Positions 1-64,000 of a stretch of DNA of 64,000 nucleotides are shown piece after piece. Numbering within the stretch: position 1 is the first letter of the stretch; each line of letters starts with the position of its first letter. Under the pieces are notes generated by a model. The model was given only the letters and a program-made list of their open reading frames with translations, had not been told where the DNA came from and did not search any database. Position numbers and translations under genes: made by a program. The DNA is taken from assembly GCF_004010195.1 (NCBI RefSeq), contig NC_057719.1, positions 10,314,206-10,378,205 of the forward strand. Direction: 5' to 3'. The stretch comes from Chiloscyllium plagiosum. Taxonomy: Eukaryota.

Positions 1-87
1 AGGTCACTGGAGGCAATTTAGGATTATGTTCGGTATGGACTGGCTGGACTGAAGGGTCTGTTTCTGTACTGGATGACTCTATGACTC
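1..87 (+). mobile_element. CR1/HER1-type LINE 3' terminus
   Basis: ggactggctggactgaagggtctgtttctgtactg...atgactctatgact matches the 3' tail of the other CR1 copies here (e.g. 52810-52860, 55545-55595). Confidence 0.75.
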
Positions 88-390
88 AATAGTAGACCCA
101 GAGACAAGCAGAATAATATCCCAGCATGGATTCAATTCCCACACCACATTGTTGTGGGTCTGGAGTCACACCTAGACAGGACCAAACCAGGAAAGGAGGT
201 CAGATACCCTTGGCTAAACAATATTAGTTGTCATGGGCAGCATAACTGAGACATATCTTATACTCCAGATTTTTGTTTTGTGTGTTAATATAATAATTAT
301 TTTAAATGCCATGAGGTACAGTGGTGAGATTTGAAACTGTTTAACCACAGCGTTATTTCAGGCTTCTTGCTTACAAGCCCAGTGCACGAT
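88..390 (-). mobile_element. SacSINE1/DeuSINE-like SINE, degraded
   Basis: ccacattgttgtgggtctggagtcacac...ccagg is the reverse complement of the family core seen at 27360-27420 and 46975-47335. Confidence 0.55.
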
Positions 391-469
391 AGAAACAGCA
401 GCAGTCGACAGAGGATGCATTCAAATACTCGAAACCTACTTCTCATTACTCCAATGGATATGATTGTTG

Positions 470-789
470 ATAAGGCCAGTGTTAGTTGTTCTTGAAATGA
501 GTGTGTTGCTTCGCAATTTTTGAGGGCAATTAAGAATCAATCGTATTCCTATAAGCCTGGAGTCACATGCAAGCAAGTTTGGATAAAGGCTTCCTTTCCT
601 AATGGAACATTAGTGAACAGATCAGTTTTTAATGACAGAAAAATAATAATTCTGAGGCTTTATTATTGAAACAGGCTTTTAATTCCAGATTTACTTCATT
701 GATTTTAAACTGCACCACTTGTCGTTTGAACCAGTGTCCCAGAGCATAAGTCTAGGACCCAGGATTACTAGCCCAGTGATATTACCATT
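470..789 (-). mobile_element. SacSINE1/DeuSINE-like SINE
   Basis: gagggcaattaagaatcaa...ctggagtcacatg...cattagtgaac...aattccagattt...ggattactagcccagtgatattacca. Confidence 0.6.
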
Positions 790-790
790 A

Positions 791-1122
791 TCATAGAACC
801 CCTACAATGTGGAAACATGCCCTTTGGCCCAACAGGTCCACACTGACCCTCTGAAGAGTAATCTACCCAGCCCCATTATCTACATTTACCCCTGACTAAT
901 GCACCTAACCTACACATTACTAAACACAATGTGCAATTTAGTATGGCCAATTCACTGAACCTGCACATCTTTGAATTGTGGGAGGAAACCGGAGCACCCG
1001 GAGGAAACCACACAGTCACAGGGAGAATATGCAAACTTCACACAGACAGGCACCCAAGGCTGGAATCGAACCTGGATCCCTGGTGCTGTGAGGCAGCAGT
1101 GCTAACCACAGAGTCACTGTCC
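791..1122 (-). mobile_element. HE1-type V-SINE (tRNA-derived)
   Basis: Reverse complement has tRNA-like head (gtggttagcactgctgcctcacagcaccaggga...ggttcgattcc), V-domain (gtttcctccgggtgctccggtttcctcccaca) and LINE-like tail. Confidence 0.85.
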
Positions 1123-1167
1123 TGCAAATCTGGCACACCTAAGCCTAATACAATGCGCATGACAGAT

Positions 1168-1330
1168 GGAATTTCCTCCCTCAGGGCACTGTGGGTTAAC
1201 CTACAGGTGGACTACAGCAGTTCAAGAAGGCAGCTCACCACCACCTTCTCAATGGCATTTAGGGATGGGCAATAAAATGCTGGCCCAGCCAGTGATGCCC
1301 ACCTCCCACAAATGAATACATTTTTAAAAA
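1168..1330 (+). mobile_element. CR1/L2-group LINE 3' end sharing its tail with the SacSINE1-like SINE
   Basis: cagcagttcaagaaggcagctcaccaccaccttctc...agggatgggcaataaaatgctggcccagccagtgatgcccac. Confidence 0.65.
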
Positions 1331-2596
1331 TTCATATATGAACACTTAAGAGTAACCTAGCATTCTTCTTGACCTGGGGTTGTTGAAATGGTTGCCTACT
1401 CTATGTCACCATGAGGAATGCGGGACTGAAGATGTTATTTCTTTTTCAAAGTTACTAAATTTCTGGATAAATCTGCTGGCAGCTACACTGCAAGTGCTCC
1501 TGTGTTGAAAACAGGCTCTGTCATCTTTCTGCTGCAGGGATTATTGTGCATCTCTGTGAAGTTAGACCATTGCTCCTAACCTGAGACCAGATTTATCATC
1601 ATCTAAGCTCATTAGTACCATGCCACTTGGTACTAAGCTCAGCATCATTACTGATCTTCAGGAGATCAGGCCTGATATGAAGGTCTGCATTCTAGCCATC
1701 TGAAACCAGATGCTGATATGATCGAAATGGAAGAGACTGTTTCCTCTGAAATAGTAGCAGACAGCATGTACAGATATTGCTGTGGAGCTAACAGTAGCAC
1801 TGTGGTTCAAGCTTAATTCTGCCTTCTTGCAACATCCACACATGCAGATTCTCCTCAGACCCACAATACAGGAATAACAGCAAGAATATTTGCGCATTTC
1901 CTCTTCTTATCCAAGTCACCTATATCACCACTACAACACAGATCTGTTAACTCAACACTGATCACATACTGAACCACAAGACTTCATAGTTGTCACAGTG
2001 CCACACCATCTACTGACTATAGCATCCAAATAATTCTTCAGAGTCATTTTGTAGAACATTAGAATCTTAAATTTAAAGAATTTAAACCATCAATCACACA
2101 TATAATTATTCACTCCTCACAGGCTACAATTGGAATTGATTACCCATTGCTCATTAACCATAAAAAGGGCCTAACATTTTTCAGCTCTATTCTCATTGAT
2201 TTGTGATATACTAGACCCAAAACAATATACAGTGTTAAGACTGCTAAAAGACTACATTATGTACTGCTCAATGACAATCTGACATCACTCTCTACTGCAA
2301 TCTCTCACTTTATTGTATTGATACTGTGATTTTTTTTCCCAATTGTTTTCCAATTGTGCTGCTATGATTACTACTGTTCTGAGCTCATCTCAACTGTTCT
2401 GCTGGAGCTCAGCTCAATTTTTCTACATGTTGCTCTCTGGTCTTATCGTAAAAAATCTTAACCTAATTCCATCTTTCTCAGGACTGGAACTTAAGTCAAT
2501 CAGTTTTCTCTTCAGCCTCAATTTGCTCCACCATCTTTTCCACTCTGATAACATCTAATATTGTGAACCTGTATCATAAGGTCCTTTACCTTAAAC

Positions 2597-2809
2597 TAGG
2601 AGAAAATGAGGGCTCCTGACGCTGGAGATCAGAGTTGAAGAGTGTGGTGCTGGAAAAGCACAGCCAGTCAGGCAGCATCCAAGGAGTAGGAGAGTCAACA
2701 TTTTGAGCATATGCCCTTCATCAGGGATGAGGCGCATGCTCAAAACGTCGATTCTCCTGCTCGGATGCTGCCTGACCAGCTGTGCTTTTCCAGCACCACA
2801 CTCCTCGAC
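2597..2809. mobile_element. Short inverted Penelope-like element (pLTR-derived, family A)
   Basis: Arms gtggtgctggaaaagcacagc...ggcagcatcc / ggatgctgcc...gctgtgcttttccagcaccac; 15-bp direct repeat tcctttaccttaaac at 2582-2596 and 2810-2824. Confidence 0.8.
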
Positions 2810-2917
2810 TCCTTTACCTTAAACACCTGCATGCAGAGTGAGGAGCTGATGTGATGAACAAAGGGATGATCGGAGAATAAAGATAAAGTGACATTGTCCC
2901 ACCAGACCATAAGCCTG

Positions 2918-2937
2918 GTGTGTGTGAGTGTGTGTGA

Positions 2938-2994
<57 letters not shown>

Positions 2995-3002
2995 TGTGTG
3001 TG
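2918..3002. repeat. (TG)n/(AG)n compound microsatellite
   Basis: Directly visible. Confidence 0.95.
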
Positions 3003-3184
3003 TTGAGGATAAGAATGAAAGTCCTTATTGGTGACCCCAACTGGTGCAGGGATTGAATCTCACTCTGTATCACAAGCCAGCCATCAAGCTAACTAACCCC
3101 AGACTTGAGAAAATGTTAAGGAGAACAAGCAAGATTGATAGAGAATTATGAAGCATTATCTTGAAATTGGAGCGGGACCTTTTG

Positions 3185-3668
3185 AGTGGTTGTTACTAGT
3201 CTGTTAAACCAGAGAATCTGGTAATGGTCTGGGGACCATTACCAGATTCAAGTCCCAAAATGGCTGTCAGTAGAATAAAGAGAGTAACATTTGCCACAAT
3301 TCCATTGCCAATTATTGGCAAAAGCCAAACAAAAAACAGAAGCTACTGGAAAAGCTTATCTATTCTGAACAGAGGAAGGGTCACTGGACCCAAAATGATA
3401 ACTCTAGACCTACTGAGCTTTTCCAGTAACTTCTGCTTTTGTTTCTGATTTACAGCATCTGCAGTTCTTTCAGTTGGAAAAACCCAAAAGATTCACTAAT
3501 GTTCTCTAGGGAAGGAAACTGTCAACCTAAATGGTATGGCCGACGTGTGACGCCAAACCCACAACAATGCAGTTGACTCTCAGCTGCCCTCTGGGCAATT
3601 AGGGACTGGCAATAAATTGCTGGCTTAGCCAGAGACGCCCTCATCCTGCAAATGATTAAAAGAAAAAT
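3185..3668 (+). mobile_element. SacSINE1-like SINE interrupted by an older PLE-derived inverted fragment (~3320-3472)
   Basis: SINE head and core (ttcactaatgttctctagggaaggaaac...ctgccctctgggcaattagggactggcaataaattgctggc) split by gaagggtcactggacccaaaa...acctactgagcttttccag. Confidence 0.65.
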
Positions 3669-3868
3669 GATCGGGAATTTAATCCATTCTGTCTCCTCTG
3701 GGGCAAGTGCCAACTCAAAGGAAGTTTGATTGATGGAAGGGTGCAGGGTGATGAAACCCTGTCTTCCCTCTGATTCCAACATTGATATCAATTAAGGTCC
3801 ACTGCAGGTCCTCATCCCTCCACTACTGCTTTTCAAAGAACAGTAGGCAGGGAGCTCCACTTGTCAGG

Positions 3869-4215
3869 TTCAGTGGCTCAATGGTTAGCAGTACTGCCTC
3901 ACAGCACCAGGGACCAAGGTCTGATTCTAGTCTTGGGTGACTGTCTGTGTGGCAATTGCACGTTCTCCCTGTATCTGTGTGGGTTGCACCTGGGTGCTAT
4001 GGTTTCCTCCCACAATCCAAAGATGTGCAGGTTAGGTGAAATGGCCATGCTAAATTGTCCATTGTGTTCAGGGATGTATAGGTTAGGTGCATTATTCAGG
4101 GGGAAATGCAGAGTAATAGGGTAGGGGAATGATTTTGGGTGGGATACTCTTCAGAGGGGCGGTATGGACTTGTTGGGCCAAATGGCCTGTTTCCATACTG
4201 TAGGGATTCTATGAT
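3869..4215 (+). mobile_element. HE1-type V-SINE
   Basis: cagtggctcaatggttagcagtactgcctcacagcaccagggacc...ggcctgtttccatactgtagggattctatga. Confidence 0.85.
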
Positions 4216-4794
4216 ACATCTAGAGGTTCCTTGGTTCAAACACATTTGCTGTCTCATTGAGAGGCCCATGGAGACCCCACTCATAACCTCCTCCACTAAC
4301 ACCCAGGGATACTCACATCCAATGATTATGCTTATTTTAAAATTGTTTGTGATTTAACACTTAAGATAATTATTCAAAACCAATTAAACCAACAATAGAA
4401 CCATTTGTCATAATTGCAACTGTTCAAAAGAAAGAGACAGGTGAAAATGTTTAGAATTCCACGATTGAACTAAAATTACAATAGGTTTCATGTGACATGC
4501 ATTTCCGTGACACATGACATCAGTTAAAATGGCTTTCTGAAACACATCTGTCCCCAATGGATACTTGACCCTTCGAACGCTCCATGTGGAGAATCAAACA
4601 CAAGTACCTGCAGCAAATTGCAGACATAGCCAACACTGTACAGTGGGAAACTGATTACCCAGTATTACAGCAACATGCTTATAGTTTAACCCATGAATCA
4701 GGTGAGCACATTACACTATGGGCTTCCTGGCACCATCACAATGCACATGACTGAAATACGGTTGTCACCTCCACAACTAATAGAACTCATAATT

Positions 4795-5120
4795 AAATGG
4801 TCTAGTATTTAACTCAATGCTTCAACAGTAACTCACTAAGGCTCCTTTCACCTGCCTGGACAACCTAGAAGATCAAGGTGGCAGATACATGGGAATGCCA
4901 CAACCCCTCCTATCGACAACACCATCCTGAATTCCTACACTCCTGTCAGGTCAATATCCTTAAGCTCTCTTCATACTGACACTGCAGGTGGATTTACACC
5001 ACATGGACTGCAATGCTTCAAGAAGGCAGGTTACCATCAGCTTCTCAAGGGCAATTGGGCTGGACATGAATGCTGGCCTAGCCAGTGATGCCCCCAGCAC
5101 ACAAAGGAATGAGAAAAAAC
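4795..5120 (+). mobile_element. CR1/L2-group LINE 3' fragment (same family as 1168-1330 and 40225-40710)
   Basis: ttcaagaaggcaggttaccatcagcttctcaagggcaatt...atgctggcctagccagtgatgccc. Confidence 0.6.
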
Positions 5121-7638
5121 CTTTTCATTGCAATATGGAATTAAAGCAGCATTGTATTCATCTTATAGCAATCCACTCAACTCTGATTTGCATGCATCAA
5201 GTACGTGCGAGAGGGATCTATTCCTAGTAGCTCGTAGCTTTATTCAAGGTTATTTTCAATGAAGGTGATCCCATCATTCCAGTTGGTCTTTTCCGTCCAT
5301 AAAGTAAACTTGAGTTCCAGTAATTCCTCCACATAATGTATCCATAATATAACATGTGTACCATGATGCATGTGCAAACTTTACATCTGTACCCTACACA
5401 CATAAGCTGTGTAAAATGGTAAAATGTCACAAGAGACACAATTTCAAAGGGAAACTAAAAGCTGTTCAAAATGTCACATCATGGCAGAACAGTGTTTTCT
5501 TGCAGTACTGAAGGTAAGTTTCTGAACAGACCAGTGGGTATTTAAAATAATTATTTCAAATTATTCTTTATCGACTTGGAATCTTGCGCAGCACAAAAGC
5601 AAAGGGAAGTCCTCAAGACCAGTTCTGTTTTGTGCAAAAATTGACATGCAAACCAAACACCATTGTAATGTAATTATATCAGACCAACCTTTGAAAAGAG
5701 TAGTTCAAGCCACAGGCCAGTTTTAAAACATACAAGTGATTGCTAACGCCCCGGCAGTTAATCTTTCATTTGTTTCACTGTCATAAGCATTTGGATGCAT
5801 TCTGAAAAACGTTGGTCAGTCTCACTGGAGTCAGACTGGTCATGCCAGCTGGAGATATTCAGCAAATGCTAGCAGTACAAATCGCAAAGCAGTACAAAAT
5901 GCTTGCAACTGTAGGATTCATAATCATTAGTTTAAATACAACATGCATTATTCATAACTGACAAAATCCTGTGCTACTTCATATGGAAGTATTATGTTAA
6001 TAACATGGTTTATCCACTCATGGCTTCTTAAGAGCCGTGAGCATACATTTACCACCACACTGCCATTGCTAACTCACTAAAAATCAAATGGAGCAAATGC
6101 ATTTTAAGAAAACCCACTGCACATTTACTCTTCACCAAAGCGAAGATATCAATTCAACATTCTCTCGGCAAAGCTTTGCATTGTTCAGTGAACATACAGA
6201 TCTTAAAAACAAAACAGGAAAGTGGAAAATATAAAAGCGTCTCAATGAAGAAACAAAACACCATGAGACGGGGCTTTAAATTGATGCAATTTCTCTCCCA
6301 TTAAATCTGCAAGGTCAGGAACTCTGCAACTCTGTTCCAGTCTCGGAAGAAAACCCTCAAAGTTAAATTTAGATATCCTTTGAGTATTTGTTTAATAATT
6401 GTGTCATAAAAAAATCTGAACCATGCTTTTCATGGACGATCATAGAATAGGCTAGTCATTGAATAAATATCTTGTGTGACACACTCCATTTTTCCTACTT
6501 AATTACCAGGTACATTTTTGTATATATGTAGTCTGTGCTCAAGAGGCACGACAAATTTGCTGACACTGCAGCATTTTGCAAAGAAATTACACAATTAAAT
6601 TACATTTCAGGAAAAACACAATTCATTAAAATAAGCAATAGCTGATTCAGTTAAGCATCAAACTGTAGATCCTTTGGGAAAAGACTGTAACAACCTGTGT
6701 GATACAATGCAGTGCTTATTATAATTGGAGGAAATATTAATTAGTTGTTTTGTAATTACTGTTTATTTGCTACAATACAACACCTTGAACTAAGGTTCTT
6801 CATAAATTAGCAAGCTTAACATGTTTTCTGAAATTTCTCCCTCTGGTAATTGACTGAAGACTTTATGGGGTTGTACCTCCATTGATGTAAATGAAACCTC
6901 ACCATCAATAATTAATCCTGCCAAAGCTATTGAGTAGGCAAGGTCAAAAGTCCTTCTATTTGTTCATAATGCTCATGATGAAAGCAGGTTTGATACTTTG
7001 TTGTTGAAAACATCTTAAAGTTTTGGATTATTATACCTGCATTTCAGGAGATGGTTAGTTCTGTCTGCAAGATTGCTAGAGTGTTGTCCAGATTAATGTT
7101 CGCAAGGGTTAGACTCCCAACATTGACTTGGGACTTGACTCCTCCCTCAGCACTGGGAGTGGGAGTGGAAGGCAATGTCCAAAACTGCCACACAAACATC
7201 CCAGACTCTTGGACATTAGCAGACAATGAGCCTTCAGGAGAACACACATGCATGAAAGTAAAAATTTCTCTGCTTTGAGTTCTCCACCTGATAGCAGACC
7301 TGACCCACAGCATGGAAATCGCCAAGGAGACAGGTCCTGATCCCACCCCAGCTTTACTGGAGATCGAACTGGTGCTGTTGTCACCAATCTCATCCAGTCT
7401 CATCCAGTGGTCAACCAGCCAGCTCCCGCAAGAAATTCAACAGTGGGAACATACAATGTTATATGCATGTTGCAGCCTGAGACTATGCATAGTACTGGTA
7501 GAGGTACTTTCTTCACTTCACATGGTCCGTATTAGAGGGCTTGACAGGGGAATGTGAAAAGGTTGTTTTCCAATATGAGAGAGTATAGGACCAGAGGGCA
7601 TAATTTCAAATAAGGCTGTGCACATCTAAGACAGAGAT

Positions 7639-7955
7639 AGAACCCGACAGTGCAGATAGAGGCCAATCAGCCCATTGAGTTTCGTCCAACCCTCCATACA
7701 GCATCTCAACCTATCCCTGTAACCCTGCATATCCCATCACTAATCTGCCTAACCAGCACAACCTGAACACTATAGGCAATTTAGCATGGCCAATCCACCT
7801 AACCTATTCATCTTTGGACTGTGGGAGGAAACCAGAGCACCCGGAGGAAACCCGCACAGACATGGGGAGAATGTGCAAACTCCACACGGACACCCAAAGC
7901 TGGAATGGAACCCAGGTTTCTGGCATTGTGCTAACCACTGAATCACCATGCTGCC
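7639..7955 (-). mobile_element. HE1-type V-SINE
   Basis: ggcaatttagcatggccaatccacctaacct...tttggactgtgggaggaaaccagagcacccggaggaaacccgcacagac. Confidence 0.85.
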
Positions 7956-8081
7956 TGAAACCGGCCTATATTTTATGCAGGTTACAAAAAGATGCCAGAT
8001 TAGACACTGAATGAAATGCTTGTGTTTTGCGATAAACTCATGTTCAGTTGTATTGGTAAAATCGCATCTCAGTATGATACT

Positions 8082-8229
8082 ATGGGAGGAAACCAGAGTA
8101 CTGGGAGGGAACCAACACAGACACAGAGAGAATCTGCAAACTCCATACAAATTGTCAGCCAAGTCTGGAATCCAACAGGGTCTCTGGTGCTGTGAGGCAG
8201 CAGTACTCGCCACTGAGTCATCGTGCAAC
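8082..8229 (-). mobile_element. HE1-type V-SINE, 5' half only
   Basis: tatgggaggaaaccagagtac...ctggtgctgtgaggcagcagtactcgccactgagtcatcgtgc. Confidence 0.75.
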
Positions 8230-8383
8230 CCAGATGAGAAGGAATTTCTTCTCTCAGAAGGTTCTGTGAATCTGTGAATCTGCAGAATCCTTTACCATAG
8301 AGGGCTGTACAGGCTGGGCCATTAAGTATATTCAAAGCTGAGATAGACAGGATTTTAATCAGTAAGGGAATCAAGGTCAATGG

Positions 8384-9216
8384 TGTGACAAAGCTGCTCC
8401 TTTAACAAGGTGATGCAGTCCTTAGATTTTTTTCCTGAGAGGTAGTAAACAATACAGACTCTGGAAAGTCTGGAGATTGAAAGGTTTTAGGGTCAAGTTG
8501 ATAATACCTAACAGATACTGCATCAGGCAGAAGGCTTTCAAGTAAAGAAAAAACACTTGTACAATAAAAGGAGTTTGGCAAGTTCTCCCAGCTCGGCTTT
8601 TCTTTTTTTAGCAGAGTAATGGACTCAGATTCAGGTCCATGTTAGTACTCTCTCTCTGACTTCCATTCTGTAAGACCATGTGTTTGATTTTACCTTTTGT
8701 GCCAAGGGGTGTTTATGGGGATTGGTGCAAGTATTGGGAACAGCATCATTAAGTTGGGATATCTGTTAGGTTCTTGAAGAGGTTAGGTTATTCGGTATTC
8801 TGTTTTCTGTTGTTTGTGTTTCATTCAGTAATCTTGTAAATAAATTCTGCTTTGTTTGACCAGCTGATTCTTTTTTTTTAAATTTACTTACAGTGTGGAA
8901 ACAGGCCCTTCGGCCCAACAAGTCCACACCGACCCGCCGAAGCGCAACCAACCCAGACCCATTCCCCTACATTTCACCCACCGCTACGGGCAATTTAGCA
9001 TAGCCAATTCACCTAACCTGCACATCTTTGGACTGTGGGAGGAAACCGGAGCACCCAGAGGAAACCCACGCAGACACGGGGAGAATGTGCAAACTCCACA
9101 CAGTCACCTGAGGCGGGAATTGGACCTGGGTCTCTGGCGCTGTGAGGCAGCAGTGCTAACCAATATCCACTTGCCTTTCTGAAATATTTTGAGAGGGTCT
9201 GGCCTGAACTATAACA
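8384..9216 (+). mobile_element. Probable solo LTR containing a nested HE1 SINE
   Basis: Starts TGTGACA, ends TATAACA (TG..CA, imperfect terminal IR); flanks atgg/ctgg (3/4 TSD); AATAAA near 8839; interrupts a CR1 fragment. Confidence 0.6.
8884..9162 (-). mobile_element. HE1-type V-SINE, CpG-rich (young)
   Basis: tacagtgtggaaacaggcccttcggcccaacaagtccacaccgacccgccgaagcg...gaggcagcagtgctaacca. Confidence 0.9.
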
Positions 9217-10811
9217 CTGGAATTAAGGTAAGAAAGAGAAGCTGAGGACTTCCAGATCTCATTCAACACTAAAGCCATTGAGTCATAGAGTCACTGGGCC
9301 AAATGGCCTATTGCTCCTTCATCTTATGAGTTGTCTGGGAATCTCTGTTGGTCTTACTGCTTGTCCTAACCATAGGTTGGGAGCATTTACAGACTGATTC
9401 TCAACTGTCTGACCACTTGACAAACACACCTTTTCTGGCCACCAAATCCTGGAGTGGGGGTGAATGCAGAGATTCTCGCATAGAGATAGGGACCATCCCT
9501 TCAGCGTCAAAGGGCAATGGTTAGACTCCCTCTGTGGAGATGGTTGTGACCTGGTAGCTATGTGATGGAAAATCTACTTCCCCACCTTGTCCATCAACCT
9601 CAGAGGATATTGCTTGTCACACTGCCAGTAACAACAAAGTGGCAGGTTTGGACACCACTTAACCTGCCCATGACAAGACCAGTCTGTAGAATCCTGTTCC
9701 AATTATATTACCTTTCTCAATCTTTCACCTCAAATGATACGTCTGCTGGTATAACCAAGGTTATTCTCCAAGCTACAATGTCATTCAGTGTAGATCTATG
9801 TATCCCATTAATTTAACAGCTTACATTTCATACTTAGATTTTATTTCTCCAGATCCAGCATAATTTTAAAATTTAAGTCCCACTGAATATCTTTTGCTGC
9901 AGAGTTTTTCCCGATTGTTTGCCCTATTATTGGCCGTCCGACAATAAAGACACCAAAGGTACAATTACTGACTCCTGTCAAACTCCACTCTGCATCATCC
10001 TCAGCAATCTGTCATGAGCATTCTCCTTCAGATTTTTTGGATTCTGACCTTTTTCACAAAATCCCATCTTCTTTTCCCTCAATTCTCTCTTTGCCTTTGG
10101 GTCGCCCCATCTCTGGAACAGCCATGAACCAACTGAGATTCCTCCATTACTCCCATCCTGCGATTTTGTGCATGCCTGATTTTCATCAGTCCACCTTTGA
10201 CAATTGTATTTTCCGCCGCCTTTGGCTCTATAAATTCTGGAATTCCCTCTTTAATCTCTCCACCTCGCAAACTTGTTTTCCTTCCAGTCCGTCATTAAGA
10301 ACAATTTATTTGACCAGTTAAGCAATTTAGTCATCTGCTTTGGCTTTTTGAGCAACAATGCTCCTGCAAAAAATCTCGGGTATTGCATTCTATTACAGGC
10401 ACAATGCAAACACAAGTTGTTGCCGTTGTCTTATATCTAACTTACTGTAAAATTCTGAACACTTTAATCTGTGATTTCACAGACATTGCCATGATACCCA
10501 TTAACAGCTTCACAAGGAAATCAAGGAGACTGCTTTCCTTCCAAATTCAAAGTTTCACGATTCTCAAGAATGACAATCATTAAGACAATCTTTACTACAA
10601 ACAATTCTCAAACTTAAATGTCCTGCAATTGTTTGCTTTCCATTCAACCCAATGTTCATTTTTCAAGGCTTTGGTGCAACCTTCTCATCCTCATTGAGAA
10701 GAGAAAACAAATTCTCTGATCGACTCCAACAAAGGCGGTTTGCCACCAGGGCAATTTTAATCTGGGATGCTCTGAACTGTGGGAAGGCAAAGGGAGATGT
10801 GGGGGCAAAGC

Positions 10812-11481
10812 CATTGAGTCATACAGCACGGAAACGGACCCTTTGGTCCAACCAGTCCATGCCAACCATAACCGTAAACTAAACACGTCCCACCAGCCTG
10901 CACTTGGCCCATATCCCTCCAAACACTTCTTATTCATGAACTTATCTAAATGTCTTTTAACCATTGCAGCTGTACCTTCTTCCACCACTTCCTCTGGAAG
11001 TTCTTTCCACACATGAACCACTCTCTGTGTAAAAAAAAAATGCCCCTCATGTCTTTTTAAAACCTTTCTCCTCTCACCTTAAAAATATGCCTCCCAGTTT
11101 TAAAATCCCACCCCCTAGGGAAAAGGCATCTGCCCTTCACCTTATCTATACCCCTCATGATGCTATAGACCTCTACAGGTCATTTCAATCTATAAAGCTC
11201 AACCTCCTAAGCTCCAGTGAAAAAAGTCCCAGCCTATCCAGCCTCTCCTTATAACTCAAACCCTTCATTCCCAGCAACCTCCTGGTAAGTCTTTTTCAAA
11301 CCCCATCCAGTTTAATAATATCCTTCCTATAACAGGTGACTAGAACTGGACACAGTATTCCAGAAGACGCCTCACTAACATCCTGAATAACCTCAGCATG
11401 ATGCCCCCACTCCAATACTCAAACAAAGGTTTGAGCAATGTGGGCAAGCATGGTAAACACCTTCTTAACCACTCTGTCTAC
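10812..11481 (-). mobile_element. CR1/HER1-type LINE 3' fragment
   Basis: ORF-track peptide VHVWKELPEEVVEEGTAAMVKRHLDKFMNKKCLEGYG is the CR1 ORF2 C-terminus; 3' tail near 10815. Confidence 0.9.
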
Positions 11482-11484
11482 CTT

Positions 11485-11800
11485 CAAAGAATTTGAAGAA
11501 TCGTTTCCGCATGGCAGATGTGACAAAGACCACAGGACACAAGTGTAAGGTGAGAAGCAAGTGGTTTAGAGGAAACCTGAGAAACAGAATCTTCACCCAG
11601 AGGTGACAGAAATATGGAACATATTGCTGAGAGGGTGGTACAGGCAGATAGTTTTCCAACATTTAAGAAGCATCTGATGAGCACTAAAAATGCTAGGGCA
11701 TAGTAAGGAGCAATGCAGATAAATGGAATTAATGCAGTTTTGGTTAGCATAGACATGGTGGGCTGAAGGGGCTGTTTCTTTACCAAATGACTCTATGACT
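11485..11800 (+). mobile_element. CR1 LINE 3' fragment
   Basis: agaccacaggacacaagtgtaaggtgag...ttcacccagagg...ttaagaagcatctgatgagcac...atgactctatgact. Confidence 0.75.
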
Positions 11801-12399
11801 TGAGTAAAAGTTAAAGCAAATGTGTCTGTGGTGCATTATTGAAGGGGCAAAGAAAAGTGCCCCTATGTTTGACATGAAGCCTTAGGGATATAAAACTTCC
11901 TGTGATTCATAATTTCCTCCAGTAGTCCACAGGTAAACTGTGACGTTCCTTCATGCAGAAGTTTAACTGACAAATTTCCTCCTGCACTATTTCATCACTG
12001 ACACCCCAGGCTGGAAACTAGCCTGTACCCCCCCCCCCCCCCCACCACCACCATCAGATGCGTTAAAACTTCGAAGAATGACTCCTGGAATTTGATGGAA
12101 CTGAATTAATCAATGTTGTTTAAGAGGAGAAAATAAGGCCCTTTTATTTGTTGCAAGAAGCAGACAATTAGAGGTGTTGTGTATAAATGGGACATGATTC
12201 TCCAAATGACGGGGCTGAACAGAAATGTATGATTCTCTGTCTTACCTACACCTTCTGGGCCTTTCAGAATAAATTTTCCAATCTAGTGTCAAGTAAAACT
12301 GAATCACTGATCTTTGGCTCTATTTTTATTCACAATGTTGGGAGGCAATCCATTAGAATTGGATGTCAATACTGACAATCCTGCTTCAGCTGCTACATG

Positions 12400-12630
12400 G
12401 TTGCAATGAAAAATGGTTGGAGTGACAGCAGGAGTGATTTCTCCCAGATTGAGTTCAGTGTTGGTGAGACAATGGTCTAAACCACTTGTCCACCGTGTCA
12501 GCCACGCGTACTGCCTGTGGTCACATCTTCCCCAGCCTGTCCTCAAGAGGTTGAGGGCAGTATGGATTTTACCAGGTAGATCGAAACATTGGCACTTGGC
12601 TGGGGATGGAGACTGCCACTGCCCCATGGC
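12400..12630 (-). mobile_element. Degraded non-LTR retrotransposon ORF C-terminus (Vingi/RTE-X-like)
   Basis: Peptide FDLPGKIHTALNLLRTGWGRC resembles the GFDLPR..W..LNRLRTG.GRC motif recalled for this LINE group. Confidence 0.45.
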
Positions 12631-14329
12631 CCTCCGGTTAAACTAAGCTCGAGATCTGCAAGCCAATCAGGAAGGTGGCTGAATCTCAGCCATGACAGTC
12701 CCTGGTCCTGGTAACAGAAAAGCATCTGAAAGTAGGTCCTCTGCACGATGCTCAGCGTGAGATACATGGAATCTATCAGACATATCACACAGCAGCTTTT
12801 ACAGTCAGGGAGCTAAGCTCCAGACTATGCATCTCTGGTAGAGTCAAAATACATCCACGAAATCTGATCCTATAATGAGATGATATTGATATTTATTGTA
12901 ATGTAACCCGTGCAATCTAACAATGGCAACATGAATAAAGCAATACCTAGTGTAAATTGCATTTTGTTTAAAAAAGCAAACTCTTTGTTTGGGATAGCAA
13001 TTAACCTGTTGTGGAGCTACCAATTATAGAAGGCGGATAACAATGGGATATTCTGCAAATAAATACTTCACAGTGAAATACTGTTCTAAAGTTACTAAAG
13101 ACACACACACACACACACACTCTCTCTCTATCTCTCTCAGGAGTAAGAGACTACCACTGCAACAGAAGATCCATACACACTTTTAACTAAGCTGCCATTG
13201 ATTTAGTACTGTTGTAGACTGGTATAAAAACAAGAAGGTGAAGTCAAAGGCTTTTCCCTCTCACTTCACCGCGTCTATTCCCTACGCTGCATGTCAGTAT
13301 ATAATGAAATTCTGCAGAGTACATAATTCAAGTAAAGCCACCTTCTCCATCAGTTTAATCAAATATAATTGTATTCGTGTACACGCTGAATCTTTACAAA
13401 GTTTCATTGCAATTGTTGATGCTGTACAGGAATTGCAGTGCACTACATGTTACACAGAGCCTAATCTGAGCAGACAGCACTCTCTTTGCATTTACCAGTG
13501 TAAATGGATGAATCTCTCTCAGCAGTCAGCAGTAAAGAGCATCTTCAAATTTGGAGGAGAAATCCAGCACTGTGAATTATAGTGATGGAAAATCCTAGTG
13601 ACGTCCTGACAGATCCTCCGCTCTCTCCTGCTTTCAGGCTTGATCCAAAACTAGGCACCTCCAGCGGTGCTCAACTCCCTCAGCCCTTCACTAGAAATGC
13701 TAGCCCAATCCTCGAGTGTGAAACTATGAACTGAGACTTGAGTGGACAAACTCAAACTGAAGAGACAGGAGTGGTACCAAAGGAAACAGTGAAAAGACAG
13801 AAAAAGAACTCCAGTTCTCAGAGTATAATAGGATGACAGCTGTAAATGTCACATAGACTTCCCTCAGGACGGACTGCAACTTTTCCAAACTTGAGAGAAT
13901 GACAGTTTTGCGTGCACCTCTTAATTTTAAATACTGCCTCCGTGACTGTCTTTTCCAAGCCAGCAACTAGGTAGATTTATGTATTTTTAATATTTCCAAT
14001 GCCTACTGCAGTAAAGGAGTATGGTCAGCTGCATAGATGATGTGACTGAACAGGAGCCCAAGAGCGTACTCAGCATTCCATTTTTAGCAGTTTATCTTCT
14101 GCTATATCCAGGTGTATGGGTCCCTGTGTTAATGCTGCACAGGATTGCGCCCTGTAGCTTTTTCAACGTCAGGGAGCAATGCCATCATTTCCTTTATATC
14201 ACAGACCACATGTTCCACATTCAATAACTGGTCTGCGCTAATTTACCAAATGTAGTATTAATAATCTGTTCCACAAAGCCAGCTGGTGAAGGATAGCACT
14301 GGAGGTGAATTGTTTTACACACGTTTACA

Positions 14330-14525
14330 AAAGCAAAATGCTGCAAATGCTGGAAATCTTAAAGAGAGACTGGTGATGCTGAAAATTCTCATCAAGTCTG
14401 GCAGCATCTGTGGAGAGAAATCAGTGTTAATGTTTTGAGTACGATGCTGATGCTGCCAGACCTGCTGAGTATATCCAGCAATTTTGGTTTTTGTTTCAGA
14501 TCCTCAGCATTCGCTGTTCTTTATT
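14330..14525. mobile_element. Older inverted PLE pLTR-derived element
   Basis: gtctggcagcatc ... gatgctgccagac inverted arms with tgctggaaatct / agatcctcagca ends. Confidence 0.6.
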
Positions 14526-14639
14526 TCAGTATTCTGTTTTCAACTTTGCACAACTTCCCTATTCACTAGAGTTACTCATATCACACACACACACACAACA
14601 GGAGACACAATGCTTCGAGTCATGGTGTAATAACAATCT

Positions 14640-15404
14640 TTCTCTCTCTCAATATTGGAAAAACTAAAAAATTGATCATTGACTTCAGGAAGAAAGGAGG
14701 ATAACATGCCCCCATCTACATCAATGGAGCTGAGGTGGAGGGGGTGAACAACATCAAGTTCCTAGGAGTGATGATAACATACGTGTCCTGGACGTACCAC
14801 ATAGATGCATCGGTCAAGAAGGCACAACAGCACCTCTTCCTCCTCAAGAGGTTGAAGAAATTCGGCACGTCCATGAGGACCTCACCAACTTCTACAGATG
14901 CACCACAGAAAGCAATTTATACAGATGCAGAAAGGCCTGTTCCAGCAACTGCTCTGCCCGGGACTGTAAGAAACTATAGACAGTTGTGAGCACAGCCCAG
15001 ACCATCATGGAAGCCAACCTTCTATCCATCCCATGGACTCCATTTACAGAGCTCATTGTCACAGAAAGGCTGCCAACATCATCAAAGACCTATCGCATCC
15101 TGGTAATACTCTCTTCCAATCTTTTCCATCAGGCAAAAGATACAGATGCTTGAACAGGTGCAAGAACAGCCGTTATTAGACTGCTGAATGGACCCTCTAA
15201 CTTCAAATAATGCTGACCTTGGTGACGTTTATCTTGCTTTGTGTACCTGCTGTGCAGCTGTAACCCTGTATTCCTCACTCTGTCTAAGCATCCTGATGAT
15301 CTACATGACCTTGTTTGCAGTGATCTGCCTGTACTGCTCACAAAATAAAACTTTTCACTGTATTTAAGGTACATGTAGCTACTATAAATCAAATCAAATC
15401 AAAT
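14640..15404 (+). mobile_element. Rex1/Babar-like LINE 3' fragment
   Basis: Translates KTKKLIIDFRKKGG*HAPIYINGAEVEGVNNIKFLGV...SWTYHIDASVKKAQQHLFLLKRLKKFG; ends in an (AATCA)n tail near 15387-15403. Confidence 0.8.
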
Positions 15405-15599
15405 TTATAGTGGCTGAAGTGAATCCCAAATTAATTCTTACCAATATTATGAGATGAACCAGAATTAATGTGATTAACAGTTAGGATGGTCACAGCCAGT
15501 GTGTAAATGTCTGTGGCCTATCGGATCAGGTGGATCAGGTTCTTGATTGCTGTCGAACAATTTGTCCTGGTACCTGCATACGTGGGGTTTGGGTGAGAC

Positions 15600-15840
15600 C
15601 AGGACTGCTCAGGACTGGAATTATGAGTCCAATGATGATCGTGAATCCATTGTCGATTGTTGGAAAAATCCATCAAGTTCACTCATGTCCTAAAGGGAAG
15701 GAAACTGCCTGGTCTTGTCTCCGTGTGATTCCAGACCCACAGCAACGTGGTCGACTCTTAACTGCCCTCTGGGCGATTAGGGATGGGCAATAAATGCTGG
15801 CCTGGTCAGCGATATCTACGTTCCTGAATGAATGAAAAAA
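15600..15840 (+). mobile_element. SacSINE1-like SINE 3' part
   Basis: ccattgtcgattgttggaaaaatccatc...ccagacccacagcaacgtggtcgactcttaactgccctctgggcgattagggatgggcaataaatgctggcc. Confidence 0.7.
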
Positions 15841-16472
15841 GCAAAAACAAACTCAGCTGTTGTCAACTTTTGGGAGAAGAGTTGGGTACGATCTCTGGGT
15901 TTAATATTTTGTAATCAATCCTGTTCAGCAATGTTGTTACACACTTCTGGAGAAGGTGGAATATGTGGGAGGGACACTACCACTGCACCACAGAGGCTCC
16001 TTCTATCAGAAATGGCTCTTTTTGAAGAACAGGTATTTTGCTTTTCCCAGTGTGCTGGCCAATATTGATCATTCACCATCACTGAACGATTGTCAGATTA
16101 TTACCACTTTTGTCCGACTCAGTGCACGTGGCTGCCCTGTTTCTCATACTGCAACAGTGAATACACTTTGGAAAGTATTTCATTGGTTGAATAACACTTA
16201 CTGCAAATTATTCCCAGATGACCACACCTGGTATCATGGCATTTTCTATCTTTATCAGCAGGTTGCACTGAGTGAGAGTTATTTCAGATCTTTGCTTCGG
16301 GCCTGTCTAGCAATGAGTGATAGATGATGCATCAGCACAGTGTATCTACAGAAGAGGTGGAGCCAATGTAACATAAACATTAACCCTTTCAGCACCATCA
16401 TGTTGTACAAGACATGGTATTCCTGAGATTATTAAGCTCTACAACTGTAAACCCTTTCTTTTAGAAGAATTG

Positions 16473-16957
16473 CTTTGATTTGATTTATTGCTGTCACATG
16501 TACCTAAGTACAATGAAAAGTTTTGTTTTGTGTGCAGTACAGGCAGATCATAACAGCAAGGGCGTATAGATGATAGGATGAGGCGAACGTGAGGACTGCA
16601 GATGCTGGAGGTCAGAGTCAAGGTTAGAATGGTGCTGGAAAAACACAGCCAGTCAGGCAGCAACCGAGGAGCAGGAAAATCGACGTTTCGGGCAAAAGAT
16701 AGGATGAGGCATACGAGGTTACGGCTGCACAGGTGGTGTACAAAAGTAAGGTCAGCTTTAGATTTGAAATGTGAGAGGCCCCTTCAGCAGTCTATTAACA
16801 ATGGAGAAGAAACTGTTCTTGAGCCAGCTGGTGCATCTGTTTAAGCTTTTGTATCCCTGCCTGATTGGAGAGGTTGGAAGAGATTATAACTGGGGTGGGA
16901 GAAGTCTTTGCTGGTGTTGGCTGCTTTTCCATGACAATGAGAAGTATAGATGGATGC
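16473..16957 (-). mobile_element. Rex1/Babar-like LINE 3' fragment
   Basis: tttgatttgatttattgctgtcacatgtacctaagtacaatgaaaagttttg is the reverse complement of the 15345-15400 tail. Confidence 0.75.
16585..16697 (-). mobile_element. Single-arm PLE pLTR fragment (family A) nested in a LINE
   Basis: 13-bp TSD gataggatgaggc at 16572-16584 and 16698-16710. Confidence 0.8.
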
Positions 16958-16993
16958 GAGGACTCATGGAACTGTAATGTAGTCTGAACTTAC

Positions 16994-17183
16994 ACTTCCA
17001 GCAGAGAGAAGAAAAGGATGGAAAGGTGTTTTGTGTTTTTGAATCGAATGACTTCACTTTAAAACCCTTATCACACAAACATTTAAGAGCCACACCAAAG
17101 TCGGACGGAATGGGTGCATAATGTCCTCTTCTTCCAGACATGATGGATGGCACATGCAGATACGCCTCCTCTTGGTCTGCCTC
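16994..17183 (-). CDS. Candidate internal coding exon (190 nt) of an unidentified host gene
   Basis: Acceptor tctttgcatttttcag| and donor |gtaagtt. Only one frame is open: EADQEEAYLHVPSIMSGRRGHYAPIPSDFGVALKCLCDKGFKVKSFDSKTQNTFPSFSSLCWK. Not repeat-like; protein not recognised. Confidence 0.4.
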
Positions 17184-17731
17184 CTGAAAAATGCAAAGAT
17201 TTTCTGTACTCACTAATCATTTCTGTTCAATAAAAGCCACAGCTGCCACTTCACATCTGCATTTCTGTCTTTTTTTCCTAAGCTGTTATTGACTTTTTGC
17301 ATCCTCCCATTTTGAAGCCTCTTTCATCATTTAACTTGGGAGAGCACTTGTATAGATCATAAATATGAATAAGCTAAGCAGGTACTTTGTACAAAGTCAA
17401 AGTCAAGTAAGTTCATCAGGCAAGCTGATATTGTAGAGTCATAGAGTGCTACAGCACAGAAAAGGGTCCTTCAACCCCACTCTGCCCACGCTGGTCAAAA
17501 GCAACCACCCAACCATTCTAATCCCTATGGATCAGACATGAATGTATGTTTAAGGATCATGCATGACCATGACTTTAAGGATAAAAAATCATTACTTTCC
17601 TGTTACAGTCTAGTCATATGATGAAATTAAATTTGCACATTATTTAAGTCTCACTGAAACACTTTCTTAATTTTGTATATATACAGCTTATGGAATCCAG
17701 TAGAAAAAGCTCAAAATCAACAGGAGTTTAA

Positions 17732-18019
17732 TCATAGAGCCCCTACACTATGTAAAGAGACCATTCAGCCCATCACCAATTCTCCAAACAGCCTCCCACC
17801 CAGTCACGCATCCCTGGATTCTATGAAGCAATTTAGCATGGTCAAGCCACCTAACCTGCACATCTTTGGACTGTGAGAAGAAGCCAGAGCACCCAGAGGA
17901 AACACATACAGACATGGGGGAGAACATACAAACTCCACACAGTCAACTGAGGCTAGAATTGAACCCAGCTCCCGAGCATTGTGAGACAGCAGCGCTAACC
18001 ACTGAGCCACCATGTCACC
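17732..18019 (-). mobile_element. HE1-type V-SINE
   Basis: gcaatttagcatggtcaagccacctaacctgcacatctttggactgtg...agcagcgctaaccactgagccaccatg. Confidence 0.8.
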
Positions 18020-19129
18020 CATTAACACTCACACTGATATTTTGACCTCAATAGCAAATTCAGCAACAATGATTCAGAATGTCACACTGCTTAATATTTG
18101 CCCTTTAACCACAACCAATTTTTGATTCCCTGTAACATGCTTCTCCTGTTAACTAACACTCCTTAAGGTAAACTGAAAATCCAGTCGATTGTGTGATCTA
18201 TTTAAAGGGTATGCAAAGCAAGCAATTCGATGCAAAAACATGGAAGATGGCCTTTTTTTTTGTAATTCTTATAATTCTAAGCCAGTGTGTGCAAAAGGAG
18301 GGCAGTGGCCCATTAACAACACAGATGCAAGCAAGACAACAATGGATAATTCATTGCAGATTTGTGGAATTATCTTTAATAATGCTTCCACTGTGCATTA
18401 GAGGAAGAGGGCAATAGATCAGCAACGCAAGAGAACCTAAAATAAGTCAAGCGGAAGAACATGTTAAATTTAATGTTAAAAGAAAGGCTAATGGGAAAAA
18501 TGTAATGAAACAATGGAGAATCTCCAAGACGTGATGCTTTCCACTTCAGGGTATTAAAAGAAACAGGTGGGGATGGTGGATACATTAGTCCTTATGTCCC
18601 CAAATCTCTGTTAATTCAGACATTGGGCCTCTATATTGCAATATTGAAATAGAAATTTTAAGCACAGAAATAGGTCAATCTCACAGCTCCTCCTTTTAAC
18701 TTGTGGCCTTACAATTTCTCATCAAATACCTGCCCTATTGAATCCAATTCGATTTATTTGTGCATCAACTTTTATTGCCCTTGTAGGTACAGCATTCCAA
18801 ATCTGAAATACTCTGGATGGGTGTGGGGGCCGGGCGGAATCTCATTATCCTCCAGCTCTAAATAAATGGTGCCTGATTCATTGTGTAATGTCTCTTGGTC
18901 AGTGCACCTTTAAAAGACATGGTCACGATATTGTCACTGCATCAGAGCATGTGACCTGAAGGTGTAAAGATTCCAAACTCCATCTCAACTTGGATCACTT
19001 TCAGCATGACATGCTATCAAAAACATTCTGCTCTGAGTAAATTAATAGCAATATTAACCCAGACATGGATGTGCTTGTGAATGTAAAGCTTGTTTATAAT
19101 AGCATGTCATACTTAATAATCAAGTCAAC

Positions 19130-19330
19130 ATAGTCCTCCCAGACCACAGGACTGTTCTCTCCATAGAGAAAGATGACTGGTGCTGGCTTAATGTTACAAA
19201 TGCCACATGACAGATGAGGGGGAGGTTGAAACAAAAGCCCTTCATGGTGTTGCTAGTTTGGTACAGGATTGGAACCTATGCCAGTGATGTCACTCTGCAT
19301 CGCAAACCAGTCTTCCAGCCAACTTAGTTA
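19130..19330 (-). mobile_element. Unassigned tRNA-like-head SINE (family of 29436-29635)
   Basis: gaggggaggttgaaac...ccttcatggtg...cactctgcatcgcaaaccagtcttccagccaact. Confidence 0.5.
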
Positions 19331-19629
19331 ATTGCCACCTGCTGGATACTGCAATACCATGACATCCATGCCCAATTTGTGTTGCAAGCAATGACATAAG
19401 CATTATTGCATTAGGTAAAATCCTCTGCTTGACATAAACATCACATTAGTTTAATACCCCATTCAGCAGGAGCATAGCCTTTTTTGGACACACTCAATTG
19501 AAATTCCTCAGTATCTTGAAAACTTCCATCTTGTCTGTTTGATGGAACTTCTCAGTTAAACCTTTTTCAATTTCTCTTCCAACATTTTCCATGCATGGGT
19601 ATCATCATGTGAAACATCTTCATTGTCTC

Positions 19630-19905
19630 TCCAGACCTGTCAGATAGTTTCACCATCAATTCTGGTGAGGTTACTGAAATCTCTCACCAGAAACAGTAGC
19701 TGCATATTTGAAGAAGTGTGTGCTGATAGAAGAGAGTCAGTATGAATTTGTGAAGGATGGATTGGATCTAAATATTCTCAGTGATTGCTCAATGTGGTTA
19801 CTGAGTTGTTAGATAGGCAATCATCTCTGTGAGTTTGGAAAAGACATTTAATTAAGGATCTGCACAAAGAGATTATTTGTGAAAATAAAACCACCTGGAA
19901 TTAAA
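19630..19905 (+). mobile_element. Highly degraded CR1 RT-region remnant
   Basis: agacctgtcag...agagtcagtatgaatttgtgaagg...aaaagacatttaattaagg...cacaaagagatta echoes the RPVS/SQHGF/KAFDKV motifs. Confidence 0.45.
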
Positions 19906-20597
19906 CCACATTCTGGACCATATTTTTGATTTGGCAGCAGGAGCTACAGTGTAAACTGAAATCAGGGTGCAACTGGCCATATGGGCTCCTGAGCTAGCTG
20001 CAAAACAGCTTCAGCATCAAACTCAATTAGATAGATACAGGAGTAGCAAGTTGTACACCCATGTATACATTGACTATGAATGGATATTCAAGTAGCCCTT
20101 ACACATGAAAGTTAGGAGCCATCCAGTCACTGTAGAAAAGAGGCAAAGGATGTACTATCGTGGTTATCTAATTCCAATGTGTGTTACTGATTTCTCCCCT
20201 CATAAACCTTGGAGAAAGAAAATATAAAAGAGACATAAAATGCTAAATTTCTCTTATTTCCCATTCTGTTATTCTCATGTTTTCACCCTCAGAAGTGAAC
20301 CATAATAAAAATTTTCATTTCTCCAAAAGAAGACAAATACTAAACAATGCTACATAATTTGTTATCCACCAGTTCCTGTATAATGTACAGAATACATTGT
20401 GACAGCATCCCAAATGTCATTAGGAACGCTGTTTACATATTGCACACCCCTCAGCTTTTTCTCCCCATACACAGTAATGGAAAATTTTAAACAAAGATGA
20501 TGGATTCATTCTTACACAAAAAGTCATTTGAGCTCTTTAACTCTGTCAATTTCATTTTCCTCTCTCCCAAATTTATTAGGAGTTCACCTTTGTTGAC

Positions 20598-21430
20598 CAC
20601 ACACACACAGACACAGGCCCAGTCACACACACACACAGACACATACANNNNNNNNNNNNNNNNNNNNNNNNNNNNNNNNNNNNNNNNNNNNNNNNNNNNN
20701 NNNNNNNNNNNNNNNNNNNNNNNNNNNNNNNNNNNNNNNNNNNNNNNNNNNNNNNNNNNNNNNNNNNNNNNNNNNNNNNNNNNNNNNNNNNNNNNNNNNN
20801 NNNNNNNNNNNNNNNNNNNNNNNNNNNNNNNNNNNNNNNNNNNNNNNNNNNNNNNNNNNNNNNNNNNNNNNNNNNNNNNNNNNNNNNNNNNNNNNNNNNN
20901 NNNNNNNNNNNNNNNNNNNNNNNNNNNNNNNNNNNNNNNNNNNNNNNNNNNNNNNNNNNNNNNNNNNNNNNNNNNNNNNNNNNNNNNNNNNNNNNNNNNN
21001 NNNNNNNNNNNNNNNNNNNNNNNNNNNNNNNNNNNNNNNNNNNNNNNNNNNNNNNNNNNNNNNNNNNNNNNNNNNNNNNNNNNNNNNNNNNNNNNNNNNN
21101 NNNNNNNNNNNNNNNNNNNNNNNNNNNNNNNNNNNNNNNNNNNNNNNNNNNNNNNNNNNNNNNNNNNNNNNNNNNNNNNNNNNNNNNNNNNNNNNNNNNN
21201 NNNNNNNNNNNNNNNNNNNNNNNNNNNNNNNNNNNNNNNNNNNNNNNACACATTTTCAGACCCACACACACAGACCCAAATACACATGTGTGCACACAAA
21301 CATACACACACAGACCCTCCCACACACATCCACATATACACAGATACAGACACACGTGAACACACACACACCCACATATACACAGACACAGACACACGTG
21401 AACACACACAACCACCTACAAACACACATG
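20598..21430. repeat. (CA)-rich simple repeat spanning a 600-N assembly gap (20648-21247)
   Basis: Directly visible. Confidence 0.9.
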
Positions 21431-21959
21431 CGAATTAGATAAATGTCTGCAGCACACATTAATCTGCTTTTCTTAAGTTACTATTTCCATCAGCTCTCTG
21501 CAGTAAAATGACATAAGGGATTCATTCCCCTCAGGAGGGAAGTTAGCAGCTGCAGGTACAGAATAATAACATATCCACAGTTGAGAGCCTCAGACCAATA
21601 CTAATGCCAAACTTGATTTAGCCGACTCCCAATAGTATCACATTTTAATGACCAATTAAAAGCTACTAACTACAAAATCACAAATTTTATAGGTTTTATG
21701 TGCTCATGAATGCAGTATATTTTATAGCACACTATTTCTGCAAAGATTAGTCAGCAGTAAATATGAGAGCAGAGAAATAATATGATGCGAATAGAGAATA
21801 AAAATGTTTCACATAAAGACATGAGGAGTCATGGGGGCACCTTACAGTCATAAGCTATAGTTTGGGAGGGACCATGGAAGGAACCTCTGTCACCATAGCA
21901 TGTTCCAAACCTTATGTAAATCTTGGTTGATCATTGTCCCCTTTCTGATGGATTAGTTC

Positions 21960-22200
21960 ATAAACTATGCAACATGCAAATGGTGTCTCTGCATATGGAC
22001 ACGGGACTGCTTCAGTATCTGTGGAGTCATGTATGGTGCTGGAGACTATGTAATCGTCACTGGACATCCATACTTCCGATGTTGTGATGGAGAGAAAATC
22101 AATGATGCTGATGAAGATAGTTGGCTCTGTGCAGACCACTCTGAGGAATATGTCCTCTCCCAGTAATCTGGATATAAACATGGTGAAGTTTGTCTGACTC
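21960..22200 (-). mobile_element. Degraded CR1/L2-group RT remnant
   Basis: Peptide MSSDDYIVSSTIHDSTDTEAV resembles MFADDCT.FSTI..SSDTEAV around the RT catalytic motif. Confidence 0.5.
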
Positions 22201-22294
22201 TTTGTTTATGTTACATACATTGCTAATGCATTGGGTGGAACCAGACGTTTTCAGGAAAAGAGTGTTGCTTTCTTCTTCTCCAGATCAGACCAAA

Positions 22295-22600
22295 GGCACA
22301 ATACTGTAGATGCTGCAAATAAACTCCAAAAGTGCTGAACAAGCTCAGCAGGTCTGGCAGTATTTGTTGGAGAGAGAAACAGCATTAACCTTTCAAGTTT
22401 GGTATGACTTTTCTTCAGAACAAGTGGAAAGTAATACTCCTGACATGTGCCTTGTAGGTGTTGGGCAGGTTTTGGGGGAGACAGAAAAAGTTACTCACTT
22501 GAAGTGGAGTCATTCCAGACCCGAAATAGTAACTCTGTTTCTCTGTCCTCAGATGCTGCCAGACCAGCTGAATTTCTCCAGCATTCTTCGTATTTGCTCC
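22295..22600. mobile_element. Older inverted PLE pLTR-derived element
   Basis: ctcagcaggtctggcag ... ccgaaatagtaactctgtttctct...gatgctgccagaccagctga. Confidence 0.55.
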
Positions 22601-22759
22601 AGTTCAGACCGTTCTGCTTTAATCACGCTTACATTATCAGTCTCATTCCTGATTGCTTTACCTTCACCCCTTTCTGCGCATGTTATTGTGCTGCACACAA
22701 AGTCAGTTTCTCTAACTGCCACACACTCGCCGCGATCATTTATTTTAAATGTTACAGCT

Positions 22760-23290
22760 GTACAGGAATATTGCTTTCAATTCTGGTCTCCCTGCTATCA
22801 GAAGGAAATTGTGAAAGGTGAAAGGATTTGGAAGATTTACAAGGATGTTGCCAGTGTTGGAGGATTTGAGGTATAAGGAAAAGCTGAGGCTGTTTTCCCT
22901 GGGGCGTCAGAGGCTGAAAGGTGACATTTTAGAGGTTTATAAAATCATGAGGGGCACGGATAGGGTAAATAGACAAGGTCGTTTCCCTGGGTGGTGGAGT
23001 CCAAAACTAGAGGGCAGAGGTTTAAGGTGAGAGAGGAAAGATATAAAAGAGACCTAAGGGGCAACTTTTTCACGCAGAGGGTGTTGCATGTATGGAATGA
23101 GCTGCCAGAGAAAGTGGTGGAGGCTGGTACAACACTTAAAAGGTACCTGGATGGGCATATGAATAGGAAGGGTTTGGAGGGATATGGGCCAGGTGCTGGC
23201 AGGTGGGACTCGATTGGGTTGGGATATCAGGTCGGCATGGACGGGTTGGACCAAAGGGTCTGTTTCCGTGCTGTACATCTCTATGGCTCC
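22760..23290 (+). mobile_element. CR1/HER1-type LINE 3' fragment
   Basis: EYCFQFWSPCYQKEI, RFTRMLPVLEDLRYKEKLRLFSL, TRGQRFKVREERYKRDLRGNFFTQRVLHVWNELPEKVVEAG. Confidence 0.92.
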
Positions 23291-23595
23291 ATAAATCTAG
23301 ACCTTTGAAGATTGTGTTGGTTCATCAACACCTGTGTTTGTTGAAACACAGGTTATGAGGTGAAAGTTTTGGCAGTAGGTGCCAAGACATGCAAACAAAA
23401 TTGAAGTCAATGGGGTGGAAACTCCACTTATTGAAGACATTCCCAGCACAAAGAAATATTTGTAATTCTGAGGGGTCAATCATCTTAGTCACAGGGCATT
23501 CCTCAGGGTAGTCTACATGGAGCCAACTATTTTCATCGGGCATCAGTGACTTTCACTCTTTCATAATATCAGAATAATGGATGTCCACTGATGAT

Positions 23596-23717
23596 GGGCG
23601 GCACGGTGGCTCAGTGGTTACAGGGGAGGGGGTGGGTCTGGGTAGTATGCTCTTTGGAGGGTTGGTGTCAACTTGATAGGCTGAATGGCCCGCTTCCACA
23701 CTCTAGGGATTATATGG
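23596..23717 (+). mobile_element. HE1 SINE with large internal deletion
   Basis: Head gggcggcacggtggctcagtggtta joined directly to tail caggggagg...ggcccgcttccacactctagggatt. Confidence 0.75.
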
Positions 23718-26009
23718 TTATAGAGAACTGGGAAGATTGCTAAATGGAAGATCTTGCCATCTGGGGAGAATTAAATGATTGTGTCTGTGCAAGGTGCTGG
23801 ATACGAACCCATAAGCTACTAACCCATAGACGAGAGCTATGCCAACTGAGCCGTGGCTAAATATTTATTCAATTTCCAAAGTGTTTGTTTTTTTTGCTGT
23901 TTGTAAATGTTCAACCTCTCTACCATCAGTTCCTGCAATTAAATTGCACTATTTATACTGGAATGGTATGGGTTCAATTTCAGTCTGTCACACATGGTAA
24001 TAGTATATGCTGTTTCTGTTTTAACAATAGCACCAGTTGGTCTGTGAGGGATTAATCTCATGCTGCAAGATAATACCCCTGACACAAACCCTGGAGTGAA
24101 CAATACATCAAAATCAAGATTATAAAAAAAACCCACGTAAATTAAAATTTCATTATAATTAAAAACAGTAATCAAAGTAAGTCTTCCCAAGGGACTAAAT
24201 CAGTTAGCGCATCAGTCTTTCATCTCGAGGATCTGGGATCAAGTTTTGCTTGAACCAATAGGATTGGAATACAAAGGAAAATGAGCAGACCATTCAGCCC
24301 CATGAGTCTGCTACACCATTCAATTCGGTCATGGATAATCTGCACCTTAATTCCATTGGTCCACCTCAGCTCTGTTTCCACCAGGTGAAAGCTGCTGAAA
24401 TTAGGACCATGGTTTCTGAACAGTGCCTTTGTTATTCGGTGACTAGAAGTAAGTTGAGCCAGGGGCTAAGTTGGTAGTGTCGGTAATAGAATATGTTATT
24501 TTAAAGATGAACTCACATTCTAGACAACTCATGATGGATCATTAAACCTTTTCCTACATTGCACTGAAATCCCTGGGACTGAATCACTGATATATTTAAA
24601 TGTAAACTACCGCTTCCTTCTCTTCCCTTATAGCTACAGAATGGCTGGGCACCTGCCTGGAAAGAGTCAATACCAGATGGTCTGTTTCCCACATGATAGG
24701 ACTCACTGACCTCCTCATCATACTCCTCACTCATATCTTGCAATATCAAAAACGCTTCACTCTTGATCCTGACTAAAAAGAAATATTAAATTTCAGTTTT
24801 AAAATTTCCATTTAACCCTAGCTCAGCTGCTTTTAGTTGAAGATGACTCCCTCAATACTTTGTGTGTGAAGTGTGCTGCTTAACATCATGCTGAACGACC
24901 TCACTTTCATTTTAAGGTTATGACTTGTCACTCTGGACCTTCCCCACCTGGGGAAACATTTATATTTCTTTCTCCATTTACATTACAAGTGTTTTTTTTA
25001 ACTACCTCATACTCCAACAGGTCAAGTGAGCTTAGACATTGTTGACCAGGTTTGCACACCCAGTCTGAAGCTCTTCCGGGCATAAGGATGGGTGCCATAA
25101 GAAATTGGGGTGTCACACTCTGAATGAAGGTGGCAGGAGTAACTATAATTCAGAGACTAAACTAATGTAAAAGTATCTTGCATCATTCCACGTCCATGAC
25201 TAATTTAACCGCTTACCCCATGTTATTAAGACTGCATTGCATGCAACTGCTATCCCTTCCTTTCTATCATTTATTGTAAATCTAGATATTTGATCATTTT
25301 GCTGTTTCAGCAGGGGTCGCTTTATTTGAAACACGTGAATAGATATTTTCAGAGTATGATAATAAAAAATAAATATAAGTTCTAGCATTAAAGGTACCAA
25401 GGAATGTTCGACACTAGGAGATCTTGTTAAGTAAAAATGGTTGTCGAAAATGATACATCTCACAGTTTGAGCATACAACTTGGGAAACATCAGATGAAAA
25501 TATCTTGTGAACTCTTCACAACCACACGTATTATTTGTACTGTGAAAACTGACAGTAGATCATTCAGAATTCCCTCCGGTTACCCTCAACTGCACTATTG
25601 ATATTTGCCACATCATGGGAAAAAGTACTGAATTGACATTTTCCCTCAAACAATTCCATGGATTCAGTCTGTAACTTCAACTATGATTCATAACATATAT
25701 ACAGGTTTCTTACTGAAGTAATCTTGAATATGGTGGTCAATGTAAACAATTTTGGAACTCATTTTAAAGAGGTGCTTTTAAACATCATTTCTTTAATTAT
25801 CATGCTTTGAAAATATCTAAACACAGGCAGCATACACTAGCTCATGATGGACTGGCTCCCATTTTGTTCCCCCAAGATTAGAGACTGTGCTTTGAAATGA
25901 TTTTCTTTTGACACTAAAGTGCTTCAGCAGGAACTGGTTTTTGGTTCATTTTTGTGCCAGAGACTGACACAAAATTGAGCTCTCAGACCCATGCAGGTCA
26001 TGGACCTCC

Positions 26010-26432
26010 TCCATTGTCAAACCCTCCCCACCCACGCCTGAAGGAAGAACACCTCATCTTCTGTCTTGGGACCCTGCAACCACATGAGATCAATGTGGAT
26101 TTCACCAGTTTCCCCATTTTCCGTCCCCCCACCTCATCCCATCCCAATCTCCCACTTGGCACCGCCCTCCTGAACATTCCTACCTGTCCATCTTTCTTCC
26201 CACATATCTGCTCTACCCTCCACTCTGACCTATCACTTTCACCCCCACCTCCATCTACTTATCACATTTCAGCTACCTCCCCTCCAGCCCCACCTCCTCC
26301 CATTTATCTATCAACCGCCTTGGCCCACAAGTCTCATTCCTGATTAAGGGCTTATGGCCGAAACGTCGGCTCTTCGGCTCCTCAGTTGCTGCCTGACTGG
26401 CTGTGCTTTTCCAGCACCACACTCTTCAACTC
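26010..26432 (+). mobile_element. Penelope-like element 3' end (GIY-YIG C-terminus, pyrimidine-rich UTR, pLTR), family A
   Basis: RLKEEHLIFCLGTLQPHEINVDFTSF matches the recalled PLE C-terminal motif R.LEE.HLIFRLG.LQP.G.N.DF; followed by cctgattaagggcttatggccgaaacgtc and the family-A arm. Confidence 0.8.
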
Positions 26433-27144
26433 CTCTCAAACTTTAATGTCATAATGTAGAGGCAGCTGATTGTGCCAACCCAGCGCCTCAGCACCCTCAC
26501 CGACGCCCAAAAGGTAGGTTGGTCAAAGATAGTGCTAAAAATTAGGTGCTCTGCCTTGCCAACAGTGTCGAAGTCCCACAAGGTGGAGTTGAGTTATCAG
26601 TGGCATTTCATGGCTATTGTAGCAGCAGCTGTAATGATCCAAGTGCTCTCAGCTCCCTAGGAAAGGGCCTCCTGTCCTATCAGCAGTCTCCAAGGTGTGC
26701 CTGCCTGCTTTGCCAAGAGCAAAGCCAGTAGCTTCCAATTTTCTGACAGCTCTATTTAGTGGGACTTCCTCCTATAGACCAATGGAAAACCAACTAATCA
26801 CAATTAAAAGCCACCACCCAAAACCTTAAAGTGGGGTGAGTTGGCAAATGGAAAGATGCTCATCTCCAACATTAATGATGGGCTGCTGGAATTCCACACG
26901 CAGCCTATAATCCAGCCCTAAGAGTCTAACATCCAAACATTGATTTCTTATGAATGTGAGGCACTGAGAGAAAGCAAGATGCATGTCTATCTTCTACACA
27001 TCCTCTCAAACAATAAGACTGCCGAGCAATATTTTAATGTAGATTTTAGTTTCTTCTCTACAGTGAGTACATGCAAAATGACTGAATTTTAAAATTGCCT
27101 TATTTCATGGACCTGGGTGAGACTTGATTTCACGAGGAGATGCT

Positions 27145-27490
27145 GACCTGATGGTGTTATCGCTAAGCTATTAAACCAATAACCCCGGTAATGTTCTGGA
27201 GCAACGCTGAATTTTAATCCAGCCATGGAAAATGGTAAATTTTCAATGGAATAGAAAATCTAAATAATGCAACCATACAACCATCGTTGATTGTTGGGAA
27301 AAACCCATTTGGCCCATTAATGCCTGTTACAAGTGAAGGTAGTCAATCCCTTACCTGGTCAGGCTTACATGTGACTCCAGACTCTTAGCAATGTGGTTGA
27401 CTCTTAACTGCCCTCTGAGCAATTGGGGATGGGCAGCAAATGCTGGTCTAGTCATTAATGCCCACATCCCATTAATGAATAAAAGAAAGA
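27145..27490 (+). mobile_element. SacSINE1-like SINE
   Basis: ccttacctggtcaggcttacatgtgactccagac...aatgtggttgactcttaactgccctctgagcaattggggatgggcagcaaatgctgg. Confidence 0.7.
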
Positions 27491-28099
27491 CACATATCTT
27501 GTCTTTTTTGTTACTTATAACCAGAAATACCTATATCTACATTTACAATGGAAGTTTCTTTAACTGCAATTTGATATAATTGCAGTCTGCCACGAGTGAA
27601 TTTTACAAGGTTGACAGCAGCAGTTTTATTTATTCTTTCACAGAACAATAACAACATCTTATTTTTCTTCGAGTACTGATGTCACCCTTCTCCCTTTTGT
27701 TCAGAGGACAGTGCAGGCAAATGTGTCAGAAACACTTTGCTATATTTAGACCCAATCTCACCCCTACCATAAGCTTTTTGAAACAACTACACTGCCATGC
27801 CCCATACATGCGGTCCCAAGGTATTTTGAGACATGAAGTATGGCAGACATTTGAGATCTTCCTAGTGCTTGTTTAAAAATTAATCTTTTAAATTAATTCA
27901 GTGTTTAGTATTTCACATCCATCTTACTTTGCACTCACTTACAGATATTTTCTAATAAGCCAATTGTACAGCACTAATTAAAATCAATAACGTCTTTAAA
28001 AGCAAATACTGAACTACTTAGAACACTTTACACAACGTACTTGCAAATTTTAAAAAATGACATAGAATGAACTTACTTAAGAGCAAGTTCATCAAATAA

Positions 28100-28345
28100 T
28101 ACAAAGACTTGCAGATGCTGACGATCTGAAACAAACAAAACGCAGAAGTTTAAAACCGAAAGAACTGCAGATGCTGGAAATCTGAAACAGAAATTGCTGG
28201 AAAAGCTCAGCAGCTCTGCCAGCATCAAATCGGAGTTAACGGCTTAAGTCCAGTGATCCATCTTCAGTTTATGACTCTTCTTCACTGGACTTGAAACATT
28301 ACCTCTGTTTCTCTCACCACAGATGCTGCCAGGTCTGTTGAGTTC
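28100..28345. mobile_element. Older inverted PLE pLTR-derived element
   Basis: gaactgcagatgctggaaatctgaaac...ctcagcag / cactggacttgaaacatt...gatgctgccaggtctgttgag. Confidence 0.55.
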
Positions 28346-29435
28346 CCCCTCCCCCAAAAAAATAAGTTAATCAGTATATTGCAACTGAAAGAAACTAATA
28401 TTCTAAGAGCATCTCTACCGAGAAAGAAAAATGTAGTATCTGTATGTAGCCTGTATCATCTTACAGCTTTTGGGAAATATTGTCTATTTAGGAAAAGAGT
28501 TGTCAGATGATCAGAGGAGAATCATGTGCCATTTTCATGCATTGCAAACTAAGAACAAACAAATAAACAAAACATCAGCCTTGCATTTTTACAGCACTTT
28601 TCAGGCCACTTCAAAGGACTTTACAACCAATAAACAAGTATCTTTGAAGTTTTTTTTATAATCTAAGAAATTCAACAGCTGTTTTATACACAACAAAACC
28701 CCAACAAACACCAGTGAGGGGTTGTGCAGCTAACATGTTTCCTTAGTAACACTGGAATGTCAGTGCAGTGCACACATCTGATTACAAACACATAAAGGTC
28801 AAACATTATCCCAATATAGTTTCCATTTAAATAAGTCAGACAAAGCAAATGTTTTACAGGTGTTACAATTTATAACCTTTATATTGTAAAAGCTCTAATT
28901 GTACTATTTTCTCTGAAGAGTTCACCACCCTTTCTTGAGAACAGATGTTTACTATACATTCACCCGCCCTTCTGTTACTCAGAGCAAACAATGGTCCAAT
29001 CTCAGTTACCTGAACTTTGGATTTTAAGTAGCTTCACACTATATTATCTCGCAACTCAACATAAATTAGAATTTAAAGATAAGTTGCTCCTTGAATAGAC
29101 AGAATGAGCTGTGCTGTAAGCAGTTCATGATTTTAAACAGAAGTTGGCTCTTCATAATCAAATGAACCGGTTTGTTTATTTATGATTTACGTATCTCAGA
29201 GGCTTCGCATAACAGAAGATTAGCAGGAAAACTAAATGTAAATATCCACAAGAGATTGATAATTCTTTAATTTCTTCCAATAAAGCCAGGGTAGGAGTCT
29301 GTTGTACAATATTTCAGTCTCTGCAGCAGATAATGTCTCCTGTTCTGTTTTTTTCCTGCACAATGCTTTCTCATCAGCTCTTCTCAAAATTGAAACAAAT
29401 TCCTGTTAACCATCAGGGACTATTGTACATATAGG

Positions 29436-29635
29436 GGTCGGTTGGCTAGACAGGTGGTTAATGATGCAGAATGAAGCCAGCAGCGTCGGTTCAATTCCCA
29501 AACCGGCTGAGGTTACAGTGAAGGACTCTCCTTCTCAACCTCTCCTCACACCTGAGGCATGGTGACCCTTGAGTTAAACTACCACCAGATATCTCTCTCT
29601 GAGGAGAGAGCAGCCCTACGGGGTGATGGTGACTC
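29436..29635 (+). mobile_element. Unassigned tRNA-like-head SINE
   Basis: B-box-like ggttcaattcc, then ggctgaggttacagtgaaggactctccttctcaacctctcc...gagagagcagcccta; related minus-strand copies at 19130, 53290 and 59285. Confidence 0.55.
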
Positions 29636-30071
29636 TCTGTTCAGGAATATATTAGTTATTGTTACAGTTCTCTCAAGTTTATTCTTACTGATCTTTTAGC
29701 AAATATTATATGCTGAATTTATAGAGCTACAAATAGTAACAGCAATTGATGATTAGGTTAAATGTTGTAGCCTAACAATTAACAGCCCTTCATGGAAGGC
29801 AACACCTTCCTACTGACAACTATTAAGAATACAAAAAAAAACAAATATATGTATTCTGTACTGTAATAATACAACCACTGCAGGTTCTTGACTAAGACAC
29901 AGATAGCCACAGAAACACAAGCATTATCATATATGACATTAGTCAAAAAAATACATCAGCAAGCAGCTGGATGCAACAGTTGGTTAATATTTTAATTCCC
30001 ACACACATTTATGGACAGAGCGAGTTAGACAAAAGTGAGACCTGATCTAAATCCAACTCAATTTATAAGTA

Positions 30072-30802
30072 CGTTACCATGACTAGGTAACATCATCAGT
30101 GAGAGTCTCTGGTGAAGTGCTGATGATATGTCCTGCCTCTCTATTTATAGGTCTTGCTTTCTTCAGGTGGGTGATGTCATTTACGTTGCCTTTTTTCAAA
30201 GGAAGACAGATGGGATGTAAATCGATGCATTTGTTGATGGAGTTTTGGTTAGAAATCCATGCCTCTAAGAATTCTCGTGCCTGTCTTTGTTTTGCCTGTC
30301 CTAGGATGTGTGTGTTGTCCCAGTCAAAGTGGTGTCCTTCTTTGTCTGTATGTATAGAAACTAGTGATAGTGGGTCATGTCTTTTGGTCGCTCGTTGGTG
30401 TGTGAATGACACGACCCACTACCACTGGTTTCTATACATACAGACAAAGAAGGATACCACTTTTATTGGGACAACATACACATCCAGGGATAGGCGAAAC
30501 AAAGACAAGCACGAGAATTCTCAGAGGCATGGCATTCTAACCAAAACTCCATCAATAAACACATCGATTTAGATCCCATCTATCTTCCCTTGAAAAAAAG
30601 AACCATAAATGACATCACCCACCTGAAGAAACCAAGGCCTATAAGTAGAGAGGCAGGACATACCACCAGCACTTCACCAGAGACTCTCACTGATGATGTT
30701 ACTTAGTCATGGTGATGAAACATCGGAAAACAAACCTTCCAGCTCAGCGAGCTAGCTTACATGCTTATCATCAACCTGAGCCACAAACCTTCTTGAGAAC
30801 TG
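30072..30802. mobile_element. Penelope-like element (family B, Poseidon-like), two 3' fragments in inverted orientation
   Basis: Minus arm encodes HQRATKRHDPLSLVSIHTDKEGHHFDWDNTHILGQAKQRQAREFLEAW..NSINK (PLE GIY-YIG C-terminus); plus arm from ~30405 repeats it; flanking ccaactcaat at 30053-30062 and 30803-30812. Confidence 0.88.
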
Positions 30803-31152
30803 CCAACTCAATAATGCCCTGGTTTCTCATCTGGTTAAGGAAATTTCCTGTACATGGTATTGTGTAAATTTTAAGGACTTGCTGGGATAATTGCCTATTC
30901 TAAATATTTCAGGATGTACACTATAACAATAGTGAGTGTACAAAATGAATGCTTAATTCCCTTAGTTCTGACATAGAATGTGTGCACCACTGTGAAACCC
31001 ACTATTTGCTGCACATCCCCAATTGCCCTAGAACTGAGTGACTTACTCAGCAATTTCAGAGAGTAGTGGACCATATTGCTGAGGGTCACAATTAGGCCAG
31101 GACAGGTAAGGATGGCAGATTTCCTTCCATGGAGGGCATTAATGAACTAGGT

Positions 31153-31353
31153 AGGAGCAAATTACTGGAATCTGCACTGAAAACAAAAGATGCTGGAGAT
31201 CACAACAGGTCAGGCAGCATCCCTGGAGAGAGAGCAAGATAATGTTTTGAATCTAGATGACTCTTCATGTTCTGATGAAGAGTCATCTAGACTCGAAACG
31301 TTAGCTTGCTGTCTCTCCATGGATGCGGCCTGACTCGCTGTGATTTTGACATG
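31153..31353. mobile_element. Short inverted PLE element (family A variant)
   Basis: 12-bp TSD aatgaactaggt at 31141-31152 and 31354-31365; arms caggtcaggcagcatcc / ggatgcggcctgac. Confidence 0.8.
31267..31307 (+). ncRNA. Minimal type-I hammerhead ribozyme motif (PLE-associated)
   Basis: auguu-CUGAUGA-A-GAGUC(AUCUA)GACUC-GAAAC-GUU-agcuu: invariant core, perfect 5-bp stem II, palindromic AACGUU stem III, partial stem I. Confidence 0.65.
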
Positions 31354-33576
31354 AATGAACTAGGTGAGCTTTCCAACATATTTTGTCTGGGTCACCAGTA
31401 CTAAAACTGGTTTACGATTCAAGATTTACTAATTGAATTTAAATCCGACCAGCTTCTGTGGTGGGATCTGAGCTCAAGTCCCCAGAATGTGCTTCTGGAT
31501 GAGGAGCCCAATAATATTGACCATCAAGCCAATATCAAGGGGGAACGCTCCTGAAACAAGGACTGAGGCATACTTCTGCAACAAGAGATGGGATTTTACC
31601 TTGATTATTCACTTGCTGTCTTCCGGTCCTACCCCAGGTGCACAAAGTATGATCCCTCATTTCCACAGATTCCAAATCCACCTTGCAATGTGGTGGCTGC
31701 GATCGGTGAGTTGGAATAGAGGCCACTTGAAAATTCACACTTCACTAGGGCACTGTGATGCCCCCCACACAAGACCCAGCTGGAGAAATCAACTGAAAGA
31801 GGATCCAGTTCTCCTGGCTTCACAAATTTCCTCCAAACTGTTTCATGAGTAAGCACTGGGAATGCACTTAAGCAAATAATATTCGCTCTCTTTGAGTCAT
31901 GCATAGTAATCGCTGAACCAGATATGAGAAACCAGTCAAGGAAAGAACGAAATAAAGGCCATGAGTGCTTCTAAGATCTTTCAATGATTTCTTGCTGTGA
32001 TGAACATCATTGTTTCAAAAGCTCAGAGCAAGTCCAGCTGCAATTTCTAGCTGACAAGTTTGCTAAGTAGTGTTGCATTTAAATGTGTCCTATTGTCCTG
32101 GCTCCAATCGTTACTCTGACAGCCATGTTATAGTTGGGAAGGATATTGATTACCTTCAGAAATCTGATTTCAATCAGGGATAGGCCTTCCTTTGGTACTG
32201 CTGGGATTCCACATAACGATCTGGCATTGGCTTATGCTTCAAAACAGATATTATGAATGTTATCATGAAACTGATATCACTTGATAAGCGTGGAGACTGG
32301 ACTCAATAAAGGTGCTGCTTTCAATTAATTTCAATTTTAGATTCTAATGTACTGTACTCAATTGCTTCATTTTGCACACTGAAGCAGGGGATCCTTCTAA
32401 TTTGACAATACCATAGGTATTGAATGTTTAAGGGTCTCATGAAGCGTACTTTGTTACAAGAATTGAGAAAAATTTAACTTAAAAACACTGACCGCAGTGA
32501 AGACCTGGTATTTTGGGTTCTCTTTCCCCTAGATCTCCTGGATTTATATTGTATTACAAATTGAAGTAGAGGTGGCAATAAACACAGAAAGCTTGAGAAA
32601 CGCAGCAGGCAGAACTAGTTGGAAGAAGTGGACTGGACTTGAAACATTAACTCTGTTTCTCTCTACAAGGATGCTGCCACACCTGTCTGGTTTCTCCAGC
32701 ATTCTCTATGTTTGTTTTGGGTTTCCAGGATCTGCAGCATTTTATCTTTATTGAACTAGAGGTAGTGCTGGAAGAGAAAGCAGTGGAAGAGTCTGAGAGA
32801 ACTTTAATGGGCCCAGTAGTTTTCAATTGGCCTGTAAGATAATGTTAAGCTATCTGGGAAAACAGTTGGGCCTACAGACAATGAACTGCCAACACACCTA
32901 CCTCAGAAGATAACTACAGAAGGCATTCAACACATCCTGGTTTGCAGATCCAAAAATATCTGAAAGTCCCTCCTACCCCAGGAGGGTAGGAACCACTGCT
33001 GGATTTGCAAGTCCTGTTTTCAGTCGCAAATGTAGAATCTTACCCTCTTGGCCTCACTAATGCTTAAATTATATGAAGCAATTTTGTGCAATTATCAATG
33101 TCTTATTCATAACTTATATACGATCACCTCTGAAATGTGTCCTTCAAATATTATAAAACCTATTTAATCTATCTTGGATCATAGTATGAGACAAATAACT
33201 TTCGGGTTCAGCCTTATGACCTTCTCTGTGGTGTCACATTGAAACATAGAAACAGGAGCAGGAGAAAGGCCATTCGACCCTTCGACCCTGCTCTGCCTTT
33301 CCAGTGATTAAGGCTGATCATTCAACTCAGTGCTCTGCTCCCACTTTCTCTGCGTATCTTTGGAGCCAAAGTACAAATATCACTCCTGTGCCTCAGTGAG
33401 AAGGTAGAAAGTCAATTCCCAAGGCATCACCCGAGAAGCAGAGTTTAATCATTGTACCTTGGCTCATAATTTACTAATTTTGGCAAAATACATTTCATCA
33501 GATTGTTCTTTGGTGTTCTGCATTGGTCAGACATGTTGAGTGCCAAGTCAGGCAAGACTCCTAAGTCATAGATGAT

Positions 33577-33900
33577 ATCATAGAATCCCTACAGTGTGGA
33601 AACAGGCCATTTGGCCCAACAAGTCCACACCGACCCTCCAAAGAGTATCCCACCCAGACCCACTCCGCTACCCTATATTTTCCATGAATAATGCACATAA
33701 CCTACACACAGTGGGCAATTAAGCACAGCCACTTATCTAACCTGCACATCTTTGGGAGTAAACCAGAGCATCTGGAGAAACCCACACAGACACAGGGAGA
33801 ATGTGCAAACTCCACACAGACAGTCACCCAAGGCTGGAATCAAACCCAGGATCCTGGTGCCATAAGGCAGCAGTGCTAACCACTGAGCTACCGTGCCACC
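33577..33900 (-). mobile_element. HE1-type V-SINE
   Basis: atcatagaatccctacagtgtggaaacaggcc...gcagcagtgctaaccactgagctaccgtgcc. Confidence 0.85.
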
Positions 33901-34699
33901 CCTCTGGGTATCACAGCTATCCATTTGAAAAGTGTAAAAAGTTGGAGTCTGTCTCCCAGGTTTCCTTCCTATTTGCAAAATTGATCAGTTTATTGAATCA
34001 CTGAAATGATCATTGAATACGTGGTACCTTCTTGGGCACTGCAATTACTGTTCTTGGCCAGTGCAGGATGACCTTTCTCATAACCAACTGTTGTTTTCTA
34101 CCATTCAACTAAGTGTTTTATACATTGACAAGATTTCCCTCAAATCATAATTGATCAGAACTCCACAAACAGCATTCCATGTAGATCTTGGTCAAACATC
34201 TTTTGGAGATTAGGAAACAAGTTTGATTTTCACGAGATACTTGGAAATAACAAGTTAGACTATTTCCCGACATACTGAAGGACCCTGGGCATGGCCATTA
34301 TTTTCAGCTAACGAGTCAGGGATGGAATGAAGCCTGGGTTGCCTCTTCCTGAAGGGACTGGATTGCTGCTGAGACCAGCAGGTTAGAGACCCTACCTCAT
34401 GTCATTGGGAAAATTCTACTCATGACAATTAGATCATCTATCACTCTCAGCTAATTCACTATTGCTTCATCCAAATCCCCAAACATTCTCATGCACTATT
34501 AATGCACCTTCATACCTCCCAAGCATCTCTGCAATTTTTTACAGCAATACTGGCAGTCCATAAGCTCTAATAACAAAACTGCGAAATCTTAAATCCCTCA
34601 TCTGTACAAGCAATCCTCCTTGAGCTCATTACAATGGCAGTTTTAGAGTTTCATGCGTAAATAGTAAGACAATATTCATTTTTAAAAGACTCTTGGAAA

Positions 34700-35388
34700 T
34701 GTTGTCGACAGCGAGGAAAGTTACCTCAGAGTACAATGGAAGCTCGATCACATAGGCCAACGGGCAGAGTTGCAGATCGAGTTTAATTTAGATAAATGGA
34801 CGGTACTGCATTTTGGAAATGTAAATCAAGGCAGGACTTATACACTAAATGGTAAGGTCCTGGGGAACGTTGCTGAACAAAGAGACCTTGGAGTGCAGGT
34901 TCATAGCTCCTTGAAAGTGGAGTCGCAAGTAGACAGGATAGTGAAGGAGGCATTTGGTATGCTTTCCTTTATTGGTCAGAATATTGAGACTAGGGAGGTC
35001 ACGTTGCAGCTGGTTAGGCAACATTTGGAATACTGCATGCAATTCTGGACTCCCTGCTATAGGAAGGATGTTGTGAAACTCAAAAGGGTTCAGAAAAGAT
35101 TTACAAGGATGTTGCCATGGTTGGAGGATTTGCGCTTTTGGGAGAGGTTGAATAGGCTGGGGCTGTTTTCCCTGGAGCATCAGAGGCTGAGGGGAGACCT
35201 GAGAGAGATTTATAAAATCAGAGGGGGCAAAGGTAGGGTGAATAACCAAGGTGTTTTCCCTGGGCTGGGGGAGAAATAGAAGGCATAGGTTTAAGGTGAG
35301 AGGGGAAGAATTTAAAAGGGACCAGACGGGCAACATTTTCACGTAGAGGATGATGCGTGTAAGGAATGAGCTGCCAGAGGAAGTGGTG
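34700..35388 (+). mobile_element. CR1/HER1-type LINE ORF2 fragment
   Basis: QIEFNLDKWTVLHFG...EQRDLGVQVHSSLKVESQVDRIVKEAFGML...HLEYCMQFWTPCYRKDVVKLKRVQKRFTRML. Confidence 0.93.
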
Positions 35389-36007
35389 TATTAGCCTAAT
35401 GGTCTAATAGTCTTTTATTCTTTAAGGGCTGGACACTAAAACTATTCACTTCATTGAAAAGCACACATTAAACAGCATTTAATGAGATTTGAAGTTGGCA
35501 AAAATCTTTTGAATTTACCTGTTAAATACTTTTGTACTTTGCACCTGTTTTCCCCACGGTTAGCATGCTCCCTGACCCAACATAATTCAGCCAGGCTTTC
35601 AGAAGCCACCTGTCTCACAGGAGATCTCATGTTCAGGGATGTTTAAAGTTGAAGCCACTACTTAAAAGGCTGATATCAGTGTCACCTGTTGCAGGTACTA
35701 AGCCACAGCTGTCACACTCCCAGTGCCAGCTAAAATGGGAAAATACCAAGAAATTTCAATTTATGGTTCTCCCACCTCCATTCTCTGCCACCTGATGCAG
35801 TTTTTCCTGCTTTTATTGGGATGGAAAAATCTGGCCTTCCACTGACAGGAACACCAAGCGCAAGATTAAGAACAGGATTCCCAAATATCGGGGGCCATCA
35901 TTGTTTGGAATCCGCTGCTTATTTGTGAAACGCAATGAAATTGTTGCTATTCATGGAGAAGTTTGACTTATAATCATGCTGTACCTCACAAGTGCTTTTC
36001 AACTTAC

Positions 36008-36051
36008 ATTCCATAAAGGCTGAGGAATACGCACTGGAAGCACATACGTTT
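36008..36051 (-). CDS. Candidate 44-nt exon of an unidentified host gene
   Basis: Branch-like ctgat plus ctcttttgttccatacttag| acceptor and |gtaagttg donor; reading TYVLPVRIPQPLWN ends in phase 0, compatible with the 17183 exon. Confidence 0.3.
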
Positions 36052-36371
36052 CTAAGTATGGAACAAAAGAGATCAGTGTTCATATCCCCTAGACTGAGAC
36101 ATCATTTAACTGAACATTGAGCAATATCTCATTGTTCACAGATACTGACCATTCAATTAGCTGCCCTTTGCCTTTGAGCACAAGAGAATATGCAGCATAG
36201 ACTTCCGATATTTGTAAAAAAAAACTACAACTCTCCACTCCTTCAAGTATTTCCACATTCTGCCTTATCCTGGGTATGCTGTTCTGTATGTTTACCACCT
36301 TCTGACTGTGGCTGTGAAATTCAAACTGTCCACTGTCCATACGAAAGTCTGTTTCCTGGTTCTAGATTTTA

Positions 36372-36815
36372 TAGAGTCATAGAGTTATCGAGATGTACAG
36401 CATGGAAACAGACCCTTCGGTCCAACTCATCCACGTTGACCAGATATCCTAAATTAATCTAGTCCCATTTGCCAGCACCGAGCCCATATTCTTCTTCATA
36501 TACCCATCCAGATGTTTTTTAAATGCTGCAATTGTCCGAACCTCCACCACTTCCTCTGTCAGCTCATTCCATACATGCACCACCTTTTGCATGAAAAAGT
36601 TGACCCTTAGGTCCCCTTTCAATCTTTCCCCTCTCACCCTAAACTTATGTTCAGGACTCCCCTACCCCAGGAAAAAGACCTTGTCTATTTACCCTGTCCA
36701 TGCCCCTCATGATTTTATAAACCTCTAGAAGGTCACCCCTCAGCCTCCGAGAAAACAGTCTATTCAGCATCTCCTTATAGCTCAAACCGTACAACCCTGG
36801 CAACATCCTTGTAAT
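36372..36815 (-). mobile_element. CR1/HER1-type LINE 3' fragment
   Basis: RGERLKGDLRVNFFMQKVVHVWNELTEEVVEV; tail atagagtcatagag. Confidence 0.9.
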
Positions 36816-37624
36816 CATGTTCATCAGTTTATCAAGATTCCCTCAAGAGACAAGAATAATCATTACCCTTGAGCCCTCTCTTCTTGAGAACCTAAAACTA
36901 GCTAACCTCTCAAAACTCAAACTGATTGTCCTTTTCTACATGACCTCCAGCACATTGATACCATCAATGCACCTTCCTGTTCATACAATGCTGCAGTGAC
37001 AGCACCATACAAGAATATTAATGCTCCACAAGATATATTTACTTGTTAAAAAGTCACAATTGCAGTATTCCTCTTTTTGAGCATTCACTGAGCTGGGATT
37101 CCATGTACAAATCAGAAATGCTATCGATGAAAGTGAAAGCACAAAATTCAACTTTGCTTTCAAAAACTAGGTAGACCTGTGTGGGCTCAGACAGTGAGGG
37201 TAAAAGGGAGCAGAAAGCATGGAGAACGGTCTCAGGAGCAGATGGTACTGGTGGCAGAGCTGTGTATGACTCAGGAGCGGTAACAGTGAGGTTTAAAGGA
37301 GATCAGAAATCCAAGAAGCTGACCGACTCAGTGGGCCTGTGTGGGACTTGGCAGTGGCAGCAGTGAGCTTAGAAGGAGCAGAGAGCACAGATAGGTCTCA
37401 GAAGCAGACAAATCACCGGCAGAGCTGTGCAATGGGTTACAGCTGAACAAGAGTGGGTCCAACATCCTCGCAATTTAAAATAGATCGAGGGGGTGGTAAA
37501 CTCCTGACAAGCAGCTCAGAGGAGCGAGAAACGGAAATGAATTAGATGCTAAAATGCTAATAAGTGCCTTAAAAAGGCAGAGGATACATAGTCTGGTTGA
37601 GAAGTGAGCTTAGCAAGACAAAAT

Positions 37625-37880
37625 GGAATATATATGATAATATAAAGAGCCTGAGAATTTAAACAGATGAGATGAGGGCACAAATAGGGCATGTGGAAAT
37701 ATGACATTATAGCTATGACTGAAAGATGGACAGGATTGGCAGCTCAATACTCCTGGCTATCAGATATTCAGACAAGATAGAGGGTGAAGTGGAATGGGGA
37801 GTCACAATATTCTTCAATAAATCAGCTATTACACTGAGGAGTGGCAATACCCTAGAAAGGTCAAAAAATAAGGACTAAGG
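37625..37880 (+). mobile_element. Degraded CR1 AP-endonuclease region
   Basis: atatgacattatagctatgactgaaagatgg (YDIIAMTE.W) and caggattggcagctcaatactcctggctatcagatattcagacaagatag (QDWQLNTPGYQIFRQDR). Confidence 0.6.
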
Positions 37881-39299
37881 AAGAGAAGTGACAAAATCAC
37901 AAAAGGAGCAAATACAAATCCCAAAACAATCAGGGAGAGAAATTAATATGCAATCAAACATCAGAGAAGTGGAAGAACAATAAGACGAGGGGAGTTTAAC
38001 TTCTGAAAATATCAATGAGAATCCAGTGAGATCAGTGTACTTGGTAAACTGCTTCAGAAAATAATTCAAACATTCTAAACCAAACAACACTTCACATTCC
38101 TCAGACTGCAGCTCTGACCTGAAACTGACTCTCATAAATGTCACTTAAAAAAAACTACCAACCCATGACTGGATATTTAGTTTGAGGAAACAAATCAATC
38201 AGCGCCCAAGCGCAGATTAACTCCAAGTATCAGTTTCCACTGAAGTGCAAGATTCCTGTGGACTAAACAATTGAAGATTTATGCTCAGACTTTCACCTCT
38301 GAAGAAGCTATCCTGCTGTGATAACATTTAAGACACTGTGGTAAACCGATCACATTTGTCGCTGTACTTGGAGTTTCTCAGAGCATTGCTGACTGTTAGC
38401 AGTGGGGTGGGACTGCACAGACACAGATCACTACATCATAAAATAGAAGTTCCAACACAGGGCTAAATTTAGATTTCCTAACCTTTCACTGGATTAACAG
38501 CTGAGAGGGAGAAAAAGGAAGTTAAGTATCTTTATGTTGAGTTAGGAATTCCCTGCAATTAATTACTGGGCAGAATGAAGTCATTGTGCTCAGTCTTTGT
38601 TCCAAACTCCACTACCTGGTTGAAGACTCCATTCCTTTCCACAGTAACAGACTGAGCAAGTTCAGAACCTTAGGGTCACATCTGTCTGCAAGGACAGCAT
38701 CTCACCTCTTATTTGCACCTTCACTAAGACAGTCCATTTTTACCTCTATAGTATCGTCCAACATTATTCCAGTCTCAGCTCATCTGGTGCTGAAGCCCTT
38801 ATTATCTCTAGACCTGACTACTTCAACACATTCCAAGGTGACACCCCACACACACACACACACACACACACATTCTCTTTGTAAACTCATGGTATTACAA
38901 AATCAACTGCCCATGTACTAAGTCCCACTCCCTTGCCAGTCCTGTACTCACTGACCCTCATGGCTCCTATCTGATATTGATCTTGTTTTTGTGAATCTCC
39001 TGTGCTTTGCTCTGTCTAAATACCCTACGATCTGCTTGTACTGCTCGCCAAAACAAAATGCTTCACTGTACTCACGTACATGTGACTACAATATATCAAA
39101 TCTCATTTTTAAAATTCACATTCTTGTTTTTTCCTCCTCCCATCTCTGTGACTTCCTCCATAGAATCAGAGACTTTTACAGTACATTCAGCCCATCGCTT
39201 CCATACTCTCACCAGAAAGGGCTACCCAGGTATTCCAGTGCCACAATAAACTACTATGAACAGTTGATAGTCTGGACTCAAATAGGAAACACAAAAGGC

Positions 39300-39800
39300 T
39301 TAGGTACAAGTGTAGCTATCATCAGGGGTCTGGACAGGGCAGACAAGGAGAAACGTTCATGCTGGTGGTAGGAATGAGATGCAGAGGACACCCATTTAAG
39401 ATGGATTAGCAAAAGAACCAACACTGACACGAGGAAAAACTGTCCACTACGAGCGACTAGGATTTGAGACGCACTGGCAGAGAATCTAGGCTTTCAGGAC
39501 TGATTTGGATTCTGATCTGAAGAAAAGACATATTCATGGCACTGTGGAAAAGCCAAGAATGTGAGATGAGGCAATTTCCTGTTCCAGAGAGTCGGTAAGA
39601 TTACAACAAGTTAAACAGTTACCTTCTATGCTGAATCATTCTCTGACTTTATGCTTCTATTCAAAAGAGGAGAAATTTGCAGGTGTATGGGGAGTGACCT
39701 GAGGGACAGACTATACTGTAGCATGCTTCTCAGAGCTGACACAAGACTCAATACTCTGAATAGCCTCCTTGCGTGATATATTAACTCCTTTATGATTCAA
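39300..39800 (+). mobile_element. Degraded CR1 3' fragments
   Basis: aggggtctggacagggcagacaaggagaaac...agaggacacccatttaag. Confidence 0.5.
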
Positions 39801-40007
39801 TGTAGAAAATGCACTCTGCAAGTATAAGAAATGTTCTGACGCAGTGTGATGCTCAGTACCTCTCTAATCTAAGAAGCACACAGTCTTGCATGGAAATAAA
39901 ATCTGACAGCTTTTTCAAAATTCATTTTGTGGGATGTGGGCATTGATGGCTGGCCAGCACTTGCTGCCCATCCCTAGGTGCCTTTGAGAAGTTGGTACTG
40001 AGTTGCC

Positions 40008-40224
40008 TTAGATTAGATTAGATTACATTACATTACAGTGTGGAAACAGGCCCAACAAGTCCACACCAACCCGCCGAAGCATAACCCACCCATGCCCCTA
40101 CATTTACCCCTTACCTAACACTACGGGCAATTTAGCATGGCCAATTCACCTGACCTGCACATCTTTGGACTGTGGGAGGAAACCGGAGCACCCGGAGGAA
40201 ACCCACGCAGACACGGGGAGAACG
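40008..40224 (-). mobile_element. HE1 SINE, 5'-truncated, with (TCTAA)/(TGTAA) tail
   Basis: ttagattagattagattacattacattacagtgtggaaacagg...gaaacccacgcagacacggggagaacgtg. Confidence 0.85.
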
Positions 40225-40710
40225 TGGTGAGTGGTTTGGAGGGGAACTTGAAGGTGGTTCGCATATATCTGTTGCCCTTGTCCTTCTAGATGGAAGTGGT
40301 CGTGACACTTTGGAAGGTGCTCTCGGAGGATCTTTGGCGAATTTCTGCAATGCACCGTGTAGGTAGGTCGTACACATTGCTGCTACTGAGTGCCAGTGGT
40401 GGAGGGAGTGAATGCCTGTAGATGTGGTGCCATTCAAGCAGGCTGCATTGTCCTGGAAGCTTCTTGACTGTTGATGGGGCTACACTCATCCAGGCAAGTG
40501 GTGAATATTCCATCACACCCCTGACTTGTGCCTTGTAGGCAGACAAGTTCTGGGAGTCAGGAGGTGAGTTACTCGCCACTGTAATCCTAGCCTCTGACCT
40601 GCTCTTGTAGCCATTGTATTTATGTGGTGAAGCAGTTGGGTGTTTGGTCAATGATAACCCCCAGGATGTTAACAGTGGGGGATTCAGTGATGGCAACACC
40701 GCTAAATGCC
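40225..40710 (-). mobile_element. CR1/L2-group LINE ORF2 fragment
   Basis: AYKAQVRGVMEYSPLAWMSVAPSTVKKL, IHSLHHWHSVAAMCT; its 3' tail continues at ~39920-40007 beyond the HE1. Confidence 0.75.
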
Positions 40711-41808
40711 TATTACTGCACCCTACCTTAAAGACAGAAGAAAAAAATAGGGATAAGTTTACAAGATACAGAGTAATAAAGTAGATGAAAACAGAAAAAT
40801 ACCTGCTACTGAATGATTGCCAGTATTTGATCCATAGGATTTTTACAATTGCAATGAAAGGAGGCTGTTTTTAATGTACATCAACGTCAAATATGACCTG
40901 CCATTTGAAGACACTCAAGTTGCAAGGGGAATGTGAATGAGGGAGACAATCTTGTTTTGTTGCAATATGACAGGCACTGGATAATGAGAGTGCTTTGACA
41001 GTCTGCAAACTCCAGTGCTTTTGTAGTGCTTGTGGTTCTACCTGTCGCATGAAAATAAACATTGGGTGCGATACAGAACAGGATGGTAACTTGTCATCTC
41101 CTTGCCATTTTATAGCATTATACAAAGTCCAATTTGATCTGAAATATAGAAACAGTTGTCGGCCATTCCATCCTTCAGACTTGCTCCACTATCAAAGGAG
41201 ACCATGGTTGAACAGTACCTTAATAAAAATCTATGAAACTCAAGTTTAAAATTTCAATCAATACCGAATCTTACCAAAGGCAGTTACAAATGATCACTTA
41301 TTCCCTATGTTTAGAAATGGTTTCTGAATGGCCTAAATCATCTTCAGTGTTTAGGTTCATGAAGGGAGGTGGTGCACCAGTAATTTGCACTGACAAAGTA
41401 TCTCATAATATATAAAAATGCCCTACTGCAACTCAACAAGATCAAAATTGATATGGAGCAAAGTAAGCCCCTCCTCAGCTAAAATGAAAATAAATGAACT
41501 GGTCATTGACCTCAGTGCAGGGTGTTGGTGTTGGCGATATTTCTGAATTAATAGTCACTAATCTTCCAAAATAATATACTGCACAAAGTCATATTTAATA
41601 TTTTGACATTGGAAAGCACAACATAAATTCAAGTACATTATTCTAATCATTATTGATTAACACCATGGTTATTCTGAGTTGAGCTCAAGGTGCAGTGCTG
41701 TAGTGGTAGTGTCACTAAGTGAGTAATCTAGAGATCCATGCTCTGGGCGTCAAGGGTTCAAATCTCATCACAGCATCTGGTGAAACTTAAATTCAATTAG
41801 TAACATCT

Positions 41809-42770
41809 TGTTACAAAATTGAAAGAGTGTATTGTCACTTTAAGACTGAAAGCGCTTTTCTGAGCTGAGAGATTATGATAGAACATGTGTCTGTATCTAG
41901 CTGACAGGTATAGAGAGAATGCTGAGAATTGGTAACGGTCAGCTTGGGGTTGTGTTTTAATGTTAAGGGAAATGGATTTGAATTTAACAAATTAATTTAA
42001 ATTATGCCCAGGATACCAAAACCCAATTGAATTTGAAGTTATTGTGTTGACAACATCAGACCAATGAGAGGGTATGAAGTTGGGAATTTAAAAAGGAAGT
42101 TGAAAATGTGTTGCTGAAAAAGCACAGCAGGTCAGGCAGCATCCAAGGAAAGGAGAATCGATGTTTCGGGCATGAGCCCTTCTTCAGGATGATGGGCTCA
42201 TGCCCAAAACGTCGATTCTCCTACTCCTTGGATGCTGCCTGACCTGCTGCGCTTTTCCAGAAACACATTTTCAGCTCTGATCTCCTGCATCTGCAGTCCT
42301 TACTTTCTCCATTAAAAAAGGAAGGGCATGTTGAAAATTAGAGAGCTAGCTGCCCATTGAATTAGAGAGCACACATCACCTGAAAGGGCTTGCAAAAAGA
42401 AATCTCCCAGAAGACATTTTCTATCAAAGGTACCTTTTCCCGTAAAAGCAGTAAAAAGTAAGAAGATTTGGAAGACTGGCTGGAAGACAACACAAGAGAC
42501 TTTATGGACTTTGAGGGATTAAGTTGATTCAATGTTTAATAACTGCGTTATTGACACAGCATTTTAGAGCGGGGTCAGATAGAGTGATTAATTATGAAAA
42601 AGAGGGCTCGGACTTGTTAATAGCTTTGTTTAGTGTTCACTGTTAAACAGTGGAAATTGGGGTTTTCCTTCATTCACTCAATCACCCTTTTAGCAAATTA
42701 CGATGCGAAGTGAGCTTTTCTGGGGTGTTGGTTTTAATTAGCAGAAAGGTTCAACCACTGCACTGTAACA
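41809..42770 (+). mobile_element. Probable solo LTR inserted in a SacSINE1-like SINE (41690-41808 and 42771-42938)
   Basis: Perfect 7-bp terminal IR TGTTACA (41809-15) / TGTAACA (42764-70); CCAAT at 42061 and TATA-like ttaaaaag; SINE resumes after it; TSD degenerate (atct/accc). Confidence 0.6.
42100..42310. mobile_element. Short inverted PLE element (family A) nested in the LTR
   Basis: Arms cagcaggtcaggcagcatccaagg / ccttggatgctgcctgacctgctg; TSD aaaaaggaag at 42090-42099 and 42315-42324. Confidence 0.8.
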
Positions 42771-42939
42771 ACCCCAAACTGGAAGCGAGTCTCAGTAATA
42801 GTCACCATGATAATTACTGTTGGTAGTCATTAAAAACACAATCGGTTCCTGTAAGGAAGGAAATTTACCATCTTTACCTGGTCTAGCCTTCATGTGACTC
42901 CAGACCCAGAACACTGTGGTTTACTCATCACTGTCCCCT

Positions 42940-43263
42940 GGGATAGCACAGTGACCCAGTGGTTAGCACTGCTACCTCACATCACCAGGGATCTGGGTTC
43001 AATTCCAACCTCAGGAAATTGTCTGTGTGGAGTTTGCACATTCTCCACGTGTCTGTGTGGGTTCCCGCCAGGTGCTCCAGTTCCATTCCACAGTCCAAAG
43101 ATGTGCAGGTTAGGTGGCTGTGCTAAATTGCCCAGGGGTGTGTAGGGTAGGTGAATTAGCCATGGGGAATGCAGGGTTACAGGGAGTGGGTGGATCTTGA
43201 TGGGATGTTCTTCGGAGGGTTGGCGTGGACTCGATGGGCTGAATGGCCTGCTTCCACACTGCA
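42940..43263 (+). mobile_element. HE1-type V-SINE
   Basis: cagtggttagcactgctacctcac...ggctgaatggcctgcttccacactg. Confidence 0.85.
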
Positions 43264-43339
43264 GTAGCTATCTGACAATTGGGAAAGAGCCAGTTGTGCC
43301 AGTCTTGCCAATGACATTCTATGCAACAATTTAAGAGGA

Positions 43340-44075
43340 ACAGAGTACTAAAGCAAAGAAATTATGACAAATCTGAACTGAGAACTACATCCAATTTTGG
43401 TCCACTTTGGAAATGATGTGAGGATGTAGAAAAGGATCATGAAAATGACTCCAGCAAAGAAGGGCTTAATTTATAGGGAGAGGTTAACAAATTTGGGGTT
43501 CTTCTCAGAAGAGATTTGATACAGGTTTTACAAGCTGTGAAGGGTGTAGAAAGAACAGAGAGAGAGAAAAACAGTCCCCAGTGGGGGAAGAATGGAGAAC
43601 CAGAGATCACAGATTTCAGGTTACTGATGAAAGAACCAGTGGTGACACAAGGTGAACCTTTTCAAATGTAGAGAGAGGTTAGAATTTAGAATGGGCAAAA
43701 ATGAGTACTGCAGATGCTAGAGATTAGAGCCGAGAGTAAGGTGCTGGAAAAGCACAGCAGGTCAGGCATCATCCGAGGAGCTTGAATATCAACATTTCGG
43801 GCAAAAGCCCTTCATCAGGCTTTTTTGATTTTCCTGCTCCTCGGATGCTGCCTGACCTGCTGTGCATTTCCAGCACTACACTTTTGGCTAGAATTTAGAA
43901 TGCACTGCCTTAGAGTGAAGTGGAGGCAGATTGAATCGACAGGGAATTGGATTACTGGTGGTAGGCAGAAACTTTGCAGGAAATGGTGGGGGAGCAGGTT
44001 AAGCTGAGCTGCTCCGGCAAAGAGTCTGCATGGACACAGACTGAATGACCTCCTTCAGTTCTGTAACCATTCTAT
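43340..44075 (+). mobile_element. Degraded CR1 3' fragment interrupted by a PLE insertion
   Basis: gagatttgatacaggtttacaag...gaaccagagatcacagatttcagg...tagaatgcactgcct. Confidence 0.55.
43694..43888. mobile_element. Short inverted PLE element (family A)
   Basis: 14-bp TSD tagaatttagaatg at 43680-43693 and 43889-43902. Confidence 0.82.
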
Positions 44076-44324
44076 GCAATGTGTTAATTAATTGGAATTA
44101 ATATTTTTCAAGCATTTTTTAGAACTCTTCTGTCAGAGATTCATTTCATCACTTGTTTCCAATTGTTTCAGCCAGCTGCAAATATGGTGTAGGCCCCTAT
44201 AGACTATTTTAAATAGACGGGGAATGTAAGTTAATTGGGCTGTCTCAGACTTGTGGAAGATTTCCAATATTTATAGGATGCTGACAGGCCAGTCTTAAAC
44301 CCTATGTGACATTTCCCTGGAACT

Positions 44325-44880
44325 GTGCTGCTATTGCCAGACTATTAATCTAGAGATCCAGATAATATTCTGGGGAACAAAACAGATGTTACTGCAAAAT
44401 CTCAGCAGATCTGGTTGCATCTATGGAGGGAAGTTAGAGTTAATATTTCAGATCCAGTGACCCTTCTTCAGAAAGTTCTGAAGAAGGGTCACTGGATCTG
44501 AAACACTAACTCTGTTCTCTCCACAGATACTGCTAGACCTGCCGAGATTTTCTGGCTATTATTGCTTTTGTTTCATATTTTAATATCCACGGTTCTCTTT
44601 TTATTTTCTCTAGTGGTCTGGGGATCTGGGTTTGAATCCTGCTACAGCAGATGGTGGAATTTGAATTCAGTAAAAATCCAAACTTAAAAGTCCAATGATG
44701 ACCATGAAACCATTGTCGATTGTCATTAATGTCCTTTAGGGAAGGAAACTCACTTAACCGATCTGGCCTACTTCTGACTCTGGACCCACATAATGTTAAT
44801 TGCCCTCTGGGCAATTAGGGATAGGCAATGAATGCTGGCCTAGCCTGTGATCCCCACACCCTATAAATGCATTTAAAAAA
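44325..44880 (+). mobile_element. SacSINE1-like SINE interrupted by an inverted PLE element (44377-44616)
   Basis: Direct repeat tctgggga at 44369-44376 and 44617-44624; SINE tail gccctctgggcaattagggataggcaatgaatgctggcc. Confidence 0.7.
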
Positions 44881-45621
44881 ACCCAGAGCAGTTATTATCA
44901 TTGTTAAGTTGTCCAATAAGTAATTTCAATGGCTTATTTTCATTTTGTTGGGGTCTCTGCCAATCGAGAGAGCACTTTCTGTTTGGATCTTATTTCTTTC
45001 AGTCTGACACAATCTCTTGGTTTGTATAGCACAGCTGTAAGTTTTCTCAGTACATTACTTTTTGAAGCCTGTCATAGCATCTCCACTTTGAAGTAATTTA
45101 TTACTTTGCCCTTCCTCCTGTCTGATGACCAATTCCCAAGCTAATACTCATCTTAAGCAATTGCATAATATTAAATAATGAATAACATCTTTTCCTTTAG
45201 CGCAAAGAGTTCATCTGCTTTATTCTCCATAGTCACTTCTCTTTCACAAGCTGCAGGAGTGTAACGGTTATGTTATTGAACACAGAATCCAGTGGCTTGG
45301 CCTACTGATCCAGAGAAGCAAGCTCAAATTCTATCAGAGCATTTAACTGTCGATCATCATGAACTGATGCATTTCCCAATTGAACACAATAAAGTCCCTC
45401 AAGCCTACACTGCCATTCAACAAGATCATGCTGATCATTGGAAGTTTTAACTCCTCTTTCATGCCAGCTCATTCTAGCCCTCAGACCTGAGAGAGTTCAA
45501 AAATCTATCTACTACCACTTTGCTACTTTGAGTGATTGAGCCTCCATGACTATCTCTCCACAAATGCTGCCTGACCTGCTGCGATTTCCAGCATTTTCTT
45601 GTTTTCAGTTCAGCTTTCAGC

Positions 45622-45925
45622 AGGCGGCATGGTGGCACAGTGGTTAGCACTGCTGCCTCACAGCACCAGGGCCCCAGGTTCAATTCCAGCCTCGGCCAAC
45701 TGTCTGTGTAGAGTTTGCACATTCTCCCTGTGTCTGCAGGGGCTTGCTCTTGTCTCCTCCCACAGTCCAAAGATGTGTGGGTCAGGTGAATTGGCCATGC
45801 TAAATTGTCCATAGTGCTAGGTGCATTAGTCAGAGGGAAATGAGTCTGGGTGGATTACTCTTCGGAGGGTCGGTGTGGACTTGTTGGGCAGAAGGGCCTG
45901 TTTCCACACTGTAGGGAATCTAATC
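45622..45925 (+). mobile_element. HE1-type V-SINE
   Basis: ggcggcatggtggcacagtggttagcactgctgcctcacagcaccaggg...tttccacactgtagggaatctaatct. Confidence 0.9.
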
Positions 45926-46209
45926 TGCAGTAACTTGCTCTAAACCTCCACAAGTCTCTGGGGTAGGAAATTACAGGCATTACTTATCCTCTGGAAGAAG
46001 CAATTCTTTTACATCTCTGCTTTAAATGAATGTCACTTATTCTGTATCCATCTCCCCCCAAGTTTTAAAAATTTGGTGGAAACATTTTCTCAATGCGACA
46101 ATCAAGATATCAGAGTCTACTGGCCAACCAGTCTGCACTCACCTGTTAAAATGTATGCAATGGTTTTCTCCTTAAATTGGTATTCTTGCAAAGTGTCCGA
46201 ATGAGTGCA

Positions 46210-46965
46210 AGATAGGAACAGGAATAGGCTATCTAGCCCTTCAAGACGGTTTCACAATTCAGTGAGATCATGGTTGATCTATGGTCTGACTGCCTTTGTC
46301 CCATATTCTTTAATACCTTTGTGCAACACACGTTTATCTATCTCAGATTTAAAATTAACAACCGATCATGTATCTACTGCTGTTTGTGGAATATCTTTCT
46401 GCAAGAAGTGTTTCCTAACATCTCTCCTAAATGATCCAGCCCTAATTCTCAGGCTATTCCCCTAGTTCCAGAATCCCCCACCAGTGGAAATAATTTTTCT
46501 TTACCTATCTTGTCTTTTCCTGTTAAGGTCTTGAAGATTTCAATCAGATCACTCTTTGAACCTCTAAATTCGAGAGAAAACAGGCTTAATTTTTGAATCT
46601 CTCCTCATAACTTAACTTCTGAAGGCCAGGTATCATTGTTGTAAACCTACTTTGTACTCCCTCAATGACTGATATATCGTTCCTAAGGTGTGGTGCCCAC
46701 ATCTGCCCACAGTACTCCTAGTGGGGTCTAACCAGGGTTTGATATAACTGCAGTGTAACGTCTGTATCCTTATAGTCCAATCCTCTCTGTATTAAGACCA
46801 GCATTCCATTAGCTTTCTTGATTATCTTCCACACCTGTTCATGATATTCCAAAGATCTATGCCCCTGGACCCCCAAGTCTCCCTGGACATCCACTGTATT
46901 TAACTTCATACCATCCAGAATGTACTCTGATTTCTCCTTTTGCAGTCCAAAACAGACAATTTCAC
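46210..46965 (-). mobile_element. CR1 LINE 3' fragment
   Basis: VQGDLGVQGHRSL...IIKKANGML..IQRGLDYKDTDVTLQLYQTLVRPH. Confidence 0.85.
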
Positions 46966-46974
46966 TCCTTTCTT

Positions 46975-47335
46975 TTTCTTTATTCATTCATGGGATGAGG
47001 CCATCGCTGGCTAGGTCAGCATTCATTGACCATCCCTATTGCCCAGAGGGCAGTTAAGAGTCAGCCACATTGATGTGGGTCTGAAGTCACATGTAGGCCA
47101 GACCAGGTAGGGATAGCAGTTTCTTTCTCTAAAGGGCAATAGTGAACCAGATGGGTTTTTCTGACAATCAAAAATGGAATCATGGTCATTAGACTCTTAA
47201 TTCCAGATTTTTCCTTTTGTTGAATTTAAATTCCATCATTTTTCATAGCAGCATTTGAACCCAGGTCCCCAGAACAATACCTGGGTCTCTGGATTAATAG
47301 CCCAGCAATAATACCACTAGGCCGTTGCCTCCCCA
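46975..47335 (-). mobile_element. SacSINE1-like SINE, near full length
   Basis: ttattcattcatgggatg...ccagagggcagttaagagtcagccacattg...gaacccaggtccccagaac...ccactaggccgttgcctcccc. Confidence 0.75.
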
Positions 47336-47716
47336 TGTCCATGTTTGAACCAATGTGGTCAGAAGCAGAATGGCCCTGGCAGAACCCAAACTGAGTAGGT
47401 TATTACTGAGTAACTGATGCTTGGTAGCCCTGTTGATGACCCTTTCCACGCTGAGGCTCTAATGCGGGTGAAAAGCTTTGACAGAGTATGGTCTTTTTTT
47501 TCCAACAGTAACACAGTTTTCTACCTAAGGAATTGTGTTCCCAGAATTGGAACAGAACAGGATGATGATGTAAGCCAGTGAAGAAAAAGCTCCTTTCTGG
47601 AATCATACATGGTCTCCAGATCAAGCCTGCATGATGTTTTATATTCCAGAAGGACGTAAGTGGAGCCAACGTTTATTTTTACAAACATGCATTTACAGAA
47701 TTACAGGTAACAAGCA

Positions 47717-47859
47717 TGATGTAGAGGAACCAGTGTTGGATTGGGGTGGACAAAGTTTAAAATCACACAACACCAGGTTATAATCACAACCACCTGACGA
47801 AGGACCAGTGCTTCCAAATAAACCTGTTTGACTATAACCTGGTGTTGTGTTATTTTTTA
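47717..47859. mobile_element. Short inverted PLE-like element (family C)
   Basis: cacaacaccaggttata / tataacctggtgttgtg arms; central cctgacgaagga; TSD acaggt(a/g)acaagca at 47703-47716 and 47860-47873. Confidence 0.7.
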
Positions 47860-48546
47860 ACAGGTGACAAGCAGAGATTAAATCAGTGTTTACTTACAAC
47901 TCTTTGACAAACCTATCACCAATTAAGTACCCTGTCAAAAGAGGCAATTATACCTCAATATAACAAAAATAAACCAAAACCTTAAAGTGAATAACTTGAA
48001 ATAATGTGTTTATTTCTAGGGGGCACGAGTTAATCCCTAGTTAATGCCTGGCACCTGTCCACAATCAAACACAATTAATGTAAATGATTAGTCTCTGAAT
48101 GTCTTGAAACACACTTTAGTTTGGACCTGTTTTTAGGTCTTTAACACCACCCGTGGAATGAATCAATTTGATAGATTTGATTGTGCAAGTGTAATTTTGT
48201 GGTTTACCGTGCAACAATGGTACAAGTGGAATATCGTAATTTATTTGATCCAAAAATTTGGCAAGTTAAACCAAATGTATGAAGTGCGGATGCTATTTCT
48301 ATCTATTTATGCTATCTCCATATTGATAACTAAAATGATTATGTTGATTCTTTCAGCAGATTACAGAATTAAAATTCCAGTAAAAATCTTTGAAGTTGTA
48401 AGGAAAAGTCTTAAAATAATGATCTCCAAATAATTTTCTTCTGTCAAATTTAGATCCAGGAAGAAAAGTTTTAATTGCTTTTATTGGTATTGTGCTAAAG
48501 TGGAGCTTCTCCTTTGACTAAGTTAAGTTTGCTGTTCAATCAGGTA

Positions 48547-48944
48547 CCATATATACTCGAGTAATAGTAGATCTCATGCAAAAGGTGATCCCCTATTTTT
48601 GGCCAAATTATCTGGAATTTTCCATACATCTCATGTAAACGTCGACCCTAGTTCTTCACAGATAACAGATCAATGTTTATGACTCAGTGTGCCAGCCGTC
48701 ATGTTCTGCTCCAGCTTTCCAGTCCGCTGGCTGTTATGTTCCGTTCCAGGTTTTCAGAATTACCATTAATCATTTCTTTTCTTTATTTGTTTAGAGATAA
48801 GTTGGGCTTCTGCTAATAATACGGTTTGAATTTTGACGGGCATGAATGTCAGCCCATCAGAAAGAGAATCCATGCAATAGTTGATCCCATAAATTTAACC
48901 TTTAAAGTAGTAAAAACATTCGACTATTACTCGAGTATATACAG
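48547..48944. mobile_element. Non-autonomous Tc1/mariner-pogo (Tc2-like) MITE
   Basis: 24-bp TIRs ccatatatactcgagtaatagtag / cgactattactcgagtatatacag; TA on both sides (48545-46, 48945-46). Confidence 0.85.
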
Positions 48945-49857
48945 TAATTCCAATTTTCGACCAGTCATTTCGGTGATTGATACAGTTACAATGCACAGCA
49001 TATTTCCTTGTTACTAATATGCTGCTACCTGTTTGACAGAAAATCTACATTATAACCACCATAAAACAGCAGAACGCCCATCTGTGTACATCCCTCATTA
49101 CAGAATTTATAGGCACCTTTGGGGACAGCTGGTACACTTGCAAACATTCTCTTTTTTTTAAACGAAAAAGGAATTTTAACAACCAAACATTAAACATGCT
49201 ATTCTGATGTAGATCACAGACATCCGCAGATGAGACTAGAATTACCCAGAGATCAAGGATGTAATCACAAAGCATTTGACATTTAATCTTGAACTTTTAA
49301 AGGTGTCATCTGAACCATTCAGGTTGCACCATTATGGTATTCTGTTCAAAAGCACAATTAAATTTTGCACAGCAAGTACTTTGTGCTGATTCATTTCACT
49401 TTCTTTCGAAGCTGAATATCAATGCAACTTCATCTTTTTCAAAATCAGCTGTGTTGAAACCATGTTTCTTTATCAGTAGTGTCCTTATTTTGCAGTTTGT
49501 GAAATAAGGATGCTTGCTACTGAACTGGGAGAAAGCTGCTCAAAAAGGGCTGGTGCTCTCTATGACATCCATTCACCATTCCCAACAAACATTGAGGTGA
49601 AAGGTTACAGGGAGAAGGTAGGAAAACATATCAGCTAGGATCGAATGGTGGAGCAGATTCAATGGGCTGAATGGTCTAATTCTGCTCCTAAATCTTACAG
49701 TCTTCTGGCCAGGCAGCATCTGAGGAGCAGGAGAATCGGGCCTAAGCCCTTTCTCTAGTCTTCTGGTCAGGTCAAGGGGAATTCCTTGCTCTCTCTGCCA
49801 CACTAATGTCGATGAGCAGAATAGGCAGCCAATCATACTGACGTCTTCTTATAGATA

Positions 49858-49952
49858 AGGGCCTGAAGAAGGGCTTATGCCCGAAACGTCGATTCTCCTG
49901 TTCCTTGGATGCTGCCTGACCTGCTGCGCTTTTCCAGCAACACATTTTCAGC
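49858..49952 (+). mobile_element. 95-bp single-arm PLE insertion with intact hammerhead core
   Basis: Perfect 14-bp TSD tcttcttatagata (49844-57, 49953-66); CTGAAGA-A-GGGC(TTAT)GCCC-GAAAC-GTC at 49863-49890. Confidence 0.85.
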
Positions 49953-50284
49953 TCTTCTTATAGATAGCCAGGCATTAAAAGCATTTCAATAATCCATCAC
50001 TTTTGATTTAAATTTACAGTTCGCAAAATAAACAGTTATGTTTGGTTTAAGAAAGAAGTTATACTAAAGATTAAAAACTTTCCTAAAATATAGAATGTTT
50101 TTTTAAAAACATTGATTTTTTTTTATTGAGATATTTAGAAGTATAAACACAATCCTTTCAATTACTTAGCAGCAATTACGAAGTTAGTATGCAATTAAAA
50201 ACCTAGTTTACCTGATTAGTTTAAAGATATTGGGGGGTCGCGGTGGCAGGGAAGAACTCAGCACAAAAGTGGAAGTTCTTATCA

Positions 50285-50388
50285 GATTCTGAAGAAGGGT
50301 CACTGGACTCGAAATGTTAACTCTGCTTTCACTCCACAGCTGCTGCCAGACCTGCAGAGATTTTGCAGCAATTTCTGGTTTTGTTTCT
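50285..50388 (+). mobile_element. Single-arm PLE pLTR fragment
   Basis: ctgaagaagggtcactggactcgaaatgttaactctg...gctgccagacctgc. Confidence 0.6.
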
Positions 50389-50502
50389 CCTCAGCCTATT
50401 TCACTTGAATGTGCAGGGAGGTGGGGGGAAAAAAGGCCTCAACAATGCAACCTCTGTTGAAGCAGAGCATCACTAACAATAGGTTTCACCTTTCCATGTT
50501 AT

Positions 50503-51543
50503 TATAAGACCATAAGACATAGGAGCGGAAGTAAGGCCATTCAGCCCATCAAGTCCACTCCGCCATTCAATCATGGCTGATGGGCATTTCAACTCCACTT
50601 ACCCGCATTCTCCCCATAGCCCTTAATTCCTTGTGACATCAAGAATTTATCAATCTCAGCCTTGAAGACATTTAGGGTCCCGGCCTCCACTGCACTCTGT
50701 GGCAATGAATTCCACAGGCCCACCACTCTCTTGCTGAAGCAATGTCTCCGCATTTCTGTTCTGAATTTACCCCTTTAATTCGAAGGCTGTATCCACGGGT
50801 CCTAGTCTCCTCGCCTAACAGAAACAATTTCCTAGCGTCCACCCTTTCCAAGCCATGTATTATCTTGTAAGTTTCTAATAGATCTCCCCTTAATCTTCTA
50901 AACTCCAATGAATACAATCCCAGGATCCTCAGCCNNNNNNNNNNNNNNNNNNNNNNNNNNNNNNNNNNNNNNNNNNNNNNNNNNNNNNNNNNNNNNNNNN
51001 NNNNNNNNNNNNNNNNNNNNNNNNNNNNNNNNNNNNNNAGTAGTCCATGCTTGTATTCTTTTTTCCAAAGTGCGAGACCTCGCATTTGCTCACATTGAAT
51101 TCCATTAGCCATTTCCTGGACCACTCTCCCAAACTGTCTAGATCCTTCTGCAGCCTCTCCACTTTCTCAGTACTACCTGCATATCCACCTAACTTTGTAT
51201 CATCGGTAAACTTTGCTAGAATGCCCCCAGTGCCTTCATCCAGATCATTAATATATAATGTGAACAGCTCCGGCCCCAACACTGAACCCTGGGGAAAACC
51301 CCTTGTCACCGGCTGCCATTCTGAAAAAGAACCTTTTATCCCAACTCTCTGCCTTCTGTCAGACAGCCAATCATCAATCCATACCAGTAGCTCACCTCGA
51401 AACCATGGGCCCTCACCTTGCTCAGCAGCTTCCCGTGTGGCACCTTATCAAAGGCCTTTTGGAAGTCTAGATAGACCACATCCACTGGGTTTCCCTGGTC
51501 TAACCTACTTGTCACCTCTTCAAAGAATTCCAACAGGTTTGTC
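50503..51543 (-). mobile_element. Relatively young CR1 LINE, 5'-truncated, RT domain to 3' UTR (104-N gap at 50935-51038)
   Basis: TNLLEFFEEVTSRLDQGNPVDVVYLDFQKAFDKVPH; GFPQGSVLGPELFTLYINDLDEG...KFTDDTKLGG; LGLYSLEFRRLRGDLLETYKI; frameshifted; tail ataagaccataagacat. Confidence 0.95.
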
Positions 51544-51549
51544 TGAGAA

Positions 51550-51737
51550 TAAAGGTCAGAAGTCACATGACACCAGGTTATAGTTCAACAGGTTTATTGG
51601 AAACCACAAGCTTTCAGAAGGCAAAGGAGCAGTGCACCAAAAGCTTGTGGTTTACAATAAACCTGTTGAACTATAACCTGGTGTCATGTGACTTCTGACC
51701 ATGTCCACTCCAGGCCAACACTGGCACCTCCACATTC
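51550..51737. mobile_element. Short inverted PLE-like element (family C)
   Basis: ggtcagaagtcacatgacaccaggttatagttcaacaggtttattg / caataaacctgttgaactataacctggtgtcatgtgacttctgacc perfect inverted arms. Confidence 0.75.
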
Positions 51738-52159
51738 CAAGAATATGCAGACTCCAAAAGTTCTTGTCATTTTCAGTGGAGGACTGACAGTGAACACCAA
51801 CAGTTTTACAGTTTTTTTCACCACAGAATCTGATTCATTTGCTCGTCACTTTCAAGACAGTGACTAAACTGAACAGAATAATTCTTCAGATGTTCAATGT
51901 GCTCTTTCTACTCTTCTCATTGCAGACTCTTACCATTTCAATCTCTTTCCAAAAAATACTGCACATCAAACTTTTCCTCCAACATTCGGAAGTCTTGTTT
52001 GATGTCAAATCTTCACTTGGGGAAGCTGGCAGCAATGGTAATAAAACAGACTGGGGAAGACAACCCAAGCAGAAAGGCTTCAATATTTTATCCCTGGAAG
52101 TAGTTCAGAACATGTCAATTTAGCGCTCTCCATGGTCCTGTAAAACTGCTGAACTCATT

Positions 52160-52464
52160 GCACGGTGGCTCAGTGGTTAGCACTGCTGCCTCACAGCACC
52201 AGGTTCAATTCCAGCCTTGGGCAGACTGTGTGTGTGGAGTTTGCCCGTTCTCCCTGTGTCTGCGTGGGTTTCTTCCGGGTACTCCGGTTTCCTCCCACAG
52301 TCCAAAGATGTGCAGGACAGGTGAATTGGCCGTGCTAAATTGCCCGTAGTGTTAGGTTTTATTAGTCAGAGGGAAATGGGTTTGGGTGGGTTACTCTTCG
52401 GAGGGTCTGTGTGGACTGGTTGGGCCGAAGGGCATGTTTCCACATTGTAGGGAAACTAATCTAA
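52160..52464 (+). mobile_element. HE1-type V-SINE
   Basis: gcacggtggctcagtggttagcactgctgcctcacagcacc...gtagggaaactaatctaa. Confidence 0.88.
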
Positions 52465-52734
52465 TTGAAACTCCAGTTTATGACGCGCATCACTTAATTT
52501 TATGCATGGGAGCGTTATTGGCATGTGTTGCCTGTCTCTAATTTTGCTTGAACTGAGAGACCATTTCAAGATGCAGTTAAGAGTCAACCACATGACTGGG
52601 CACAGAGAGTTACATGTGCATCAGACCAAAGAAGGGTGGCAGATTTCCTTCTCTTCAGGTCAACAGTGAATCCAATGAATTTTTATGACAACGAATGGTA
52701 ATTTCACAGGGTTGAATCTTACTAGGAATCAGCC

Positions 52735-53155
52735 AATGGGAAAGGTTTGGAGGGATAAGGGCCAACAGCAGGCAGGTGGGACTAGTTTAATTTGGGATTA
52801 TGTTTAGCATGGACTGGTTTGAACCAAAGGGTCTGTTTCTGCACTATATGACTCTATGACCCGAGGGGGCATAGGTTTAAGGTGAGAGGAGATTGATATA
52901 GAAGTGTCCTGAGGGACAACGTTTTCATGCAGAGGGTGGTGCGTGTATGTTATTAGCTGCCAGAGGAAATGCGGGAGGCTGGCACAATTACAATATTCAA
53001 AAGGCATCTGTATGGTGATATGTGAATAGGAAGGGTTTAGAGGGATATGGGCTAAATGCTGGCAAATGGGGCTGGATTAATTTAGTATATCTGGTCGGCA
53101 CGGACAAGTCGGACCGAAGGGTCTGTTTCTGTGCTGTACACCTCTGTGACTCTAT
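52735..53155 (+). mobile_element. Two tandem CR1/HER1 3' ends
   Basis: The tail aagggtctgtttctg...tgactctat occurs at ~52827-52860 and ~53118-53155. Confidence 0.8.
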
Positions 53156-53289
53156 AATTATCCATTTTTGGATAGTTTCATGGATGACTTATCTCTATGA
53201 AGCCCAGAAAGTCTTCCCAAACAGACCTCATTACCTGCAAAGGTCACCACAGTCCGACCACATCGTATGTCTGCTCACTTCTAAGAAAG

Positions 53290-53452
53290 CGATAACCAGC
53301 AGTGATTTAACCTGAGGGTCACTACTCCTCAGGCAAGGGGAGAGGTTGAGAAGGCTGGACCTTCATCTCAACCTCAGCCAGTGTAGGAACTGAGCCCATG
53401 CTGTTGGCATTACTCTGTATTGCAAACCAGCTGTCCAGCCAATCAAGCTAAC
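53290..53452 (-). mobile_element. Unassigned tRNA-like-head SINE (family of 29436-29635)
   Basis: ttaacctgagggtcac...aggggagaggttgagaagg...aaccagctgtccagccaa. Confidence 0.55.
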
Positions 53453-53854
53453 CTCTACATAATTTAAACTTACGTTGACCAAAGAACATGGCAAACCTGA
53501 GCTGAAACATGGATGAGCACACAGCAGTCTGATTTATCTGATAACACCTGATAATGTTCAAGTGACTTCTGCAAGGTTTATGGATAGAATTGCAATAGAC
53601 CTTGCCCCCAGTCTGCTTCTTTCAACCCTGGGTCAACAAACAATAGAACCCTACTGCACAAAAGAAGAATAGGAGTTAAAGGCTATTGGCAAAAGAAACA
53701 GAGCTGACGAAAGGAGATTTTCTTTTTCTTATAAATAGGCCACGTAGATAGGGAACGTCTTTCCTGAAAAGATGACCTCACAATCGTTATGGTCACCATT
53801 CAGATCATAGTATGTACACAGGCACTCTGAGAATTTTAACTGAGCTCCAATCTT

Positions 53855-54135
53855 TTTAGTGCCTTTTCCTCATAACCCCTACTGAAATAATCATCCAATT
53901 CTTCAACTGAATCTGCCTCCACCACTCTTTCAGGCATCGCATGGAGCTGAAAAAGATTTTTCTCACCTTGCATTTGTTTCTTTTGCAACACACTTTAAAA
54001 TGGTGGTCTCCGGTTCTGAAGCTTTTGACAAGCGGGAACAGTCTCTCTCCACCAACTCTGTCCAGACCCCTCATTGTTTTGAAAACTTCTAACAATTCTC
54101 CTCCATGCCTTCTCCTTTCCCAGGAAAGACAGTCG
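53855..54135 (-). mobile_element. CR1 LINE fragment
   Basis: LEVFKTMRGLDRVGGERLFPLVKSFRTGDHHFKV. Confidence 0.75.
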
Positions 54136-54499
54136 TAACTTCCCCAGACTTACCTGATAAATTACGCGTCCCATCCCTGGAACCAATAATAGAACTAAAT
54201 GGTTGAACCTGAGAAGGGATAAATGCATCAGTAAGACTAGGAACAATGTCCAGTGACTGGTGAATAGACTCCACATGAAGACAGTGTGTCAGGTGTGGAG
54301 GAGATAAAGAAGCCCCAGAATCTATCATTTTCAAAGCCATTTCTCCAGATGGGCGACTCTCAGTGCTGGCACTAAATAGGGTGTCCTCAAACAGACACCA
54401 CAGTCTTCTCTGCCAGAGCAAAAATCCTGATTCTAAACAGGTGGATGACAATCATATTCCAGTGGCTGTCAACGTGATGGCACTGCTCTGTTTCATATA

Positions 54500-54713
54500 C
54501 AATAAAACAAAGAACTGAGGATGCTGGAAATCTGGAACAAAAACAGAAATTGCTGGTGAAACTCAGCAGGCCTGGCATCATCTATGGGGAGAAAGCGGAG
54601 TTGAAAATTTTGAACTTGGTGACTCTTCACCAGACTCTCCTCAAAATGTTAACGCTGCTTTGTTCCCACGGATGCGGCCAGGCCTGCTGAGTTCCACCAG
54701 CAATTTCTGTTTA
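54500..54713. mobile_element. Inverted PLE pLTR-derived element
   Basis: aaacagaaattgctggtgaaactcagcaggcctggc / gccaggcctgctgagttccaccagcaatttctgttt. Confidence 0.7.
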
Positions 54714-55094
54714 AATGTTACGCATAACTGGCTGCTTCCAAGAATCCACTAGGGACCCATTTGGGATGTCCGAATCCTCAACACATAAATGTGTCAAAAT
54801 GATGACCAATGATATTTGTGCCACAACATGCCATTTCATCTTGTTTCCCTTTGATTTGTTCAGTCCTGTACCAACATCATTGGCCTCCAATTGAGACTAT
54901 ACACACAGGGTCACTGGACCCACAACATTAACATTGATTTCTCTTCACAGATGCTTCCAGACCTGCTGAGCTTTTCCAGCAATCTGTTTTCCTTTCTGAT
55001 TTCCAGCATCTGCAGTTCTTATGATTTTTATGTACTCACACCATGTTGAGAGCATTATGTCAGAATGTGGCTGACTTCATCAATAGAAATAGAA

Positions 55095-55600
55095 ATAGGA
55101 AAGATATTGTTAAACCTGAAAGGGGTAGAAAATATTTACAAGGATGTTGCCGGAGTTGGAGGGTTTGAACTATAGGGAGAGGCTGGATATGCTGGGGCTA
55201 TTTTCCCTGGAGCATCAGAGGCTGAGGGATGACTTTATAGAGGTTTATAAAATCATAAAGGGCATGGATAGGTGAATAGTTAAGGTTTTTTTTTCCCCAG
55301 GATAGGGAAGTCCAAAACTGGAGGGCATAGGTTTCAGGAAAGATTTAAAAGGGACCGAGCGGGCAGTTTTTTCATGCAGAGGGTGGTGTGCGTATGGAAT
55401 GAGCTGCCAGAGGAAGTGGAGGAGGCTGGTATAATTACAGCATTTGAAAAGCACCTGGATGGGTATATGAAAAGGAAGGGTTTAGAGGGATATGCATAAA
55501 ATGTTGACAAGTGGGACTAGATTAATTTAGGGTACCTGGTTGGCATGGATGAGTTGGACTGAAGGATCTGATTCTGTGCTGTACAACTCTATGACCATGA
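55095..55600 (+). mobile_element. CR1/HER1-type LINE 3' fragment
   Basis: tttacaaggatgttgcc...gcgtatggaatgagctgccagaggaagtgg...gtacaactctatgac. Confidence 0.9.
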
Positions 55601-56489
55601 CTAAATTGATTGCATTTGTGCAAGTCATTTGCAACCATGAGAGTCACATCATAGAACTCTGTGCCAGATATTCTGGGAACTGTCAGGGCACCAATATCCT
55701 TGATCACTCTCAGACCCCTGGTTCATTTCAAAGGTCCAATGCCAAATGAGCACGTTTACGGGGAGGAATGGGCTGCCCTTTGTTGCTTTACACAAACCCC
55801 TGACTGAGGTGTAAAATCAATGGAATGCAGCCCATTCTTTGACCAGGGCTATCAGAGAACCGACGATATGCCTCCTGAAAATGAGTTCCCGACGCTGGGA
55901 TCAGTCTGGGACAAGCCTTGTACCACTTTCCAGACAGAATGCGCTGCATCATTTTTGCATACTGTGTTCTGCACAACTGAGGTCAGCAAAGAGGGCACGC
56001 GATAGTAAAGAGTGAGGAAAAAGCAGGGGAAAGATCACCATCGCTAAAACAGAGCAGGACCAGAACAGGCAGGCGTTTGGTGAAACTCACTTCCAATAGA
56101 TCAGAGTTGGATGAAACCACCCTTTTATTGACTGGAACTGCCCCTGTTTAGTCCCAGAACTGAGTGCAGCTTCTTTGTGTATTCTTTCTTTGTTCTTCGT
56201 GTTGCTTGATAAAAGTTACAGTTAACATCTGTCTGAAAGTTTTACAACAGGTGATGACTTGACATCCAACAATGACAAGATGTTATGCTCTGTTGGTTAT
56301 TACAGAAAGAGTTGCACTCCTTCAGATAGGATTCTAACATGGTATGAACTAAGAATGGATAGTCTCTGTAGCTTCATTCTTGTCACTGCAGTTACAATGT
56401 CAGCTAATCTGACATGATTATATAATATTGTAAAATAATTATAAATGTGATCTTCCATTTCCAGTGAAGTGTCACCTATTCTATCTACA

Positions 56490-56737
56490 TTGCCACATTG
56501 CTATGGGTCTGGAGTCACATGTAGGCCAGACTAGGTAAGGATAGCAGTTTCTTTCCATAAAGGACTTTAGTGAACCAGATGTGTTTTTCCTGACAATTGG
56601 CAATGGATTCATTAGACTCTTAATTCCAGATTTGCATTGGATTCAAATGCCACAATTGGCTGGGATTCAAACTCAGAACATTTTGTTGGTTCCTGGATTA
56701 GCAGTCCAGTCATAATACGACTAGGCCACTGCCTCCC
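56490..56737 (-). mobile_element. SacSINE1-like SINE
   Basis: ccacattgctatgggtctggagtcacatgtaggccagactaggtaaggatagcagtttc. Confidence 0.7.
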
Positions 56738-58127
56738 CAGAGTATCCCTGAAAGATTTTCTTTCTCGTTTCCCTCCCAGTACATCTACCGCGAAGAGCTA
56801 TTCTTGGCTGGCAGCATTTAACCTGATACACAGCTGGGCTTCAAAGAAAGCCTTCCATTTCTGGTTGAGGTCTGATGCTTACATAATGAGGTAAGCAGAG
56901 AACTACTTCAGAAAACTCTCACTAGAGCTCACTGTCCATAAAGGTCCCCAAGACAGAAACGTAGCCAAATTCTAATTGCATTCACTGACTCAGTACACTG
57001 GCAAGTTATGCCTATAGAACTGGAGGAGGAAAAAACACTGAAATACAAACAACTAATGAAAATATGTGATAAGATCCCCTGTGATGTTGCTCGTATTCAT
57101 GGGAAGGCATAGGAAGGCTTCTGAGAAATTGCATGCAATTGCAATTAAGCAATTATTAAGTGGGCTTTTAAATACAAAATTGTGCATGGCATGGATGCAA
57201 TAGAAATGTGTGACACACCACAGGCATAACAATGTATTGATGCAGATTTGTGGCAGTAATGTCAGTAAGACACAAAAGACCAGAAGTTGCTGTCAGTATT
57301 CTATTCATTTGTAGATGGTGCGCAGACATCCCAAATCCCTATAGCCTCAGCCACCACCCCATTTGACTGCACTCAATTAGAAATTACTGAATTGACAGAA
57401 ACTTTCCATCTTACCCTAATAGCCTTGCTGTAAAGAACTCTGAAGAAGTTACACTGCCTTGAATGAGATGTAATTGGATTTTAAATAGCTTTCTATGTGT
57501 ATAATTGCTGCTGCACTGCCTCATTGGCCTGAATAACTAATTTGATATTTTACAAAATTTCAAATTTCTCCAAACTGATGAAAATAAAACATTTTTAAAA
57601 CAGTTCAACTTCTAACTTAATTCTATTTTGTTTATTTAATTCGCTATAAAATTTTGAGTAAAGAAGAAAAATTCAATGGGTTTTTACTCCCTGGTTTGAC
57701 GACTATGAGAGTACTTCAATGTGGTTGATTGTTAATCTAGTTTGCTATCATCATTGCTACTGCATGCCTGGAGGTCCTCTTGACAGCACTAGATTGCAAT
57801 TGGCATCAAGAATAATCCTGCAACAGAAAGATTATTAGAACTTTGTGGACAGCTGACTTTGCAATCAAGAGAAAGCAAAACTACTTTGCTATTAGCTTGG
57901 AAATCCATGCCAATAACAGAATCAATAAATTTAATCTCTTGTGTTGAACATGCCATCTTAAATGTTAAACTTTGGTACACAACTTGGTAAGTAATTCCAT
58001 CCACTGTTGATTGAAGGTAAGCCATTTATTAAATAGATTTGGTATTTCAAATAACAAAATAGACAGGTTTGGAGAAACAAAAATTGTAGTTTGAGCACAA
58101 ATGTAAATAATTCTGGGTTAAAATATT

Positions 58128-58146
58128 CTCTCCAGCAGATGGCAAT
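58128..58146 (+). promoter_or_regulatory. Candidate CTCF site
   Basis: CCAGCAGATGGCA (58132-58144) fits the CCASYAGRKGGCR core, in unique AT-rich sequence. Confidence 0.3.
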
Positions 58147-59594
58147 GTATTTTCAATTTATTATCAAGTTTACTGTTTCAGCTAGTTTTTTTATAACTAC
58201 TACAATCAGGATTCCAGAAATTTCTTTCACAGAAAAGGATGCTAAAATAAGCAGCAAAAGTTAGCATTTCATATTAATTTCTGTGTCAGTAAGACATCAA
58301 TATGTACAGCAGAATTTCACAAAGTTTCAGTTCAGCTAGGTTATGCTCAATGCATTAAGTGAAGTTCAGCATCTATTACTGGAATTTCTCCTGTAGATTT
58401 GAATTTCTAGTTTTTTTGTTGCATTAGGAATATCAAGAAATTGTCCTAACATGGTCATCCAATTCATTGCTGCTGGCAAGATCTTGCAGTATCCCTCATA
58501 ACGCTGATGAATAAATTTAATGTGATGTGCTTTAATAAAGTTGAATGATGTAATCACATTCATTTTCAGTTCTCTGCCTGAGGGCAGGTCTTTGGCAATT
58601 GCACACCAAACCACATCAATTTTTTTCATACAGGTAGGGAGAGGAGATAGGCCCCAAATCTAGCACAGCTGGAATAAGGATTGAACCCTGCATTGTTCTT
58701 GCTAATTTAATAGCATGTACCACTTGTCAGGAAAACTGAGCTAACAAGCCCCCGAGCACCATATATATGAATGCAGGGTTTTTTTTGACAAATTTGCAGG
58801 TAAAATCATTAAAGTTCTCGCTTTGCAATATGCCTTTTCACAATCAGGTGATGAAAACATAACCCTCATTAACCTCAATCTCATTTTATTCTTGCCTGTA
58901 TAATGCAGATGAGCTGCAATGCTTACTGCAGTTTTAACAATAAGAAAGAACAATAGTCAAGTTTTCATTCAATCCAATTAACATTAGAATCTGGATGTAA
59001 ATTAAAGAGATGAGTATTCAGCAATATATTTTGATTTTGATTTTTCAGATAATGACTTTGAAGCAATATGCAGTGCTCAAGCACAATAGCAGCAGTTAAA
59101 CACAGTCAGGCAAAGATCTGAGATAGATACATTTTTGTTTAGCAAAGGTATTGTGGGGTGTGGACCAACCATGACCTCAATGAATGGTGAAGCAAGCTAA
59201 AGGGGCTGAATGGCCTTTTAATGTTCCTATGTGTTCTCCACTCCTCACCCCCATCAAATGCAAAAGTTCCCATAATCTACGAGGACAATAGGGGCTGCTC
59301 TCTTCTCTTTAGAGAGAGAGAAGCAACTGGTGGTGGTTTAACCTCAGAGTGAATATGCAAGGGGAGACGTTGAGACCTTTATGGTGAACTCAGTTACTAT
59401 GGGAACAGAATTTGCACTGTTGGTGTAAATCTACATTGCAAAATCACAAAACAGCCATCCAACTAACTAAGCTAATCTAAGGACACAGTATGCTAAAAAT
59501 GCAAGTTTTAAATTAATAATGGGATACATTTTGCAATAAAAAACATCATGGTGAATGCTGTCATAAATAAGTAAATTAGCCAACAACTTAGCCA

Positions 59595-59748
59595 TAGAAT
59601 CATAGAGTTGTACAGTACAGAAACAGACCCTTCAGTCCAACTCTTCCATGCCGACCAGATATCCTAAACTAATCTAGCCCCATTTGCCAGCACTTGGTCG
59701 AAACCCTTCATATTCATATACTCATTAAGATGCCTTTTAAATGTTGTA
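59595..59748 (-). mobile_element. CR1/HER1 3' terminus
   Basis: catagagttgtacagtacagaaacagacccttcagtccaactcttccatgccgaccagatatcc. Confidence 0.8.
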
Positions 59749-60159
59749 AGTATGTAGCAACAGCTTGGCAATATGTGACTGTGAAAGCCTACAATTTGCT
59801 GGCAGATTTGTGGCACTCTATATCATTAGCTTTGTGAAAACAATGGCTCACTCTATTGGTCTCCCAATGTTTTAATGAATTATTGCATGTTCGTAACCCC
59901 CGAACGTCTCTTTGACTTAACTTCATTTCCCAAGAATCACATCAACCACTCAACTATTCAGTGTCTGAACTGAGGACAATCAAAGACATTGTTGGCTATG
60001 GTGGGGATATCACATCACCCACTAATGCAGGGACTGCCAGTGTATGCTCCTTCCAACAGTGGCACTTTCCTGTGTTCACACAGCCCTTCACATGTGGAGT
60101 TTGGCAGCAAGTCCTTCAGTCTCCCTGGTTTCTGAAGTCAATCTAGTCTGAAATGATTT

Positions 60160-60510
60160 TTTTTTATTATTCATTGATGGGATGAGTACATCATTGACCA
60201 GCATTTATTGCCCATCCTTAAATGCCCAGAGGGCAGTTGAAGGTCGACCACATTTCTGTCTGGAGTCAGTTGTAGGCCAGACCAGTTAAGGACGGCAGTT
60301 TCCTTCCCTGAATGACAGTAGTGAGCCAGATGGGTTTTCCCCCACACTTGCCAATGGATTCAGGGTCATCATTCGCCTCATAATTCCAATTTTGTTTTAG
60401 TGATTTCAAATTCAATTGGCCATGGCAGGATTTGAACCCACGTCTCCAGGACATCACCAATTCCTCTGGATTAATTGTCGAGTGGAAATACCGCTAGGCC
60501 ATCATCTCCC
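60160..60510 (-). mobile_element. SacSINE1-like SINE
   Basis: ccagcatttattgcccatcctt...ccagagggcagttgaag...gatttgaaccc. Confidence 0.7.
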
Positions 60511-60754
60511 TTATCTGTGGGTCCTTCATGGCCCACAAAGCAACACGCATCATCTCCAGCATCATGATGAAGCCACTGTACTGTCAACCATCTTGGCTAG
60601 TCTGAAGGAAGAACAGCTCAGCTCATGCAATAATCTTGTTGCTTTTATCTCACTTGCATGGCCCTAAATATTTCTTTTAGCTTCACCTGCTGGGGATGAG
60701 TTAGTCTGATTTTAGCGTGATTTTCTGAAATTCCTTTGGGTTTTCATAAGAAAC

Positions 60755-61010
60755 AAAGTCAGGTGAGAGAGGGGTTTTGAAGAGAACGTTTTACCCGGAG
60801 AGTGGTGGGAATCTGAAATGCACTGCCTGGGTGGATAAGAGGCCTGAAGCTTCTTGAAGCAGGAAACCACACAATTTTTTAAACGTATGCGGATGAGCAC
60901 TTGTCAATGTAATGAGCCAAGTGCTGGAAGGTGGGACTAGTGTAGATACGTCAGCACAGTGTAGGTGGATCAAAGGGCCTCTTCTATGCCATGTGACTTT
61001 ATGACTCTAA
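60755..61010 (+). mobile_element. CR1 3' fragment
   Basis: tttttacccggagagtggtgggaatctgaaatgcactgcctgg...tttatgactcta. Confidence 0.65.
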
Positions 61011-61903
61011 TGCCATGCTTGTCATGCCACTGTTGGCTTTTGCAAAGGGGCTCCAGGCAATGGAGAAGCCCCGAAATAACTGAAAATGATCTTGGACTGT
61101 GCCTTGTGGTCACATCCTTCACCGCACACTTTAAGCAGAGGATTCTCAATGTCTTCATTGCTCATTTCATATGGAGCCATTAAACAGACCACAGAGAATT
61201 AAGTCCGGCATCTATCAGTGCAAGTACCATTTTAACAATATGATAACTGTTAAAGACTAATTACCGTCTCCTGCCATAAAGTAAACAAGCGATTTGGGAA
61301 ATAAATGCTTGTCCAGCCAGCAATGTCACATTCCATAAATGAATTAAGGAAAGGCCCCATTCCCTCAGGTTGTGAATTACATTGGAATTTGAGAAATGTC
61401 ACTTTATTTCTTTCTCTCAAATTCATTTCAGCCTCTTTCCTCTCCCTCTTTGTGATCTTTCTTGTTCTTTTTAAATCCCTGTTTCTGCACATGATTTGTT
61501 TTTAAATATGGTAAAAACAATGACTGCAGATGCTGGAAACCAGATTCTGGATCAGTGGTGCTGCGAAGAGCACAGCAATTCAGGCAGTTAAATATGCCCA
61601 CTCTTCCATCTTTGATCTTCCTCTGATTATTTTTCTCGTTCATTCGTGACTGTTGGGCTCAGCACTTATCGTCCGTCCAGAGTTGTCCTTGAGAAGGTGG
61701 TGGTGAGCTGCCTTCTTGAACCGCTGCTGTTCACCTGCTGTGGCTTGACTCCCAATGCCATTAGGAGAGAATTTCATTCATTTCGCTGTCAAAGGAGAGA
61801 CATGCTCTGCCCATTTTCCACCAACGTTCCAGGTGCCCAATTGCCCTCCATGTGTCGCTGTGCATAACTAATCTGGCATGATAGTGGACAACATTCTCCT
61901 AAA

Positions 61904-62133
61904 TGGAGGTGGGTACTGCAGATACTGGAGATTAGAGTCAAAAATTAGAGTGGTGCTAGAAAAGCACAGCAGGTCAGGCAGCATCTGAGGAACAGGAAGA
62001 TTGATGTTTCGGGCAAAAGCCCTTCATCAGCTCATTCCTGATGAAGGGCTTTTGCCTGAAACATTGATCCTCCTGCTCCTCGGATGCTGCTTGACCTGCT
62101 GTGCTTTTCCAGCACCACTCTAATCTTGACAAC
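61904..62133. mobile_element. Short inverted PLE element (family A) with two hammerhead cores
   Basis: tttcgggcaaaagcccttcatcag ctcattc ctgatgaagggcttttgcctgaaa; degenerate TSD cattctcctaaa / cattcttctgaa. Confidence 0.8.
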
Positions 62134-63174
62134 CATTCTTCTGAAGCCTAAACATTCACCAGCAAGTTTAATTAATCCAGCAGATCTTGTGATACATGCT
62201 TCCAACAAAACATAGCCAAATAAATTATATTTGGTTCATTTTGTTCTGGCCTCTGCTTATTTTTCAGACACAATAACATCAGCAAGTTACTTATCTAGTT
62301 CCATTATCCAGTAACGTAACAGTGAACTGTGATTCTATTGTTTTCTCGGTGTAATCAGAGATGGAATGGAGTGCAGAAATAATGCCTTATCCTTATGAAA
62401 ATGGAAACACTGCATGAGAAAGCCAATGCATTTTTAGCTGTACCTTCCAACGAGATGAACTTCACAGAATCAGAATCTTCACAGTGCAGGAGGCCATTCA
62501 GCCCAACGTAGTGCTATCCTTATGTTCTTTCCTGTAAGCCTGCATAGTGCTTAAATTCAAATGTTCATCTAGTGCCCTCTTTAATGTCTTGATTAACCCT
62601 TCCTGCTCCCAATCTTCCTGGCAATGCATTCCAGATCCAAACCACTTACTGTGTCAAAATGTTTATTCCCACATCATACTCACTTCCTTTGTAAACCATC
62701 TTAAACAAGACTGATGAGTGATGGGTATAGATGGCCATGTGGAGGACTGAAAGATTATGGTCACTATAATTCCCATGCTCATTCCCTTCAGTATTATTGG
62801 ATGCATCTCCAAAGTTTCAAAGACTCCAAATGAAATGACTCTGAGGCAGTCTTAAGCAGATCCTAGATGACAGGTGAAGTCACAATCCGAGTGAGGATGC
62901 TCATTTGCATTAAATAGCCACTCTCCCTTAAAATAAAATGCAAGTGGTGGTGACTTTAACTTTGCCTCAGATGTGTCATCATAAAAGACAAATATAGACT
63001 CCCTGCCAACAGTTATGTGGTGAACATTGACTATACCAGATGGTGAGCTGCCTTCCTGAGCCACTGCAGTCCTTGGAATGAATCATCCACAGTCGTGCTA
63101 GGAAAGAACTGAGCAACAATGAAGGTAAATTAATACAGTTACAAGTCAGGATTGTGCGTAGCTTGGATGGAAAC

Positions 63175-63810
63175 ATAGAAATATAGAAAATATGTACAGG
63201 AGCAGGCCATTCAGCCCTCCAAGCTTACACCACCATTCAATATGATTGTGGCTGGTCATCCATTTTCAGTACCTCACTTCAGCTTTCTCTCTGTACCCCT
63301 TGATTCCTTTAGCTGCAGGAGCCACGTCCAGCTCCCTCTTGAATATATCTAACGAGCTGGCCCCAACAGCTTTCTGTGGTAGAGAAGGGGTGGCACGGTG
63401 GCTCAGTGGTTAGCACTGCAGCCTCGCAGTGCCAGGGACCCAGGTCTGATCCCAGCCTGGGGTGTCAGTCTGTGTGGAGTTTGCACATTCTCCGTGTCTG
63501 CGTGGGTTTCCTCCGGGTGTACCGGTTTCCACCCACAATCCAAAGATGTGCAGGCCAGGGTGAATTGGCTTTGCTAAACTGTCCGTAATGTTCAGGGATG
63601 CGTAGGTTAGTCAGTAGGATAATAGGGGAAGGGAATGGGTTCGGGTGGGTGACTCTTCAGAGGGGTCAGTGTGGATTTGTTGGATTGAAGGGCCTGTTTC
63701 CACACTGTAGGGATTCTATATATCTAGAATTCCACAGGTTCACAACTCGGAGTGAAAAAAATTCTTCCTCAGCTCAGTCCTGAATGGCTTACGCCTTATT
63801 CTTAGACAGT
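63175..63810 (-). mobile_element. CR1 3' fragment interrupted by HE1
   Basis: Host reads ...ctttctgtggtagagaa | agaattccacaggttcacaac..., with tail catagaaatatagaa. Confidence 0.7.
63388..63720 (+). mobile_element. HE1-type V-SINE
   Basis: gggtggcacggtggctcagtggttagcactgcagcctcgcag...tttccacactgtagggattcta. Confidence 0.9.
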
Positions 63811-64000
63811 GAACTTTCATGTGATGGTGTTCCCAAGTATCTACTGCCCTTGTCCTACTTGGTGGCAGTGATCCTGAGTTTGGAAGGTGCTGGTTAAGAG
63901 GACTGTGTGAGATGCCAAAGGGCATTCTTATGTTCTGTCATGCTGGTGTGGGAAAAAGGAATGTTGCATACTTTCAGGTTTTTATTTGATTTATTCTCTG

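What the first reader, a model, noticed from the sequence alone, without database searches (positions are those of the whole stretch)
2582..62145. Population of 95-250 bp ribozyme-bearing Penelope-derived mini-elements whose breakpoints cluster at the hammerhead core
Seen: at least 15 short elements of two sequence families (A and C), most of them head-to-head inverted repeats. Each arm reads outward from a CTGA(T/A/C)GA..GAAAC motif. The inversion centre (~2725, ~31268, ~42190, 44474, ~62034) or the truncation point of single-arm copies (16697, 49858, ~50285) falls within a few nt of, or inside, that motif. Long TSDs of 12-15 bp (2582, 16572, 31141, 43680, 47703, 49844) point to target-primed insertion rather than cut-and-paste MITEs. 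Established: PLE pseudo-LTRs carry minimal hammerhead ribozymes, and PLE copies are often inverted and 5'-truncated. Inference: either the ribozyme fold marks where reverse transcription stalls or switches template, or these are a non-autonomous, retrozyme-like small-RNA family in sharks mobilised by PLE enzymes.
Basis: partly seen in the sequence, partly recalled or inferred. Interest (0 to 1): 0.7.

Follow-up and report, generated by a model that had tools for sequence, protein, structure and literature searches.

The report
Hammerhead-headed Penelope stubs in shark DNA
The many short, often hairpin-shaped insertions are real stub copies of the end of Penelope-like jumping genes, laid down in a pattern already known for this class; the one unexplained detail is that most stubs stop at the front edge of the ribozyme motif rather than where the ribozyme cuts.

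Summary
The window has 23 loci of four Penelope-like (PLE) end families: 14 head-to-head palindromes and 9 single arms. In families A and C, 16 of 20 loci start within -10..+12 nt of the CUGA core, none at -33..-11 (p 1.5e-5) and 3 further downstream. Two long copies carry GIY-YIG coding remnants, which ties families A and D to PLEs; D inverts 285 nt upstream, a counter-example. Only 1 of 31 arms starts at the hammerhead cut site. No unit is in tandem, all 14 junctions differ, and 4 of 4 family A palindromes pair one tailed with one tail-less arm, matching the two internal RT start sites described for PLEs. Best reading: each stub is built anew at insertion from cDNAs that run off an RNA 5' end just upstream of the hammerhead. 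It is not a retrozyme or MITE; a ribozyme-fold stall is disfavoured. The RNA start is inferred, not shown. The scan found this same pattern before in other windows of this genome.

The parts
2597..2809 (.). Family A palindrome; left arm tailed and reaching -7 (to -9 with 3-nt microhomology), right arm tail-less from about +9; TSD 2582-2596 / 2810-2824
3327..3470 (.). Family C decayed palindrome; arms from +69 and -2; 15-nt flanking repeat with 2 mismatches
14341..14522 (.). Family C palindrome, arms from +18 and +50 (outside the cluster); no significant TSD
16585..16697 (-). Family A single tailed arm from +11; TSD 16572-16584 / 16698-16710; sits inside another repeat
22303..22602 (.). Family C palindrome, arms from -3 and +1, with a 78-nt spacer of unknown origin; 14-nt TSD with 1 mismatch
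25985..26432 (+). Family A long copy: GIY-YIG C-terminal remnant (26035-26142), pyrimidine-rich 3' region, hammerhead core at 26340, tail-less end; 6-nt flanking repeat only
26330..26341 (+). Only native view of the sequence upstream of the family A core: AG at -10/-9 after a pyrimidine tract, initiator-like TCATTCC with A at -4, and a short inverted repeat straddling CUGA
   Evidence: sequence, composition; roles are inference
28159..28345 (.). Family C palindrome, arms from 0 and +11, 14-nt filler
30063..30802 (.). Family D 740-bp palindrome with GIY-YIG coding remnant; inversion centre 285 nt upstream of the core (30690); right arm tailed; 10-bp exact TSD 30053-30062 / 30803-30812; TATA-like box about 50 nt upstream of the core. 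Counter-example to the clustering
31153..31349 (.). Family C palindrome, arms from about +3..+5 and -3; TSD 31137-31152 / 31350-31365
32619..32752 (+). Family C single tailed arm from -4 (-2 if the 7-nt flanking repeat is the TSD)
42100..42310 (.). Family A palindrome; left arm tail-less, right arm tailed; junction within -6..+8; 14-nt TSD with 1 mismatch
43694..43888 (.). Family A palindrome; left arm tailed from -1, right arm tail-less from +28 (the only arm that starts at the cut site), 7-nt filler; 14-bp exact TSD
44377..44616 (.). Family C palindrome, arms from -2 and -4; 8-bp TSD; interrupts another repeat whose unbroken copy lies at 47310-47167 (projected gap 0)
45550..45622 (+). Family C single arm from +37 (outside the cluster); no TSD found
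47717..47859 (.). Family B palindrome; right arm holds the whole core (C3 at 47794), left arm from about +35; 14-nt TSD with 1 mismatch
49714..49756 (-). Family A 43-bp stub from +6 ending near +58; 15-nt TSD with 1 mismatch
49858..49952 (+). Family A single tail-less arm from -1 with 4-nt filler; 14-bp exact TSD 49844-49857 / 49953-49966
50285..50390 (+). Family C single arm from -2; no significant TSD
51552..51735 (.). Family B palindrome; both arms align from +14 by script, right arm to about +6 by eye
54505..54712 (.). Family C palindrome, arms from -1 (tailed) and +19
54907..55022 (+). Family C single tailed arm from +7
61511..61587 (-). Family A-like single tailed arm from +49 (outside the cluster); 9-bp exact TSD
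61903..62130 (.). Family A palindrome; left arm tailed from 0, right arm tail-less from -7; TSD degenerate, seen by eye only, not significant in the script

Best explanation
These are insertion products of endonuclease-bearing Penelope-like retrotransposons, each built anew at its site. The PLE protein nicks both target strands 8-16 bp apart and primes cDNA at one of two fixed internal sites of its RNA, about 90 and about 125 nt downstream of the hammerhead core. Most templates end a few nucleotides upstream of CUGA, most likely because the RNA begins there (a transcript start in the pseudo-LTR, or a processed 5' end), so a cDNA primed in that leader copy runs off after only 90-135 nt, like strong-stop DNA. 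One cDNA gives a single arm; two, one from each strand, are joined head to head with small losses, microhomology or filler and give a palindrome with one tailed and one tail-less arm. cDNA primed in the downstream pseudo-LTR gives the rarer long copies (26340, 30063). Shown here: PLE origin of A and D, TSDs, two 3' ends, asymmetry, unique junctions, clustering and its position. From the literature: two internal start sites, nicking of both strands. Inferred: twin priming and the RNA 5' end.
For: PLE identity: 26035-26142 matches the C terminus of RT/GIY-YIG-type proteins P0010/P0011 (58-64%, E 1e-7 to 7e-7) and 30278-30511 matches P0003, a shark protein with RVT_1 and a weak GIY-YIG hit (68-83%). 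TSDs of 9-16 nt in 11 of 23 loci vs 0.8% of 506 null pairs; insertion 44377-44616 interrupts a host repeat with projected gap 0. Family A 3' ends are bimodal, 41-45 nt (6 arms) or 77-80 nt (5 arms) after a fixed anchor, 11 of 13 arms measured; 4 of 4 A palindromes have one of each; 5 of 7 C palindromes differ by 18 nt or more at their outer ends. This fits PMC11167929 (parts 1-2 of the text read): two adjacent internal RT starts make the 30-40 bp tail, both strands are cleaved and extended, hammerhead cleavage is dispensable in vitro and no RNA-seq ends were found at the cut site. 5' ends: 16 of 20 A+C loci in -10..+12 vs 3 in +13..+65 (p 1.8e-6) and 0 in -33..-11 (p 1.5e-5): a sharp upstream edge with a downstream tail, as a template end plus small losses would give. 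6 of 9 single-arm loci also cluster, so it is not an inversion artefact. All 14 junctions differ. Partner arm ranks 1-2 of 10 in 3 of 4 A palindromes. RNA reads laid on the long copy fall from 143 to 24 to 10 across the core (run X21). Promoter elements in pseudo-LTRs are described (PMC3846280, PMC2377424, passages).
Against: No RNA 5' end was observed: one search lists no place where many molecules begin or end (a polyA single-cell library, 2 in 100 of it read). The initiator-like A is at -4 but two A arms reach -7, and the upstream TATA-like match in family A is poor; in family D the TATA-like box points to a start about 20 nt further upstream. DNA contig depth shows no step at the core (63-68 thousand over 26299-26361); its step is at 26383, where this diverged copy starts to align. 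Partner arms rank 3 or better of 16 in only 3 of 6 C palindromes and 9 of 10 for 43680; arm likeness could also come from gene conversion. Families C and B have no long copy here, so their autonomous partner is unseen. One window, 20 loci in the test; no genome was held. PMC3846280 (Discussion read) favours self-priming at junction palindromes instead.
Confidence: 0.6

Rival explanations
1. Non-autonomous master copies (solo pseudo-LTR RNAs of about 130 nt headed by the hammerhead) are transcribed and mobilised in trans by PLE enzymes; all daughters inherit the master's 5' end, and the inverted arm is still added at each insertion.
For: Stubs outnumber long copies (8 of 9 A loci, 11 of 11 C, 2 of 2 B); the end module is about 8-10 times deeper than the best upstream peak in DNA contigs and about 16 times in RNA reads (with cross-mapping of family C likely). 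pLTRs suffice in cis for mobilisation in trans (PMC3846280, passages); non-autonomous PLEs are known in Chlamydomonas (PMC8557442, passages).
Against: Three families show the same limit relative to the core, which asks for a shared mechanism; family A has a long copy that is colinear with the stubs; stubs belong to several sequence subfamilies; no discrete small RNA seen (weak test).
Confidence: 0.2
2. The template runs on upstream, but RT stops or the cDNA folds back or switches template at this spot because of local structure: a hairpin from +1 to +28, a small inverted repeat straddling CUGA, or a protein-clamped hammerhead.
For: The consensus fold of 7 A arms pairs the core (+1..+5) with the cut-site strand (+24..+28) on top of stem II, so a helix foot lies at the cluster. 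Junction 2582 has 3-nt and 42098 2-nt microhomology. PMC3846280 reports palindromes at inverted junctions; PMC11167929 finds the hammerhead protein-assisted.
Against: RT meets a helix at its 3' foot; only 3 of 31 arms start at +18..+28. None of the 18 predicted pairs has a two-sided change. Single arms are not unusually stable. Either arm can be the longer one at the junction (tailed longer in 2582 and 43680, tail-less longer in 61896 and 31141), which a simple fold-back does not predict.
Confidence: 0.15
3. Retrozyme-type cycle: hammerhead self-cleavage and circularisation make a small RNA that is copied into the genome.
For: A minimal type I hammerhead is present; retrozymes derive from PLE pLTRs and occur in one cartilaginous fish sampled (bioRxiv 10.64898/2026.07.22.740005, part 1 and passages).
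Against: No hammerhead unit in tandem (0 of 9 rows); 1 of 31 arms starts at the cut site; no permuted monomers seen; motif is the minimal, not the canonical, type.
Confidence: 0.03
4. DNA-transposon MITEs with long terminal inverted repeats.
For: 14 loci are palindromic and TSD-flanked.
Against: TSDs vary from 8 to 16 bp; outer ends are unequal by about 35 nt; 9 single-arm copies exist, 4 with significant TSDs; the arms continue into PLE endonuclease sequence in two loci.
Confidence: 0.02

Closest known systems
Insertion units of endonuclease-positive Penelope-like elements: pseudo-LTR, adjacent inverted 5'-truncated copy, 30-40 bp tail at one end, 8-10 bp TSD (PMC3846280, PMC8557442; passages and one section read)
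   Same: Head-to-head inversion, tail on one arm only, TSD around the whole unit, microhomology or palindromes at junctions, GIY-YIG remnants in long copies.
   Different: Here 21 of 23 loci are the end module alone, and their 5' ends pile up at the front of the hammerhead; the passages read describe variable 5' truncation and do not report such a pile-up.
PAc (Poseidon of Anolis carolinensis) in vitro mechanism (PMC11167929; parts 1-2 of 4 read, supplements searched with no hit, their figures not seen)
   Same: Two internal RT start sites about a tail length apart downstream of the hammerhead; both strands nicked and extended; cut site not used as an RNA end.
   Different: That study maps 3' (start) sites, not 5' limits; in PAc the ORF starts at stem II, whereas the family A ATG in the core meets a stop after 17 codons in the copies read.
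Minimal hammerheads of metazoan PLEs (PMC4209133; parts 1-2 of 4 read)
   Same: Core CUGANGA, extra base before stem II, palindromic 2-bp stem III, mostly single motifs in truncated copies, some pairs on opposite strands 100-700 bp apart.
   Different: Opposite-strand pairs here abut (0-80 nt); stem I is often lost because the copy starts at the core; family A stem I is weak (4 positions, one mismatch).
Non-LTR retrozymes (PMC7229834 passages; bioRxiv 10.64898/2026.07.22.740005 part 1 and passages)
   Same: Short, non-coding, PLE-related, type I hammerhead, TSD longer than 4 bp.
   Different: Retrozymes are head-to-tail tandem repeats with canonical active hammerheads and circular RNAs; these are single or inverted and do not start at the cut site.
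Strong-stop cDNA of LTR retroelements and twin priming of LINE-1 (both recalled, not from a call)
   Same: A short cDNA that runs off the RNA 5' end; two primers on one target giving an inversion.
   Different: No tRNA primer or strand transfer; both cDNAs copy the same stretch, giving a palindrome rather than two different parts of the element.

Membership tests
EN+ Penelope-like element | RT plus C-terminal GIY-YIG endonuclease upstream of the pseudo-LTR | tested here: met
   Families A and D: endonuclease C-terminal remnants match RT/GIY-YIG proteins. No whole ORF in the window.
EN+ Penelope-like element | Same link for families B and C | tested here: inconclusive
   No long copy (0 of 11 C, 0 of 2 B); C shares its downstream module with A and both carry the motif.
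EN+ Penelope-like element | Minimal hammerhead in the pseudo-LTR | tested here: met
   12 descriptor hits vs 0.71 expected; stem II differs between families yet pairs. Rfam does not detect it.
EN+ Penelope-like element | 30-40 bp tail at one end only; inverted truncated copy; variable TSD | tested here: met
   4 of 4 A palindromes, 5 of 7 C palindromes; 11 of 23 significant TSDs.
EN+ Penelope-like element | Clade (Neptune for A, Penelope/Poseidon for D) | not tested
   P0010 has a cysteine-rich linker before GIY-YIG and P0003 lacks it, which fits the description in PMC8557442; no tree was built.
Minimal hammerhead ribozyme | Self-cleavage (as dimer or protein-assisted) | not testable with these tools
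   Needs an in vitro assay; most copies are decayed.
Non-LTR retrozyme | Head-to-tail tandem units each with a hammerhead | tested here: not met
   0 of 9 tandem rows; no head-to-tail pair among 23 loci.
Non-LTR retrozyme | Unit ends at the hammerhead cut site | tested here: not met
   1 of 31 A+C arms.
Non-LTR retrozyme | Abundant monomer-length linear or circular RNA | tested here: inconclusive
   RNA reads in both orientations, no pile-up of ends; library unsuited to small or circular RNA.
Non-autonomous SINE-like PLE derivative | Subfamilies with identical junctions or stub-only lineages | tested here: inconclusive
   All 14 junctions differ in this window, which rules against a mobile palindrome but not against a single-arm master; no genome held.
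MITE / DNA transposon | Equal terminal inverted repeats and fixed-length TSD | tested here: not met
   Outer ends differ by about 35 nt; TSD 8-16 bp.

The most novel reading that the evidence does not exclude
Shark PLEs shed strong-stop-like cDNAs from the leader copy of their pseudo-LTR as their main product, twin-primed from two internal sites, so that the very many stubs form a genomic record of the element's RNA 5' end, just ahead of a hammerhead that is not used to cut; in families with no long copy this leader may have become a self-standing, hammerhead-headed small RNA lineage.
Probability: 0.35. Interest if true: 0.62.

Novelty: new variant of a known kind. Interest (0 to 1): 0.38.

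Why it matters
The PLE transposition cycle, including how tandem and inverted ends arise and what the hammerhead does, is still open in the papers read. A sharp 5' limit that ignores the ribozyme cut site, together with one tailed and one tail-less arm per palindrome, makes a twin-priming, run-off model directly testable in a genome with a very large number of copies (the 23 loci cover 7.2% of this window). It also means shark transcripts carry many near-perfect 150-250 nt hairpins that can pass for microRNA precursors or MITEs. The architecture itself is known, and the scan has met it repeatedly in this genome, so the gain is mechanistic detail, not a new class.

Tried and rejected
Whole genome: none held, so no genome-wide breakpoint plot. 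Collection scans: 0 matches in viral contigs; 81 loci in metagenome contigs were chance word matches, 1 of 81 aligning over 35 nt or more. Rfam at E<=10: 11 hits, microRNA and snoRNA models on the palindromes or chance, none at gathering score, no hammerhead. Pfam on 5 window ORFs: only one RT hit, in an unrelated LINE fragment; none for the 37-aa family A remnant; the word-index search with that remnant found nothing, the exhaustive search gave 6 hits of which 3 are the endonuclease tail and at least 1 is a spurious repeat protein. Sequencing runs: no RNA holder listed by index. Read laying: loose ends pile at 26377 and 26387 because this copy is diverged there, so they do not give breakpoints; contig depths are not copy numbers; the empty site in the related organism was not seen among the 15 joints shown (89 more not shown). 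The 78-nt spacer of locus 22303 is not a continuation of the arms (47% of 1000 shuffles score as well). Junction fillers of 5 nt or more are not found in the family A upstream body (0 of 5), so no sign of a spliced-on upstream exon; the splice-acceptor idea (AG at -10/-9; intron ending at helix I in Drosophila virilis, PMC4209133) is left open, and three family C arms run past the matching AG. Interrupted-host test gave adjacent flanks for 2 of 7 loci (gap 0 and gap 13). Literature: 7 searches showed no paper on shark PLE stubs or on 5' ends clustering at the hammerhead; subscription papers and Repbase are not searched, PMC5785218 was not held, supplementary figures of PMC11167929 and supplements of the bioRxiv preprint could not be seen and may bear on this.

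Full report
What was checked. I catalogued them by self-comparison and family queries, aligned the arms, measured 5' and 3' ends against references, tested TSDs and clustering, the motif, tandem arrangement, folds and protein remnants, and laid four public runs on the one long family A copy. No genome was held. Offsets below count from C3 of CUGANGA as 0.

Inventory. There are 23 loci in four families: A 9, C 11, B 2, D 1; 14 head-to-head palindromes and 9 single arms; 21 are 43-300 bp, two are 448 and 740 bp; together 7.2% of the window. The hammerhead descriptor hits 12 times against 0.71 in shuffles; Rfam does not see it, as expected for the minimal form without a closed stem III described in PMC4209133 (parts 1-2 read).

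They are PLE ends. The long family A copy has a remnant at 26035-26142 that matches the C terminus of proteins with a GIY-YIG domain and RT pieces (P0010, P0011). The family D palindrome has, in both arms, a remnant that matches P0003, a shark protein with RVT_1 and a weak GIY-YIG hit. Families C and B have no long copy in the window; C shares its downstream module with A, so their PLE status is by likeness only.

They are target-primed insertions. Family D has a further 10-bp exact TSD outside the script's search range, and locus 44377 has an 8-bp TSD and splits a host repeat whose unbroken copy aligns with gap 0 (2 of 7 loci tested gave adjacent flanks, the other with gap 13). TSD length varies from 8 to 16 bp, which is not a DNA-transposon pattern.

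The 3' ends are the known PLE signature. Of 13 family A arms, 11 could be measured from a fixed anchor: 6 end 41-45 nt after it and 5 end 77-80 nt after it; each of the 4 A palindromes has one of each. In family C, 5 of 7 palindromes differ by 18 nt or more at their outer ends. PMC8557442 and PMC3846280 (passages) describe a 30-40 bp tail at one end of PLE insertions, and PMC11167929 (parts 1-2 read) shows that it lies between two internal RT start sites, that both target strands are cleaved and extended, and that hammerhead cleavage is not needed in vitro.

The 5' clustering is real, with exceptions. Taking the furthest-5' arm of each locus, 16 of 20 A and C loci start at -10..+12, 3 at +18..+49, one about 355 nt upstream and none at -33..-11 (p 1.8e-6 against the downstream range, 1.5e-5 against the upstream range). 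By arm, 23 of 31 fall in the window, after resolving by eye two junctions where the aligner let the arms overlap. Six of 9 single-arm loci cluster as well. The family C reference reaches only -4, so longer C copies would be seen only through shared upstream sequence or TSD position; none of 7 upstream flanks resemble each other. Family B fits loosely (one locus holds the whole core; the other aligns from +14 by script and about +6 by eye). Family D does not: its inversion lies 285 nt upstream, in coding sequence.

Where the cluster lies matters. The cut site is at +28 (A) or +30 (C); 1 of 31 arms starts there. A stall at the fold should fall at its 3' foot; 3 of 31 arms start at +18..+28. Seven single arms fold no better than shuffles. 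All 14 junctions differ in offsets or filler, and no hammerhead unit is in tandem. So cleavage, a retrozyme cycle and a mobile palindrome are not supported. The distribution has a sharp upstream edge (-7 to -9 in A, -4 in C) and a downstream tail, which is what run-off at a template end followed by small losses would give.

Read data. In the raw RNA run X21, depth summed over both orientations falls from 143 (26341-26361) to 24 (26320-26340) to 10 (26299-26319); the module peaks near 960 and the best upstream peak is 59. This agrees with about one long copy per ten, as in the window (1 of 9), but the reference copy is diverged, family C may cross-map, and reads in both orientations (400 vs 560) look like read-through. 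No place with many starts or ends was listed. In the DNA contigs there is no step at the core; the step is at 26383, where this copy begins to align well, with peaks of 4.6-5.5 million against 0.56-0.57 million upstream and 17.8 in the flank. These show great abundance and an excess of the end module, not breakpoints.

Mechanism. Best reading (0.6): PLE RNA starts just upstream of the hammerhead in the leader pseudo-LTR; RT primes at one of two sites about 90 or 125 nt in and runs off; one cDNA gives a single stub, two give a palindrome. The sequence upstream of the A core has an initiator-like heptamer with its A at -4 (consensus recalled), but two arms reach -7 and the TATA-like match is poor; an AG at -10/-9 after a pyrimidine tract allows a splice acceptor, with precedent in Drosophila virilis (PMC4209133, PMC2377424 passages), but no shared upstream exon shows in the fillers. 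Rivals: non-autonomous single-arm masters (0.2), strongest for C and B; structure-driven stop or fold-back (0.15), helped by a consensus hairpin from +1 to +28 without any two-sided change in 18 pairs and by the self-priming proposal in PMC3846280; retrozyme (0.03); MITE (0.02). Arm kinship is only moderate support: the partner ranks 1-2 of 10 in 3 of 4 A palindromes and 3 or better of 16 in 3 of 6 C palindromes.

Novelty. The architecture is the known PLE insertion unit. The pile-up of 5' ends at the front of the hammerhead was not found in 7 literature searches, which do not cover subscription journals, Repbase or supplementary figures. The scan has noted the same pattern in several other windows of this genome; those notes are unchecked leads and not independent support, and my reading was written down before seeing them. 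Verdict: new variant of a known kind, interest 0.38.

Noticed in passing
window 30063-30802: The left arm of the family D palindrome lacks about 45 nt that include GAAA and the cut site but appears to resume just before its outer end, so an internal deletion removed half of one hammerhead; both arms keep a TATA-like box about 50 nt upstream of the core.
   Followed up: partly
window 49699-49771: A 43-bp family A stub with its own 15-nt TSD ends near +58, far short of both usual 3' ends; it lies 100 nt from a separate TSD-bounded stub in the opposite orientation.
   Followed up: partly
window 22422-22499: 78-nt spacer of unknown origin between two family C arms; a 23-nt match at 40517-40539 is its only other hit in the window.
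   Followed up: partly
window 28268-28281: The 14-nt filler looks like a second small inverted piece of a family C core, suggesting more than one template switch.
   Followed up: no
window 49858-49955 and 26340-26432: In two family A subfamilies the core can pair (7 bp) with the sequence at the tail-less 3' end; not recovered in the consensus fold of 7 arms.
   Followed up: partly
window 41320-41347 (- strand): One hammerhead-descriptor hit outside the 23 loci; may be chance (0.71 expected) or a fifth family.
   Followed up: no
window 34686-35279, 50672-51583, 10656-11078, 22973-23308: Fragments of other LINE-type retroelements; one has an RVT_1 hit. Many 150-400 bp interspersed repeats of other families fill the window.
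   Followed up: no
window 2648-2795, 42133-42240, 44447-44500, 61986-62083: The palindromes score against microRNA-precursor models below gathering level, a likely source of false miRNA or MITE calls in sharks.
   Followed up: no
proteins P0001, P0002: Annotated shark gene isoforms end in PLE endonuclease-derived sequence, either exonised repeats or annotation errors.
   Followed up: no
window 20648-21247 and 50935-51038: Assembly gaps (runs of N).
   Followed up: no
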